NCBI GenBank assembly: GCA_030265395.1
Contig: JARFYF010000068.1
Coordinates: forward strand, 6,356,634 to 6,420,633
From: Rhina ancylostomus
Lineage: Eukaryota
DNA: 64,000 nucleotides
Direction: 5' to 3'
This document shows, piece after piece, positions 1 to 64,000 of this stretch. The translations under genes and the position numbers were made by a program. The number at the start of each line of letters is the position of its first letter. Within the stretch, counting starts at the first letter, position 1. The notes beneath the pieces are model-generated. The model saw only the letters and a list, made by a program, of their open reading frames with translations, did not search any database and had not been told where the DNA came from.

Positions 1-232
1 GGCCGCTGTCTGTAAGGAGTTTGTACATTCTCCCGGTGTCTGCGTGGGTTTCCCCCGGGTGCTCCGGTTCCCTCCCACATTCCAAAGATGTAGTGGTTAG
101 GAAGTTGCTGGCGTGTTATGATGGTGCCGGAAGCGCGGTTACACTTGTCGGCTGCCCTACGCAAAAGATGCATTTCACTGTGTGCTTCGATGTACATGTG
201 ACTGATAAAGGTATCTCATCTCGATCTCATCT
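1..232 (+). mobile_element. V-SINE/HE1-like SINE, 5' end cut by window edge
   Basis: V-domain core GGAGTTTGTACATTCTCCCGGTGTCTGCGTGGGTTTC...CCCACATTCCAAAGA; 3' tail CATTTCACTGTGTG...GATGTACATGTGACT shared with the copy at 9189-9345. Confidence 0.85.
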
Positions 233-245
233 CACCTAAGCAGCC

Positions 246-826
246 TGTCCAGGTTAGGAGATATTCACGTGCACCTCCTCCAACCTGGTCTAGTGCATCT
301 GGGGGCCCGCGATGTGGCCTGCTCGACATCGGTGAAACTGTAGACTATGCGACTGTTTTGTAGAGCACCTACTCTCTGTTCACAATGGCCATCTTGAGCT
401 TCTGGTTGTACGTCTTTTCAGCTCCCCACACCGCCCCCCAATTCCCACACCATCCTGCCTGACCCTGGCATTCTCCATTGCCACAGCAAGGCCAAACACA
501 AACTATGACACCATCTCACATTGCACTTGGGTAGCCAACAAACCAATGGTATGAGCACTGAATTTTCCAATTTCAGGTAACCCACTCCCCCAGTCCATTT
601 GTGTTCTCTCTCCCTTTGTTCACCTTTTCCATCCCTTCCCCCCTCACCTGGTCACTCCTATGTGCTGGTCACCTTTCCCCTACACTCTCAGTTCTGGTGC
701 AGGGTCTCGACCTGGAATGTCAACCACCCATTTTCCGCAGTAGATGCTGTTCGACCCGCTGAGTTCTTCCAGTGGTTTGTTTATTTTTTGCTCCAGGTTT
801 CAGCAGCTACAATTTCTTCTGTCTCC
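246..826 (+). mobile_element. Degraded Penelope-like element: GIY-YIG endonuclease C-terminus plus terminal repeat
   Basis: Frameshifted translation resembles FTCTSSNLV..I...RCGLL.IGET...EHL...LGS.QPNGM..EFSNFR*, followed by the AGGGTCTCGACC...GATGCTG...GCTGAGTTCTTCCAG terminal module. Confidence 0.75.
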
Positions 827-877
827 TGTGACCGACGGCTGCATTTTGGCACTGATGGGTTGATGCGGGTTGAGCAA

Positions 878-1307
878 TGCTGCCCCCCTGCAGTACTGGA
901 GGTTCAGTGTGGACCCTGTGACCATGCAGTGTTGCCCCCCTGCAGTACTGGATGTTCAGTGTGGACCCTGTGACCATGCAGTGCTGCCCCCCTGCAGTAC
1001 TGGAGGTTCAGTGTGGACCCTGTGACCATGCAGTGTTGCCTCCCTGCAGTACTGGAGGTTCAGTGTGGACCCTGTGACCATGCAGTGCTGCCCCCTGCAG
1101 TATTGGAGGTTCATGTGGACCCTGTGATCGCACAGTGCTGCCCCCTGCAGTACTGGAGGTTCAGTGTGGACCCTGTGACCATGCAGTGCTGCCCCTGTGC
1201 AGTACTGGAGGTTCAGTGTGGACCCTGTGATCACACAGTGCTGCCCCCTGCAGTACCGGAGGTTCAGTGTGGACCCGATGACCAAACTGTGCTGCCTCTG
1301 GCAGTAC
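878..1307. repeat. Minisatellite, about 52-bp unit, about 8 copies
   Basis: Unit CCCCCTGCAGTACTGGAGGTTCAGTGTGGACCCTGTGACCATGCAGTGCTG repeated directly; explains the repetitive ORFs 956-1342 and 1013-1372. Confidence 0.95.
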
Positions 1308-1679
1308 TTAATGATCAACACCAGGTCTGTTTTCGATTCCACTCCAGAAAGATTAACATGAGGACTGAGTAAGTCTGCTGCTCCTCTACTGCTGGATGGG
1401 TGTAGGGTCCGAGTTGGCTCAGTGACACCTGCTAGAGGGCCAATGAGTCAGGGCCTGGCATTCCTCTGGTTCTGCCAGTCCTCGAAGTTTCTTGAGCACT
1501 GGAGGCATTATGTGGAGTGTTCAGTTGCTCAGTGTTGACATCAAATGGTATTGGTGAAGATGCACTACATTTTGTATCTGAGTGAGATGGTTACTTCCTG
1601 CTGGATGCAGGGGTCTGAGACAGGCCTGAAACTGGAGGTCAAAGTTAAGTATTTGGCTGTTCTGCCCCATCAAAAGTAA

Positions 1680-2270
1680 TAGTTACACAGCACAGAAACA
1701 GGCCTTCGGCCCAACTCATCTATGCCAACCAAGTTGTCAACCTGAGCTGGTCCCACCTACCCATGTGTGACCCATATCACCCTCAACCTTTCCTATCCAT
1801 GTACCCATACAAGTATCTTTTAAATGTTGTAATTGTACCCACCTCTACAGCTTCCACTGGCATCTTGTTCCATATACCCACCACCCTCTGTGTGGAAAAC
1901 CTTGCCCCTCAGGACCATTTAAATCTTTCTCCTCACATGTTAATCTGTGTCCTCTACTTTTAGACTCCCCTACCCTGGGAAAAAGACTGTGATCATCCTC
2001 CTGATCTACACCACTCATGATTTGATACACCTCTATAACAGTCACCCCTCAGCCTGCTACGCTCCAGGGGAAGAAGTCCCAGCCTGTCCAGCATCTCCTT
2101 ACAACTCAAGCCCTCCAGTCCTGGCAACATCTTTGTGAATCTCTTCTGCACCCTTTCCAGCTAATGACAGCCTGCCTGCAGATGGGCAACCAGAACTGCA
2201 CACAATACTCAGGGTGTTGTCTCACCAATGTCTTGTGTAATTGTAATACGAAGTCCCAGCTCCTGGACTT
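1680..2270 (-). mobile_element. CR1-type LINE 3' fragment
   Basis: 3' end motif ACAGGCCTTCGGCCCAAC; minus-strand remnants LVRQHPEYCVQFW and EVYQIMSGVD typical of the CR1 ORF2 C-terminus. Confidence 0.85.
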
Positions 2271-2599
2271 TAGTTCAGAAGTAATACTGTGGGGGTCAGT
2301 TTGGCAATGCTGTATCAGGCAGTTAATGTTTGATATCAATCTGATACTAATCCCAAACAGAAATAACGCGCGCATGCCGGAACGTTCGTGTTTGCCTTTG
2401 AAATGCTGGAGGGTCACTGTAGCAACAACCTAGCCTGAGCACTGCACGTGGTGCTTCTGGAGGTCATTTTCAGGCTGGAAGTGCTTGCTGTTGCCCTGAC
2501 AAACACAGCCAGGGTCAGTATTTGCCAACTGCTACACCTTGCAGTGCTAGAGGAGCAGTACTGAGTCTGCATTTGCCTGTTGTTACCCAATGAAAGTTG

Positions 2600-3495
2600 T
2601 GGACTGTTTGTTCTTGTTCTAATTGTGTTCCTTCTTGTAAAAACTGTGCATAGTTTTATCTTTATGTTTTCCTGATGATTGCTGCTTATATAATGCTCTG
2701 TGCCTGTGATGCTGCTGCAAGTAAGTTTTTCATTGCATCTGTGCACATGTGGACTTGTGCATGGAACAATAAACTCGACTTNNNNNNNNNNNNNNNNNNN
2801 NNNNNNNNNNNNNNNNNNNNNNNNNNNNNNNNNNNNNNNNNNNNNNNNNNNNNNNNNNNNNNNNNNNNNNNNNNNNNNNNNNNNNNNNNNNNNNNNNNNN
2901 NNNNNNNNNNNNNNNNNNNNNNNNNNNNNNNNNNNNNNNNNNNNNNNNNNNNNNNNNNNNNNNNNNNNNNNNNNNNNNNNNNNNNNNNNNNNNNNNNNNN
3001 NNNNNNNNNNNNNNNNNNNNNNNNNNNNNNNNNNNNNNNNNNNNNNNNNNNNNNNNNNNNNNNNNNNNNNNNNNNNNNNNNNNNNNNNNNNNNNNNNNNN
3101 NNNNNNNNNNNNNNNNNNNNNNNNNNNNNNNNNNNNNNNNNNNNNNNNNNNNNNNNNNNNNNNNNNNNNNNNNNNNNNNNNNNNNNNNNNNNNNNNNNNN
3201 NNNNNNNNNNNNNNNNNNNNNNNNNNNNNNNNNNNNNNNNNNNNNNNNNNNNNNNNNNNNNAGGTTCTTGAACTGACCTGAAAACATTACCATGGACTGG
3301 ATGTTTTTTCCCTCCTATAATCTTGCAAAATAACAAAATAAATGAAAATAGTGCATGTCTAATTTATGTCAAGTTTATGTAAATTTATGTTTATCCTCAG
3401 CTTGCAATGTACAGTGCAGCTGCTGAAATAAGCTAATTTTCATGGCATTTATACTGTGTACGTGTGTCTATGACAACAATAAACTTGAACTTGAA
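2600..3495 (+). mobile_element. LINE 3' tail fragments (Rex1/Babar-like) flanking an assembly gap
   Basis: Tails TGTGATGCTGCTGCAAGTAAGTTTTTCATTGC...ACAATAAACTCGACTT and ...GACAACAATAAACTTGAACTTGAAC; N-gap from 2782 to about 3261. Confidence 0.5.
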
Positions 3496-4817
3496 CCGGT
3501 GCAGTAGACACAGTTTTCTAACATTTGGCCACCACTGCCCCCTGCAACACTCGAGCAGTAGTGTCTGGTATTTGCCCCATCGGGGCTCTGCAGTGCTGGA
3601 GCTGACGTTTCAACATCTGCCTGCTGTTGTTCCTACAATGCTGAAGGTTTAGATTTGAGGTGAGATCTGCCCTCTGCAGCACTGGACAGACAATATCTGG
3701 TAATGTGCCAGTTGCTGCACACGACAACACTGATGGGGCTGTATCTCTACCTACTGTCAGTCAGCCCCTGAAACAGAGGATGTACCACATCTGGTAACTG
3801 CTCTCTGCTGCAGTACTGGACACGTGCTTTGTGATGTTCACCCTCCACAGCTCCCTGCAGTACTGAAGGGGCCGTANNNNNNNNNNNNNNNNNNNNNNNN
3901 NNNNNNNNNNNNNNNNNNNNNNNNNNNNNNNNNNNNNNNNNNNNNNNNNNNNNNNNNNNNNNNNNNNNNNNNNNNNNNNNNNNNNNNNNNNNNNNNNNNN
4001 NNNNNNNNNNNNNNNNNNNNNNNNNNNNNNNNNNNNNNNNNNNNNNNNNNNNNNNNNNNNNNNNNNNNNNNNNNNNNNNNNNNNNNNNNNNNNNNNNNNN
4101 NNNNNNNNNNNNNNNNNNNNNNNNNNNNNNNNNNNNNNNNNNNNNNNNNNNNNNNNNNNNNNNNNNNNNNNNNNNNNNNNNNNNNNNNNNNNNNNNNNNN
4201 NNNNNNNNNNNNNNNNNNNNNNNNNNNNNNNNNNNNNNNNNNNNNNNNNNNNNNNNNNNNNNNNNNNNNNNNNNNNNNNNNNNNNNNNNNNNNNNNNNNN
4301 NNNNNNNNNNNNNNNNNNNNNNNNNNNNNNNNNNNNNNNNNNNNNNNNNNNNNNNNNNNNNNNNNNNNNNNNNNNNNNNNNNNNNNNNNNNNNNNNNNNN
4401 NNNNNNNNNNNNNNNNNNNNNNNNNNNNNNNNNNNNNNNNNNNNNNNNNNNNNNNNNNNNNNNNNNNNNNNNNNNNNNNNNNNNNNNNNNNNNNNNNNNN
4501 NNNNNNNNNNNNNNNNNNNNNNNNNNNNNNNNNNNNNNNNNNNNNNNNNNNNNNNNNNNNNNNNNNNNNNNNNNNNNNNNNNNNNNNNNNNNNNNNNNNN
4601 NNNNNNNNNNNNNNNNNNNNNNNNNNNNNNNNNNNNNNNNNNNNNNNNNNNNNNNNNNNNNNNNNNNNNNNNNNNNNNNNNNNNNNNNNNNNNNNNNNNN
4701 NNNNNNNNNNNNNNNNNNNNNNNNNNNNNNNNNNNNNNNNNNNNNNNNNNNNNNNNNNNNNNNNNNNNNNNNNNNNNNNNNNNNNNNNNNNNNNNNNNNN
4801 NNNNNNNNNNNNNNNNC

Positions 4818-5365
4818 TCTGACACCCCCTGCAGGGCTGGAGGAGTACAACCAGTTCCCTGCCCCTCTGACACCCCCTGCAGGGCTGGAGGAGCAGCACT
4901 GATTCCCGCCCCTCCCATGCCCCCTGCAGGGCCGGAGGAGCATAACCGACCCCCATTGATTCGCACACACCGGCCGCCTGCGCCTCCTTTCCCCTCCACC
5001 ACCCCCATCGCCTCACGGGTCGTTCCCGCCTCCGAGGCTCCTCTCCCACCTGCTTCCGGGTCTGCTGTCGCTCCCGACCTCCCGCTGTCCCGGTAAATCT
5101 GCCGCAGGGAAACGAAAGCCATGAACTCCACCGTGCTCCAGGAGACGAAAATAAAGTTAGCCAGGGATACACAGGCGAGAGCGGCAGACTGGAGCACGGC
5201 CATGGCAACGCTGGGAACGCTTCCGGGTTATGGGAGGTTTCCCGCCTTCCCGCCGGCCATCTTCGGACACGCCTGAGCCTGCGCGGGAATACCCGACTGT
5301 GGTGAATAGGGCACTTTCTCAGTCGCAGTGCACGCCGGGAACTAGACGGGGCCATTGTGGCCTCC
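4818..5365 (-). promoter_or_regulatory. CpG island / promoter and first exon region of NRM
   Basis: GC- and CpG-rich segment; ETS-type CCGGAAG (minus, 5220-5226) and YY1-like AAGATGGC (minus, about 5256-5263) just upstream of the ATG. Confidence 0.7.
5050..5203 (-). CDS. NRM: Nurim (nuclear envelope membrane protein), coding exon 1
   Basis: GCCATGG Kozak; MAVLQSAALACVSLANFIFVSWSTVEFMAFVSLRQIYRDSGRSGATADPEA aligns with the recalled human NRM N-terminus ([24 protein letters not shown]); 154 nt ending at phase-1 donor CAG|GTGGGA. Later exons not found (in gaps or outside the window). Confidence 0.85.
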
Positions 5366-5949
5366 GGTTTGACCAAAGGCAGAAACTCTGAGGCAGTTTT
5401 GGAAACCACAAGAGATTTTTTTTTACGTAAACGAAACTTGTGAAGTAATACAACGCTACTACAAAAAAAATTTACAAAGGATATAGTGCGAATTTCATAG
5501 GGAGATGTGTAGTGACTCCACGTTCGAAAAATAGAATTAAGAATTTGGGAATGATGACAGAAAGACGTCATAATGAAAGAATGCCCAAAATATGGAAAAG
5601 GTTGTTGAGTTTAATGGGTTGTGGTTTGAGGATAGTGGTGAGTCAATTCAATTTTTCTAAACTGAGTGTTGTATATTGCTGTTGATTAAAGTCATTAAGT
5701 TATAAGATAGAATTATAGATCTCGAGGGAGGCATTTTGCAGCATTGTATCCTGCTCATTGCATGTTAGCACTGTCCAATTCATCCTGTTTACCTCGCCTT
5801 TCTCAGCATTTTTTTTTCTTGTTTTAACTATTACCTGTTTGGCAATGACTTAAACGGGCACGTGAAATGGGATTTCAAAATGTCGTCTCTTTTTGCTATC
5901 ATTTCTTTATTTTATATATTGTAGTGGAGATGATCTTTACCCTGAGACA

Positions 5950-6295
5950 ACTGCAAAGAAAATGCGGAGAGCAGCACTGCCACTAAATATGGTACTCTTC
6001 AACCTCACTGGAGCTTTTGACTCCACCACTTTAGGTCGGCTGTGGAGCGCTCTTCTCAAATTTGGCTTCCTGGAGGAATTTATCTTCATGTTACGTTTGC
6101 TCGATGGTGGGGTGCAGGATATAAACTAATGGGTCTACAACAATCTCTGTGCAGACTGGTTGCAAACAAGTCTGCATCATTGTTCCAACAGTTCTATCAA
6201 TCTTCATCACCGTACTGTTGCATCTCACCCCCAACAAACTTCCTGTGGGAGTAGAACTAATCTTCAGAACTAAAGGGAAGCTGTTCAATCTGTTC
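5950..6295 (+). mobile_element. RTE-clade LINE reverse transcriptase fragment
   Basis: LTGAFDS...LWSALLKFGFLEEFIFMLRLL and QTGCKQVCIIVPTVLSIF...GVELIFRTKGKLFNL match RTE RT motifs (DLTKAFD, GVKQGC..AP.LF, YRTDGKLFNL). Confidence 0.8.
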
Positions 6296-6344
6296 AATGG
6301 CAGGTGCCTGGAAAGGGCTGCCAGGGATGGTGGTGGAAGCAGAT

Positions 6345-6825
6345 ACGATACATTACAGGACACTAGCCTCCCCTCCTTGGACTCTTGCTGTCTTGGTGAA
6401 GCAGCTGGCATAACCAAGGACCCCACCCACCTGGAACATTCCCTCTTCTCTCCTCTCCCATCAGGTAGAAGATACAGGAGCCTGAGGGCACGTACCACCA
6501 GGCTTAAGGACAGCTTCTACCCCACTGTGNNNNNNNNNNNNNNNNNNNNNNNNNNNNNNNNNNNNNNNNNNNNNNNNNNNNNNNNNNNNNNNNNNNNNNN
6601 NNNNNNNNNNNNNNNNNNNNNNNNNNNNNTTGCACTGCACTTTCTCTGTAGCTGTGACACTTTACTCTGTACTGTTATTGTTTTTAACTGTACTACATCA
6701 ATGCACACTGTACTAACTCAATGTAACTGCACTGTGTAATGAAATGACCTGTACAATCGGTTTGCAAGACAAGTTTTTCACTGTCCCTCAGTACAAATGA
6801 CAATAATAAACCAACACCAACACTA
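6345..6825 (+). mobile_element. Rex1/Babar LINE 3' end
   Basis: KDPTHLEHSLFSPLPSGRRYRSLRARTTRLKDSFYP C-terminal motif plus tail ending ACAATAATAAACCAACACCAA; tail repeated at about 7027-7122. Confidence 0.8.
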
Positions 6826-7194
6826 GTACCTTAACAATTATGCTGCTGTATGTTGTTAGTACATCGGACTGTCAGCCCTAGAGAACACACAACAGTGATG
6901 GGGTTGGAGACACTTTCTTCACTGATTTGGTGGCATTCCTCGTACCACCGTTGCAAACTGCATCATTGCAGTTTGCAGTCCCTCGCCGGCAAGCGCTGAC
7001 GCAAATCTGTAGCTTAAGGCACAAGCAGTGCACTGTGTAATGAATTGACCCGCACGATCGGTTTATAAGACAAGTTTTTCACTGTCCCTCGGTACAAGCG
7101 ACAATAATAAACCAACACCAATAGTGGTGTTTAAGAAGCTTGCAGATATGCACGTGAATATGCAGGAAACGGAAGGATCTCACCCCATGTCTCA

Positions 7195-7930
7195 GGGGCC
7201 ACCTCTCAGCAAAGGCCGTCATCAATGATGAACACCAGTACCATCTTCAATGCACCAGCACAGCCTTTTGTCAACAGAGGAAAAACGTAATTTAATATCA
7301 GAAGATAAGACCTGGCGCAAAATTCATACTTCACAGGGCAGCAGTGATCCCTGCCCTTGTATGTGTTTCTGGCGCCTGTATTACTACAGCACGGCTTTCT
7401 AGTCAATGGATAAGTACCTCCAGTTGTATCAGCAATATCTCCAAATTCTCTGGAATGCAGAACAATGTAACCACCCTCTGAGGCCATCGTCTCGCGTATC
7501 GAGTCCCTGGTTACACTAAACCGGCTACATCAGGCAGACCCATGTCCTCTCCATGCCTAACACCACTGTCCTGAAACAGACATTCAAACCGGAACTCGGA
7601 AATGGGAAGTGATTAGCGAATGGAGAAGAAAAATGATTCATCCACATGTCTGAAGAGATGCACAATTCCCACTGATTCCTGGGAATCTCTTGCCACGGAC
7701 CGCTCAAAGTGGGGAAAGGGCATTCAGGATGATATCGAGAACCTCGAGGTCAAGCACTGGGAATAAGGCAGAGCCCTGCGTCACCTTAGAAAGAGTCCCT
7801 CCATCCGCCCCATGAGACACCTCTTACCATATCTGTGGAAGAGTCTTCACTTCCAACGTTGGCCTCATCAGGAACGGACAAACCCACAACTCGGAGTGGA
7901 AGCAAGTCACCCTCGACCTTGAAGGATATA
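7195..7930 (+). mobile_element. RTE LINE C-terminal/3' fragment, probable continuation of the 5950-6295 element
   Basis: Degraded GHLSAKA.I.DE..., AAVIPAL.Y, WESLATDRSKW.K.I segments typical of the RTE ORF end. Confidence 0.65.
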
Positions 7931-7934
7931 AGCA

Positions 7935-9088
7935 AGGTTAGACCATTCAGCCCCTCGTGCCTGCTTTGGGAATCAATAAATTCAGAGCTGATTTTTTAAA
8001 ATCTCAGTTTCCTTTTCCTCCTCAATTTTCACATTCTTTGATCCACTGAACACCTAAAAGCCCATTGATACCCGTTGTGGATACACTGAGCCATTTGGCC
8101 TCCACAGGTCCCTTGGGTAAACATTTCATTACCTTCTAAGGACATTTCTCATCTTTGTCCTGAATGGTTGAACCCTGATTTTGAGACTTGTGATCCCTGG
8201 TTCCATACATTCCAGCCAGGGGATGTCACGTATCATTCTTCTAAACGCAAGGCTGGAAGCCAAGCTTGCTTCATCTGCCGTCCTAGGACTTGATCCAGTC
8301 ATCCTTTACTGTAGTCGCTCTTGGCAGCTATATCATACCTTAGGTAGATGGGTGAAAGGTAGATAGGTTCCTCGGGTTCTTTGACTAGACATGAACACAG
8401 GATGCCAGCTGCAGACTCATGAGGACTCGATATAATTGGAGAGAGATGGTTCCATCCCTGTACTTAAATCTCCTTGCAATAACGCCCAACATACTGTTTA
8501 TTTGCCTGCTGTACTTGCATGTTATCTTCGAGTGAGTTCTGTACATGGGTAACATCATCTTTCAGTCTCCCACTATTTGAACCATACTCTCCCGTCCTAT
8601 TTATCTACCACAGCTGATAACTTGGTATCTTTCTGCCCATTCACTGAACCTGTCCCACGTCCCTGAACCCTTTCGGCATCCCCCCGGTCAAATTCCAGCC
8701 CCCACCGACCTTGTAATCATCCGCAAACTTGGATACATATTACACTGGATCCGTGCATCCAAATCATCGATATGGACCGTGAACAATTATGTCCCCAGCA
8801 CCGACTGAAGTACCCCATTGGTCACACCTTCCCGACCTGAAATTCACCTATTCAGAATCAACGGGAGAAACAGCACAGAGACAGGCCCGTCACCAACCGT
8901 GCCAAGCATCACTTGCCCATGTGCACAAATGCTGCATTAGAACCATAGAACACTGCAGCAAGAAAAGAGGCCATTCGGCCCTTCTAGTCTGTGCCGCAAC
9001 TTTGTTCCGCTAGTCCCATTGACCTGCACCCAATCCATAACCCTCCAGACCTCTCCCGTCCATGTATCTATCCAATTTATTCTTAAAA
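7935..9088 (-). mobile_element. CR1-type LINE fragments (old degraded copy plus younger 3' end at about 8940-9088)
   Basis: GACCATTCAGCCCCTCG and GGCCATTCGGCCC 3' motifs; FKNKLDRYMDGRGLEGYG in ORF 9010-9267. Confidence 0.7.
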
Positions 9089-9188
9089 NNNNNNNNNNNN
9101 NNNNNNNNNNNNNNNNNNNNNNNNNNNNNNNNNNNNNNNNNNNNNNNNNNNNNNNNNNNNNNNNNNNNNNNNNNNNNNNNNNNNNNNN

Positions 9189-9345
9189 TTCCAAAGACGT
9201 ACGGGTTAGGAAGTTGTGGGCGTGCTGTGTTGGCACCGGAAGCGTGGCGACATTTGCGGGCTGCCACCAGGGCACTCTACGCAAAAGATATATTTCACTG
9301 TGTGTTTCAATGTACATGTGACTAATAAAGATAGCTTGTCTTGTT
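9189..9345 (+). mobile_element. V-SINE/HE1-like SINE 3' half
   Basis: TTCCAAAGACGTACGGGTTAGG...TTTCACTGTGTGTTTCAATGTACATGTGACTAATAAA, homologous to 1-232. Confidence 0.8.
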
Positions 9346-12300
9346 TTGTACAGAACGGTAAGCGAAAGTGTTGAGTAGATTGCTTGCTGTGTCCCTTAAT
9401 GCCTGACTTCACACTACACCTGGATATCCCATAGATTAACATGGTGTAAATACAGGAATAAAGAATCCGTCATCTAAATACCCAGATGCTGAAGAGAGAC
9501 ACCCCCACTTTCTTTATTCATATTAACGTCTTGCGGTTAATGTTGCAGAGAAAAACAAAATAAAAACAAAACATCGTTCAGAGGAATACAGTAGCTTTAA
9601 TTGACATAAGCATAGAGCAAGTTAATGAAAATAATAAATTCATTTCATACAGGGAACAAGACTGATACATTTTTTTGTTGCTACCTAGACTGTAAAGTGA
9701 TCAGTTTGATAAGAAACAGCAAGTCTCAGGCATATATGTGATGCTCAGCTTTGGTAAACCAATTCGCCGCGCAGCCGTTATATGGTAAAGTAAAGCCGGT
9801 GAGAAATCGATACTTGTGCATATCTGGGGCCCAGGTGAAGGACAGTAGGGATGGTGGGAGTGATGGATGCAGATGTTTACACAGGCAGGAAGTTCGCAGA
9901 CTTTATAAAGCCGGCCTTCTATTTGCTTCTTTCCCTTAGGAAATCTAGCCGCAACCTGTGAGCATGCCATCATTAACACACATGAATAATTACATACTCC
10001 CAAGGAACCCAGGAATAAAGACAGGATTGGAGATAACTGATCTTATAAATTACCTTGGCGAGAGGTTGGTTGGGGGTGGGGGCGGGAAATGCTACATTTG
10101 AAATCTTTCTACTGATTATAATGGATAGAAAAATCCAGTGGTGTCCAAGTTGATCCATTAAAAAAAATGTATGGAAGGTGGGGAAAAATCACAAATATTT
10201 TCAAGCGTGCATAACGATTTCCCAACGTTGCAATTTACCCAAGATCTCCTTAAATATTGTGAACAATTTAAGAGAGAAGAGCAATTTCAGAAAGACCAAA
10301 AGTTACCGAGTACAATTATCGATGCAGAGGTAACAGGGACATTTTTCAATACTACTCTTCTGATAATTTATAGTCAATTGGTAACTTTGGCAAATCGTGG
10401 GTGAGTTGCGGAAATCCGTGCTGGACATTAGTTGACCATGATATCTCGATGTACAATTCCATTTTATTAAGTGCAACAGAATACTTAGCATATCTGATGT
10501 GGACTGCCAGAAAGTACAACCGTGAGAAGTTTTCAAGCTGCTACTATAGAGAAATGATAAATGTCATTTTTCCAGAGAGTTCACGAATATTTTCCACTGC
10601 AGTGTTAACTATTCTCTCAGCATAAGAAATGGAGGATAACCACGCCAATTTTATATGTAGCACACAGGAAATATCCCTATTTGAAGCAAGCCATTTGCAG
10701 TGAAAAGAAAGGTGGAAAGACAGATGCATTTTTAAAATCGGAGACCTTTTCTTGTGTATCTAGCTCTGTATCTCTTCGTTAGGTTCTGAAAAATAAGGAT
10801 TTGATGGAAGATGTGTTATTTAACAGCCACTTATTGTTACTAATAGTTCTTCTCATACATAATGCAAGCTACTATTCAATTTAAATTAAGGCGTACCAAA
10901 CCGTACAATTGGTTGACTGTACAAAACCACCTTACCCGTTACCTGAGAAACCTTGGCCTTCTTTGATGACAGTTGCATTTCACCAGGGTAAGATTATCCT
11001 TCTCCCACGTGATTGTTAACACATTAGACCTATAAGTTACAGGCTATTCAATGCGATAAATTCCTCCCTTGCCTATAATTTCCAGAGATGGCATGGCAAT
11101 TATTTTCGTATTAAAATATATCGTTGATCACTGAGTATGAATCACCTCATTTTATCATATCTCCGCAATATCCTCACATTATTCTGATGTTTGTTATGCT
11201 TCCGGGTTTATGTTATTAACTGTGTATATAGTACGCATGCTCTTATTATACTCTTCCCTTATCATTCCGTCCGTTTTCCTCCCATGTGTCATTACGACAT
11301 TATAAACCATTGTTTATTTCTGCTTCAGCTGTCTGAAAATTGGAGGTCGCAGCAGAATTGTGTTTTATTGTGAAAAATGTCAGTCTCCACATTTCTAATT
11401 TTGAACATAGCAAAACGTTAACAGAAATATTATCCGTTTCAGGGAACGCAGAGAAAGCAGTTGAAGTGATTGAGTGGATTAGACTTGTCCACCTTCACAA
11501 TCCAGATAACTTAACAAGTAATGAATATGTTGGTATGGTGAGCCGAATCGTGCATTTTTTGGGTGTGATTCCTAGGGAGAGTAAAAGTGGAATTTCACTT
11601 GCAACAAAGCATGCAACAATTATCCAGTGCACCGAAACAAGGAAAGTCTGGGCAACAACCGGGGTATTTAATGAGTTAATGAGTGTGATATCATTGCTCT
11701 TGTTCTTGTTATATTAATATTAATATCATAAACGCCGTGGTCTCCTCTCTACTTTTGGCCAACATTGTCTCTTTTCTCGTTCAATTGAAAATATTTGCCC
11801 TGTATCAAGAACATTTTCACACCATTGTCTATAGATTTCAAATTACAAATATTCTCATTAATGGATATTGTATCTCAGTTACTTAAGATGATATATGACT
11901 CTCGTTACTTTTGCATGGAAATCCCTTTCCGTTACTCGCTAAGTAGTCTTGCACAGGTAACTTCAACAGATTGACCCACGTGAAGCCAAACTGCGGTCCT
12001 CTAAAACATCTGAGATCTGAAGGTGATTGTCCCTTTCTTTCAACTCATTAATCCATAAAGAATGGTTGGAATGAACACTTCCAAAACCTTAGAAACTGTG
12101 CCTGATGAATGATCACAACATCGACTCTACACACGGCATCAATCTGACATTCTAAAAGCAGGCGGGAAAGAGAACCATTTGTCTTTCCTTAAATTCTGAA
12201 GAATTCTTTGCTGAACACCACAATTGTTGCAAAATAAGGAAAGGTCCAAACGTGTAAACTTTTGAAGCATTTCCCTCCTTTCCGTCAGTGGGATAGTTCT

Positions 12301-15023
12301 GCCAACATTTTCTTGGATCTCACGTTTCTGTTTGCAGTGGGTATACTCGCAGACCCTGTGTTACTTTAGCCTACCATGGGGGTAACTCCGGCACGATTTT
12401 CACAGTCGTCAGATTCTGCGGAGAATCATGTCAAAGCTTAGCTCCCCCGAAGACACTGGCAACCATTGTAAGCTTTCTGCGGGAGCAGGCGACTGCCTCT
12501 AACCTGGAAATGTAAACTCTCAGCCCTTTCCATGCGAGAAAGTATTAACTGGTGTTATAGTCATGCAGATACACCTATTTCCGTGTTTTATTAACAACCA
12601 TGAAAGCACCACTCCTGGCCGTTTGCCACAGGACATTAGCATCAAATATCGGGGGGTGGGGGGAACCTCTCCAACTTCTCATTTTCATGTCATAAATAAA
12701 GCATTACTGACAGTAATAATCAAATCCAGCACATTACTGACATTAATAACCAAATCCAGCACATGGATGATTGTGTAGACAGGTAAAGTAGCACAGTCAT
12801 CCCTACTTGACTACTTCCATAGATGGCAACAGCGTAGAGCTCGAACGAAACAGTGGAAAAGCAAAACGTCTGCGTCAGCTTTCCCTGTCTATCACCAGAC
12901 GCCGCAAAGAAGATCTAGTGGGTCAACAAGAACTTGAAAATGCAGAGAGTTGCACACCTCGGCAGTCATTTATGGCAGAGGGCAAGCGGAGATTTTTGAG
13001 TGTATAGCCAGGATAACTTGTGCCAACCTTCCCATTGGTAGACTTCCGACAAATTAACCGTGCCGTTATAGTGCATCCCAGAATGTTAATTCACGGAGTG
13101 GTGGTGATCCCAACCCTCCCTCGCAGTGGCGAGTATAGGTCATCCAGAGAAAATATGGGAAAATGGATTGCCAGCACGAGCAGATTTTTTGGAATATTCT
13201 CAATGCAAATTGGACGGATGACAATAATTGAGCCATTGTTTCATGAAGGCCAATAGTGTTATTGTTCAGTTCGTAATACTTCATCACAATGAGGTGGAGT
13301 GAGCACTGATACATGTTCACTAGATCATGGCTGAACAACCATTCCACCAATTCACTAGCGGGCAATCGGGAAGGGGAGACCAAAGGAAACACTGTAAAAC
13401 CTCTCACGGCAAACATTAAGAGCTTGCTGGTGTCTCCTAGCGCCACCTGTAAATACTGCTAATTTGTCTACAGCTTCGGGGTTGAAGGCTTTGGGACCTC
13501 AGGGTGCACACATCAAAGAATCCCGCGTAAGAGAATTTCGACCCTGAGTGATCAGTGAATTCCAACAGGTTGCGGAATAAGGACGACTTTCAAAATATAT
13601 CTGATTAGAGGGAAGATGAGTTTTAATGACTTGAGTGATTACTTGTCCGATGAGGATTAGGATGGCTCATAGATAGGCACATTAACTTTGCCAGTTCTGA
13701 TCGAGAGAAACATAACGTTCCCTCGGTACTTCAGTTCGTCTATGTAAGGGAAAGCTTTCTACTGAGAATTAAACAGTTTATTAATTTAAATCAGAATAAT
13801 TTTACTCTTTTCCAGGAGATATTAGTTCACAATGGAGTCCATAGCTATTTGAATCCAGAGCATGGCAGATGGAATATGCTTAAAGAAATCGTTAGGTGTA
13901 TACACCTGGCTCTCAAATATTTCACTCTTTACACTTCTTTTGTGCATTGTCAACAGTACCGTTTCATTCAATACACTGAGAACTGTTATCAAATCAGAAA
14001 CAGGTGTATCCACTTCTTTTTCTTAAACGAGTAATTTGAGCAATGGACAAACAGAATGAGCTAATGTTTTGATGTCCTGCTTTATAAAGGGGTTTGACAT
14101 TTGTATGCTCATAAAATGAGCAAATTTGAATTAATGTCCTATTATGAACCTTAACAAATTATTCTTCTGTTTCAATTCAACATTAAAGGAAGCAAAATAT
14201 ACAAATGCTTGATCTTCGTTCCTCNNNNNNNNNNNNNNNNNNNNNNNNNNNNNNNNNNNNNNNNNNNNNNNNNNNNNNNNNNNNNNNNNNNNNNNNNNNN
14301 NNNNNNNNNNNNNNNNNNNNNNNNTGACCTGTTGAGTTCCTCCAGCATCTTGTTTGTTGCTAAGGGTCAAATACGTTGGAATTGCTGTTGGTGACAAGGA
14401 TCCTTCCCCAATATACCCTGCATTTCATGAGGCTCACATCATGGAACCAAACTAAGAATTCATCAGAATACAGAGGTGAAGTTTTAGATCCCAGATCTGA
14501 GATTCAGACAAAAAAAGGCTTTTGCACATTTTGTCTGATTTTTTTCTCATGTGCTAACCATTTAGCTTGGGTGCAAACCATTAACACTAGACTCCTTTGT
14601 ACAGGTCACCTGCCTGCCTCCCTAGCCAGGAAAGATCATATAGAAGGGAGCAGAACAGTAGTAAAAATTGCCAGTTTCTGCTAATGTTAAAAAATATACC
14701 TTCCTAGGCTTGGACAAAGTCTAATTTCCACCCCATTTGATAACAGTTATTATTTCTAAAAGTTGTCATTTTGAAATACTTTGGTCCCATATGGTTCATT
14801 ATGTCTACATTAGTTGATGCTTAATTAATCTTGAAAATTTGAAGCTTGCTTTACCAAACCTCAAGCAAACTAAACAATGTGATAGCAACAAATGTTAAAA
14901 TATTTATGATACAATAAAGCCTGCTGAGAGCTCATCAATATATAAAATGTATGAGGCAGGCTGAATAATAATCCCATTACAGTTACTATAAGTAGGGTAT
15001 AACTATAAGCAGTTACTATAAGT

Positions 15024-15275
15024 GGGCGGCACGGTAGCATAGCGGTTAGCGTGACGCTATTACAGCACCAGCGATCGGGGTTCAATTCCCATTGCTGTCT
15101 TTAAGGAGTTTGTACGTTCTCCCATGTCTGCGTGGGTTTCCTCTGGGTCCTCCAGTTTCCTCCCACATTCCAAAGACGTATGGGTAGGTTAACGTGGGTT
15201 TAAAAAAAATGGCAGTGCAGACTCGTTGGGCCAGAAGGGCCCGTTACCATGCTGTAAATAAAATTTTAAAAATTA
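15024..15275 (+). mobile_element. tRNA-derived V-SINE, near full length
   Basis: tRNA-like head GGGCGGCACGGTAGCATAGCGGTTAGC...GGGGTTCAATTCCC (A/B boxes), V core, LINE-like tail TGGGCCAGAAGGGCCCGTTACCATGCTGTA. Confidence 0.88.
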
Positions 15276-15384
15276 AGAGATGTTGGAAAAATAATCAATT
15301 TTCGCCCACAGAATCAGCAATGTTATAGTGTTTGCTTTTTATCATCAATGCTGATGTCAAGAATAAATAAATGCAACTAAATAG

Positions 15385-15458
15385 TCAGTCAGCTCCTTCT
15401 GCCAAGTCGTAAATTTGTCCTGCTTCCGCGACTCTGTGAAAGTTGCCGAGTTTTATCA
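15385..15458 (-). CDS. Putative terminal coding exon: (V)IKLGNFHRVAEAGQIYDLAEGAD*
   Basis: Acceptor cattttcag; open in phase 1 to TGA at 15385-15387; an alternative phase-2 reading ends at TGA 15389-15391. Confidence 0.5.
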
Positions 15459-15852
15459 CTGAAAATGTTTTACAAACACAACAGTCTGAATAGACACCAA
15501 CATCCAATTGAAAGCAAATCAAACAAACATGACAACGGCGAAGATGCATGATTTGAAGTACAATCTCTGGGGGTATTTAATTATGCACGTAATAATAAAA
15601 ACTTTTCCTGCTGCTGTTCGGAAGGTGAAAACTTCGAAACTTTCATTGTCGGGAATAATTGAATATTTTTGGAAATGTAAAGTTTTATCACTTTTTTTTG
15701 TAAAGGATCAATCTCGTTTATGGTTAAAGTACGCAAAGAAAGGAAATAAATCAGCGTTCCTCAAAAATGTAAATTAGTTTTGCGAATTGCTGTTTGCAGA
15801 TTGAATATCATTGTAACGGTAATGTATCAGTCTTACTTTTTCGCCTCCTCAC

Positions 15853-15858
15853 CTTTTC
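15853..15858 (-). CDS. Putative 6-nt micro-exon GAAAAG (22 nt, to 15837, with the second donor)
   Basis: Strong acceptor ctttatttttcag; donors AAG|gtgagg and AAA|gtaaga. Confidence 0.5.
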
Positions 15859-16660
15859 CTGAAAAATAAAGTTATTATCGGTTGACTCATTGGGCAGAAT
15901 GGAACTCGTGATTCAGTGCTCAGGACTATTTTACAGTTGTCTATTGCTATAAATATAAAAACTCGGAGTAATGTTTCTGTTTGCTGTGTGAAAATGCCAG
16001 TGAGATAAACGCATTCGTCAACTGCAATGTTATTGAAAGGATGTGATACAGAAATTAACGGTAACCTGCAGCGCTAAGCGGGTGTCGCCAAGTCATCAAC
16101 TGCAATTGCAATCAACCAGCCCCCACGCCCGCCCTATAATGTTTTATTTGGTTATAATCGACTGGCAGCTTCATTGAAAACTGTCGTCTATATCCTGCCT
16201 GCGCATCAGGGCTTCGCTTAACTACATGCCCACAGGGCTGAGACAGCTGTCAATTTTACTGACTTCTTTCTCTGCTTCTGATTTCGCCATTGAGTTCAAC
16301 CGTGGAGCACAAACGGACTGAGGACAGGGACCTGGCTCGATCAGCGTGCGCCCCCTCAGCCAGTATCGCAGACCGATTTCTTTTTTTCTCTCTCTAAACA
16401 TAACCTAACTTATTCACAACGCCCATCTGTAGAGAGCTGACGATGAAAATTATTTCTATGTACCTTCAACTGATTTCTCTATTTCACTTCAAGGTTACAA
16501 CAGTATTACATCAGAGCGAATAAGAGAAGAGGCAGCCTGATTATGCTTAACGGTATGCATGGAGTCAAGAAGTAAATTAATTGATTTCTGACGTCCCATT
16601 CAATTGCTGAATAGAAAGATAGCTGCAGGAAATCTAGCTGAATAAACGAATCTGTCTTAC

Positions 16661-16681
16661 TTTTCAATCCTTCATCTTGAG
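16661..16681 (-). CDS. Micro-exon 21 nt: (A)QDEGLK
   Basis: cattctatcttccag|CTCAAGATGAAGGATTGAAAA|gtaaga. Confidence 0.55.
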
Positions 16682-17806
16682 CTGGAAGATAGAATGTTCA
16701 GAGAAAAATGTCTGATTAGACAATGTTCGTCCGGATGATAAGTTCTTAATCAGTCCTGAATTTAGTTTGGCCTCGGTAAAGGACGCAGTATTGATTGGTA
16801 ACGAAAGTACATTATTCTGTTCAGACCAGGGTATAACGTATCTCGATAGCCATTAATAGACGTTCAGTTCGTATTTCTTAAAACGTAGAAGTTTAACGTG
16901 CATAACGTTTATCTATGAAACAAATGCGCTGACGCCGTGTGCATTGTCATTATTGCCTTTGATTCCTTTCTGTGCATAAACCAGAAACGGTTATTTTTGC
17001 AGAATTTCTCCATTGGTGCCAATATGCAGGGTGATAAATCGGGGGAAATTTAGGGCTCACTAAGTTGCACAGTGATTAAACCAACTTTTATTCAAACATA
17101 TTCCATTATCTGCAGGGTCGCCCTCAAATCATTACAGCATGATTTACAGAAATATGTAATACCGAGAGCGCGACTGTGCCAGTAACCTCTCCCGAATTTT
17201 TATCCGCGATTGTGCTTCCACTGCAAGGGATCTTCCCAAAGGTGAGTGCGGGGCAGTTGTCCGGTTTGGTTGGTGTTGGGCTGGAAGGGTAGAGCCGTGC
17301 AACCTCTTGAAAGGCGTTAATCTGGGATTGAGTGGAGCATCCCGGCAGGCATGGCGAATGCGGGCGTTTGTTGGTGCTGGCAGCGACTTGTCCGTGTGCT
17401 TACAGACCGCCTGCTCTTGGTGGGTGCGATGNNNNNNNNNNNNNNNNNNNNNNNNNNNNNNNNNNNNNNNNNNNNNNNNNNNNNNNNNNNNNNNNNNNNN
17501 NNNNNNNNNNNNNNNNNNNGATTCAGATCCTGTATCTGAACTATTCGTGAACTGCGAGAGAGCATCTTCATTCGGAGTTAGGCTTTTATCTTCCAACTGG
17601 GCTGAATTGTGATGAGTTCCTATTGTACTTTGGTGGGAATTTCCCGGAGGAAAGGAAAACGCAGAAATAGCCGTTTCTTTCTAATTAAATGGCAGGGTTT
17701 TACTCAAATGAACACGAAAATGTGAGATACATGAATGAGAACGTTGCAGCTTTGTAGTCTGTGACATGAACATACGTGATCAGTAAAAAAGGGATTTGTT
17801 ACTTAC

Positions 17807-17833
17807 CGCAAATTTCACGAAGATAATTGAGCT
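17807..17833 (-). CDS. Micro-exon 27 nt: ELNYLREIC
   Basis: gtctttag|AGCTCAATTATCTTCGTGAAATTTGCG|gtaagt; resembles 28774-28800. Confidence 0.75.
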
Positions 17834-19029
17834 CTAAAGACGAATAGGCCGGAGATGAGTGATATTGATAGATTATGCAAATAACGTGACTTCATTGTTT
17901 CACAAAAGGTAAAACATTTACAAATGGATTAGCTTTCAATTGTGAGGACAAAGTGCAGAATCACAGAAGGGTTGCATCATTATGGGAGGACATCTGAGTC
18001 GCTGAGCTCGTACTGGTTTTATGTGAGTAAAATGAAATTCGTCCCACTCAACTGCCTTTTGTCCATCTCTCTAAACTGTTTTCTCTTAGATAATTACCTA
18101 GCATCCTTTTAGCACAACATTTTGATCTACATGCACCAACACTCCTAGCAGAACATTCTTACCACTGCTAGTGCATTGTCTTTGGTGTGTCACTTTTGAT
18201 TGTTTTTCCAATCAATTATTTGTCTCTCACTTCTTCAAGCCGCTGCCAAAGAGAATTTCTTTCTGCCTACGGGCCAGCCCTTCATAATTTTAAGTATCTT
18301 TGTCAATGTATTGTAGCTAGATCTTTCCCAGTCTGTTCCAACTACCCAGTCTTTTCACAGGACTACATTCCCTCATCACTGTCATCATCTCGGTAAAGCA
18401 GCATTCTCTCCAAGCTTACACAGATCTCTTAGAATCTGGCGCCCAGAAGCAAACATAGCCCCCCAGTTATGACTGTGCGGTTATTTCATAAAGACAGATC
18501 AACTGTTCGTGGTGGTGGCACCAAGCCCACATCCTACATGCTCCTTTCATAACCATTTCAATTAAATTAGTCCACGCTGGAAGATTCAGAGAACAATGGG
18601 CATATACCCACAGATATCTCTAATTCTGTGTCCTCTCAGTATTGTCGCATAAAGTTGAAGAGCATTTAAAAGTTTTCCTGCCACAATGTAACACTTCACA
18701 GTTCTCAACATTCATTTATCAGTATTAAACATGGCAATATCTTTGAGCGGTGGCATAGACAACAGATACACGTGCACAAGAATAATACAGCAGAGACCTG
18801 AATGCTGCACTACAAGGAGATAAAATCTCAGAGAAAAATAACACGGAAAAATAATTAATCTTATTTCCTTATCAAAACATCCTTTGTAAGCTTTATTGCA
18901 GATATTGTAAGTTTTTGTAGTTAACTACAACTTCAGTTTTTGTTCGTCAAACAATAAACACACTCTGTAAGCGCGAGCAAGTAGATCTGTAACAGTTAAC
19001 ATGCCATCCTGCTTAAATCTGTTGCAATC

Positions 19030-19245
19030 TTTGAATATTGTGTCAGGCCGCCCTTTGAATACTGTGTGCAGTTTTGAACGCTGCACAATCGGTAGGGCGT
19101 GATTGCGCTGGGTATGGTGTAGAGGAGATTCGCCGGAAATTTGCCTGGATTAGAGGAACCAAGGAGTTTGAGGCGTGACCTGACAGAAATATACAAGATT
19201 ACGAAGGGCGCATATATTGTCGATAGAATCTTTCCCCTATGATTT
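19030..19245 (+). mobile_element. CR1 LINE fragment
   Basis: GTCAGGCCGCCCTTTGAATACTGTGTGCAGTTTTGA (VRP..EYCVQF) and GACCTGACAGAAATATACAAGATT (DL.E.YKI). Confidence 0.7.
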
Positions 19246-20119
19246 TAGATGATCTTTGCGTGACAAAGTGACCCAGGGCGAATCTCACATGAACGGAATA
19301 CCTTGTTTGGTCCTTAAACTACATTTATTTGAATGGTGATATCGGACATTAATGTTACAGTCAAAATCCTGCATTCTGTGGCCGTGATATGGGTACAACA
19401 ATCACTACCAACCAAAATTATGGAGGAAATCTTAAAATATTTTGTGCGTCCCAGCAATGACTGCCAAAACATCATGAGTTGTTTTGCCTCGACTTTCATG
19501 ATGCTTTTTATTTTTTGATATACTGCGGAGACATGCACAGTGTGAAATGATTTCCGTCGCATGAAGTTCCCGTTGCAATCCAGTGAACACAATGGGAAAT
19601 GTCATGAATGATGTTTGCGTGCGTAAATTGTTTTTAACGGCAAGATATTCTTTAGCTGAAATGGAATGGACTATCCCCGCAGAATATGCATTTTTGTCGG
19701 CATGAAGTCCTGGTCTCTCGGATATCGAATACTTTTCGCAGGCTGAAACACATTCTCTTGCATTTCTCATTTAGGTACCCCGGAATGGATATATTTTTCA
19801 ACTAATTGTTCCGTTAGCTATTCACGAATTTATTATGAATTGTATTTGAACCTATATTTCCTGATTTGTATGTTACTCTCTCGAAAGCTTGACTGATCGA
19901 ACACAGACGACATTATGACCTCCCGCATCCAATTTCCAGATCTGGGAAATGCAGCGCGGCTGCGTGTTCCAGTGACAAGAAAAGAGTTTGAACGTCATTC
20001 ATTCATCGCTGAGTGTAGAAGCCAGTTCTATATTTTTCATTTAACGAATAATTGCAGTTCTTTTCTCAGTGCATAAGCCGTCGTTAAGACTATAATATCA
20101 CCACGATGAGGTACATTAC

Positions 20120-20146
20120 CTGACTCCTTTTCACGCAATTTTTCCT
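20120..20146 (-). CDS. Micro-exon 27 nt: EEKLREKES
   Basis: tattatcag|AGGAAAAATTGCGTGAAAAGGAGTCAG|gtaatg; EEQLKEKDA class. Confidence 0.8.
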
Positions 20147-21299
20147 CTGATAATAGATTAAATGTTAATTATTTATGTGGTTTTGTAACTTGCTTATTTG
20201 CAGAATCGAAACATACATAACCAACTATTTGTAAAAAGATTAAAATTTGCACAGGAATTTGGTTCTCCAAGAACTTCTTCAGTGTGCAAATTGACAGCTG
20301 TTTGTTTCCATTTCTTTCGATTTAAATGGTGTACCTTTCCTAGGTAATACTTTTTCTCCCTACGAATCTCCTATCTGGATGGATTCCTTGAAGACGTGTA
20401 TGTCGGCATTGGAGTTTCGATGGTGTTCCTTTCGTGTTTGTGAATTCCATGAGGAATAATAGTTGTTACTAGCGCACAATCTAAGTTGGTAAAGATAATA
20501 TTAGACATTATAAAAGTATGAAGATAAGCTGATTATTATGAAGATCATTGTCTATTGTCTATTATGTGACACTAGCCTTCAGTTGACAATAGGCTGTCTG
20601 TAATATTCAATGAGATAACGGATGCCAATAGAATGCGGCCTTTAACAGTCAGGCGTTGCTTTGCCTCTATATGCAATAGATCCACCTTTGCATATGCCAG
20701 TGAGTTCATAACTGATAGGCCCAATCCAGTTCAGTTGTTTCCCTTGCAGTTTGTGTCATTTTCCCTACAATAGGTTATGTCGAAATCTCTGAATAGAGGT
20801 ATGTCACGCTCTGAATTAATGGATCCGAATTGACGATAGACTTTGCAAGTGATGGGGTGAGGCTGGGAGGTGATCACAATGAATGAAATTGAAGTTGAAC
20901 GTTAGTACTGAGTGAAAGATGAAGCTTTGAGATATACTGTATATGTGAGATACGGGCTGGTGAAATACAGACAGTTCTCTCAAAATAGGGAAGATGAACG
21001 TGTTAAGATATTTGTGAATTTGAATATATAACTCTGAACTATGCTTTGTCAATGTCCGAGTCAGTAATTTAAGTTGAAATTCGTCTCGGAAATAATTGTT
21101 TGGATAACGTAATCAATATTAGTTTAGTCATACCTCTATGACGGACGAAGTAATTTCGAAATTATATTTTACTTGGTGAATTCATTTTTAATGCAACCAA
21201 ACAAGTCATTTAATGCCAATATTATCTTAAGATCACGCACAATACAATTATTTGTGGTACTTAACATGAATGTTTGATGAATTAAGTTTATAAATTAAC

Positions 21300-21335
21300 C
21301 TAGTTCCTCACGGATGTCTTCCATCTCCTTAAGAT
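21300..21335 (-). CDS. Micro-exon 36 nt: DLKEMEDIREEL (24 nt with internal donor)
   Basis: ttttgtttttttacag|ATCTTAAGGAGATGGAAGACATCCGTGAGGAACTAG|gttaat. Confidence 0.72.
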   Translation of the reverse strand: MLRRWKTSVRN

Positions 21336-22268
21336 CTGTAAAAAAACAAAACGAAAAGATTTGCAGTTCATTGAAGCTGCAGTTAGGGGTCACTCGTTTC
21401 CGCTCATTGGTTTCTGTTTCACACAAAAGTACCGCATGTTCCCGAACTGCGTGTGCATATTAACTACTGTGGACGGTGGAAGTGCAACATGATTTGAACA
21501 CACAGACACTCAGGCACCCAAGCAAGCACACGCACACGTTCGATGTGACTTTACATCTGTCTGATCAAGAATAACATTCGACCAGCTGAGTACGGATATT
21601 TCTGATTCATTACATCAATTCACCTCGATTTGTTCAGAATTAATATTCAATTATGCAACAAATTATTTCAATATGACAATATATATAATCTGATAAATGA
21701 TTGGCACACCTAATTAAAACATTTTACTTACTAATTTTCGAAACTGATAATGAAAGTTGGCCCGGAAGATAGAACAGAAAACAATAACGCACGGCTGATA
21801 ATGTCAGCGAAATATTCATAACGGGAAATATTCGAAAAATTAGGAGAATCAAAAAAGTGATCGGGAGTTATGATTTAACGAAGGTTCTTTGGGAAATCTA
21901 GTGTACAAAATTAACAGACGTGGAATGAAAAAAAAGAATGAGATTGGAAGATAAATAATTCCATGGAACATCGAGAGAATTGAGGCCGCTGTAATCAAAT
22001 GGTTATTCGACATTGTTCAATAAAATAAATGACAGGAATTGTGTATCGCTCCCTTTCATTTTTGTTAAATCTGTTGCGTCATCCGAACCCGGCGCCCCCA
22101 CCCCGTCCCAGTATTTCATGACTGTAAATCAAGAACTCTGAACATGTCAGTTTTAAACCTGTAGGAAATGACTTTGTCCAATTTGGTCAACTGAGATGTT
22201 AGAAAATTATACATCCAAAAAGATAACATAATTATTTATTAGTCGTAAACCTTTGTGCAAACACTCAC

Positions 22269-22295
22269 CACTGCTTTGACCACCTCCTTCTAGTT
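22269..22295 (-). CDS. Micro-exon 27 nt: ELEGGGQSS
   Basis: attgtttcag|AACTAGAAGGAGGTGGTCAAAGCAGTG|gtgagt. Confidence 0.75.
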
Positions 22296-23184
22296 CTGAA
22301 ACAATAATAATGATGACAGAAGCATCAAAAGAAAGCCGAAATTTCCAAGGGCATAAGATATACAAGGATTATTAAAAGCAAGTAACGTCGTGCAAAGAAG
22401 TGAAATAAATTCTGAATTACCAGACTCTCTCTGACGTAGTTTCCTCTCTGTTCCGAGAAATAAAAGGAGTGAAACTCTTTCCTACGCTGTTGAATTCACC
22501 GCCCGACGTCAACCTTTCCCAAATTGAAACATGATCAATTTCGGCTAAACCTCTTTTCGTTCGTCAGTTAAATAACCGCTTTCTCCTATACCTCCAAAAG
22601 CCTTTCATGCCCCAAAATACATCTATCTTCTTCTTAAACATATTCAACAATTTGGCCTTGGAGCTTTCTGTGGTGGCAAATTCCATAGATGCATTCGGTT
22701 TGGAGTGAACATATTCTCCTCAATTCAGTTTTGAATGACTCATCTCAGTTTATGTGCAGCACTTGCTGCGAGAGATTAGCAATCAAAGTACACTTAGGAT
22801 GTGCGAAACGTTGCAAACATATACCAAAATGTTAAATGGCATTTGCAGATCGCAATGTTTTTAATAGTAAAGATACAGTAGCAATCAACAAAGCGATTGA
22901 AACAAGATTTGGGAAACTATTCAAAATGGATGGCAGCGAATTTGATATAAACTATGCAGCGTGATTAATTTCTTCTGACAACAGACAAAAACACAGCACG
23001 TGGCTTGGAAAGATTGCCAATTTCCAAGTCAGCAATATTATTAAATTCACAATAACTAAAATTAAAACCAAGTATCTTGTGTTATAAATGTACTATACAT
23101 CATCTGACGTTAATTTAGTTTGCAAAAGTTTGCTGTAACTGTTTAAAAATCTAACATAGTAGTCGTGCCGTTTCATGCTCTTAC

Positions 23185-23220
23185 CCATATCACGGACTGC
23201 TTTCCTAAGTTTTTCCATTT
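23185..23220 (-). CDS. Micro-exon 36 nt: EMEKLRKAVRDM
   Basis: tttttttcag|AAATGGAAAAACTTAGGAAAGCAGTCCGTGATATGG|gtaaga. Confidence 0.8.
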
Positions 23221-25950
23221 CTGAAAAAAAGTTGTGTTATTGCAATACACTGTAGCATGTTCCCAATGTCTAACTGTGCATATTTCCAGTTTAGTCATAT
23301 TCCTTCCAGCTTCTACCCTGCTCATAGTGCCCTGAAACGGCTGGCTAACATTAAAATCGGAGTCATGTGAACCCTCTGAATTAGCTTTATACTGATCTTC
23401 TCTATCCGTAATTTATATGCAGCTTGATCTTTTATTCCATCCCTGCCATTTCTGGCATATTCTTTTTCTCCAGTAGTCAGTTTCACATGGTCGAATCAAT
23501 TAATATGGGAATAAGACAAAACTGACCATGTAATATGGTGTAGGCATTCAGCTATACAATTTATTCACTACCTGATTTTATTTTTCAGATTACTAATTGC
23601 CCCTTGCGCTGGAAGGAAGCATTGGTGTCACGTCCAGGTGCAATAAACGAGCCTACCATTGAGCTATGTGAGTTTTTTCTGATTACACAAGCTTTTGCTT
23701 CTTTTTCCAAATTGCGCATGAACAGGATCACAAATCTGGTAGAGCGTGATTTCTTGATTATTGCAGGAATCCGATTTACAGTTCTACTGTGTCTAGCGGG
23801 ACAGAAATTGAGTTGTTTTGCACTCTGAGTCTATAATGCATTTTATCCTCTGTCCCATATAATGGACAGCAAAATGACTATCGATTAATTACTGGGAAAT
23901 AAAAAGCAGACATTTGTGAAAGAGATAGGGCAGTTGTGATATGCCATTTTCAGATAGTGAGAAGCATACGCCAGAACAGGGAATAAAAATATGAGAGGCA
24001 GGTGTTTAACAGAACACAAACTGTACACTCACCAGTTTCTTTTCCACATTGATTTTCAGGGAAGAAAAAGAACATTTGTGTTAGGACAGAAAGAGGAGCC
24101 TTCTTAATTATTGTAAGGTCAAATCTTGGAGTGCAATGCTTTCAGTTACATGCTATTGCCGATCATTAGGTTCTGGTTTCCGATGTGTGAATTCTCCTAG
24201 TTTATGTTTTGCACTTAAGGTTCAGAACTTCCCACTTGCTGCCAAGGTCAAAGTAAAAAATATAATTGGTCAAATGGATTGGGCAGAACAATGTCGGTCC
24301 AGCAATTTATATTCGTTTCGGGATATAAATAAAACAACGTTATATCTGTGTATTAAAGAGAACGTAATTGTGGTTTAGAAAGTTGCAAAACTACGAACAA
24401 ATAGCGCTTAGAGGAAAAAAGCACAACGCATGGGCTGTAGTTCTGCAAAATTAGTCCAAACTTCTTAACCAGGTATATTTCACCAAACTGCATTAATCTG
24501 TCACTCTGTTTCATTTAGGCAGTAAGTTTGGAATATGAAGAGTCTCTGAAAGACAGTTTCTGCAGGTAGTTTTGCACATTGTAGCCATTGTGCATCAGTG
24601 GAGGTCGAGGTTAAATCTTAAAGTGTTGGATTGCGTGTGGATAAAGGGCTTATTTGCTTAAAAATGCCCTTGGACACATTGCGGTGTGCAGAGTGTGCAA
24701 GACCGACCTTCAGATTGCACATTTTCGAAATATTTTATGTCTTGCTCCGAGTCAATTATTGCCCACAATGCGAAGTTAACGCAGCCGAAGATGTACTGAT
24801 GTTAGACTTAATATAGGAATCAGTTACTCTCCCTCTGTAGGTGGGTCTTGCTCGAGGCCAATGTAATCTATCAGCCTCATCTTCAGTGAACTTTATTTGA
24901 TGTTGCATGCACAAATAGTTTGGAGCGGGCACGTGTGGCACTCACTGTCCATGCAGAATTTGTCAATACATATGTGAACTTTCCTTTTCAAATTCTTGAT
25001 CATTGTAGTTGGATTTCGGCCGTTTGGCTGGAAATGCTGTATGCAGGAATGTATGATATATTGGCGTTTATACAGTTTCTAAAATTGAATATCATCAACA
25101 TTGTTTCTAAAATCACGTGCATAATATGGAACAGGAAGGTGTTTTTGTGGTTGTAAAGACATAGGAGGAGGATAAAAATTCTCTGGTCGGTTCATCGTGG
25201 TGGTTATCACAGAACAAATACCACTTTGCATTTGGCCGTAGTGTGCTGTGTTTTACCGTAAGCGTATTACACATTTTTCTGCATCTGCATTAAATTAAAA
25301 TTGGAACCTTCGTTTGATGGTAATACAGGAATGAGAAATACGCCGGACCATTATTTAATCGCTCAAGTTAGAGTTTTACCCTGTTGCTCATAATCAGATA
25401 TAATTAGCTGGAATTACGGGGCATACCTGAAACGTGCCATTGCATGGATATGTCACAATTTTGCTTTATCAATGTGCTGTAATGATCTCCCAGTTTTGGA
25501 ACCTATTCAAAGGTTACCCAGGAGTATTTTTGGACAAGATTGTTTACATTTGTTTATTATCACAGAAAAGATAAAAATTATAATTACGCAAATATATTAT
25601 TCGATTGGGAATAGGACATGAAACCGAAAATATATTTACTTTTCTGTGCAAGTTTCGTTCTGTCGTCCAAAAGTATGTGACGCTTTCTGATAAGGCGAAC
25701 TTGGATTGTACAGAATGCCTTGATAAACCACGTGTTAGATTAGTTGAGAGACAGTAACATGAATGTGAGTTTGATTATAGAATAAGCCCCTTGACTTCAT
25801 GTTGTCTCATCGCTAACATGATCTGGAATGCAGACCCATTAAAGTAACCACTGTCACATCTTCTGAGATGGGTTTCCACCTCTTATATTTAATGAGATTC
25901 TGGACATACAGTATGGTCGGTTCCAACAATTGAGCAATATTTTATCTTAC

Positions 25951-25986
25951 CATTTTCTTGCAAAGTAGTTTTAAGTGCCATAATTT
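25951..25986 (-). CDS. Micro-exon 36 nt: EIMALKTTLQEN
   Basis: ctgcttccag|AAATTATGGCACTTAAAACTACTTTGCAAGAAAATG|gtaaga. Confidence 0.8.
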
Positions 25987-26529
25987 CTGGAAGCAGATGT
26001 CAATCAGACTCTATTTTAGCCTGAAGGATATATTTCACATACAACTGGCATAAGTATATTTTAATCATGGAGGAAATGAACCTAAATATGTATTTGGCTT
26101 CGTTCTTTCCAACTGATGCATTTGCAATCACTGGCATTTTTTTGCTGTTGTCGTCACACAGTTTATGAGGGAACTAGTTAAGAAAGCGCCGCAAGTACAA
26201 ACTGAGGTGGAAACAATATCTTCAAAGCGGCCTGTGTAGAATAATGAAAAATAAAGGGCCGGATACGCTCGATACGTCATCCCCCTCCGACCCGATTAAA
26301 CCATGATCAGTACGTTTGAGCTTACTTTTTCCGCCTCACTGGAGCAGAGGTCGAAGGGTGGGAGACGGTGTGAAGGGGCTGGGAGACGCAGCTGCCGCAT
26401 AAACAGTGACCATGTCCTCGGCGGCACATCCTGTAAATGTTCCACTGGACCGCTCTGATGGCCTTTTAGCAGCTTATTGCCACTATGTCCCTATCTGTTG
26501 TTTGTAAATATCCTTGACAATGAAAGACA

Positions 26530-27070
26530 CGATAGAGCTGCTCCTTCACAGCTTCAGACACCTGGGTTTAATCCTGACTTCTGGTGTTGTTGGTGCGGAG
26601 TTTTCACATTCTCCCTGTGACCGTGTGACCATGAAACATGCTCCTGTTTCCTCACAAGTCTCCAAGACGCGCGAGTGGTGGGTTAATTGGCCATTTAAAA
26701 TTGACCCTCATGTGCCGGTAAGTGGTAGAGTCTGCCCCGAGTTAATTAGAACGATGGGAGAATCGCTTGTGGGAAAAACAGCTCAGTTTTGTAGCAGTTT
26801 GCACTGCGGCTTCACAGCGCCACACAGCCTCAGTTGATCCCAACCTTGGCAGTTGTCTGTGTGGAGTTTCCCGCTCTGACCGCATGTGTATCTCCAGGTG
26901 CTGAAGTTCCCTCCCACATGCCAAAGACCTTCTGGTTGGATAAGTGCCTTCTCCAAGTTTGCGGTAGGACATTGGGGGGTTGATGGGGATTAGAGAAGGA
27001 GAATGGGATTCGGTATTTGATGGTCAGTGTGGACGCGGTTGGACAACAGTCTTGTTTCCTTGTGCATAAC
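26530..27070 (+). mobile_element. Two adjacent degraded V-SINE copies
   Basis: Two CTGC(T/G)(C/G)CTTCACAGC...GGAGTTT...CACA...CCAA(A)GAC cores at about 26538-26700 and 26805-27060. Confidence 0.65.
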
Positions 27071-27086
27071 GCACTGACGTATTTAC

Positions 27087-27113
27087 CTGCTTCTTTTGCG
27101 CGGGATTGCTTTT
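27087..27113 (-). CDS. Micro-exon 27 nt: KKQSRAKEA
   Basis: ttttccttacag|AAAAGCAATCCCGCGCAAAAGAAGCAG|gtaaat; diverged EEQLKEKDA class. Confidence 0.75.
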
Positions 27114-28773
27114 CTGTAAGGAAAATATATGTTTGAAAAGCACATAGTCGATGGAAAGGAAAATGCTCATAGTTCTGGACATTATCTGATCGTCATGCCA
27201 AACAATTTCCAGGAAAATACCCACGCCTGGCTGTCGTTTGCAGAGAGGTTCCCCGACCCGGTGCAGTTGCCAGCTGTTTGTCAGGGACTTCCGCATTTGA
27301 CATTTATCTTTGCCCCTGGGTTCAGCGACGGCGTTCTTTAAGTTTCTGACCTCGTATGCCAGATACACTGCTCACCGTCTCCTCACTTTCAGCCCATTAG
27401 TTATCATCCAGCGCAGCCCCATTCATTCAAATGATCGCTGGTCTTCATTCAAAGATCTAATTTGCAAAGTTCTTTTATTTAGTTGCAGCATGTATTTCCA
27501 TTTGACTTTTAAATATGTTTATAATGTCTTCAGTGATTTTATTCGTTTAAAAAACAGTGTCTAATTGTCTTTGTTAGAAACACGAAGACCGGAAAAAGAA
27601 CCTTTCGTTCAACGTTCATTGCATTAGTTCCTTTCTGCTTTGACATAGTCGCTGTTCATGACCGGCTGCAATTTCTAGAACTGGGTGACGTAGGCATTGG
27701 ATTGGACACCCGGTAGACTTTAAAATTCGTGCAATCTTAAGATGGGAGCCGGGTTCAGCATTTAACATGGGAAGCCCTGCATAGATTTAAGAATACCATA
27801 TCATTGATTGAGCTTCATCTCTTTGAAATATCCGTCAGACAAATGGATGGGAGAGAGAAAGCATTGAAACAGAAACCAGCCGAAGCAAGCACTCGCGGAT
27901 CAACTGTTCAACTTAATCTGCATTGGATTCAACGGAGCGCAATGAAGAATGGTCAGGCACCACGTTACGCGTCGACTTCTCTCAAGGTGAATTGCATTGA
28001 TGATGTGACCGCCTTTGTCATATACAGTTATGGTAGCCTTCTGTCACACCGTTCTGCGCATCAGCAGCAATGTTTCCGCGCCGCCTGGCTTTTTTTTGTG
28101 TGGTGGTAGCGCTGGTGCTAGTTTTTGCGGGCAGGGCGGCGGGCGTGGTTGCGTGATTGGAGGGTGTGCAGATGTTGGAGTCAATGTTCGTCTACTGGTT
28201 ATTTTAGTTGACTGTTATACGAGAATATTTCAATCAATGATCCAAAGAAATCAATTTACTACTTTTGTAGTTAAGGGAATTTATTTCCATTCAAGTAAAT
28301 ACAGAAAGAATTTAAATATAGCGCTTGTAATGATATGAATGACAATACCAGACTGATACAAAATCCGATTTAGTTAACTGATGCCCTTAGGGAATAAATT
28401 CTGCCTCCCCACACGCCCACTCTGTGTAATGTCTGACCGACGACAAAGTGGTTGTTTCTTCATCATGCTCCAAAAATGTTCAACAACCAACATCCTGGAT
28501 TAAATCTAATTTGCGTTGCTGAAGTATTTTAACATAAAAACACGAGCCCAGAATTTGGTTCATTGTCGACTTCCCAGGAGCAAGTAGGAATGGAACATGA
28601 ACGTCGAACTTGTCAGCTACAGAGCGTGAATAACAAATAAAAACTTTCCTTTCTCTGGAAGCTGTGTCATGTTAAAGGCAACACAATTTGCAGCTAACCT
28701 CGACGTTCAATTTGAATAAAATATCAACAATGTTACACCTCTGTTGCAATTTACCGATAATGGCATTACTTAC

Positions 28774-28800
28774 TGCAGAGCTCACGATAGTCATCAATTT
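28774..28800 (-). CDS. Micro-exon 27 nt: EIDDYRELC
   Basis: ccccttctctctgcattccag|AAATTGATGACTATCGTGAGCTCTGCA|gtaagt. Confidence 0.8.
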
Positions 28801-31591
28801 CTGGAATGCAGAGAGAAGGGGAGACAGAACCGAAGCGATGACAAAGACATTTCATATGAAACAAAATGAAATTAATTGACAACAGTAATAAAACAACCGA
28901 ATGAGATCGTTCATGTTTTGTTTATATTACATAAACTTTCCTTTGGAGCCACTTAAACAACCAAAGGAAGCACTGTGGTCAGTAAAAGCTTCCTGGTAGA
29001 TTTAGCAGTGATTCTGTCTCAATTATTAGTTTCTGTAGGCAAGACGTTTTCCCTTTGAACATTACTACTGGATATGATTCTATCGGTCTTTCAGGGTCAC
29101 AACAATATGCCATTTTCACTGATGTTTTTCCAGGTCCCAACGTCCCCCTTTCCAGAATCCGTCATCTGGTCACTGGCATTTCTACGACTGGAGCAATTCT
29201 ACTAAACGTCCCGCGAATTCCGTTGCAGCAACAATTACAAACTGGCTTCTTCATAAACGAATGCTGTTTGCTACCCAGTGTTGCTTTGGAATCATTTTGT
29301 TAAGTAAGTGCAAAGTTATTTCTCAATCAACTTTTCTTCACCTATAATAGCAAAATTCGCACCCAAGTTCTCGATACTTTGGATTCTTATCAAATTCTGA
29401 TGTTGACTTTGAAACCTTCACTGCACCAACTCTCGACATGTTGATAGCTATTTAGTTCTATCACCCCATCAGACTTTAACTTGCCTTCACAAACAATTTC
29501 AAAAAAGGGATTTTAAATTCCAAAGCCTTTCTTGAAAGCAGGTTTCCGTATTGCCAGTAACACCGTTTCATTTGAAGGTTTGCTCTTCATCAACCTGATA
29601 TACTGGAATGTGCATACACATCCATACCTATTAAACTGACATCTTTTCTGCTGTGAGTTCATACATCCTATTTCTGAACGATTTATAGAGTTACTAATTA
29701 GAATTATTTTATCCTTCTCACTACGGCCACTCTGCAAGTTGGTTTCTTCTCCCCGTTGTTCAATATACATCAAATTTAGAAACCAATTCAACTTAAATGT
29801 TCGCCCACAGCATGTTCACTTTCCCATTAAGATACAGTCTTAGTCCTACTGCTTGAGTTGCTTAAATATACCATTTCTTGCTCGGAGCTCGACCAAAGTG
29901 ATGCTCTCTTGTGCCACTTCTTCACTCACGCGTTAAGATGTTTTATCGCACATTTTCTGAAATCCAGGTGTGGCAGGAATAAACGTTGATACATTCCCAT
30001 GCTTGCACATTTGTTACTCATTTATCACTCGACCTGGGAAACTGAGTACGGAACACTAATTGTTTTTCTGATAGCGTCATTGATTACCACACCGAGTCGC
30101 GTTGAAAAGCACACTTTTTTTCTGTATAATATTTCATTTATTTTGTCATTTGCACCATGGAAACAACAGAAGCAGAGGAAGCCACGTCGGTAATTTCAGA
30201 AAGGCTCAACTAATGTGGCCTGAGAATCTCATATGTAGGAAACCTACGTATAAATAGCTGATAGGTTGTGGTTACCTCTGCCAAATAGCAGTGCACTTTG
30301 CACATTATTATGGAAGGGTGAAGGTGACCAAATCATGGTAATAGTGCAAAGTAACTGATTGTGCATACGTATAGTTCTGATCGTGTCTTTTACACCTTAG
30401 TTACGTTAACTTTTTCGAGCAGGGATGCACCTTGCAATTGATTTCAAAACAAAAACGACGAAGTTATTCTCTTTTGACATGATTGCAAAACAGATCATAA
30501 GGTTATACGAAGTTGAAGCAGATTATTAGTAAGTAGGCATTTTGCATCTTCTCTGTCATCCAATAAAGTCCAGGCTGAACTTTCAACTCCTGCACTAACC
30601 CCGAATTTCATGTTTCCCTGAACAGAAAAATAAATCTAACGATTTATCTTGAATATGTTCAGTAACTGGGTCTCTGGAATGATCAGGATAGTAAATTCCA
30701 GAGATTCACTATCTCTCCGGGGAAACCATTTCTTTACATCTGTCGGTAATGGCCGAACGCTTGGTTTGAGACTGTGACTTCTAATTGGAGGCAACCAGCT
30801 CCGTATGTTTCAATGTGTTCGCATTCTTCCTTATATAAGCGGGCAGGCACGGGAGTGTAGNNNNNNNNNNNNNNNNNNNNNNNNNNNNNNNNNNNNNNNN
30901 NNNNNNNNNNNNNNNNNNNNNNNNNNNNNNNNNNNNNNNNNNNNNNNNNNNNNNNNNNNNNNNNNNNNNNNNNNNNNNNNNNNNNNNNNNNNNNNNNNNN
31001 NNNNNNNNNNNNNNNNNNNNNNNNNNNNNNNNNNNNNNNNNNNNNNNNNNNNNNNNNNNNNNNNNNNNNNNNNNNNNNNNNNNNNNNNNNNNNNNNNNNN
31101 NNNNNNNNNNNNNNNNNNNNNNNNNNNNNNNNNNNNNNNNNNNNNNNNNNNNNNNNNNNNNNNNNNNNNNNNNNNNNNNNNNNNNNNNNNNNNNNNNNNN
31201 NNNNNNNNNNNNNNNNNNNNNNNNNNNNNNNNNNNNNNNNNNNNNNNNNNNNNNNNNNNNNNNNNNNNNNNNNNNNNNNNNNNNNNNNNTCTTTAAGTGA
31301 TCCGTGTGTATGAATGCAGCGGTCACTTTCAATTGTAATCGCTTTCAATAATTCGCTGCTTAAAGAATATTCTTGTTTTGCTCGGTTTAACCAGAGGGAG
31401 TGACCTCACATTTTTCCTCATTATATTCCATCTGCCACATGCTTACTATGAATGGAGTCTGCGTGTATTTCACATACTCTGCACAGCAGCATACTGACAC
31501 CTGGCTGTCGCTACTACTCAAAAGTTTTCTAGCACATTATGGCAAAAGAGGAGTCAATGCTTTTTTAAATTTTTAATTATTGGCTGCTCAC

Positions 31592-31618
31592 CTTCCTCTT
31601 TTTCTTTCAGCTGTTCTT
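31592..31618 (-). CDS. Micro-exon 27 nt: EEQLKEKEE
   Basis: gtctttcag|AAGAACAGCTGAAAGAAAAAGAGGAAG|gtgagc. Confidence 0.85.
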
Positions 31619-32533
31619 CTGAAAGACACAACGCTAACAGCGATTTAATGAGAATAGAACTATGTCTGATTAATGAATGATTTCTTCCTCGTTGACTTTA
31701 CTTCCTTGTTCGAAAAGGTTTCATTTTATTTGAAGATTCAAGGAGATATGTTTTAATACTCCACCTTTCTGATATTGCATACATTAAATGTAGCCTATTA
31801 AGTCTGCGTTTGGGAAATTATATTGGGAAATTTGGGAAGATTCAGTTTACTTCTTCAGTACAATGCTCGAAGAATATTCAATATTAGCTACTTGGGGACA
31901 GGGTTCATTCGTTTCCCTGAAAACCAAAGTGAAAACAGTGACTGGACTCGCGGATTATGATGGACTAAAATAACCCAACCAAAGTTTCAATAATGCTGAA
32001 ACTTTGAAGGTGCTTTGCCGAAGAAACCTGCGAAAGGTAGCTCTTCAGGGAAGTTCTGGTGATGAAGGAAAATGGAAAGTGCTGGAATTGCCCAGGTCTT
32101 CCTACATGAATGAAAACATTCCATACTTCCACGCTGTTGGGTGCTGACGGGGAACAATTTATTGTGCTGACAGGGTTATGGCAGATTGCTGGAGTGTCGC
32201 TGTGAAACCGTGAGAACAATTCCTTCCTCAGTAACCGAGGAGATAGCCATGTTGGCATTTAACATTTAGAAATGACGGAGCTTCGTACTTAACCAGGTTT
32301 GTACGGAAAACCGAGACATCATGAGGCAGGGATAGATGTTATTCGTATCGCCTTCATAATCAGAAGTATTTAGCAAACGCACACATAGCAAGAAATGATT
32401 GAAGTCAATGTTGGAAGACAGTCCCATACCGGGGATGTCATATCCTTCAAACTGAATTAACTACATCTGTTTTCACAAAAGGGGTTGTGAATACAACAGC
32501 CAGTTTAATTGAGAGGGTAGGGTGAAATGGTAC

Positions 32534-32571
<38 letters not shown>

Positions 32572-32609
32572 GAGAGAGAGGGAGAGTGTGTGTGAGAGAG
32601 AGAGAGAGG
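32534..32609. repeat. (GA)n/(GT)n compound microsatellite
   Basis: Seen directly. Confidence 0.95.
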
Positions 32610-33055
32610 ATTGTTTAGCTGTTTGTCATTATTAAGTGAAGGTAAGAGGTTTTGTTAAGAAAAGGAAGAGTACAGATCATTATCCGATAACCTATGTGCA
32701 CTGACGAAAATAAAGATGGCCACATGTCTGTTGTTTGATATGACTGTTCATACGGACGATGACTCATAGTCCTAAATCATTACCGTGAAGAAATTCATTG
32801 GAATTTACAAAGATGAATAAGAAACCCTTCATAAAATAGGCAGTCAAAAATAGCTTGCATGTGAAAAATGTGCTCAGGGAGAGTGAAGTTATATGTTTTG
32901 CACAACTTTTTGTTAACAAAATAAATAGGGGCCAGAGGCTTTCTCCACGCCGTTACTTCCAATATTATCCTCGAGGAAGATCATGGTGAACATTAACGCA
33001 CATAAATCCGTTTCATAAATTGATGTGCAATACTTGTTCTCTTCTGTGTTCTGAC

Positions 33056-33091
33056 CTCCATTGCTCAGAAGTTTCTCCAATCGTTTTATTT
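33056..33091 (-). CDS. Micro-exon 36 nt: EIKRLEKLLSNG
   Basis: catttcag|AAATAAAACGATTGGAGAAACTTCTGAGCAATGGAG|gtcaga; paralogue of the 44716 and 55362 exons. Confidence 0.85.
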
Positions 33092-34647
33092 CTGAAATGA
33101 ACCAGGAAACGTTATAATTTAATATATTCAATATTTCTTGATATTTATCTTCTGTTCCCTGCATAGGTTGCTTCGTGCACGAACGTTTATTTCATTTTTC
33201 TTAAAGTTTATTGCCCATGTTATTGTGTGAAAGAGCCCTTCAGCAACTTACTCTTCATCCCTCAGTAGTCACGATATCCCACAGCCATGGAATTTGTCTG
33301 TCCTATGTCTACGCGTAACAAGGCATAAGCTGTACAACTATAGCTATACCAACACAATATGATCAATGGCTTTCTTAATTGGAACTGACGGTATTTCGCA
33401 ATGAAACAAAGAGCTTGTCATATTGACATCAGCTTTCCTGGCAGGGGCCTCATACCAATTATCGCCCCACTCACGTCACCTGCTCTGACCTACCTGATCC
33501 AGACAGGGAAAGCATAATTTACTGCCCTAACTAAATTGACTGACTGCAGAAGCATTTTTATGGAGTCAGGTGCCAGTTATTAATTCAGAACTATCTGTAT
33601 TTTCACGTCTTTGAATGTCCGGCGTTGAAGCTATGTATCTACACCGATTAAAAATACAGTTATCAAGAACAATATCAAGTGTTTTAAAACCTACGACAGC
33701 CGGCAAGTTATCAAGGCTTTCGTGGTTCCTGAGTAGGGGCTTTGCGTCGTTGTCTGGACCCTCTTATCTCTTGAAACAATCTTCGCCTCGTTGGATGTCT
33801 TTGAGTGGAAGGCGTCAGCTGTTGGGTTTCGACATCCATCAGTAGTAAGCGTATTTTGGGTATATCGATCTGCGTTGGAGTGGGGGTTGGGGTGCGGCAC
33901 GTTTGGAACGGCCCAGCCCATTGAAATCAACGGATTTTTGGGCAAAGCACGAAATTCAAGTAGATGTGAGAGCCGATTCTTCAGTGTGACTGGTGGGAAA
34001 TCTCATCAATATTGAACTCTTGATCATGTCAGAAGCGGATCAAATTGAACAGCGCAACATCAACTAGCAATGAGTTCGGGAAATTTGTTTGAGCATATGC
34101 AAGCGCAGATGACGCGGATTTTCTGGCTATTTTCTGGCTTTATATGGATAAATGCTTGCTGCTCTCTCCTGAGCTACATTTATTGGCAAATTTATAGGCT
34201 AATCTATATCATTAATATCCGCTAATTTTACTTCAATTTGCAAAATAACACGTAAAACAAACATTGAGATGGCTTTATCAGCTCGGTGAAGTTTGCCGTT
34301 CTAATTTTTGAAGCACAAGTAAAATAGTAGCAATGAATTCAAATTAGTACCATCAGAATGGGCCGAATAATGAATGAATAATGAGTCTGTTTCTTTGGTG
34401 TTGAAGGAATAGAGTTAACTTATATAATATTCGAGTTCAATCACGTTTTCAGGTGATCAATCTTTTGGTTGCTTTCAGTTTTACAGAAACAATGTGCCCC
34501 AATGCAGTACATATTTCCCTCCTTTACAAATTCCACTGTAACAATATTTTTCTTCCCACTTCTTCTGTTTTATGTTGGATTTCCAGCATTTACAGCTCTT
34601 TTGCTTTTCTCTCCTTTACTGAAGCTGTAGCAAGGATATCCCGTTAC

Positions 34648-34674
34648 CTGCATCCTTTCCTTTCAGTTGATCTT
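34648..34674 (-). CDS. Micro-exon 27 nt: EDQLKGKDA
   Basis: cattgtag|AAGATCAACTGAAAGGAAAGGATGCAG|gtaacg. Confidence 0.85.
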
Positions 34675-35138
34675 CTACAATGTGTAGAACACAAAATGAA
34701 TTAATAGTTTACATGGACGCAGTATCTGCATGATATTAATTTGTAAATGCTCGATTCGCCACTCTTTCCTGAGAACGTGTAGAACTTTCAAACTTGGATG
34801 ATTTTTTTTCATTGAACGTTCAACGACTGGACATTCCGTCTTCAGTTTGTGTATCTCATGCAGAATTATTTCTATAGTTTGTATGCTACTTTTAACGAGG
34901 GCTGCCGATCGGGCCCCTCCCCGATGCTATTTGTTAGAACCCCAGTTCCTTTTCATGTAAATGTTTGTCTTCTACATGCCCATTCTACTGTCCTTTTAAC
35001 AGCAGCTGGATTAATAAACTTCCCTAATAGCAACGTATATATTTTGTTAAATAGAGGATGGAATCATTAAAAATACATTTGCAGTCACTGAAATATTTCA
35101 TGCAGTATTAGGCACAGCTTTCACATATAGTATCCTGC

Positions 35139-35251
35139 CTCTCTCTCCCCCTCTCTAGCCCTCTGGTTCTTTTCTCTCTCTCTCATTCTCCCTCTATTTC
35201 TCTCTCTTTCACAAACACAGATACAGACACACACACACACACACACACACA
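35139..35251. repeat. Imperfect (CT)n followed by (CA)n microsatellite
   Basis: Seen directly. Confidence 0.9.
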
Positions 35252-37056
35252 CGGAATTGTGCGGAATATGTGCCGGAATATGCAGCAGAAAGAAAAGGCA
35301 GATTAAGAAGATTAGCATGGTAGCATGATCACCGAAATCTAAATTAGTATGAAACAGATGCAGCGGCCAATGCGTGGATGATGAACTACTTTGTCCGTGG
35401 TTGTAGTGCACAGGTGGATTTTGAGTTCTGCATGCGTTCTATATAGAACAATTAGCAAGACTGGCAATATTTATCTGACAATATTGCATAATTCTGTTAC
35501 TGTGTGGTATTATCTGCTACTGAAACACTCAGCGATAGCCCCACCACATGCAGATTCAGCTCATTCAATGTTCTTGTCCTCCGCAGATTCCGCGTTCATA
35601 ATCTGATCCAGAACCCCAATGTTCGTAAAAGAACGCCCAACGATCCATGTTCACCGATCAATCTCCGAGGCTAGCGACGGAGCGACGCCTTCCCGCCACT
35701 TCATAATCTCGGATTTTCCTGCATCTGTATCTCCTTCCAGCCCAACAAGCCCCTGGGATTTCCATGTCCCTCCAACAAGATACTAGCGTTTCCTTTCTTT
35801 TCATCAAGCTGGATTTCACCACAAAATTGTGCCGAGATCTTGGACGTCTTCCAAGAATTTTGATGAGGTTGTCAACAACAGGTTCTGAACCTACATTCAG
35901 TTTAACGAGAAAGTCTTGTAACACATTGCATGCATTAAGATCTCTGCGCTACAAACTGGGAAAACCAATTGATTAGACGGTCATTTCAGAAATTTCACAA
36001 TATTCAGCTGTAAACCAGCTTAATGATGTCTTCGATCTCACGATAGGACCCAGGCAGAAAAGGAATCTGATATCATGCGTTCATGTTGCAATTTCGTTAG
36101 ATGAATATTTCAGAAGATAATGGAATATTTGTGAACATTTATTTGAGTGATAAGACAGCTCACAAGTTAGTGACACGCGGATGTTACGTTGGCTATTATA
36201 AAAATATTTTTAAACGAACTCGTTGTTGGCGCTTACTTCACCAACGACAATTTTTTGTTTAATAGGATTGTCTAGTTGCCAGATGCGTTACTATTCTCGC
36301 CACCGGGCGCCAATGATCCAGTTCAGTAAACAGAGTATAAGTAGGTCACGGAACAGGAAGGCTCTTGCCCTGGAGACCTCTGGCTCATTGAGGTATCGGG
36401 TTTTCCATATCAGCGCCAGGTTTTGCCCCGCCGCTCACCACAGATTCCAGCCAGGGTTTGCACATAATTGGCTGTGACCCAAAATCGATGAACAATGAAG
36501 TCTGAAATATCAGCCGTTTCACTCTTCTTCACACTATCTGTATCTCAGACACACTCTAAACGTGTGCCCAAAGCAAAACGTACATTCAACGTGTCTGGAT
36601 TCCGCTCGGAGATAGGCGAAATTGACCTTTTCAGATCCACCAAGCAAGGTGACAGAGGTCCTTTGCTTTATGTTGAAGTGGAGAGATATTCCGATGAGGT
36701 ACATAACCGTGATCCGTCCTGCGGAAAGTCGTACCTACTCGCACGTATATCTACTGAAATACCATTAAACCCTGGAGCCTTCGACGTGGGTTGTGAAACG
36801 TCAGTTCAATAAGAACCTTATTCTGTTCATTTTGAGCAGGTCTTCCAGATAATATACGGCTATATAAGGGGAAATTTAGTTTCTTTTGTCTCTGAGCATA
36901 GCCGCTTGATTTGCAATATTGATGACTANNNNNNNNNGAATATGAGAGTGATACTAGAAAGTACATAATCCACAGTGCCCTTGTTAAAGATAAATCCACT
37001 ACGTCAAACGGATTTTTAGTAACATTATGGTGCAAGGTCTGTATCTTATTGCTCAC

Positions 37057-37083
37057 CACATTGCTCCAGAGCGGATCCTGTAT
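37057..37083 (-). CDS. Micro-exon 27 nt: DTGSALEQC
   Basis: tttctcttgtag|ATACAGGATCCGCTCTGGAGCAATGTG|gtgagc; 'QY' class. Confidence 0.8.
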
Positions 37084-37876
37084 CTACAAGAGAAACATAG
37101 AAGCACAATGATGCCAAAATCATACCGCGATCAGCCCTAAAATTTAAATCCATATTTCTCGAAAGTAACATGAAATCCACACAGGATATCAGAGAGTATC
37201 AGTGACAATGCTGAATAATAGTTAGCGAATCGTACGCAGTTTTCACTTCAGCTGCTGATAGTATTTCCGTGCCATAACCCTCCCGATAAACGCATGAAAA
37301 TAAGGACAAGGTCAAATGGAATGCAAAACATTAAAAAGTTAATAGCTTCTTCACGCTAATTCCTATCTTTTGAGTTATACGCTGAATACTACATGTGCAG
37401 ATTTGCTGTGCCTTGCGTGCCAGATCTGTCTCCATGCGTGCCAGGAAATGTAAATCTTAATTAGGCAAATTTCTTTCCGCATTTTATAATCACCCCAACC
37501 CTTCAAACATTCTAGTAAACTTCTATTTTCCATCGCCCAGACCTTTCTGTGCATCAGCACGGTACTCCTCTGCACGTTGCCTTCTGCAAATTGTGTTCTG
37601 TTCTCCACGTGGTAAAATTGGCCAGGTGGAAGGGCACAGCTTGAAGGGCACATTTGGATGTGGCGTTAAAATAACAGGTAGTTTTACGAGAAAATCGTGC
37701 ATTGATTCCATATGTGCACCTTGTGACTTCATTGTGAGTGGACGAAGGAACCCACCTTATGTAATAGCACTGGGATATTCAATGGAAACAGGAATGTTGC
37801 TACATATAAGAAAAATCCAAATATTTCATTGTTACTCTGGGCATCGTATACCGTGAAATTTAATTATGTCTTTCAC

Positions 37877-37900
37877 CTTCATCCAACGGTCCTGCTTCTT
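37877..37900 (-). CDS. Micro-exon 24 nt: EEAGPLDE
   Basis: ttttcacgcag|AAGAAGCAGGACCGTTGGATGAAG|gtgaaa; paralogue of the 51798 and 58111 exons. Confidence 0.8.
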
Positions 37901-40900
37901 CTGCGTGAAAATTCAAAAAGGTCATCAATACAAGGAATTCTTTTTATGTAAAGTTATGCTATTTATACGGAGTAGGGTTTCATTAATATATACTATCAGA
38001 CATATATACCCTCCATGCAAGACCATGTGCATGATATACCGGTCAGTTCTAGCCTGGAAAGCGACAACACTGCTCAGGGAAAAAAACCCGTCCCAACACA
38101 GATGAAGGTCCGTTAAAGAGAAAGCTGGAAGCACAATAAACCACTATAGCCCTGGGCACATTCCTTGCGGTTCAGCAGTGACGATGGGCCATCTTCATTT
38201 TTTGCATAAAGCACATATATTTGCAAATTCCCACTTTGAATTTTCATGAACGGAGCGCAGAAATAATTTGCTTTTCAACTGTTGGACTGACACTTGTCTT
38301 GATTTCCTCCCTGTCCTTTCAGGATGACAAGATAAAATGCTGGGTACTTCTTGAATTCCTCTTTGGCGGGGGGAATTGTAAGAACCAGAGACCACGTGTT
38401 TAAGCTAAGTTTATTCTATTCATTCATTCATGGTGGAATGGTTAAAGGTCTGATCATTTCTTTGAATTATGTATCTACCTGTCTTTAATCATGTCCATCC
38501 CAACAATTTGCAAGGATATAATGCTAAAAGAAGTGACTGTTTACAGCCTGGGTGTACTTATTGAGGTGTTGATGTTTGATTACTATTTTGCCGCACAGCA
38601 GAATGAATGGTCATCTTGAAGTTAATTTACTTAATCTGCTTCTAAACTTTTTTAAAAAAAGAATAACAGCTACTCTACAGGAACTAGTTTCTTTTCCATT
38701 TTAATCAATCGAAAAGGAAGCACGTCAGACTGCAATATTATACGTTTATTTTTGCTGGTGTGGGGTGTGGGGGCACCAGAGCTCCAGAAATGTTTCAAAT
38801 GCGTTATTATTACGAATTTTATTTGCTGTTCTGCGAAACTAACTTTCCTTTGGCCTTCTGAAATTCAACAGCATGGATTGGCGAACGCATGTAGGATGTA
38901 TTGGGCCTCAGTTGGCCTGTTTTGTAAAGAATCTTCGATAAACTACAGCGTCGCTGAGGTCCACGCTTGCGCTTTGCAACATGAACGCAGCATGTCGAGG
39001 TAACGCTCTATCTGCCTTTCTGCTTTGTCTTATGATTCACCACTGGATCAAGGAGCGAAGCTCAACTGAGCTGAGTTTGTGAACGGGATACATTTTACGT
39101 CCGGCCCGTTCACTTTCCGTTGGATATAACAGAGCCAAGTCAGGGACTTACTGCACATAGGCTATTTCACTACAGTTTTACGATTTTATAAATACACTGA
39201 CAGAACGTTGCAAATTATTTTACACCTATCATTCTAGGCCATTAACCGATTTTCCAGAAAACATATATGACCTGTNNNNNNNNNNNNNNNNNNNNNNNNN
39301 NNNNNNAAGCTTCTTTTAGGCACTCAACTTTTCTTCTCTCATCCAAGTAAAATGTCCGAATTTGCGGCAATTCCTGCCAATACGGGAGGTGGGACTGGCA
39401 GCTAATGGTGGCCATAGCGCTGCAGTTAGAGGGGCGGGGTATTCATTTTAATACCAGTTTCTTCCATTGCAGACTGTTGCAAAGAATTGTGACTGAACAA
39501 AATAAATTTATGGATTCTTTATCTTAAATTATATGCTTGTTATATTATTCCTGGAAGCAACCAGTTTGGTGGGCTAGACAGTGTTAATTTATTGCCGGCG
39601 ATTCCATGAAGAAAAGCTTAGGAACTGTAGTGCATCTGTCAATGCGTACAGAAATTCAGCGTCCATCCACTGCAACATATGATTTTCATTTCTACCATTG
39701 GACTCATCCGTACATTCAGTGGCGCTTCTCTACTGTACGGTCTGTGGAGCCAGATACAGGCGTCTGAACTGTACGCAAGCCATAGGTCACTCGTGAGTCG
39801 CGCCTCAAGTTGCTGAATGGTTGGCCGAACTCTACTACACAAACAAGACAAAATTTTCACTCTATTATTCATAGTTTATTATGTTTAATTTATGCCGAGT
39901 CCACTTTAAATGGGTTCGTCATGCTTTTTTGTTATAACTAATATTTTAAATTATGCGAAAGTTATTTTAGCCTCTTACAACTGTATTTACCAAAGAGAAA
40001 CATCTGAGGTAATAACAAAGACGTCTGACAGCGCTCCTGTCATTGAGTGGTGCCATTGTTTCCGCCGCCTGTAGCCCTCCCCTCGCTGGTACTCAGAACA
40101 GAGGGGACGGCAGGAGGTTGGGAGATGCACGGCCACAATCCGTGTGAGTATCAACTGGCTTTCTATGAGACGCGTACATAGGATGCGAACTGATCCAGCG
40201 TCATTTGGCGGAATCATTGAATGATCATCCCAACTTCCGCTGCTCCATTCAGGTATATTGTGCTTGGACACAGGCCTGACTTCCCCTTCCTTAAGTCCAC
40301 AATCAGTTCCTTGGTCTTGCTGACAAGACAAGGCTTTTGTTACGATACGTTGCTTAATATTATCGTCGAAAGAGATGCAGGGCCAACATTAGCAAGGTTC
40401 TTGTTTAAGCGAAGAACTATGTCTCTGAAGTTAGAGTTTCCTGTTCATTGCGTCACTCATACATAAGAGAGAAATAAATTGGTGGTCAGTGCTAAACTAA
40501 CCCCCATTAGGAGGAGACGAAATATTCTGCTTCAAATTTAACCGCATTTTCAGATGATGATATTGAGAGAACCTGTTACATCATCATACAGAGAACATCA
40601 CAATACTTACTATTTTTGTCGCGAGATTTTCTAAGGTCTAAAAGACAAGATGACAAATTAATTGAAAGAATAGTTCCTGAACTCTTTTACAGGAAGCAAA
40701 CGAGAAACACTTAATTCACAGCAGTTTGCTGATTTATGTTTGAACTCAGGAAACACAACTTGAGAGAACTTTGGATCTGCGGTAGATAATTTGTATGATT
40801 ACGAATTTGATGCATGCATTGCTAGAAGATCGGCATAACTTGCCGCTGTAATGTCTGGGATAGAGTCATTCCTGACAGGTGCAAGTTTCGTCGGTAGTCC

Positions 40901-41249
40901 TATTTAACCGCTAGGTGCAGGACACAAGACGAAACCCCTTAATCATAACACAAACAAGACCTCGAAATAATGAGACGTGCTCTGCTCAGATACCATTATT
41001 CGAACTGTGTTGAATCAAATAAAACAACAAGAAAACGAAGGCAAAACCCAGAAGAAGCGAACTTAAAACAGTAGAAACTCCGGAAGTATTGCGTGCAAAT
41101 AGTTTCATGACAGAAAGCAGCACGAACATTTTGTAACGTTATGCAACTACAAATCTCTTCTCCAATTGGACTGAGCGACACGACTCGGGATGGTAGAATG
41201 AAATTCAGACTTCTTTGTTGTAAAGGAAACACCTTCTTCTAAGTAGGAA

Positions 41250-41440
41250 CAGAAACTACTGGAAACACTCAACAGGTCAGTTTGCATCCGTGGAAAGAGA
41301 AAGAAGTATAAGATGAGGAAGGTTTTCGGACTGAAGCGTTCTCTTTCCACGGCTTCCATCTGAGCGTTTGATCGAATAGAATGTTTCCACAAGTCCCAGT
41401 ATTTACTGGTTTTATTTCAGATTTGCTACACTTGCTATTA
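41250..41440. mobile_element. Short hairpin-type Penelope-derived element
   Basis: Perfect 14-bp inverted repeat CCGTGGAAAGAGAA (41288-41301) / TTCTCTTTCCACGG (41339-41352) within CTGGAAACACTCAACAGGTCAG...TTTCAGATTT module. Confidence 0.55.
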
Positions 41441-42229
41441 TTTTATTTCATTTCCATGCTTTGTAGATTATGAAGACCGTCATTTACATTCCCATATGTG
41501 CCCGTACCACAGATAACTCGTCACTGATGGTAGAACAATACTGTTGAGGAAGCAATTCATTCAGGATTAACAGAGGGGAAAACGCAAGATGTGGCAATAT
41601 CACGTTTCCTCCGAGAACAACCTCTACTGGCTGTACCTTCATCTGACAAGAATCAGGTCAGATTGTCGTAACTCATACTTTAAAGTTTTAAATTATGCAA
41701 AAGTTATCTTAGCCACTTGCAGCTGTATCTTCCAATCCATTGTGGAATTTTCAATCTTTCCTTCTCAAGTGACGTTTGTGGTCTGGAAATCCTTGCACAT
41801 TTGATGCTCCATGCAATGTTGAATGTGCTTGTGGGCTGGTTTAATTTCAAATATTTATTTCATGTTTCCACTCATAGTCATACTGTTTCACTTGACGAAT
41901 TCTGAAATATTTCAGAGCGCCACTGGATCGACGGCAAAAAAAAAATCAAATTGCGTGATATCCTTCGAGAAGCATCCAATTCAATATTTTCTCTTGAGAT
42001 ACCCTGAGTTTTACTTTGCATTGATATTCCGATTATTAAATGAGTTATCGATGACGAGCGAGTTAGGAAAGCAACATTCCAACATTAGTTTTGCTCCCGT
42101 CCATGAGCAGACGAACATGGAATGAGGTCGCTGTCTACTCGACATTTCGCAACTCATATATTCTTTTCTCTATATTCATTGGTCCATGTTCTCACTGTCT
42201 CAGTGCTCCCATTCTCTCGTTGCCCAGAT

Positions 42230-42905
42230 AACCCTTGTTTACAGGTTCTCCCCATGGCTACTCGGTTTCACCATATAAGAGACATCCCCCTGCTCCCATT
42301 CTCCCTACAGATTAACAGACCTCTTTCCTTCCCAGTTCTGACGAAGCGTCCTCGACCTGAAACTTTAATTTCTGTTCCTGTCAGACGCGGCGTGAACCGA
42401 TGAGTATTCCCAGCACTTTATGTTTTCATTTTAGATTTCCAGCATCTGCAGAATTTTCGGGTTTTCATTTACCTGTTATCTACTCTAACCGGCCATTTAT
42501 TTCTTTGAAACAGTTGGGGACGCGTTACATCTGTCTTAACCCCGCCCCTTAACTTTGTTCAATATTGGATCAAGTTCGGAGAAAGGGCAGTTAAATGCAG
42601 CGAACAACGTCGGGATTTCTACATTACGCTTGCTGTTAACAACATATACCACAGACTAAGAAATTTCATAAGCTGGCAATTTCTCCCATTAAGCTATTTT
42701 GACTATCAGAGTCACTTTCTTTGTTCTGCACATCCCCCCTTCTCTGCTACTCAAACCTAACTTGTATTTCTCTCTTTTCCAGATCTAACGAAGGGCGACA
42801 GGCCTGCAGCGTTCACTTTCTGCAAATTCTGGCTGATCTGCCGAGTATTTTTGATACTTTGTGGTTTTATTCCAGATTTCCAGCATGTGCAGATCTTTCC
42901 CCCCT
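42230..42905 (+). mobile_element. Two Penelope-like terminal-repeat fragments (about 42230-42460 and 42720-42905)
   Basis: Both end in GAGTATT...AGATTTCCAGCAT(C/G)TGCAG, the same module as about 690-826. Confidence 0.65.
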
Positions 42906-42941
42906 TTGATGAAGCAATGACACATCAATTTTAGCGCTCAC

Positions 42942-42968
42942 CGTATTGTGCACGAGTTGCTCTCATAT
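42942..42968 (-). CDS. Micro-exon 27 nt: DMRATRAQY
   Basis: gtttgattag|ATATGAGAGCAACTCGTGCACAATACG|gtgagc. Confidence 0.8.
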
Positions 42969-44715
42969 CTAATCAAACAATATAATAATAGTATTTAGTA
43001 CTGTAGCTGAGTTGGAATATCGCAGCAGAATTTTAATAAAATAACGAATGGTAACGGAAGAAAGGGTATTATGAATCATTCGCTTTCACTTTAACATGTA
43101 ATTGATAAAATTCATGGCTTGAGTTCCGTTAAAATAGTCCATTCTGTTATATAATTAGAAATCAAACAACTTTGGGGTATATAAGTAAAGCTTTTTATTG
43201 TGTTTGTTAAGTAAATTTCAAAATTTCCCCGTCATTGAATGCATTGATCCTGTTACACTCTTCATTAGGACTACGTTGCAGGATACATTAGCAAGAAATG
43301 TCCCTTTGTCGGTATTGAACCCCCGAAAATTGCACTCAAATCTTGGAAAACGGTTATCGTGAGCCATAATTCACAAATAAGACACGAAGTACTCTACAAG
43401 GCAGAAAATAAAATCTAATAAGTTTATTCTGATCAACTTCTTTCACATCGCAAAGACACACGAGAAAAATAACACGGATCAGTGTCAACTTAAGACACGA
43501 AGAAATCCTTCACAAGTGATAAGCACATATTAATAAATGGCGAATATTATAACATCTTCCACAGGGTACATTGGAACTACCGAGGTGATGGAAAGTTAAA
43601 CATGAATTTCCTTTATATAGATGAAACCCAATTTCTTGTATAATCTGGTGTCCAAGCCTTGTAGAGACAAGGGCAACTCCAGCTTGAAGGATCGCCTCAA
43701 ACAAATCCGGAAGCATTTTCGCGATTTAGGTAACCTCTTATGTAAACTAGTTGCATTGCAGTAAAATTAGGAGGGCAAGCCTTCCTCTCGGCTAATGTAT
43801 TTAAGTAACATTACTGGTCGTTCTGACAACCACGATTCTTTAAAGTATGTAGACCTCGATAAATCACTCTTTTGTTTTAGTATTTACAGTGCCTTTGACT
43901 TGGTCTGTCTAATTGAGGCAATGCAGCTGGCGTTAATCTTATGGCCATCATCTTCTTTAATATCCTCGTTTAGTTAATAATTTCTATTAGAATTAGTGAC
44001 AGACCAGGGATTATTACATGGCTCATCATAATGAATGTTATCAATGCTTTAAGGGAAATATACATTGGTTTAATCTGACTAATTTAAATCCTACCAAAAA
44101 GCGGACCTATCGATATCTGACGCCAGTTTTAAAAAAGATTTGCAAAGGTACTGCTTAATTTCGAAACTCAAACGTTGAAAAGGAAAGAAATATTGAAGAT
44201 GTCCCAAAATAACTTTCCGTTATATTCCCTTCTTAATGTTTATTTGAATGTGGATTAACATTAAACAATGCAGTTTTTAAAAAATGTGCTACAACCCACA
44301 TGCCATTCACTGCTCGCTGAGTTACCCCATTGAAACCAATGCACTTCCCTTTCGTGCTCTTTAGCAGAGCCTTCAAACCACAGCCAGCTGATTTTTGTAA
44401 ACCTCTCGGAATGGAGGTTTTGATTCTTTTATATCTTGCTTCGTGCAGAGATAGTACACTTTGCTGATGTATCAGATAGAAATTTCATTTTACGACATCC
44501 ATATCCATCTGGAAAATTTACGTGACAAATCCAAAATCTAAATCTCCTGCACCCCCTGTGAAGACAGTGTTATGCCAAGCACCTAGGCATATTGAAATAT
44601 CCTTTACTGAGTGCTGGACAAGTAAGAAAGATAACTAATTGAAGCATGACTCGCCACAAATATCTGTTTATTAAAATTCTTTGCTGACCAAATAGAGTTT
44701 GATTTATTTTCTTAC

Positions 44716-44748
44716 CGTCGCTAAGAAGTTTTCCCAATCGTTTTATTT
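44716..44748 (-). CDS. Micro-exon 33 nt: EIKRLGKLLSD
   Basis: aattctag|AAATAAAACGATTGGGAAAACTTCTTAGCGACG|gtaaga. Confidence 0.85.
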
Positions 44749-44780
44749 CTAGAATTATTAAAAACAATAAACGTTAATTT

Positions 44781-44781
<1 letters not shown>

Positions 44782-44855
<74 letters not shown>
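44782..44855. repeat. (GA)n microsatellite running into a gap; reads (CT)n on the gene strand, 33 nt upstream of the 44748 acceptor
   Basis: Seen directly. Confidence 0.95.
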
Positions 44856-45049
44856 NNNNNNNNNNNNNNNNNNNNNNNNNNNNNNNNNNNNNNNNNNNNN
44901 NNNNNNNNNNNNNNNNNNNNNNNNNNNNNNNNNNNNNNNNNNNNNNNNNNNNNNNTGATCTCTGAGGCAAGATTCCTTCCAGTTACTGCCTGTGTTTGTC
45001 CTGAGGAAGTATCCTGACTCCAGTCTTGTATAAGTGTGCCGCATTTGGG

Positions 45050-46540
45050 TTCTCTGTGACTTTGCTCCGGATCCACATTGTGATAAACGCACGACTTCAC
45101 TCAACCTATCCTCTTAAGATGCCATCCAATCCAGGCAGCGCACTGGTAAATCTCCTCGGCACTCTCTCTAAAGCTTCCATATCAATCCTCTAATGAGCGA
45201 GCAGAACTGAATAAAATGCTCCGTGTGCTCGAACCAGAGTTCTGTAGAGCTGCGACATTTCCTCTCGGCTCTTGAATTCAATACCCTAACTAATGAAGGT
45301 CAAAGCACCATCCGTCTTCTCAACAATCCTAACTACATGCGCGCCGAACTTGAGGGATCGATGGAGGTGGATTCCAAGATCCCTCTGTTCCTCCACACTG
45401 CCAAGAGTCCTGCCATTATCCTTGTATTCTGCCTTCAGATCCGATCTCCCGATGTGTATCTCTTCACATATTTCCGTGTTGAACTCTATCTGCCACTTCT
45501 CCGCCCAGTTCTGCATTCTATCAATGTCCTGTTGTAATCTGCAGTGACCTTACACACAATCCACAACACCACGAACCTTTGTATCATCAGCGAACTTACG
45601 AACTCACTTTTCCACATCTTCATCTAACTCATTTATAAAAATCAAAAAAGAGCATGGGTCTCAGAACAGATCCCTGCAGGATACCACTAGTCACCGACCT
45701 CAAGGCAGGTTACGCTCCATCTACCACCACCCTCTGTCTTCTATGGTCAAACCGGTACTGAATCTACACAGCCAAGACTCCCCTGGATCCCATGCCTTCT
45801 GACATTCTAAATGAGCCTTCCATCAGGAACCTTATGAAACGCTTAAAATCCATGTACACCCCATCCACTGCTCTGCCTTGATCAGTCTGCTTTGTCACAT
45901 CCTCAAAGATTTCAATCAGGCTCCAGTGGCACGACCGGCCCCTTGCAAAGCAATGCGGATACCCATAACCCCAATCAGCCGATGCTCCTCAAAATGCCAA
46001 TAAATTAAGATTCTATGAATTTTCTCCTGTGACTTGCCCACCACTGAATTTGCCGGAATTGTTGGTCTGAAATTCCCGGAATTATTCCTACTCCCTTTTT
46101 TAAACAAAGGAAAAAGAAACATTTGCCACCCTCCAATCATCTGGTATTACTCTGGTGGCCAATGAGGACGCAAACCCTTCGCCAAAGGCCCAGAAATCTC
46201 TTCCCTTACTTCCCGTAGTAACCTTGGATATTTCCCGTCCGTCCCTGGTGACTTACCTATACTAATGATTTTCGAAATTTCCAGCAAATCCTCTTTCCTC
46301 ACTTCGATATGAAGGAGCAGAACAGCCTGTTGTGCACCATCCTTACAATAGACAAGGTCTCCCTCACTGGTGAATACAGAAGCAAGGTATTCATTTGGGA
46401 CTCCCCCTACCTCTTCCGACTCCAGGCACGCGTTCCCTCTTGTATCCCTGATTGGTTCTACCCTCACTCGAGTCATCCTCTTATTCTTCACATACGTGCA
46501 GGAAGCCTTGGGCTTCCCCATGATCCTACCCTGTCCCATA
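45050..46540 (-). mobile_element. CR1 LINE ORF2 (RT) fragment, frameshifted
   Basis: KSPGTDGKYPRLLREVREEI, PLFKKGSRNNSGNFRP, WAEKWQIEFNTEICE.IH.GR, VEEQRDLGI motifs. Confidence 0.92.
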
Positions 46541-47599
46541 TCCGGACACATGGTGTAAATTATGCCTGGGGATAGGAGTGTCCAAATGTATAAGGTAGGA
46601 TTGATTTCAATGAGGAAAGTGGCGTGAAACTTTGAAACAAATGAGATGCGGCGACACAATGCTTACTTTGGTGTGTTTGTTTTCGAGATCTCAAATTATG
46701 ATCCCCAAATACTGGTGCAAATCCAGTCAGTACATATTAAAATCTTTAAAGCCTGACAATGAGAACGATCCTGGTAGCCCACTGGTTCAATCTTGACCTT
46801 TTGGAAATCGGGCTCCATTCCTCTGTTTGTTGTGTCCCACTCTCTGCACTGGGGTTGATTGTCGGCTACCCTCAGAACAGCAGGTATTCCACGCACACCC
46901 ACCCCACCCCCCCGAATTAAACGACCACCACCTGTTCAGAGAAGATCACGTCCTGTGAGCAGATCTGTTGAGCTCGGATCCATGTATACGGCGCGCAAGC
47001 TGCTGTTGTCACCGTTGTAATGGACACAATTGATTGATATTCTTGTGTAAACACCTGACTCTGCGTATGAGTGGAATTGGCTACTTGCTCTATGTGGGAG
47101 GGTGTGAAATTGTGTTTGGTGATGCAGCGGTTCTGTCACTTGTGACAGGCCGATCGGAGCTGGACATTCTTCTTATTTTCTCTAATTTCATTCAGAGAGC
47201 CGAGTTATGTAATCAGTAAGTCCTTGGCAAATTGGGTCGATTCAGACCCTTCAACGGAGAGAAGTGAGTGTACGACCTGGGAAAGATGGACCCAGGGATA
47301 CTCGTGTGTGACCGTCGGGCGAAGATGGCCCCGGGAATCGGACAGTGTGCGACGCGGAGCTTGTGCTTATGAAGGTAAATCCCAGTATGTTTTGCCTGCA
47401 TCATCTGCTTTGGTTCCATAAAGGTCTCCGCTATCAGCACATCGGATGGTGTAATCAGTATGACCAAGTCTGCGGGGCAGTTCTCGGCGCGTGTTTGTTT
47501 CCGTTCAGAAGCTATCGAGATGATCACCCCGCAGGAGACCCAGTTCACTTTCACTGACATTGTCCTATTCCAGTATCTGTTCACCCGGAGCATCAGCTC

Positions 47600-48125
47600 A
47601 CGTTGGAGAACTCACTCTGAATGTCCATGCAGATCATTCCGAAACATCAGTGCATCGAGTACAAAGGGATAAGTAAGAACAAAATGCAAAATAGAGTTTT
47701 GCAATTCCTTTGCAGACAAGAGGCAGTGCAGCTCAACAAATTAGGTGCAAGGGCCAAGACGAGTTCGTTTGAGAGATCGATAATTTATCTCCTTCGTACA
47801 AGAGAACTGTTCAACAGTCTTACAACAGCGGGATAGAAGCTGTCCTTGAGCCTGGTGGTACGGGGTTACAGGGTTTTGTATCTTCTACCTGATGGAGACG
47901 GGGAGAACAGAGAATCACCGCGGTTGGAGTTGTTGCTGACGATGTTGGCTGTTAAATTGAGGCAGCGAGAAATATAGACAGAGTCCATGGAGAGGAGGTT
48001 GGTTTTCGCGATCGACTGAGCTGTTGGCACACCAAGCTGTGATGCATCCCGACAGATTATTTTCTGTGATCCACCCGTAAAAATTGCTGAAGGTCAATTG
48101 GGACATGCCGCATTTTCTGAGCCGG
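47600..48125 (-). mobile_element. Rex1/Babar LINE 3' fragment
   Basis: MSQLTFSNFY...LSGCITAW and the reverse complement of the CCATCAGGTAGAAGATAC...ACCACCAGGCTCAAGGACAGCTTCTA motif also seen at about 6460-6520. Confidence 0.85.
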
Positions 48126-48815
48126 AGTTAACACAGTGGTGTGGCAGCAGTGTTTAAAGTGAGAAAACGCACACCAGCCCAGCTCACCCTGCCGGCTCCT
48201 CGTAAACATGTGGGGGGTGGTGGTGGGGGGACTGTCCAGAATCATGTGGCAGAACTGTCATGTCAACATTTGAATAGCGGCAGTGATTAGCTCCTAGTAC
48301 CTTCTGGGTCGAACAGCACTGTCCTTGGTATAACACACAAGCCTCATTTCGTGGCAAAGTCAAAGAATAAAGTATGGACGTGCATTTCCCCTGATGACGA
48401 GACATCTTACCTCTTCTTGCATTTAATCTTCATATAACATACCTCGGGATTTCCCTTTATCTCCCAGTGATATCCCGTGGCCACTCTTTACAGTCCGAAT
48501 TTCCGTTTTGTGCACCGACACTTTCTTCATGCACATGGAAGTCCTTGCCCACACGTCATTTTCAGACCTCTCTACCTGCCACATTCTTCATGCTTGCTTC
48601 ATCAAATCCCCGATATCCCTTGAGTTCCGGGGTTGATTGGACTTCCCGTCCTCACCCTCACAATTACGTGATGTTAAGAGTCAGGTTTGTATTTGGTGTG
48701 TGTCCCTTTAAGGCACCTGGACAGTCAAGCAGAAGTCGTGTGTGTGGTGTCATCAAGACAGCAAGATTATAACAACGTGCTGACGGTTTTTCTCTGTGAA
48801 TCGAAGTGTCGAGGT

Positions 48816-48817
<2 letters not shown>

Positions 48818-48848
<31 letters not shown>

Positions 48849-48886
48849 CAGAGACAGAGACAGAGACAGAGACAGACAGACAGAGA
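48818..48886. repeat. (GA)n/(GAGACA)n microsatellite
   Basis: Seen directly. Confidence 0.92.
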
Positions 48887-49249
48887 GGATTATATCTACC
48901 AAAAGCATTTATCTTTCTAAATTTACTGTGTCTTCTGTTCAGTTGGTTTGAGTTTTCTGCCTGTTGTTTATTGCATTGCTGAATACTTAAGTCATCACAT
49001 ATCTCATTCACCATAGCTAGCTTCTAATCTTCCGTTATCTCCCTTTCTACAGTCTGTCCCATTGTCCTTCCGTCTAAATTACCATGAAAGCGACCATCCT
49101 ATTTTGCATCTATCAAATAAATTTGATATAAAGTAGACACCGCAACAGAGGAGAGGCAGAACATACTGAAAATTAATTGTGTTATATTCGCCATAATTTC
49201 AAGTTAAAACAAATCGGATTTCACAGAACCGCAGAACTTATCAGCACGT

Positions 49250-49453
49250 AGTACCTGAGGACCTGCACTCAATGATTCAGAAATAGCTTCTTCCCCTCCG
49301 CCATCAGATTTCTGAACAATTCATGAACCCAGGAACACTGCATCTTTATTCCTTTTTACACTATTTACTTATCTTTGTAACTTATTGCAGTCTTATGTCC
49401 TTGCACTGTACTGCTGCCTTAGAATGACAAATTTCACTTCATGTAAGTCAGTG
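49250..49453 (+). mobile_element. Rex1-like LINE 3' tail
   Basis: GATTCAGAAATAGCTTCTTCCCCTCCGCCATCAGATTTCTGAAC (..RNSFFPSAIRFLN) plus tail. Confidence 0.75.
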
Positions 49454-49777
49454 TCTCGAATTCGATTATCGAGAGATGGTCACTCCTTTACGTACATTTT
49501 TCACAGAGCGGCCTCTGTGCTGGAGCCCCTCCATGAAACAGCGCGGGCAGAGATGGCAGGCCCACGGACCGCCATGATTGACTGTTGACGTCCTGCTCTA
49601 AATGTCCCTTTCTACTGCTTCCGTATATTTCTGATGAGCAACAGCACTTCGGAATTGGCGAAAATATCCAAACCATTCAATGATTTGTTAAAATGATGTC
49701 TGCTGTAAGTGAAAAATCCTTTGTTAGAGATTTTGTGGGACTGTGCACTTTTAATTGTAATATATATATGCAGTTAC

Positions 49778-49804
49778 CCATTTCTTTCTCTTTTAATTCT
49801 TCTT
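49778..49804 (-). CDS. Micro-exon 27 nt: EEELKEKEM
   Basis: gtgtattttag|AAGAAGAATTAAAAGAGAAAGAAATGG|gtaact. Confidence 0.8.
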
Positions 49805-50094
49805 CTAAAATACACAATAAGGAAATCAATATATGTTATGCAATAGTATGATTGTAAATTGTCAGCTTATTTCACCATGATTTCTGTTCGTCTTCTGTTC
49901 TCAAACCGAAACTCTATTTCCAAATCAAAATGTAAGGCGAAATTTGCAAGTATCGCTTTTACCAGATTAGTTGATTTTCTGGTTCGACTGATTTTGTCAC
50001 TTGAAAGGTCAAACTGAAGAATCGTTTCGGACTTTCGGTTCACAGTAATGCATATTGAGTTGTCCAAAAAAAATGCAAGTTGAACTTATTCGTA

Positions 50095-50320
50095 GGTAGC
50101 ACCTGAGGATCTGCACACAACGATTCAGAAATAGCTTCTTTCACTCCGCTGTCATATTTCTGAACGATCCATGAACCCAGGAACACTACATCTTTCTTCA
50201 TTTTTTACACTGTTTACTTATCATTGTAATTTATTGCAGTCTTATGTCCTTGCACTGCACTGCTGCAGCAGAACAACAAATTTCACGTCATGTAAATCAG
50301 TGATAATAAATCCGATTCTG
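50095..50320 (+). mobile_element. Rex1-like LINE 3' tail, close relative of 49250-49453
   Basis: Near-identical ACCTGAGGA...GATTCAGAAATAGCTTCTT...CATGAACCCAGGAACACT...GTCTTATGTCCTTGCACTG. Confidence 0.75.
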
Positions 50321-50923
50321 CTGCTGCAGTAACCCACGAATAGCCCCTAACCTGCTGTTATGGTGGATGGTAAGCAATGGATCGAGATGAGCAACATTAT
50401 TGAACCAAGGAAAATAACTCGGTGAGAAATTGATACCGAGTTACCCTGGATGGAAAAATAACGTCTTCACTCATAATAAATCGGATTGATATTATTCTGC
50501 ATGCCAACTGACTTCTGTGACACATTATTCAGTACTCCAATACAGTTTCTCGGTTATGTTTATTGCCAGAGAGATAGCAGCATCCCTTTCAACTTAAACT
50601 ATGCGCAAATTGGGAGAAATTGCATTTCAGTCATCGATATGGAGAAAGTTCATGTAAATGAAAAAATACTGATTGCATTATAAACGTTTAAGGTTTCCGC
50701 TTCGACGTTCAATCATGCACTGCAAAAATACATCTTATCTATGTTAACATACCAAGCCTAGACCCTATATATTGTTATATTTACAATAATATTAGCATCT
50801 TTGTTGGAACAGTGATAATTATTTCATCTCAACGTGTGCTCATTCCTAGTAACTTTAAGTAAGAAAGTTCAATAATTGTCCAATGTTTCCTTGATATGAA
50901 CGTCGATTGTTATAATTGCTCAC

Positions 50924-50956
50924 CATATTGTTCTCGAGATATTTTTGCCTCTTGAG
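50924..50956 (-). CDS. Micro-exon 33 nt: AQEAKISREQY
   Basis: atgtttcag|CTCAAGAGGCAAAAATATCTCGAGAACAATATG|gtgagc. Confidence 0.8.
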
Positions 50957-51797
50957 CTGAAACATTTGTTGGGGTAACCATTCATTAACACATACAAGAG
51001 AGCATGATCTCGGCATATCAAGTCAGTAATATGTAACATCATAACTTTGGTTGCAAGATATATAACTAATTCGAAATCAAAGCTTGACACAAATTTGAGG
51101 ACAGGCAGAATTAGTTCAGTAAAACTGGCATACAACGACCAGTTACGTAAGTACATGCATTTTACCGGGCATTCCCTCTACTGCTGACAGACACGCAACT
51201 TGCTGCATTTTCAACGTTCAGCCCAGGCTAGTATGGCACTGTTCAGAGGGGTACTTGGTTCAATCTATATCAGTTACGGAGTCAATTTAATATGTTACAA
51301 TATGCAACTGATATCTATATAATATATACATATTAGGGATTGTAGTAAATCTTGTTTTCCATGCTCTGAAGCATTAATGTAGTCAGCGTTATTGACTCGA
51401 GATCCGTGATATGCTCGCAGGCTCTCTGTGCTCCCAGATCATAGCAAATGCATACGTTGCTGTGATCTTCCACCAAAATTCCAAATTGCCCAACAATTCC
51501 ACTCTGGATCAAGATGGTATTTATTTCATTTTCGCCGCCCTTGTTGTGTTTTGTGTTAATTGGAGGGAAGAAAAATGGATTCACGTGAAACTTTGAGTTG
51601 AATGAAATGTGACAGTTAACTGAGTTGGAGCATGTCCTTTCCATATGCATAACCCATTGCAACAAAATATTGCATCTGCCGGAATTTAGTGAGTGAAACT
51701 TCCATTCGGGTGTATTTTAGTGAGAATAAGGGCATGAAGAACATCATTTCCTTCTAAAACATCTTAAAGTCTGTAAAACTATACACCTTTGTTTTAC

Positions 51798-51821
51798 CTT
51801 CATCTGCCACGTCCGAATCTT
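51798..51821 (-). CDS. Micro-exon 24 nt: EDSDVADE
   Basis: ccatttatag|AAGATTCGGACGTGGCAGATGAAG|gtaaaa. Confidence 0.78.
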
Positions 51822-51924
51822 CTATAAATGGAAATTTAGGATAAACAAGGAAGTTACAGTTACGTAACTATTTATTTTTCCGATTCACAGATAATTACAT
51901 TTAGTTGCTTTTCTCGCGATTTTC

Positions 51925-52053
51925 CTAAATTTAGTTTAATTTTTTAAACTAAATTTTTAAACTATATTTTTAAAATTTTAACTTTAAACTAAACTTTTTA
52001 AACTCAATTTTTAAAACAAAATTTTTAAACTATTTTAAAAAAAATTAATAAAA
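51925..52053. repeat. AT-rich low-complexity repeat of TTTTTAAACT-like units
   Basis: Repeated tttttaaact/aaatttt motifs. Confidence 0.8.
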
Positions 52054-55000
52054 CCGTGACATTTCGTGTACTTCATATATCTGTCTTTTCTTTTGATAGC
52101 ATGATTACTGGATGTATTATTTTGCTCTTTTGTGCGACGCTCTAGGACAGAACCTTCCCTTCTCTAGCAAGTTCTGGGTTCAAGGCCGATTTCGGCATCC
52201 TGCTGCTTAAATTGCTGTCTTTTCATTGCGATGTTAAATGTATTTTCCCTGCCGATTCGATGTAAATGGCAACATATCTCTATCTGAGCAATATAAACAC
52301 CAATTTCTCGATGGCGTGCCCTAAAGTTTTCACAATACATACTAAAGTATTTTTTAAGATAACGAATGTGATGGAATTTACTTACAAATCAGCCTCATGA
52401 CATTGGTGAAAGTCATTAATAGCAGTATTGTCCCCCATAGCTGATTGCCTTCTCGTGTCCCCTCTGAACAACCATACAGTCGTCACAAAAATGAACTGCT
52501 TATCTGGATATGCGATCAGTTTCGACACAGATTATCGGTTTTGTTTCTTGGAAAGGATGAATGTGCTTCAAAGTAAACTGAACATTTTGTAGTGCAGGTC
52601 TGTGGTAGCGAATTATGCTGTGTAAATTTAAACAATTTTCGTATTTCAATCATTTATCTTGCTGTGCAAACTTTTAATTCCTGGAAACATTATTTGTATG
52701 CAGGTGGAGGGTATGATTAAAATCACCTACATAGCATCCCAAACGATTATGTTGTTACATGCACCACCTCTAACCAACCACTTCTTACACTTAGCTGATG
52801 TAAGACTGTGCGCAACTTTATTGATTTTCAGGATAACTTTGTGGATGATTTTCCTGATAAATTCTGCTGAGGAAACTGATTGCTTAAACATTGAATGACC
52901 CATTTGTGGGTCTTGAGAGCTTTGTGAAACTCTTCGTGCAGGGAAGGTGAGGGCACTGCAACAATTGGATGGTTGAATCTATACCATGGAATTACGCGGT
53001 AGAGCCTAATTACACAGATACTTATTGGTGGGAAAGGGAATGTTTAATATATTTTACTGACTGGTTATTTTTTGCTTTTTCAAGGTTTTCTCAAGAAGAT
53101 CCTGAATGATACTTTGAAACTGCACGGCATGTAGTACTTTGGACAGAGTGCTGGCGAGTGGAATTATCTTTAAAAATTATTTCTAGGCCAACATGGAAAA
53201 TGTCGCCTGCATGTGTCATCCAAGTCACACGCCATCATGATGTGTCCCTTATGTCCAGGTGGATCTAAATCATAGGACTCTCTCCTCAACAACAAGGTGG
53301 AATTTCCTGCACTAAAGAAAACGGTGGTGGTTCAGGAAGTCAGCTCGGCTACATTTTAACACGAACAATCAAGCATGGGCAACATATGTTCGCCTCAGTA
53401 TCTATTCCCAGATGTCGAAAAATGAATGAATTGTAACAAATCTGTCTGTCATACAAATATCACTATTTCGGAGAGCAGAACTGCAATCCATTACAGGCAG
53501 CTGAGCGATTAATCTGTGATTATCTCAGCTACTGCGAGAGCACTGCTCCCTATGCATATGTAAAATTATTTTCAGCATAACTTAAATAATAATCTTTATA
53601 GAAGCATGTCCTTAGAGCATAAGAGAGTGTTCCTGAAATAAATGCTGCGCGAGTTAATACTTACTACATTTGTCACGAAGTCTTCTAAGTTCTTAGGCGC
53701 ACAAAAAGAGGTAATTAAAAAGAGACAAACGAGCATTGAGAAAACTAGCGAGGAACATATAAACGGACAAAAAGTATTTGCTTTCACCATATAGATAGGT
53801 ATGGAGAATTTCCAGGGAACGTTGCCTTTCTATAGAGAATGGCACTGTGTCATTTATCATTTCCCTATTCCTTGTAACACTGCTGCTTGTGAGTTAAAAT
53901 TCTGCTCAGCATCCACTAATATTTTCCCTTGTCATGGGAGGACAGTTTAACCGTGCCGACAGTAAAATGAGTCAAGNNNNNNNNNNNNNNNNNNNNNNNN
54001 NNNNNNNNNNNNNNNNNNNNNNNNNNNNNNNNNNNNNNNNNNNNNNNNNNNNNNNNNNNNNNNNNNNNNNNNNNNNNNNNNNNNNNNNNNNNNNNNNNNN
54101 NNNNNNNNNNNNNNNNNNNNNNNNNNNNNNNNNNNNNNNNNNNNNNNNNNNNNNNNNNNNNNNNNNNNNNNNNNNNNNNNNNNNNNNNNNNNNNNNNNNN
54201 NNNNNNNNNNNNNNNNNNNNNNNNNNNNNNNNNNNNNNNNNNNNNNNNNNNNNNNNNNNNNNNNNNNNNNNNNNNNNNNNNNNNNNNNNNNNNNNNNNNN
54301 NNNNNNNNNNNNNNNNNNNNNNNNNNNNNNNNNNNNNNNNNNNNNNNNNNNNNNNNNNNNNNNNNNNNNNNNNNNNNNNNNNNNNNNNNNNNNNNNNNNN
54401 NNNNNNNNNNNNNNNNNNNNNNNNNNNNNNNNNNNNNNNNNNNNNNNNNNNNNNNNNNNNNNNNNNNNNNNNNNNNNNNNNNNNNNNNNNNNNNNNNNNN
54501 NNNNNNNNNNNNCTGCTCAGTTTGACCACGCAGATCGCTCCTCGTCTTCAACGTCAATGGACGAGTCAGGGAGCGGAGCCTAGTAATTGCTTCAGTCAGT
54601 TTGATGAAGCTCCCACTTCACTGAATTTAATTCTTTTTTCTGACGTTGTCAGAAAAGGCAGCAAAGAAACCATTCTAAGTTGGACGAAAGTATTGCTATT
54701 ACATATTTTCGAAACATTTAATCAAGGTTAAGCGAATCTATCTCACTAAGATCTGAAACGATAAACTTATGCCAATGCTCTTGATAACGTGTTCAGAAAA
54801 GTGGAAGACAGATGGTCGAACTGAATGTGGTTCCGTAATATTTACGATTTCCCAACTGAAGTTATTTCAATATACATGCAGTCGTCGTGCTTGTGATTTG
54901 CAAGATGGAAGTTCACAGCTCACCATATTGTGAACGAGTTGCCCTTGTGACTAACCAAATGAAAATATAAAAAAACGTTCAGATTATACGTAAATATTAG

Positions 55001-55361
55001 TATTTTTAGACCACTATAGAAAGTTCATTAAATCTTTAGAACATAAGCAGAGAAAATTAAGTTTGAGTCGTTGTATATCAGATGGCTACTAATCCAAGGG
55101 TAAAATATTGCAATGCTGGAAATAACGAATACGAACAGAAAGTCACGGAAATACTCATCAGGGAAGGAGCTTTAGGACACGCTGTATTAGTATGTTCTCT
55201 GGTACTGATGAAAATTACAATCAAAATATATAGAAGCATTAATGCATCTGTATACATTAATTATGTTTATTCGGTTGGGTTTAATTTAACGCATTGATAG
55301 AGGAAATATATGGTTTTCTTTCGCAGAAAAATCGTACACCATTTCATATTCCCTTTCTGAC

Positions 55362-55397
55362 CTGCATCATTTAGCAGTTTTTCTAATCGTTTTATTT
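55362..55397 (-). CDS. Micro-exon 36 nt: EIKRLEKLLNDA
   Basis: tttcgttccag|AAATAAAACGATTAGAAAAACTGCTAAATGATGCAG|gtcaga. Confidence 0.85.
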
Positions 55398-55840
55398 CTG
55401 GAACGAAACATGGTAATTCATTGTATATTGTAACATGGTGAAATTTAATTTCTATAAACCGTGCACGTTCGCCATTCTCTTGCTATTTCCTGATGGAATT
55501 TTCTTCTGATCCCATCACTTAGTCGACTTATTAGTGAGTTATGTAGCCTCAAACTTGAAATTTCCTGTTTCTATACAATTGCTTCCAATGTGACGCTGCT
55601 AGTTTGTCGTGTGTGTTTTCTGTACTTTCGCCTGTAATACAAACGCTTTCACTTCGATATAAGTGTTGATGGTAAATCATACAATTTAACAAGGGAAATC
55701 ATTGAATTTCATTTAGCTATCTTTGCTATTTCTGTCGATGTGACGAAAATATGTTTCAGTACAGAATGGTGCGCGGACCCTTTGAGTGCTTCATGCGCTT
55801 CATTCACAAGTCCTGCAATTCATGACATTTTTATGGTTAC

Positions 55841-55867
55841 CTGCATCCTTCTCTTTCAGTTGTTCAT
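55841..55867 (-). CDS. Micro-exon 27 nt: DEQLKEKDA
   Basis: gacttgcag|ATGAACAACTGAAAGAGAAGGATGCAG|gtaacc. Confidence 0.85.
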
Positions 55868-58110
55868 CTGCAAGTCATAATATTTCAATTAGCGCTTCAT
55901 TCGCTTATATATAGTACTTCCTGGAAGTATATTATTTTATACCATATCCTTCGTTTTGATTATTAATTATTTGGAAAGAAACACCTCACTGCATGTTTCA
56001 GTAAGTTGACAGATCATGGAACAATGATACAATGATGTATCGTAAAATGGGAAGGTAAGGCTTATCGGCCTCAAGTTTATAATGGAAACAAAGAAAGATT
56101 AGCAAGCTTGCAAAGACCACAGAACTCTGCGCAGTAAGTTCAGCTTTTTAAAACTAGCAGACAGCGTATTCTTCTCCTGTTAGATGGAATTGTGCAAAAT
56201 AAATGATTCACGTTTCAACATATCTACCAAGACTTAAAGCCACCATTGAAATACGTAAAACACATTTTAACCTTAAAACATACATTTTTGTTCTGGACAG
56301 CAACAGCAAACTAGAACAATTACTTTCACAGCGACAACGATCTGAAATCAAAATTGCACATCTATCAATGCAATATTTCATAAATTATGCCAACTCCAGG
56401 ATGATACATTTTTATCTGGCGTTGTATTCCTGCCTCATACACTCAGTGGAGCAATGGGAAAGCTAAATCAACAAGATGAGAATGAAGAGAGTGTTTCAAA
56501 TATTGTCCATTAGTATCTTTGACGCATGCCTCTGTTAATCTGTTCGCACGATTGCAACATCATATAAAGAGAGAGGAATCGTCTTAGCTAGTGAATCAAA
56601 CAAATGATATCATATTTACGAAAGGAGAAAATTTAATCGCGTCCGGAAGGAATGCTCATCTTCACACCTTTCTATTGAAATTTAAACTCTCAGTCCGAGC
56701 ACCACAACTGTTACACGAAAGATTACAGCGAGTAAGGATTATGTCTTGCATTATGTGCCCCGAAATTGTTAATAGAGCATTATCTTCCTTAGTTTACTAA
56801 TTTTGGCAAAGGTCATGTCAAGGAAGATAACAGAGAAAGTGATCTGATGATATTGATTCAAATCAATATGAATTGATTTATAATTTCATGGTACTTTCAA
56901 AGGGCAATTCTGTCCTGTGGAAATGAGGGCTTGATATTTTATTCGTACATTTCCTGGTATGGTTGATTAACATGCTTTCAGTAACTTCTGTGCAAGTTTT
57001 TTCTTTGCTAATCTCAGAAATGAATTACAGCAATAGAGTATAACGATAACAAGACCATTAATTTCAACGTTATCGAGCGGAGCAAAGACCGCGATCTATT
57101 AATGATATGAATGCTAGGTCCCTGCAATTACTCAAAACTGCCATTAATTTCTGAAATCTCGAACAAAAGAGGCTAGCGTTGTCAATTGGAAGTAGCTGTC
57201 AAATAGGTGAAGAATTGCGAAATATTCTGTTCTCCCAATCATCAGCCTTTCGCCATTGCATCCAAGATATTAACGCCACTTTCACTTAATGACATTGAAG
57301 CGAGTAATGAGAAATACTGTGTATGGTTATTGCGCATAACTTTTGAACGTGTGAAATAGAACTTAAGTTGAAATTCCTGCGCAAATAGATATAAAGATAC
57401 ATTTACAATACTGGGAAATTATTTGTTTGGAAACCGTCACGCAGCCTATTAAGTTTGTTGATATAGTTCTCATTCAGGATACAGATACTCCCCAGGTTAC
57501 AGCAAGGTTCCATTCCTGTGAACTGTTCGTGAGTCGAACAGTTTGCAAGTCGGAAATGCAACCGCAAACTGAGTCCCGCGAGGCAGAAGATGCCTGCAGC
57601 CTTGCAGCATTCGGAAAATCCATCCCGCTGGTCTTCTAACAGCCCGTTCGTATCATGCACTGTACATGAATCGGGCGTCCGTAAACTGAGGAGGACCTGT
57701 ATTTCTTCATGCACAGATTTACGAAAGACTCCCAGGAGGGTCTTGATTTCCACAATACTCCTAATCTTCAACAAACCTTCAACAAAACTTCTCATGTCAG
57801 TTCTGACTCCTGCATTATTCTGACTTACTATATATGTTTGGTTTACGAAACAGAGAGTTTAACGCAACGTCTAGAAAACTGTTGGAGGTAAATTGAAATG
57901 GAAAAAGATTGAGTGTGATATTGTTAAGACGTTTGTGATTATTCTAGAAGTGCAAATTACACGGCCACTTTTAACGAGTGGAAACATTTGCCAGGAGAAT
58001 GGTGACTAATATTTAGCTGAAGGGCTATAAGGGTGCATAGTTTTGAAAAACAATTCAATGTCTTCCCATCGATATTATAAAATTTAGAAAGCTGACAACA
58101 TTCTTCTTAC

Positions 58111-58134
58111 CTTCCGATGCTGGTCCAGATTCTT
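58111..58134 (-). CDS. Micro-exon 24 nt: EESGPASE
   Basis: gacttgcag|AAGAATCTGGACCAGCATCGGAAG|gtaaga. Confidence 0.8.
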
Positions 58135-61100
58135 CTGCAAGTCATGATTGAAGATCGATAAAATTAGATAGATCGTGTATTTTACTTTCAGCACCGAAAA
58201 CATAATTGGTATCACTAGAGGATAGTGAGAAGTAAGTGTATTTCATTCCAGAGGAAAAAGAAAACTAGACACCTCCACTTAGCTCTCCAAGGGAGACCAA
58301 TTGCCATATTAACTGAATGATTAAGGAAAAGAGCCATTTTATAGAGTGGAGTTTTCTTCAGTTTACTTTTTGTTCAACTGCAAACTTCTAAACGTCAGTT
58401 GCATCCAGAAAAGCAATAGTGCGCAGTCTCTGCCCTGCCTAATGCAGACAGAACCGATGAATGCGACCTTGAACTTTTGGCGCTCTTAATATAGCACAGC
58501 TGAAGCAGTATCTTAGTCTGTTGCAGTGAAGAGTTGCCTAATTCCAAAAGGCGACCACGTATGTATTTGGAAATTGGAACGAGATATCAAGAGGAGTTGG
58601 TAATATTTTACTTGCAGTTATGTCGCTAGCGAACAAATTACTCTCCCTCTTCCCCCCACTGGCGGTTTGATGAGAGCTCGTGGAATTCGAGTTTGTTCTT
58701 CTGCCTGTAATATGTACCCTAATACTGGATTTCATTAAGGAGCTGTTAAGTGCATTTTGTCAAATATATTTTTTTTGTCTACTCTCATTTTGTCTTTGTA
58801 ATTTATAAAGTTAGAAAGTGGAAACATTGATTTACTGATTGGACATACATATTGCATTGATGTTTTTCTCTTAACTTTGGACTTCCAGTTTTCTGGTGCA
58901 GAGCATAATTAACTGATGTCACATTCTGTAGCTGTTTACTTGTAACAAGCGCAGTAGATCGGAGGATATTCCAATTTTATTTGCCTTGTTGAAAAAAAGT
59001 GATAGCAACTTGTATTTTAAAATTACCATTGAAGACAATGGAACATAAATCAAATCGTGCAGCATATATTTGGCTTGTGAAAGATCCAGAATCTACTTTA
59101 TGAATCAAGGACACGTAAAATTAATGGTCCACTGATTGACATTTATTCATAGAACAGAAACGTTCGATGACGACCCATTAGAGCCTCTGGACTCAAGTAT
59201 TTGCAGTAGCTTCCAAATGCATTAAGATAGATAAGATTCCATGAAGTCTGATGTTACTCTCTACATTCTGGGCGTCAGTTATCTTCTGGCAAATGTATAG
59301 GAAGAAAACATCAGGAAAATCCCCATGAAATTCCGATTTTCATTCTTTCTAAATATATGCACTACATTAAGGGAAGTCTTCGTGCTTTGCCATGTTCATT
59401 TTGGGTTTAAGCCAAACAACATTGCTGGTAAATAAATTAACACATAAAAACTGCCATTTCTCCTTGAAGATGACCGTAAAATGCTCCTCTTATTGTAACA
59501 GTGAAGCTTCAGCAGCGAAAATTTTAGTCACTCTGATAACCAAAAACAATTTCAAAGTTGAGGCGATGAAGGCATATTGCAACGCCAAATGGAGCCTGCT
59601 TTACATTATCAGACAACGTTTAGATGATTATTTTGAACAAGACCTAGTTCTATTTCAAAATTGTTAAGTGGAATTTTAAATGGACATGTTATCTGAACAA
59701 ACCAGTCACTGAATTAACCATGATTAATCTTGCTGTCATATTCAAACAGGAAGGCAAACACATGGAGGAAAACTCAGGAAACGTGCATGCCGGTTGCAAA
59801 AAAGCTCACGTTCTTCGATTATATACATTAATTTACATTTTTCATTCATATCAGTTTCGAAGTTTCATTACAATCTTGAACAGAAATGCAAGTAACATGT
59901 TGAATTGCTTACTACGTTTTTCACGAAGTCTTCTGAGTTCTAATGGAGTGCAACATTGTTCAAAATTTCAATAAACAGCTAAAAAGAATCCTAATTAATG
60001 AGAGAAGCAAAGGCACTCACGCATTGTATTGCATCGCATGTGTCATGCTTATGACACAAAACGAAATACGCGCAATGATAATCGCAGGATTCAGAACATC
60101 AGTAACATCTAAAACAACCTTTAAAAGTATGAAAGCAAGTAGATCAATCAATACCTGCGGCTGTTGTAATGCAAATGTGAAATTTTAAACATTTAAGTCA
60201 GGGGCAAAACTATTTTTCTCCACTGGTTCATTTCCACTATTTACCGGCACATCTGACTGAAATGCTGGTCTTCATCTCAACGTCTGAATTGTGTTGATTG
60301 TAGGAAATGAACTGCAAGTAAAACGCTGTTCAATTTGTCATAGACTTACTTCCAAGGTAATAGTACTTTGTAGGTATCATATATTACCTCTAAGTATCTA
60401 ATATTGTCCCTATATATTGCCTCTAAAGTTCTAGAGAAGTTCATACAGCTAGCAAAATGATGTAGTTCCTTAGTACATTCATGGCATCCATCTAAACAAG
60501 AGTCGAATATGCCGACATGAAATTGTACCAGCGAGCTGTCCTTTGCTGAATGAGTTTATTGTTCCAGTTTTAAAGGGAGAATTCCAAATATTGTCTTCAC
60601 ACAAAGTTAATGTCTATCTTCAAAAGAAAGTTCCAACAATGAATTGCCATTCACTATTGTTTAAAACAATGGAATTCAAAGGGCTGTAAATGCTCCCGAG
60701 TAAGTAAAACTTTTCTGCGCGTCTCATAATCGATACACAAAAGCAGACAGCATCTCATTCCAGGAATTCGAACCCCGAGTCAGTTTCAAAAGATGCAAAT
60801 ACCATGTTATAGTACACCTACACGTTATGTCAGTTAAAATGTCCTCTCTACATCGATCGCTTCTTACACCGAAAATCTGGAACGTGATATACCCTGTGTG
60901 CTATCCAGTTCATGTAATTTTAGGTTGTTGGGATATATTAAAATTCTTCCCATGCATGCTATCGTTATATGCTTTGCTGCTTAAAAGACAACCAATTGCA
61001 TATTCTGTTCATATACATCCCTGCAGATGACGTGGCAAATATACTTCGAAGGCATCATACTCCACAATCTAATGCAGTCCAGTTATCCCATGGCCTCCGA

Positions 61101-61322
61101 TAGGCAGTGTGGGGATGTTTGTCAGATTGTTGGTGATCTTTACTGCAGAAAAGTTGCAGAGGAATTTGAGCTGTAAGTAACATCCTTTGGGCGGAGAACG
61201 CATATACTCTCCATTCTCCATACAAATTTGCGACTTAATGTCAGCGAATCATACGGACATGGAACCCCTTGAATTATTCCCTGAGTTATATTATTTTGAT
61301 TTTTACAGAAATGTTCAGATAC

Positions 61323-61349
61323 CTGCATCCTTTTCTTTCAGTTGTTCTT
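61323..61349 (-). CDS. Micro-exon 27 nt: EEQLKEKDA
   Basis: tcatgcag|AAGAACAACTGAAAGAAAAGGATGCAG|gtatct. Confidence 0.85.
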
Positions 61350-62724
61350 CTGCATGATTGAAAATGCATGCGAATGTTAAGTTGCCGGTAAGGCGAATCA
61401 TTTGATATTTGCTTAGCTTGTTGGTCTCGTTGCATTTTATCAGAAGAAAAGGTGCAATCTGGACTTTCTTTTTTAAAGAGGTCTTTCAATACCAACAGAA
61501 ATGTAAAGGCAATCGTGTTACTCTTTTTTTCGACATGGCTCTTGAAGTAGCCCAGCTACCCGTAAATTCACCTGGCTCATTTGGTCTCCAGCTTCATAAT
61601 ATCATCTAATGCTGGTTAGAAGTTTTCAGATTAAGTGTTCATAAATTTATGCACAGGGACCCTCACTTCTATTGGAGTGAAAGACACAATATTTGCATAA
61701 TATGTCCTCCGTTACTTCATAAAACAGCGTATATGATTCGTATTAAGTTGAGAATGTATTAATTATGTGCAACATGCAAACAGCTTTACATATAATGTTC
61801 GACATCTTTCCTTAAATTCACTTTCCTTAATATTTAAGCACTGGTTAAGTTACAAAATTTACAGTTCCCTTTTGCAGGTATGATACCGGATAATCTATAT
61901 TAAGATACACATAGTTCGACTAACACAACAAATTAAAGCTCTGTTGAATGTTTATGAAAAATATTATGGCATATCTCATGCAGGATCAAGCCTAAGATTA
62001 TCATTGTAGGCCGGTTATCTGTGCATAGTTACAAGCAGCGGAGGATTTAACGTTATTGTCTGATTCAGAGTTCTACTTCCTTATCATGAGATTTTAGGCT
62101 GTTGCGATATGAACAAATATATCCCGACTAAGGGAGACCAGCGCCTGGCAGAAATCCTCGTTATCATTCAGTCGTTGGCCAGTCTTTCACGGTAATACTA
62201 TGGACATGTCTGGGTCCTGTCTGCCGAGGACACAGTATCAATTAATGCTTTCCGCGTTTCTCTTTTCCTTTTCTCTTATTGTTATGTTTCATAACTGTTA
62301 TGCAGTAGCAGCAAAGCCAGGATATTGATGGATGCCATACTATAACGACTTGTGCTTTCTCTGACCATTTATTGGTGTAGATGTGCTAGGTTAAAAGCTT
62401 AAATATGCGCAGAAAAAGATAATATACGTTATTGGCCAAGACATCTTTCATACATTTCTTTCGCTGGCATTGATAAAAGATGAGATTTTTACCACATGGA
62501 AAACAAAATGCAAGTAAAGAACTTACTGCTGTGTACTAAAAATTATACCAACTCAAGTCCTTTCATGTACCTATCAGACTGGAGGAAATTTAGTCGGGAT
62601 GTTTAAGGAATAACTGTTTTACAACTAGCAATGTCAACTATCCGCACATCAGTTGAAGGTAAAAACTTCACTAGTTTTTAGGGAAGTGTTCAAAATATTA
62701 GGTAATACCTTTGGGGTTGAGAGT

Positions 62725-62892
62725 CATAGGTTAATGGAGTAATGCATCATGGAAACAGGGCCTTCGGCTAACTCGGCCATGCTGACCATGGTGCCCACCA
62801 AGCTAGTTCCATTTGTCCCGTTTGGCTCATACCCATCTGAAACCCTCCATTCCATGTACTTATCCAAGTGTCTTTTAAATGTTGTTATTGTT
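62725..62892 (-). mobile_element. CR1 LINE extreme 3' end
   Basis: TFKRHLDKYMEWRVSDGY and GGAAACAGGGCCTTCGGC tail. Confidence 0.85.
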
Positions 62893-63195
62893 ATTTTATT
62901 AACTAAGTTAAACACTTTCTAATAGTAGGCAATGGTGCCTTGTGTTTTTGGTATCACGATAATTTATGGACGTGAGTTTTTATCCAGCTTCTGCCAGTAG
63001 AAGACGATTTTCCAAAACTTGGCATGAACTTCAGAGAGGGCAGAGTGGAGGCTGAAAGCGGCTGTTGAAAGCAAGTTGCCAAGTCAGTTGTTTGTTCGAA
63101 ATGTAATTTTCTCAATAAATATTTAAGTAGGTCCATCAATTTTTGCAATGTGAAAATAGTCAGCGCTGGACAAATCGAAGAAATGCTTTGCTCAC

Positions 63196-63222
63196 CATAT
63201 TGGTCCCTAGCTACTCTCGCAT
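63196..63222 (-). CDS. Micro-exon 27 nt: xARVARDQY (most 5' exon visible)
   Basis: ttttttttcaaattctag|ATGCGAGAGTAGCTAGGGACCAATATG|gtgagc. Confidence 0.8.
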
Positions 63223-63589
63223 CTAGAATTTGAAAAAAAAAGTATGCCGTCACCGCCTCGCCAATGGAAAGTCGGCAGAATAGGATGTAAATCAAAGCTA
63301 GCCATAGTGCCAAAATGCGTCCGGCAGTTTTACTTTGACAATCACGTCGAGGTTCATTAAATGTAACTTCGCAAGCTTGACTCAACTTGATCGGGCGCAT
63401 GGAATAGGGTGGAAACAGTAAGGGAAACAGGCCTGATTGGCTGCACTTCAGTTGCAATTAGGGTTGATGTGACCGAAGCACTGATATTAAAGTTGAAACT
63501 ACTAGATAGGTAAACAACGTAAATTATCCTTTTAAACCTGATGAAAAATGATTGAATGCAAGGACACAACATCATACGAAAATGAAACA

Positions 63590-63950
63590 GGAAAAGGGCA
63601 TTCAGATCCAGAGCTTTTCTGGCATTGAAGATAATGCTTCATCACCTTTACTTTCCTTCACTCGTGCACATTCCTTCCTTCTCTCAACAGCTAAAAATCC
63701 AACTCAACTTTCAATATAATGGGCGACCCAGCCCCCACGCAGGGCCTGGGTAGAGAACTCCAAATCATTATTGACTGGGTGAAGAAATCTCTCCTCTTCT
63801 GTCCCGAATGCTACTTCGAGAGTACTCCCTAGTTCCAGACACGCCAGGGAAGACGTCGACTCTGCAGCTACCTGGTAAACCACTTAAGAGTTATGTATGT
63901 TTCAGTAAGATCATTTCTCAGTTCTTCTGAACTCCATACAATAGGAATGC
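63590..63950 (-). mobile_element. Degraded CR1-type LINE 3' fragment
   Basis: GGGTAGAGAACTCCAAA...GGGTGAAGAAATCTCTCCTC and TATGTTTCAGTAAGATCA...TTCTTCTGAACTCCA, typical of CR1 3' regions. Confidence 0.6.
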
Positions 63951-64000
63951 GGGAGGTAAGTTGCGGTTATATACAACGTTGGTGATGCTACACTTGCGTA

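Follow-up and report, generated by a model that had tools for sequence, protein, structure and literature searches.

Genes and exons at the locus

The DNA analysed here is a stretch of 64,000 nucleotides from scaffold C68 of the Rhina ancylostomus genome (the window); positions past 64,000 continue the window numbering along this scaffold (scaffold position minus 6,356,633). Its minus strand holds the 3' end of an array of micro-exons, designated gene B, and a shorter gene of the same kind, designated gene A, lies directly upstream. The features are as follows.

5049..5203, minus strand: first coding exon of the neighbouring gene downstream, which we take to be NRM (nurim); gene order as in sawfish, without a Pfam match
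15385..15398, minus strand: alternative last exon of gene B at the lower coordinate of the initial annotation, weak acceptor (score -2.6)
15833..15858, minus strand: preferred candidate last coding exon of gene B, acceptor score 3.2, reading into a stop codon
16661..63222, minus strand: 3' part of gene B, 29 AG/GT-bounded phase 1-1 micro-exons, 825 nt
Window exons of gene B, minus strand (first base/length in nt): 63222/27, 61349/27, 59939/27, 58134/24, 55867/27, 55397/36, 54950/27, 53691/27, 51821/24, 50956/33, 49804/27, 44748/33, 42968/27, 40637/27, 37900/24, 37083/27, 34674/27, 33091/36, 31618/27, 28800/27, 27113/27, 25986/36, 23220/36, 22447/27, 22295/27, 21335/36, 20146/27, 17833/27, 16681/21
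31592..63222, minus strand: internally duplicated exon blocks, copies 70-93% identical, flanking introns at random level
63223..64000, minus strand: intron running out of the window
253,477-263,122: assembly gap of 9.6 kb inside gene B
494,951 or 495,047, minus strand: candidate start codon of gene B
514,936-566,246, minus strand: gene A, start codon at 566,228, at least 32 micro-exons
From 515,183, minus strand: B30.2 exon of gene A, running into a 320-base gap

A splice-signal scan of the window, run without the peptides of the initial annotation, gives 16 strong micro-exon candidates on the minus strand, and the length of 12 of these is divisible by three; on the plus strand it gives two, neither of them divisible by three. 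The initial annotation had listed 24 minus-strand phase-1 exons of 21-36 nt, and this list holds: when the five exons that it lacked (those starting at 59939, 54950, 53691, 40637, and 22447) are set aside from the 29, exactly 690 nt remain, free of stop codons when joined. Joining all 29 exons likewise produces no stop codon. At three of the exons (59939, 55867, and 50956), the acceptor scores between -1.6 and -2.6. The 3' end of gene B is placed tentatively: the acceptor near 15398, where the array had been taken to end, is poor (-2.6), and the exon read from 15858 (3.2) is the better candidate. Eleven paralogous exon pairs in the window, selected at an identity of at least 70%, have flank identities of 0.44-0.59, compared with 0.51 +/- 0.04 for random sequence. 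Differences within these pairs number 9, 13, and 28 at codon positions 1, 2, and 3, and the codon changes comprise 26 non-synonymous versus 17 synonymous.

The window covers the last tenth of the gene B array, with at least 203 more micro-exons upstream of it. Altogether gene B has at least 232 micro-exons, mostly of 27 and 36 nt, which encode about 2,240 residues over a span of about 480 kb and reach to about 495 kb. The initial size of 48 kb was thus a large underestimate, since gene B continues for about 430 kb further, or about 500 kb when gene A is included. N bases make up 7.8% of the gene B span, the 9.6-kb internal gap included, and a further 3,415 lie immediately upstream. When an untrained scorer is applied to the whole array, 163 of 193 minus-strand candidates are divisible by three, compared with 23 of 58 on the plus strand, which serves as the chance control; 156 of these 163 are open in the phase-1 frame, whereas the two alternative frames give 81 and 90. 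The exon model behind the combined count of 260 exons for genes A and B was trained on this same locus. An RBM4-like RRM exon was considered as a possible 5' terminus for the array and rejected, since the RBM4-like gene has a zinc-knuckle exon and a stop of its own. A plus-strand ORF at 518.2 kb gave no usable match in an atlas search.

Gene B could instead be two or more tandem genes with the same kind of product, a B30.2 exon and promoter possibly lying inside the 9.6-kb gap; in that case the gene that ends in the window would be shorter, with roughly 100-130 exons. The gap does sit in the largest exon-free interval of gene B (23 kb), comparison by eye shows a module-by-module resemblance to gene A in the exons at about 170-65 kb, and the catshark gene list has seven large, separate, same-strand loci upstream of NRM, one of which is homolog P0017. 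However, the seven intervals examined showed neither an internal start or stop nor a change in CpG, no second close copy of the gene A B30.2 was found on C68 or the unplaced contigs (67 matches), and micro-exon genes can be expected to yield fragmented models. A tandem arrangement appears rather unlikely to us, and it is compatible with most of the explanation that we prefer.

Conservation and predicted product

Related proteins are found in other elasmobranchs. Onto the Narcine (electric ray) RefSeq protein XP_069775425.1, 42 of 264 exons, including seven of the 29 window exons, chain in order with 261 of 366 positions identical (71%); the chain scores 1002, versus 35-59 in 10 shuffles, and 36 of its 41 junctions are in register, one residue apart. 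Another 32-exon chain is obtained with Scyliorhinus torazame XP_072329362.1. The Narcine protein also pinpointed six Rhina exons that the exon model had overlooked, two of which are identical at 8 of 8 residues. The array is conserved in a ray and two catsharks, and the RefSeq orthologs span the 3' quarter of gene B (about 128-26 kb), none of them covering the 5' three quarters or the last seven window exons. XP_069775425.1 carries the automatic name 'golgin A6-like 22', and the Scyliorhinus entries XP_072329362.1 and LOC119975528 are uncharacterized in RefSeq; together with XP_069775384-390 and XP_038672306-310, these models are orthologs or close paralogs of the gene B 3' quarter and of gene A, all of them partial and with automatic names only. 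Their genomic context was read from published gene lists. With the coil of gene A as query, only five proteins matched, all from elasmobranchs; no long relatives (663-2000 aa) of this coil appeared among 2,941 candidates, which is a weak test. The literature searched, with most subscription papers outside its scope, held no paper on gene B or describing the family.

Taken together, these results support the view that the tiny exons are part of a real, conserved gene that annotation overlooks. The earlier remark that such a gene is easily missed proved apt: published gene lists for the MHC of sawfish and of white shark both leave the interval blank, the empty stretch being 962 kb long in the former and 1.83 Mb in the latter. 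The proposed MHC linkage is also upheld, since 11 of 14 MHC class I matches lie on C68, about 3 Mb from the array, and the gene order on this scaffold is that of the sawfish MHC chromosome (chr34).

The long coiled coil that had been claimed from the window peptides finds support in two properties of a two-stranded coiled-coil rod, a heptad period and long helices. Across the 260 exons of genes A and B taken together, hydrophobicity has its period peak at 3.5 with a power of 0.52, whereas shuffles of the exon order give 0.29 +/- 0.03 and none of 200 reaches the natural value; in the natural order, the heptad register is maintained across exon junctions. A single-sequence AlphaFold2 prediction for the Narcine protein shows the long helices, five of them with short breaks (pTM 0.21). 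The product of gene B is likely to be a very long helical intracellular rod. A 27-nt plus a 36-nt exon would give 21 residues, or three heptads, and duplication or skipping of exons would therefore alter the length of the rod with the frame intact. The product would be a cytosolic segmented rod of more than 2,200 residues without Ig, transmembrane, or B30.2 domains, acting as a dimeric spacer or scaffold and putatively pairing with itself or with the paralogous coil of gene A. Coiled coils rise 0.15 nm per residue, and the predicted length is about 330 nm if the rod is continuous. Some weak splice sites might suggest that the array is a pseudogene in decay or a pattern arisen by chance; given the open frame, the heptad register, the 71% identity to the ray ortholog, and the exon-limited conservation of the duplicates, this has only the faintest of chances.

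Search for a receptor head, and B30.2-bearing paralogs

The array was originally read as the tail of a BG-like receptor, with the proviso that a 5' region lacking Ig and transmembrane exons would speak against this assignment. Such a region is what was found. The BG-receptor reading is not supported, because no IgV, IgC, transmembrane, or signal exon was found in 664 kb (7.7% N) that extends up to and past the next gene. Ig motif and profile searches over these 664 kb gave no match (best iE 1.7), and an exon scan of 15-577 kb gave no Ig-like exon; in control loci, the same scanner recovered six of eight IgV exons. A genome-wide V-set search, weak when taken alone, placed none at C68 6.3-7.0 Mb among the 150 scored of 846 candidates. 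The transmembrane-like candidates on the minus strand amount to one low-complexity stretch and one intron read-through; the hydrophobic stretch at 334.8 kb was interpreted as low-complexity intron sequence that runs into a micro-exon. In 11 related RefSeq proteins, the best 19-residue hydropathy is at most 1.34. The initial observation that no B30.2 lies between the array and NRM holds.

Gene A is a short paralog of gene B that consists of a micro-exon coil and a B30.2 domain, and the exon classes of gene B are common to it. Its orthologs in Narcine and catshark are without Ig, transmembrane, or RING domains. The ortholog start is the Met that had been predicted beforehand, the Narcine ortholog begins at the first micro-exon, and five isoforms differ by whole micro-exons or by start site. 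The hydrophobic start of Narcine isoform X7 was read as an intron extension, because an identical micro-exon follows it in the Rhina genome. A second giant copy, on scaffold C53, has 170 micro-exons and a B30.2 and is likewise headless; there the exon model trained on C68 alone finds 170 minus-strand versus 4 plus-strand exons. In the search for close copies of the gene A B30.2, gene A matches at 72%, the C53 copy at 42%, and the other 65 of 67 matches reach at most 36%. The genome-wide PRY search is a lower bound, because the divergent B30.2 domains of gene A and the C53 copy escaped it.

A BG-like type I membrane receptor could still have its signal, IgV, and transmembrane exons hidden in gaps or far upstream, and the BG-like exon style, the MHC linkage, and the gaps on the 5' side of gene B (one of 2.85 kb at 496.5-499.4 kb plus smaller ones) would fit such a gene. 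Both edges of the 2.85-kb gap lie in high-copy repeat, and contigs from one sequencing run fail to cross it. However, the searches for an Ig motif, Ig-like exon, transmembrane exon, or Ig profile were negative throughout the searched span, the exon scanner having recovered six of eight control IgV exons; the next gene upstream, on the same strand, is gene A; and a head is likewise absent from the C53 gene and from the gene A orthologs of two species. A hidden receptor head is thus very unlikely. From the earlier comparison with BG and butyrophilins, the long coil of symmetric micro-exons stands and the receptor ectodomain is not supported; the butyrophilin link now rests on the B30.2-bearing paralog and the exon style, not on an Ig domain.

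Family origin and significance

The array is probably one gene for a cytosolic, headless, butyrophilin-tail-like coiled-coil rod, belonging to a family in elasmobranchs. This family may derive from a butyrophilin-type gene that lost its ectodomain, kept its intracellular half (micro-exon heptads and B30.2), and expanded its coil. Gene A and the C53 gene, though not gene B, have B30.2 after their heptad micro-exons, as butyrophilins (BTN, BTNL) do; the best match of the gene A B30.2 among solved structures is BTN3 (1e-26, versus 4e-21 for TRIM21), and butyrophilin-like genes on C68 itself have 21/27-nt phase-1 tail exons ahead of B30.2. Unlike butyrophilins, the family is without IgV, IgC, and transmembrane domains, and its coil is up to two orders of magnitude longer. 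The lack of the 36-nt exon class in butyrophilin tails of the Rhina genome counts against this origin.

A family derived from TRIM proteins by loss of RING and B-box, with B30.2 members as antiviral sensors and gene B as a ligase-less decoy or lattice spacer, has to be weighed here. Soluble coil plus B30.2, as in the paralogs, is the C-terminal half of a C-IV TRIM (TRIM21, TRIM39, A33-like), the automatic RefSeq names 'A33-like' and 'TRIM39-like' agree, and on C68 a RING or B-box precedes many B30.2 exons. A 17-row B30.2 tree, from which 9 of 20 fetched domains were excluded (stop in the envelope or too short), ties the headless domains neither to butyrophilins nor to TRIMs, which weighs against the butyrophilin origin and leaves room for a TRIM one: the headless clade (100/98) has a long branch of its own, and BTN and TRIM are not separated. 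However, micro-exon heptads before B30.2 occur in the butyrophilin-like genes of Rhina, while TRIM coils are encoded by few larger exons; the best structural-database scores belong to BTN3; and the orthologs are without RING or B-box, neither of which Pfam found in five related proteins. A TRIM origin is consequently improbable.

If gene B were an ortholog or analog of TSBP1 (C6orf10) or triadin, unrelated to B30.2 proteins, its numerous tiny phase-1 exons and the charge of its product would fit. TSBP1 is MHC-linked, and both TSBP1 and triadin have a transmembrane segment and many tiny exons. Gene B is without a transmembrane segment, its exon classes are those of B30.2-bearing gene A, and TSBP1 is not among the five proteins, all elasmobranch, that matched the gene A coil; no sequence link was seen, and this relationship is extremely improbable.

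In PMC4046983, PMC5043582, and PMC8813856, chicken BG is described as MHC-linked, with a long heptad tail of many tiny exons and no B30.2, the length of which varies through exon gain, loss, and skipping. The MHC linkage, the long heptad tail of tiny exons, and the lack of B30.2 are found in gene B, and variation of its length by the same means is predicted. BG differs in having IgV and transmembrane domains and 21/24-nt exons, 13-36 per gene, whereas gene B has neither domain and mostly 27/36-nt exons, at least 232 of them. If the family is of butyrophilin type, gene B may later have lost its B30.2, as chicken BG did. By analogy with the BG-derived zipper protein that these papers cite, the rod might link B30.2 binding tips to the cytoskeleton or membranes in a restricted tissue.

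A fuller proposal can be put forward tentatively, at somewhat less than even odds: a headless butyrophilin-tail family whose NRM-adjacent member is one unit of 230-270 exons that occupies the 'desert' of 1-4 Mb in the elasmobranch MHC and encodes a length-tunable rod of about 300 nm partnering B30.2 paralogs. If this is true, gene B would be among the most exon-rich vertebrate genes, and the BG/butyrophilin tail would have become a protein in its own right. To our knowledge, the record is held by titin with 363 exons. An architecture of hundreds of frame-preserving 27/36-nt exons is an extreme not found in the literature searched. PMC8813856 poses as open questions the function of the BG tail and whether orphan B30.2 domains bind BG tails; tail-only gene B adjoins tail-plus-B30.2 gene A, and the question therefore becomes testable. 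If the same array is present in the matching interval of other species, the blanks in their gene lists would be coding sequence rather than desert. The case also illustrates how genes of large size go unannotated in cartilaginous fish.

Micro-exons in the window and along the scaffold

Gene B, a giant minus-strand array of micro-exons that is probably one gene and whose 3' end lies in the window, has an open frame, a heptad register, conserved counterparts in other elasmobranchs and no receptor head in the assembled sequence. Within the window, a generic splice-site scan returned 16 strong micro-exon candidates on the minus strand, 12 of them with a length divisible by three, and two candidates on the plus strand. 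The final list comprises 29 AG/GT-bounded, phase 1-1 exons (825 nt); once five exons absent from the initial annotation are set aside, the 24 exons that it had proposed (690 nt, no stop) are reproduced exactly. At the lower end of the array, the acceptor near its end point scores -2.6; a candidate at 15858 has a better acceptor and runs into a stop, and the choice between these two for the last coding exon of gene B is unsettled. Eleven pairs of duplicated window exons, selected at >=70% identity, share 70-93% identity, whereas flank alignments reach 0.44-0.59, against a baseline of 0.51 +/- 0.04 for random intron pieces. The differences fall on codon positions 1/2/3 as 9/13/28, with 26 non-synonymous and 17 synonymous codon changes. 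A strict pattern written for one class of window exon occurs four times in the genome, always inside the window. (Intron 1 of the downstream neighbour, NRM, carries a 52-bp minisatellite of 8 copies at window 874-1308 and a 47/48-bp repeat at 4817-4947, adjoining an N gap.)

The window occupies 6,356,634-6,420,633 of scaffold C68; in the 600 kb examined upstream, where positions continue the window's count along the scaffold, the array reaches ~566 kb. Of the 193 minus-strand candidates from an untrained scorer, 163 have a length divisible by three; on the plus strand this holds for 23 of 58. The phase-1 frame is open in 156 of the 163, the other two frames in 81 and 90. A locus-trained model kept 260 minus-strand exons, a count that is partly circular because the model was trained on the same locus, together with two on the plus strand and no minus-strand exon in the following 97 kb. 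The 260 exons are mainly of 27 nt (n=146), 36 nt (n=79), 24 nt (n=19) and 18 nt (n=12), with a median intron of 1,558 nt. Joined across gene B and gene A, a shorter paralog directly upstream that combines a micro-exon coil with a B30.2 domain, they encode 2,515 residues without a stop (Glu 17%, Lys 14%, Leu 14%, Pro 0.3%). Hydrophobic periodicity of the joined exons peaks at 3.5 residues with a power of 0.52, a value reached in 0 of 200 exon-order shuffles (0.29 +/- 0.03); the heptad register depends on exon order, which therefore keeps the register, and this result argues for splicing in genomic order. The commonest neighbouring exon lengths are 36-27, 27-27 and 27-36 nt, and 27 plus 36 nt gives 63 nt, or three heptads.

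A recent tandem duplication of a 36-nt plus a 27-nt exon, 94% identical, lies at 311,113-315,429 (minus). CpG observed/expected is 0.67-0.71 across genes A and B (16,000-566,000), compared with 0.18 for an RBM4-like gene and 0.23 between 600 and 664 kb; the bodies of genes A and B are not CpG-depleted, which may reflect little germ-line methylation.

Gene A, gene B and a second giant copy

An exon-poor interval of 32 kb (487-520 kb) contains a B30.2 exon at 515,183, on the same strand as the array and the sole B30.2 in 664 kb; it was found with a local profile (iE 2.5e-16), with Pfam PRY (2e-4) and SPRY (4e-3) both under cut-off. A search with this gene A domain gave one match among 10 candidates, Narcine bancroftii XP_069775385.1 (372 residues, 78% identical to the query), whose starting Met is the one chosen beforehand at 566,228. 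Nineteen ray exons chain onto the long Narcine isoform of gene A (identity 114/162), with 14 of 18 junctions one residue apart. Among five RefSeq isoforms of this ortholog, whole micro-exons or the start site vary; RefSeq isoform models generally rest on RNA reads. Gene B comprises the remaining exons, at least 232 (6,726 nt, ~2,240 residues), and would start at 494,951 or 495,047. The surrounding genes, and a further copy detected as a 42% match to the gene A ortholog, are as follows.

C68 6,276,634-6,356,633: NRM exon 2, a RING-finger gene, RPS5 (plus) and a phostensin-like gene, downstream of gene B, arranged as on the sawfish MHC chromosome
577,700-583,184, minus: RBM4-like gene upstream of gene A, with two RRMs, a zinc knuckle and its own stop; 63-66% identical to shark proteins
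Scaffold C53, 36,203,763-36,714,172, minus: giant gene of ~170 micro-exons (27/36 nt) over 510 kb, ending in B30.2

Antisense within the last intron of gene A (518,209-518,575, plus) is an open frame of 122 codons that has a strong acceptor; it matched nothing in Atlas, nor in Pfam above the cut-off.

Running the C68-trained model unchanged on C53 tests the exon model independently: the first 320 kb gave 111 minus-strand exons versus 2 on the plus strand, and the next 200 kb gave 59 versus 2, mostly of 27 and 36 nt in alternation. The B30.2 exon there is split by a small gap. A further 200 kb gave 1 and 3 weak matches and no Ig. Upstream of this second array, at 36.83-36.91 Mb, are exons of two further genes, which we take to be GTPase-like (minus) and leucine-rich NLR-like (plus).

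The missing receptor head and the MHC setting

The array had been read as the tail of a BG-like receptor, and the assembled sequence searched speaks against this, with no Ig, TM exon or profile match. No strict Ig motif was found on the minus strand; between 15 and 577 kb, none of 6 minus-strand candidates of Ig size was Ig-like and no TM exon was credible; IgV/IgC profiles gave no match across 664 kb (best iE 1.7). N bases make up 7.8% of the gene B span; another 3,415 lie between genes A and B, and 509 lie upstream of gene A. Run as a control on five Ig loci of C68, the exon scanner recovered 6 of their 8 IgV exons, together with one IgC exon and TM exons. Across 11 related proteins the best 19-residue hydropathy is <=1.34, and Pfam on five of the related proteins gave only PRY/SPRY and two weak unrelated matches. 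By defining domains, gene B falls outside BG, butyrophilin and TRIM.

Of 14 matches to MHC class I, 11 are on C68, as are many B30.2 exons. The downstream genes, which we presumed to be NRM, a RING gene, RPS5 and a phostensin-like gene, were then matched to the sawfish order. The comparison uses published gene lists (PMC10751288): in the sawfish list the order is the same and is followed by 962 kb without a gene, beyond which come a single small uncharacterized locus and RBM4B-like; past NRM, the white shark list names no gene for 1.83 Mb; and that of the catshark places seven large loci, all on the same strand, across 3.9 Mb, among them the homolog P0017. The main text of that paper has no match for butyrophilin, nurim, RBM4 or coiled.

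Elsewhere on C68, butyrophilin-like genes with IgV, a few 21/27-nt tail exons and B30.2 lie at 1.20-1.24, 1.56-1.58 and 1.70-1.72 Mb, one of them with IgC and TM. IgV-TM genes at 4.15-4.19 and 4.85-4.87 Mb lack micro-exon tails and resemble NCR3-like receptors. NCR3-like genes are on the sawfish MHC chromosome list (PMC10751288).

Relatives, origin and predicted role

HMMER with the gene A coil against 1.84 billion representatives gave five proteins at E <=0.001, all elasmobranch. Onto Narcine XP_069775425.1, 42 of 264 exons were placed in order (261/366 identical), with 36 of 41 junctions one residue apart and a score of 1002, where 10 shuffles gave 35-59. Seven of the 42 belong to the window, and for these it is uncertain which duplicate is the true ortholog match. 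Onto Scyliorhinus torazame XP_072329362.1, 32 exons chained (174/286 identical). These Narcine and Scyliorhinus models cover only ~128-26 kb of gene B, and RefSeq models with generic names cover it partially. The Narcine protein led to six exons absent from the exon model, in 4 of 6 intervals tested; 232 is therefore a lower bound. AlphaFold2 on the Narcine protein, from a single sequence, gave five long helices interrupted by short breaks, at a mean pLDDT of 68.5 and a pTM of 0.21. That two annotations lack the gene and that it is present in catshark and Narcine may point to expression in a narrow range of tissues.

The C68 butyrophilin-like genes have two to six 21/27-nt phase-1 exons per locus between ectodomain and B30.2, and from this exon style the headless family is likely of butyrophilin-type ancestry. 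The gene A B30.2 has its best structural score with BTN3 (1e-26), then TRIM21 (4e-21); in a 17-row B30.2 tree the three headless domains group at 100/98 on a long branch, and butyrophilins and TRIMs are not separated. Butyrophilins are reported to be MHC-linked in cartilaginous fish (PMC12841164). In BG, IgV and TM are followed by a tail of 13-36 exons, each 21 or 24 nt long (PMC4046983), whereas gene B has at least 232 and, by analogy, would likely act as a free BG tail, lacking both domains. In the literature searched, no description of gene B was found.

The gene B product would be a coiled coil in segments, located in the cytosol and ~330 nm long if continuous. Exon duplication, as at 311-315 kb and in the window, may change its length, and so may exon skipping, as the gene A RefSeq isoforms suggest. 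The product is predicted to dimerize with itself or with the paralogous gene A coil. The chicken zipper protein, a BG tail, is reported to regulate actin-myosin interaction (PMC4046983, PMC5043582, PMC8813856); by analogy, gene B may serve as a spacer or cytoskeletal linker for B30.2 tips.
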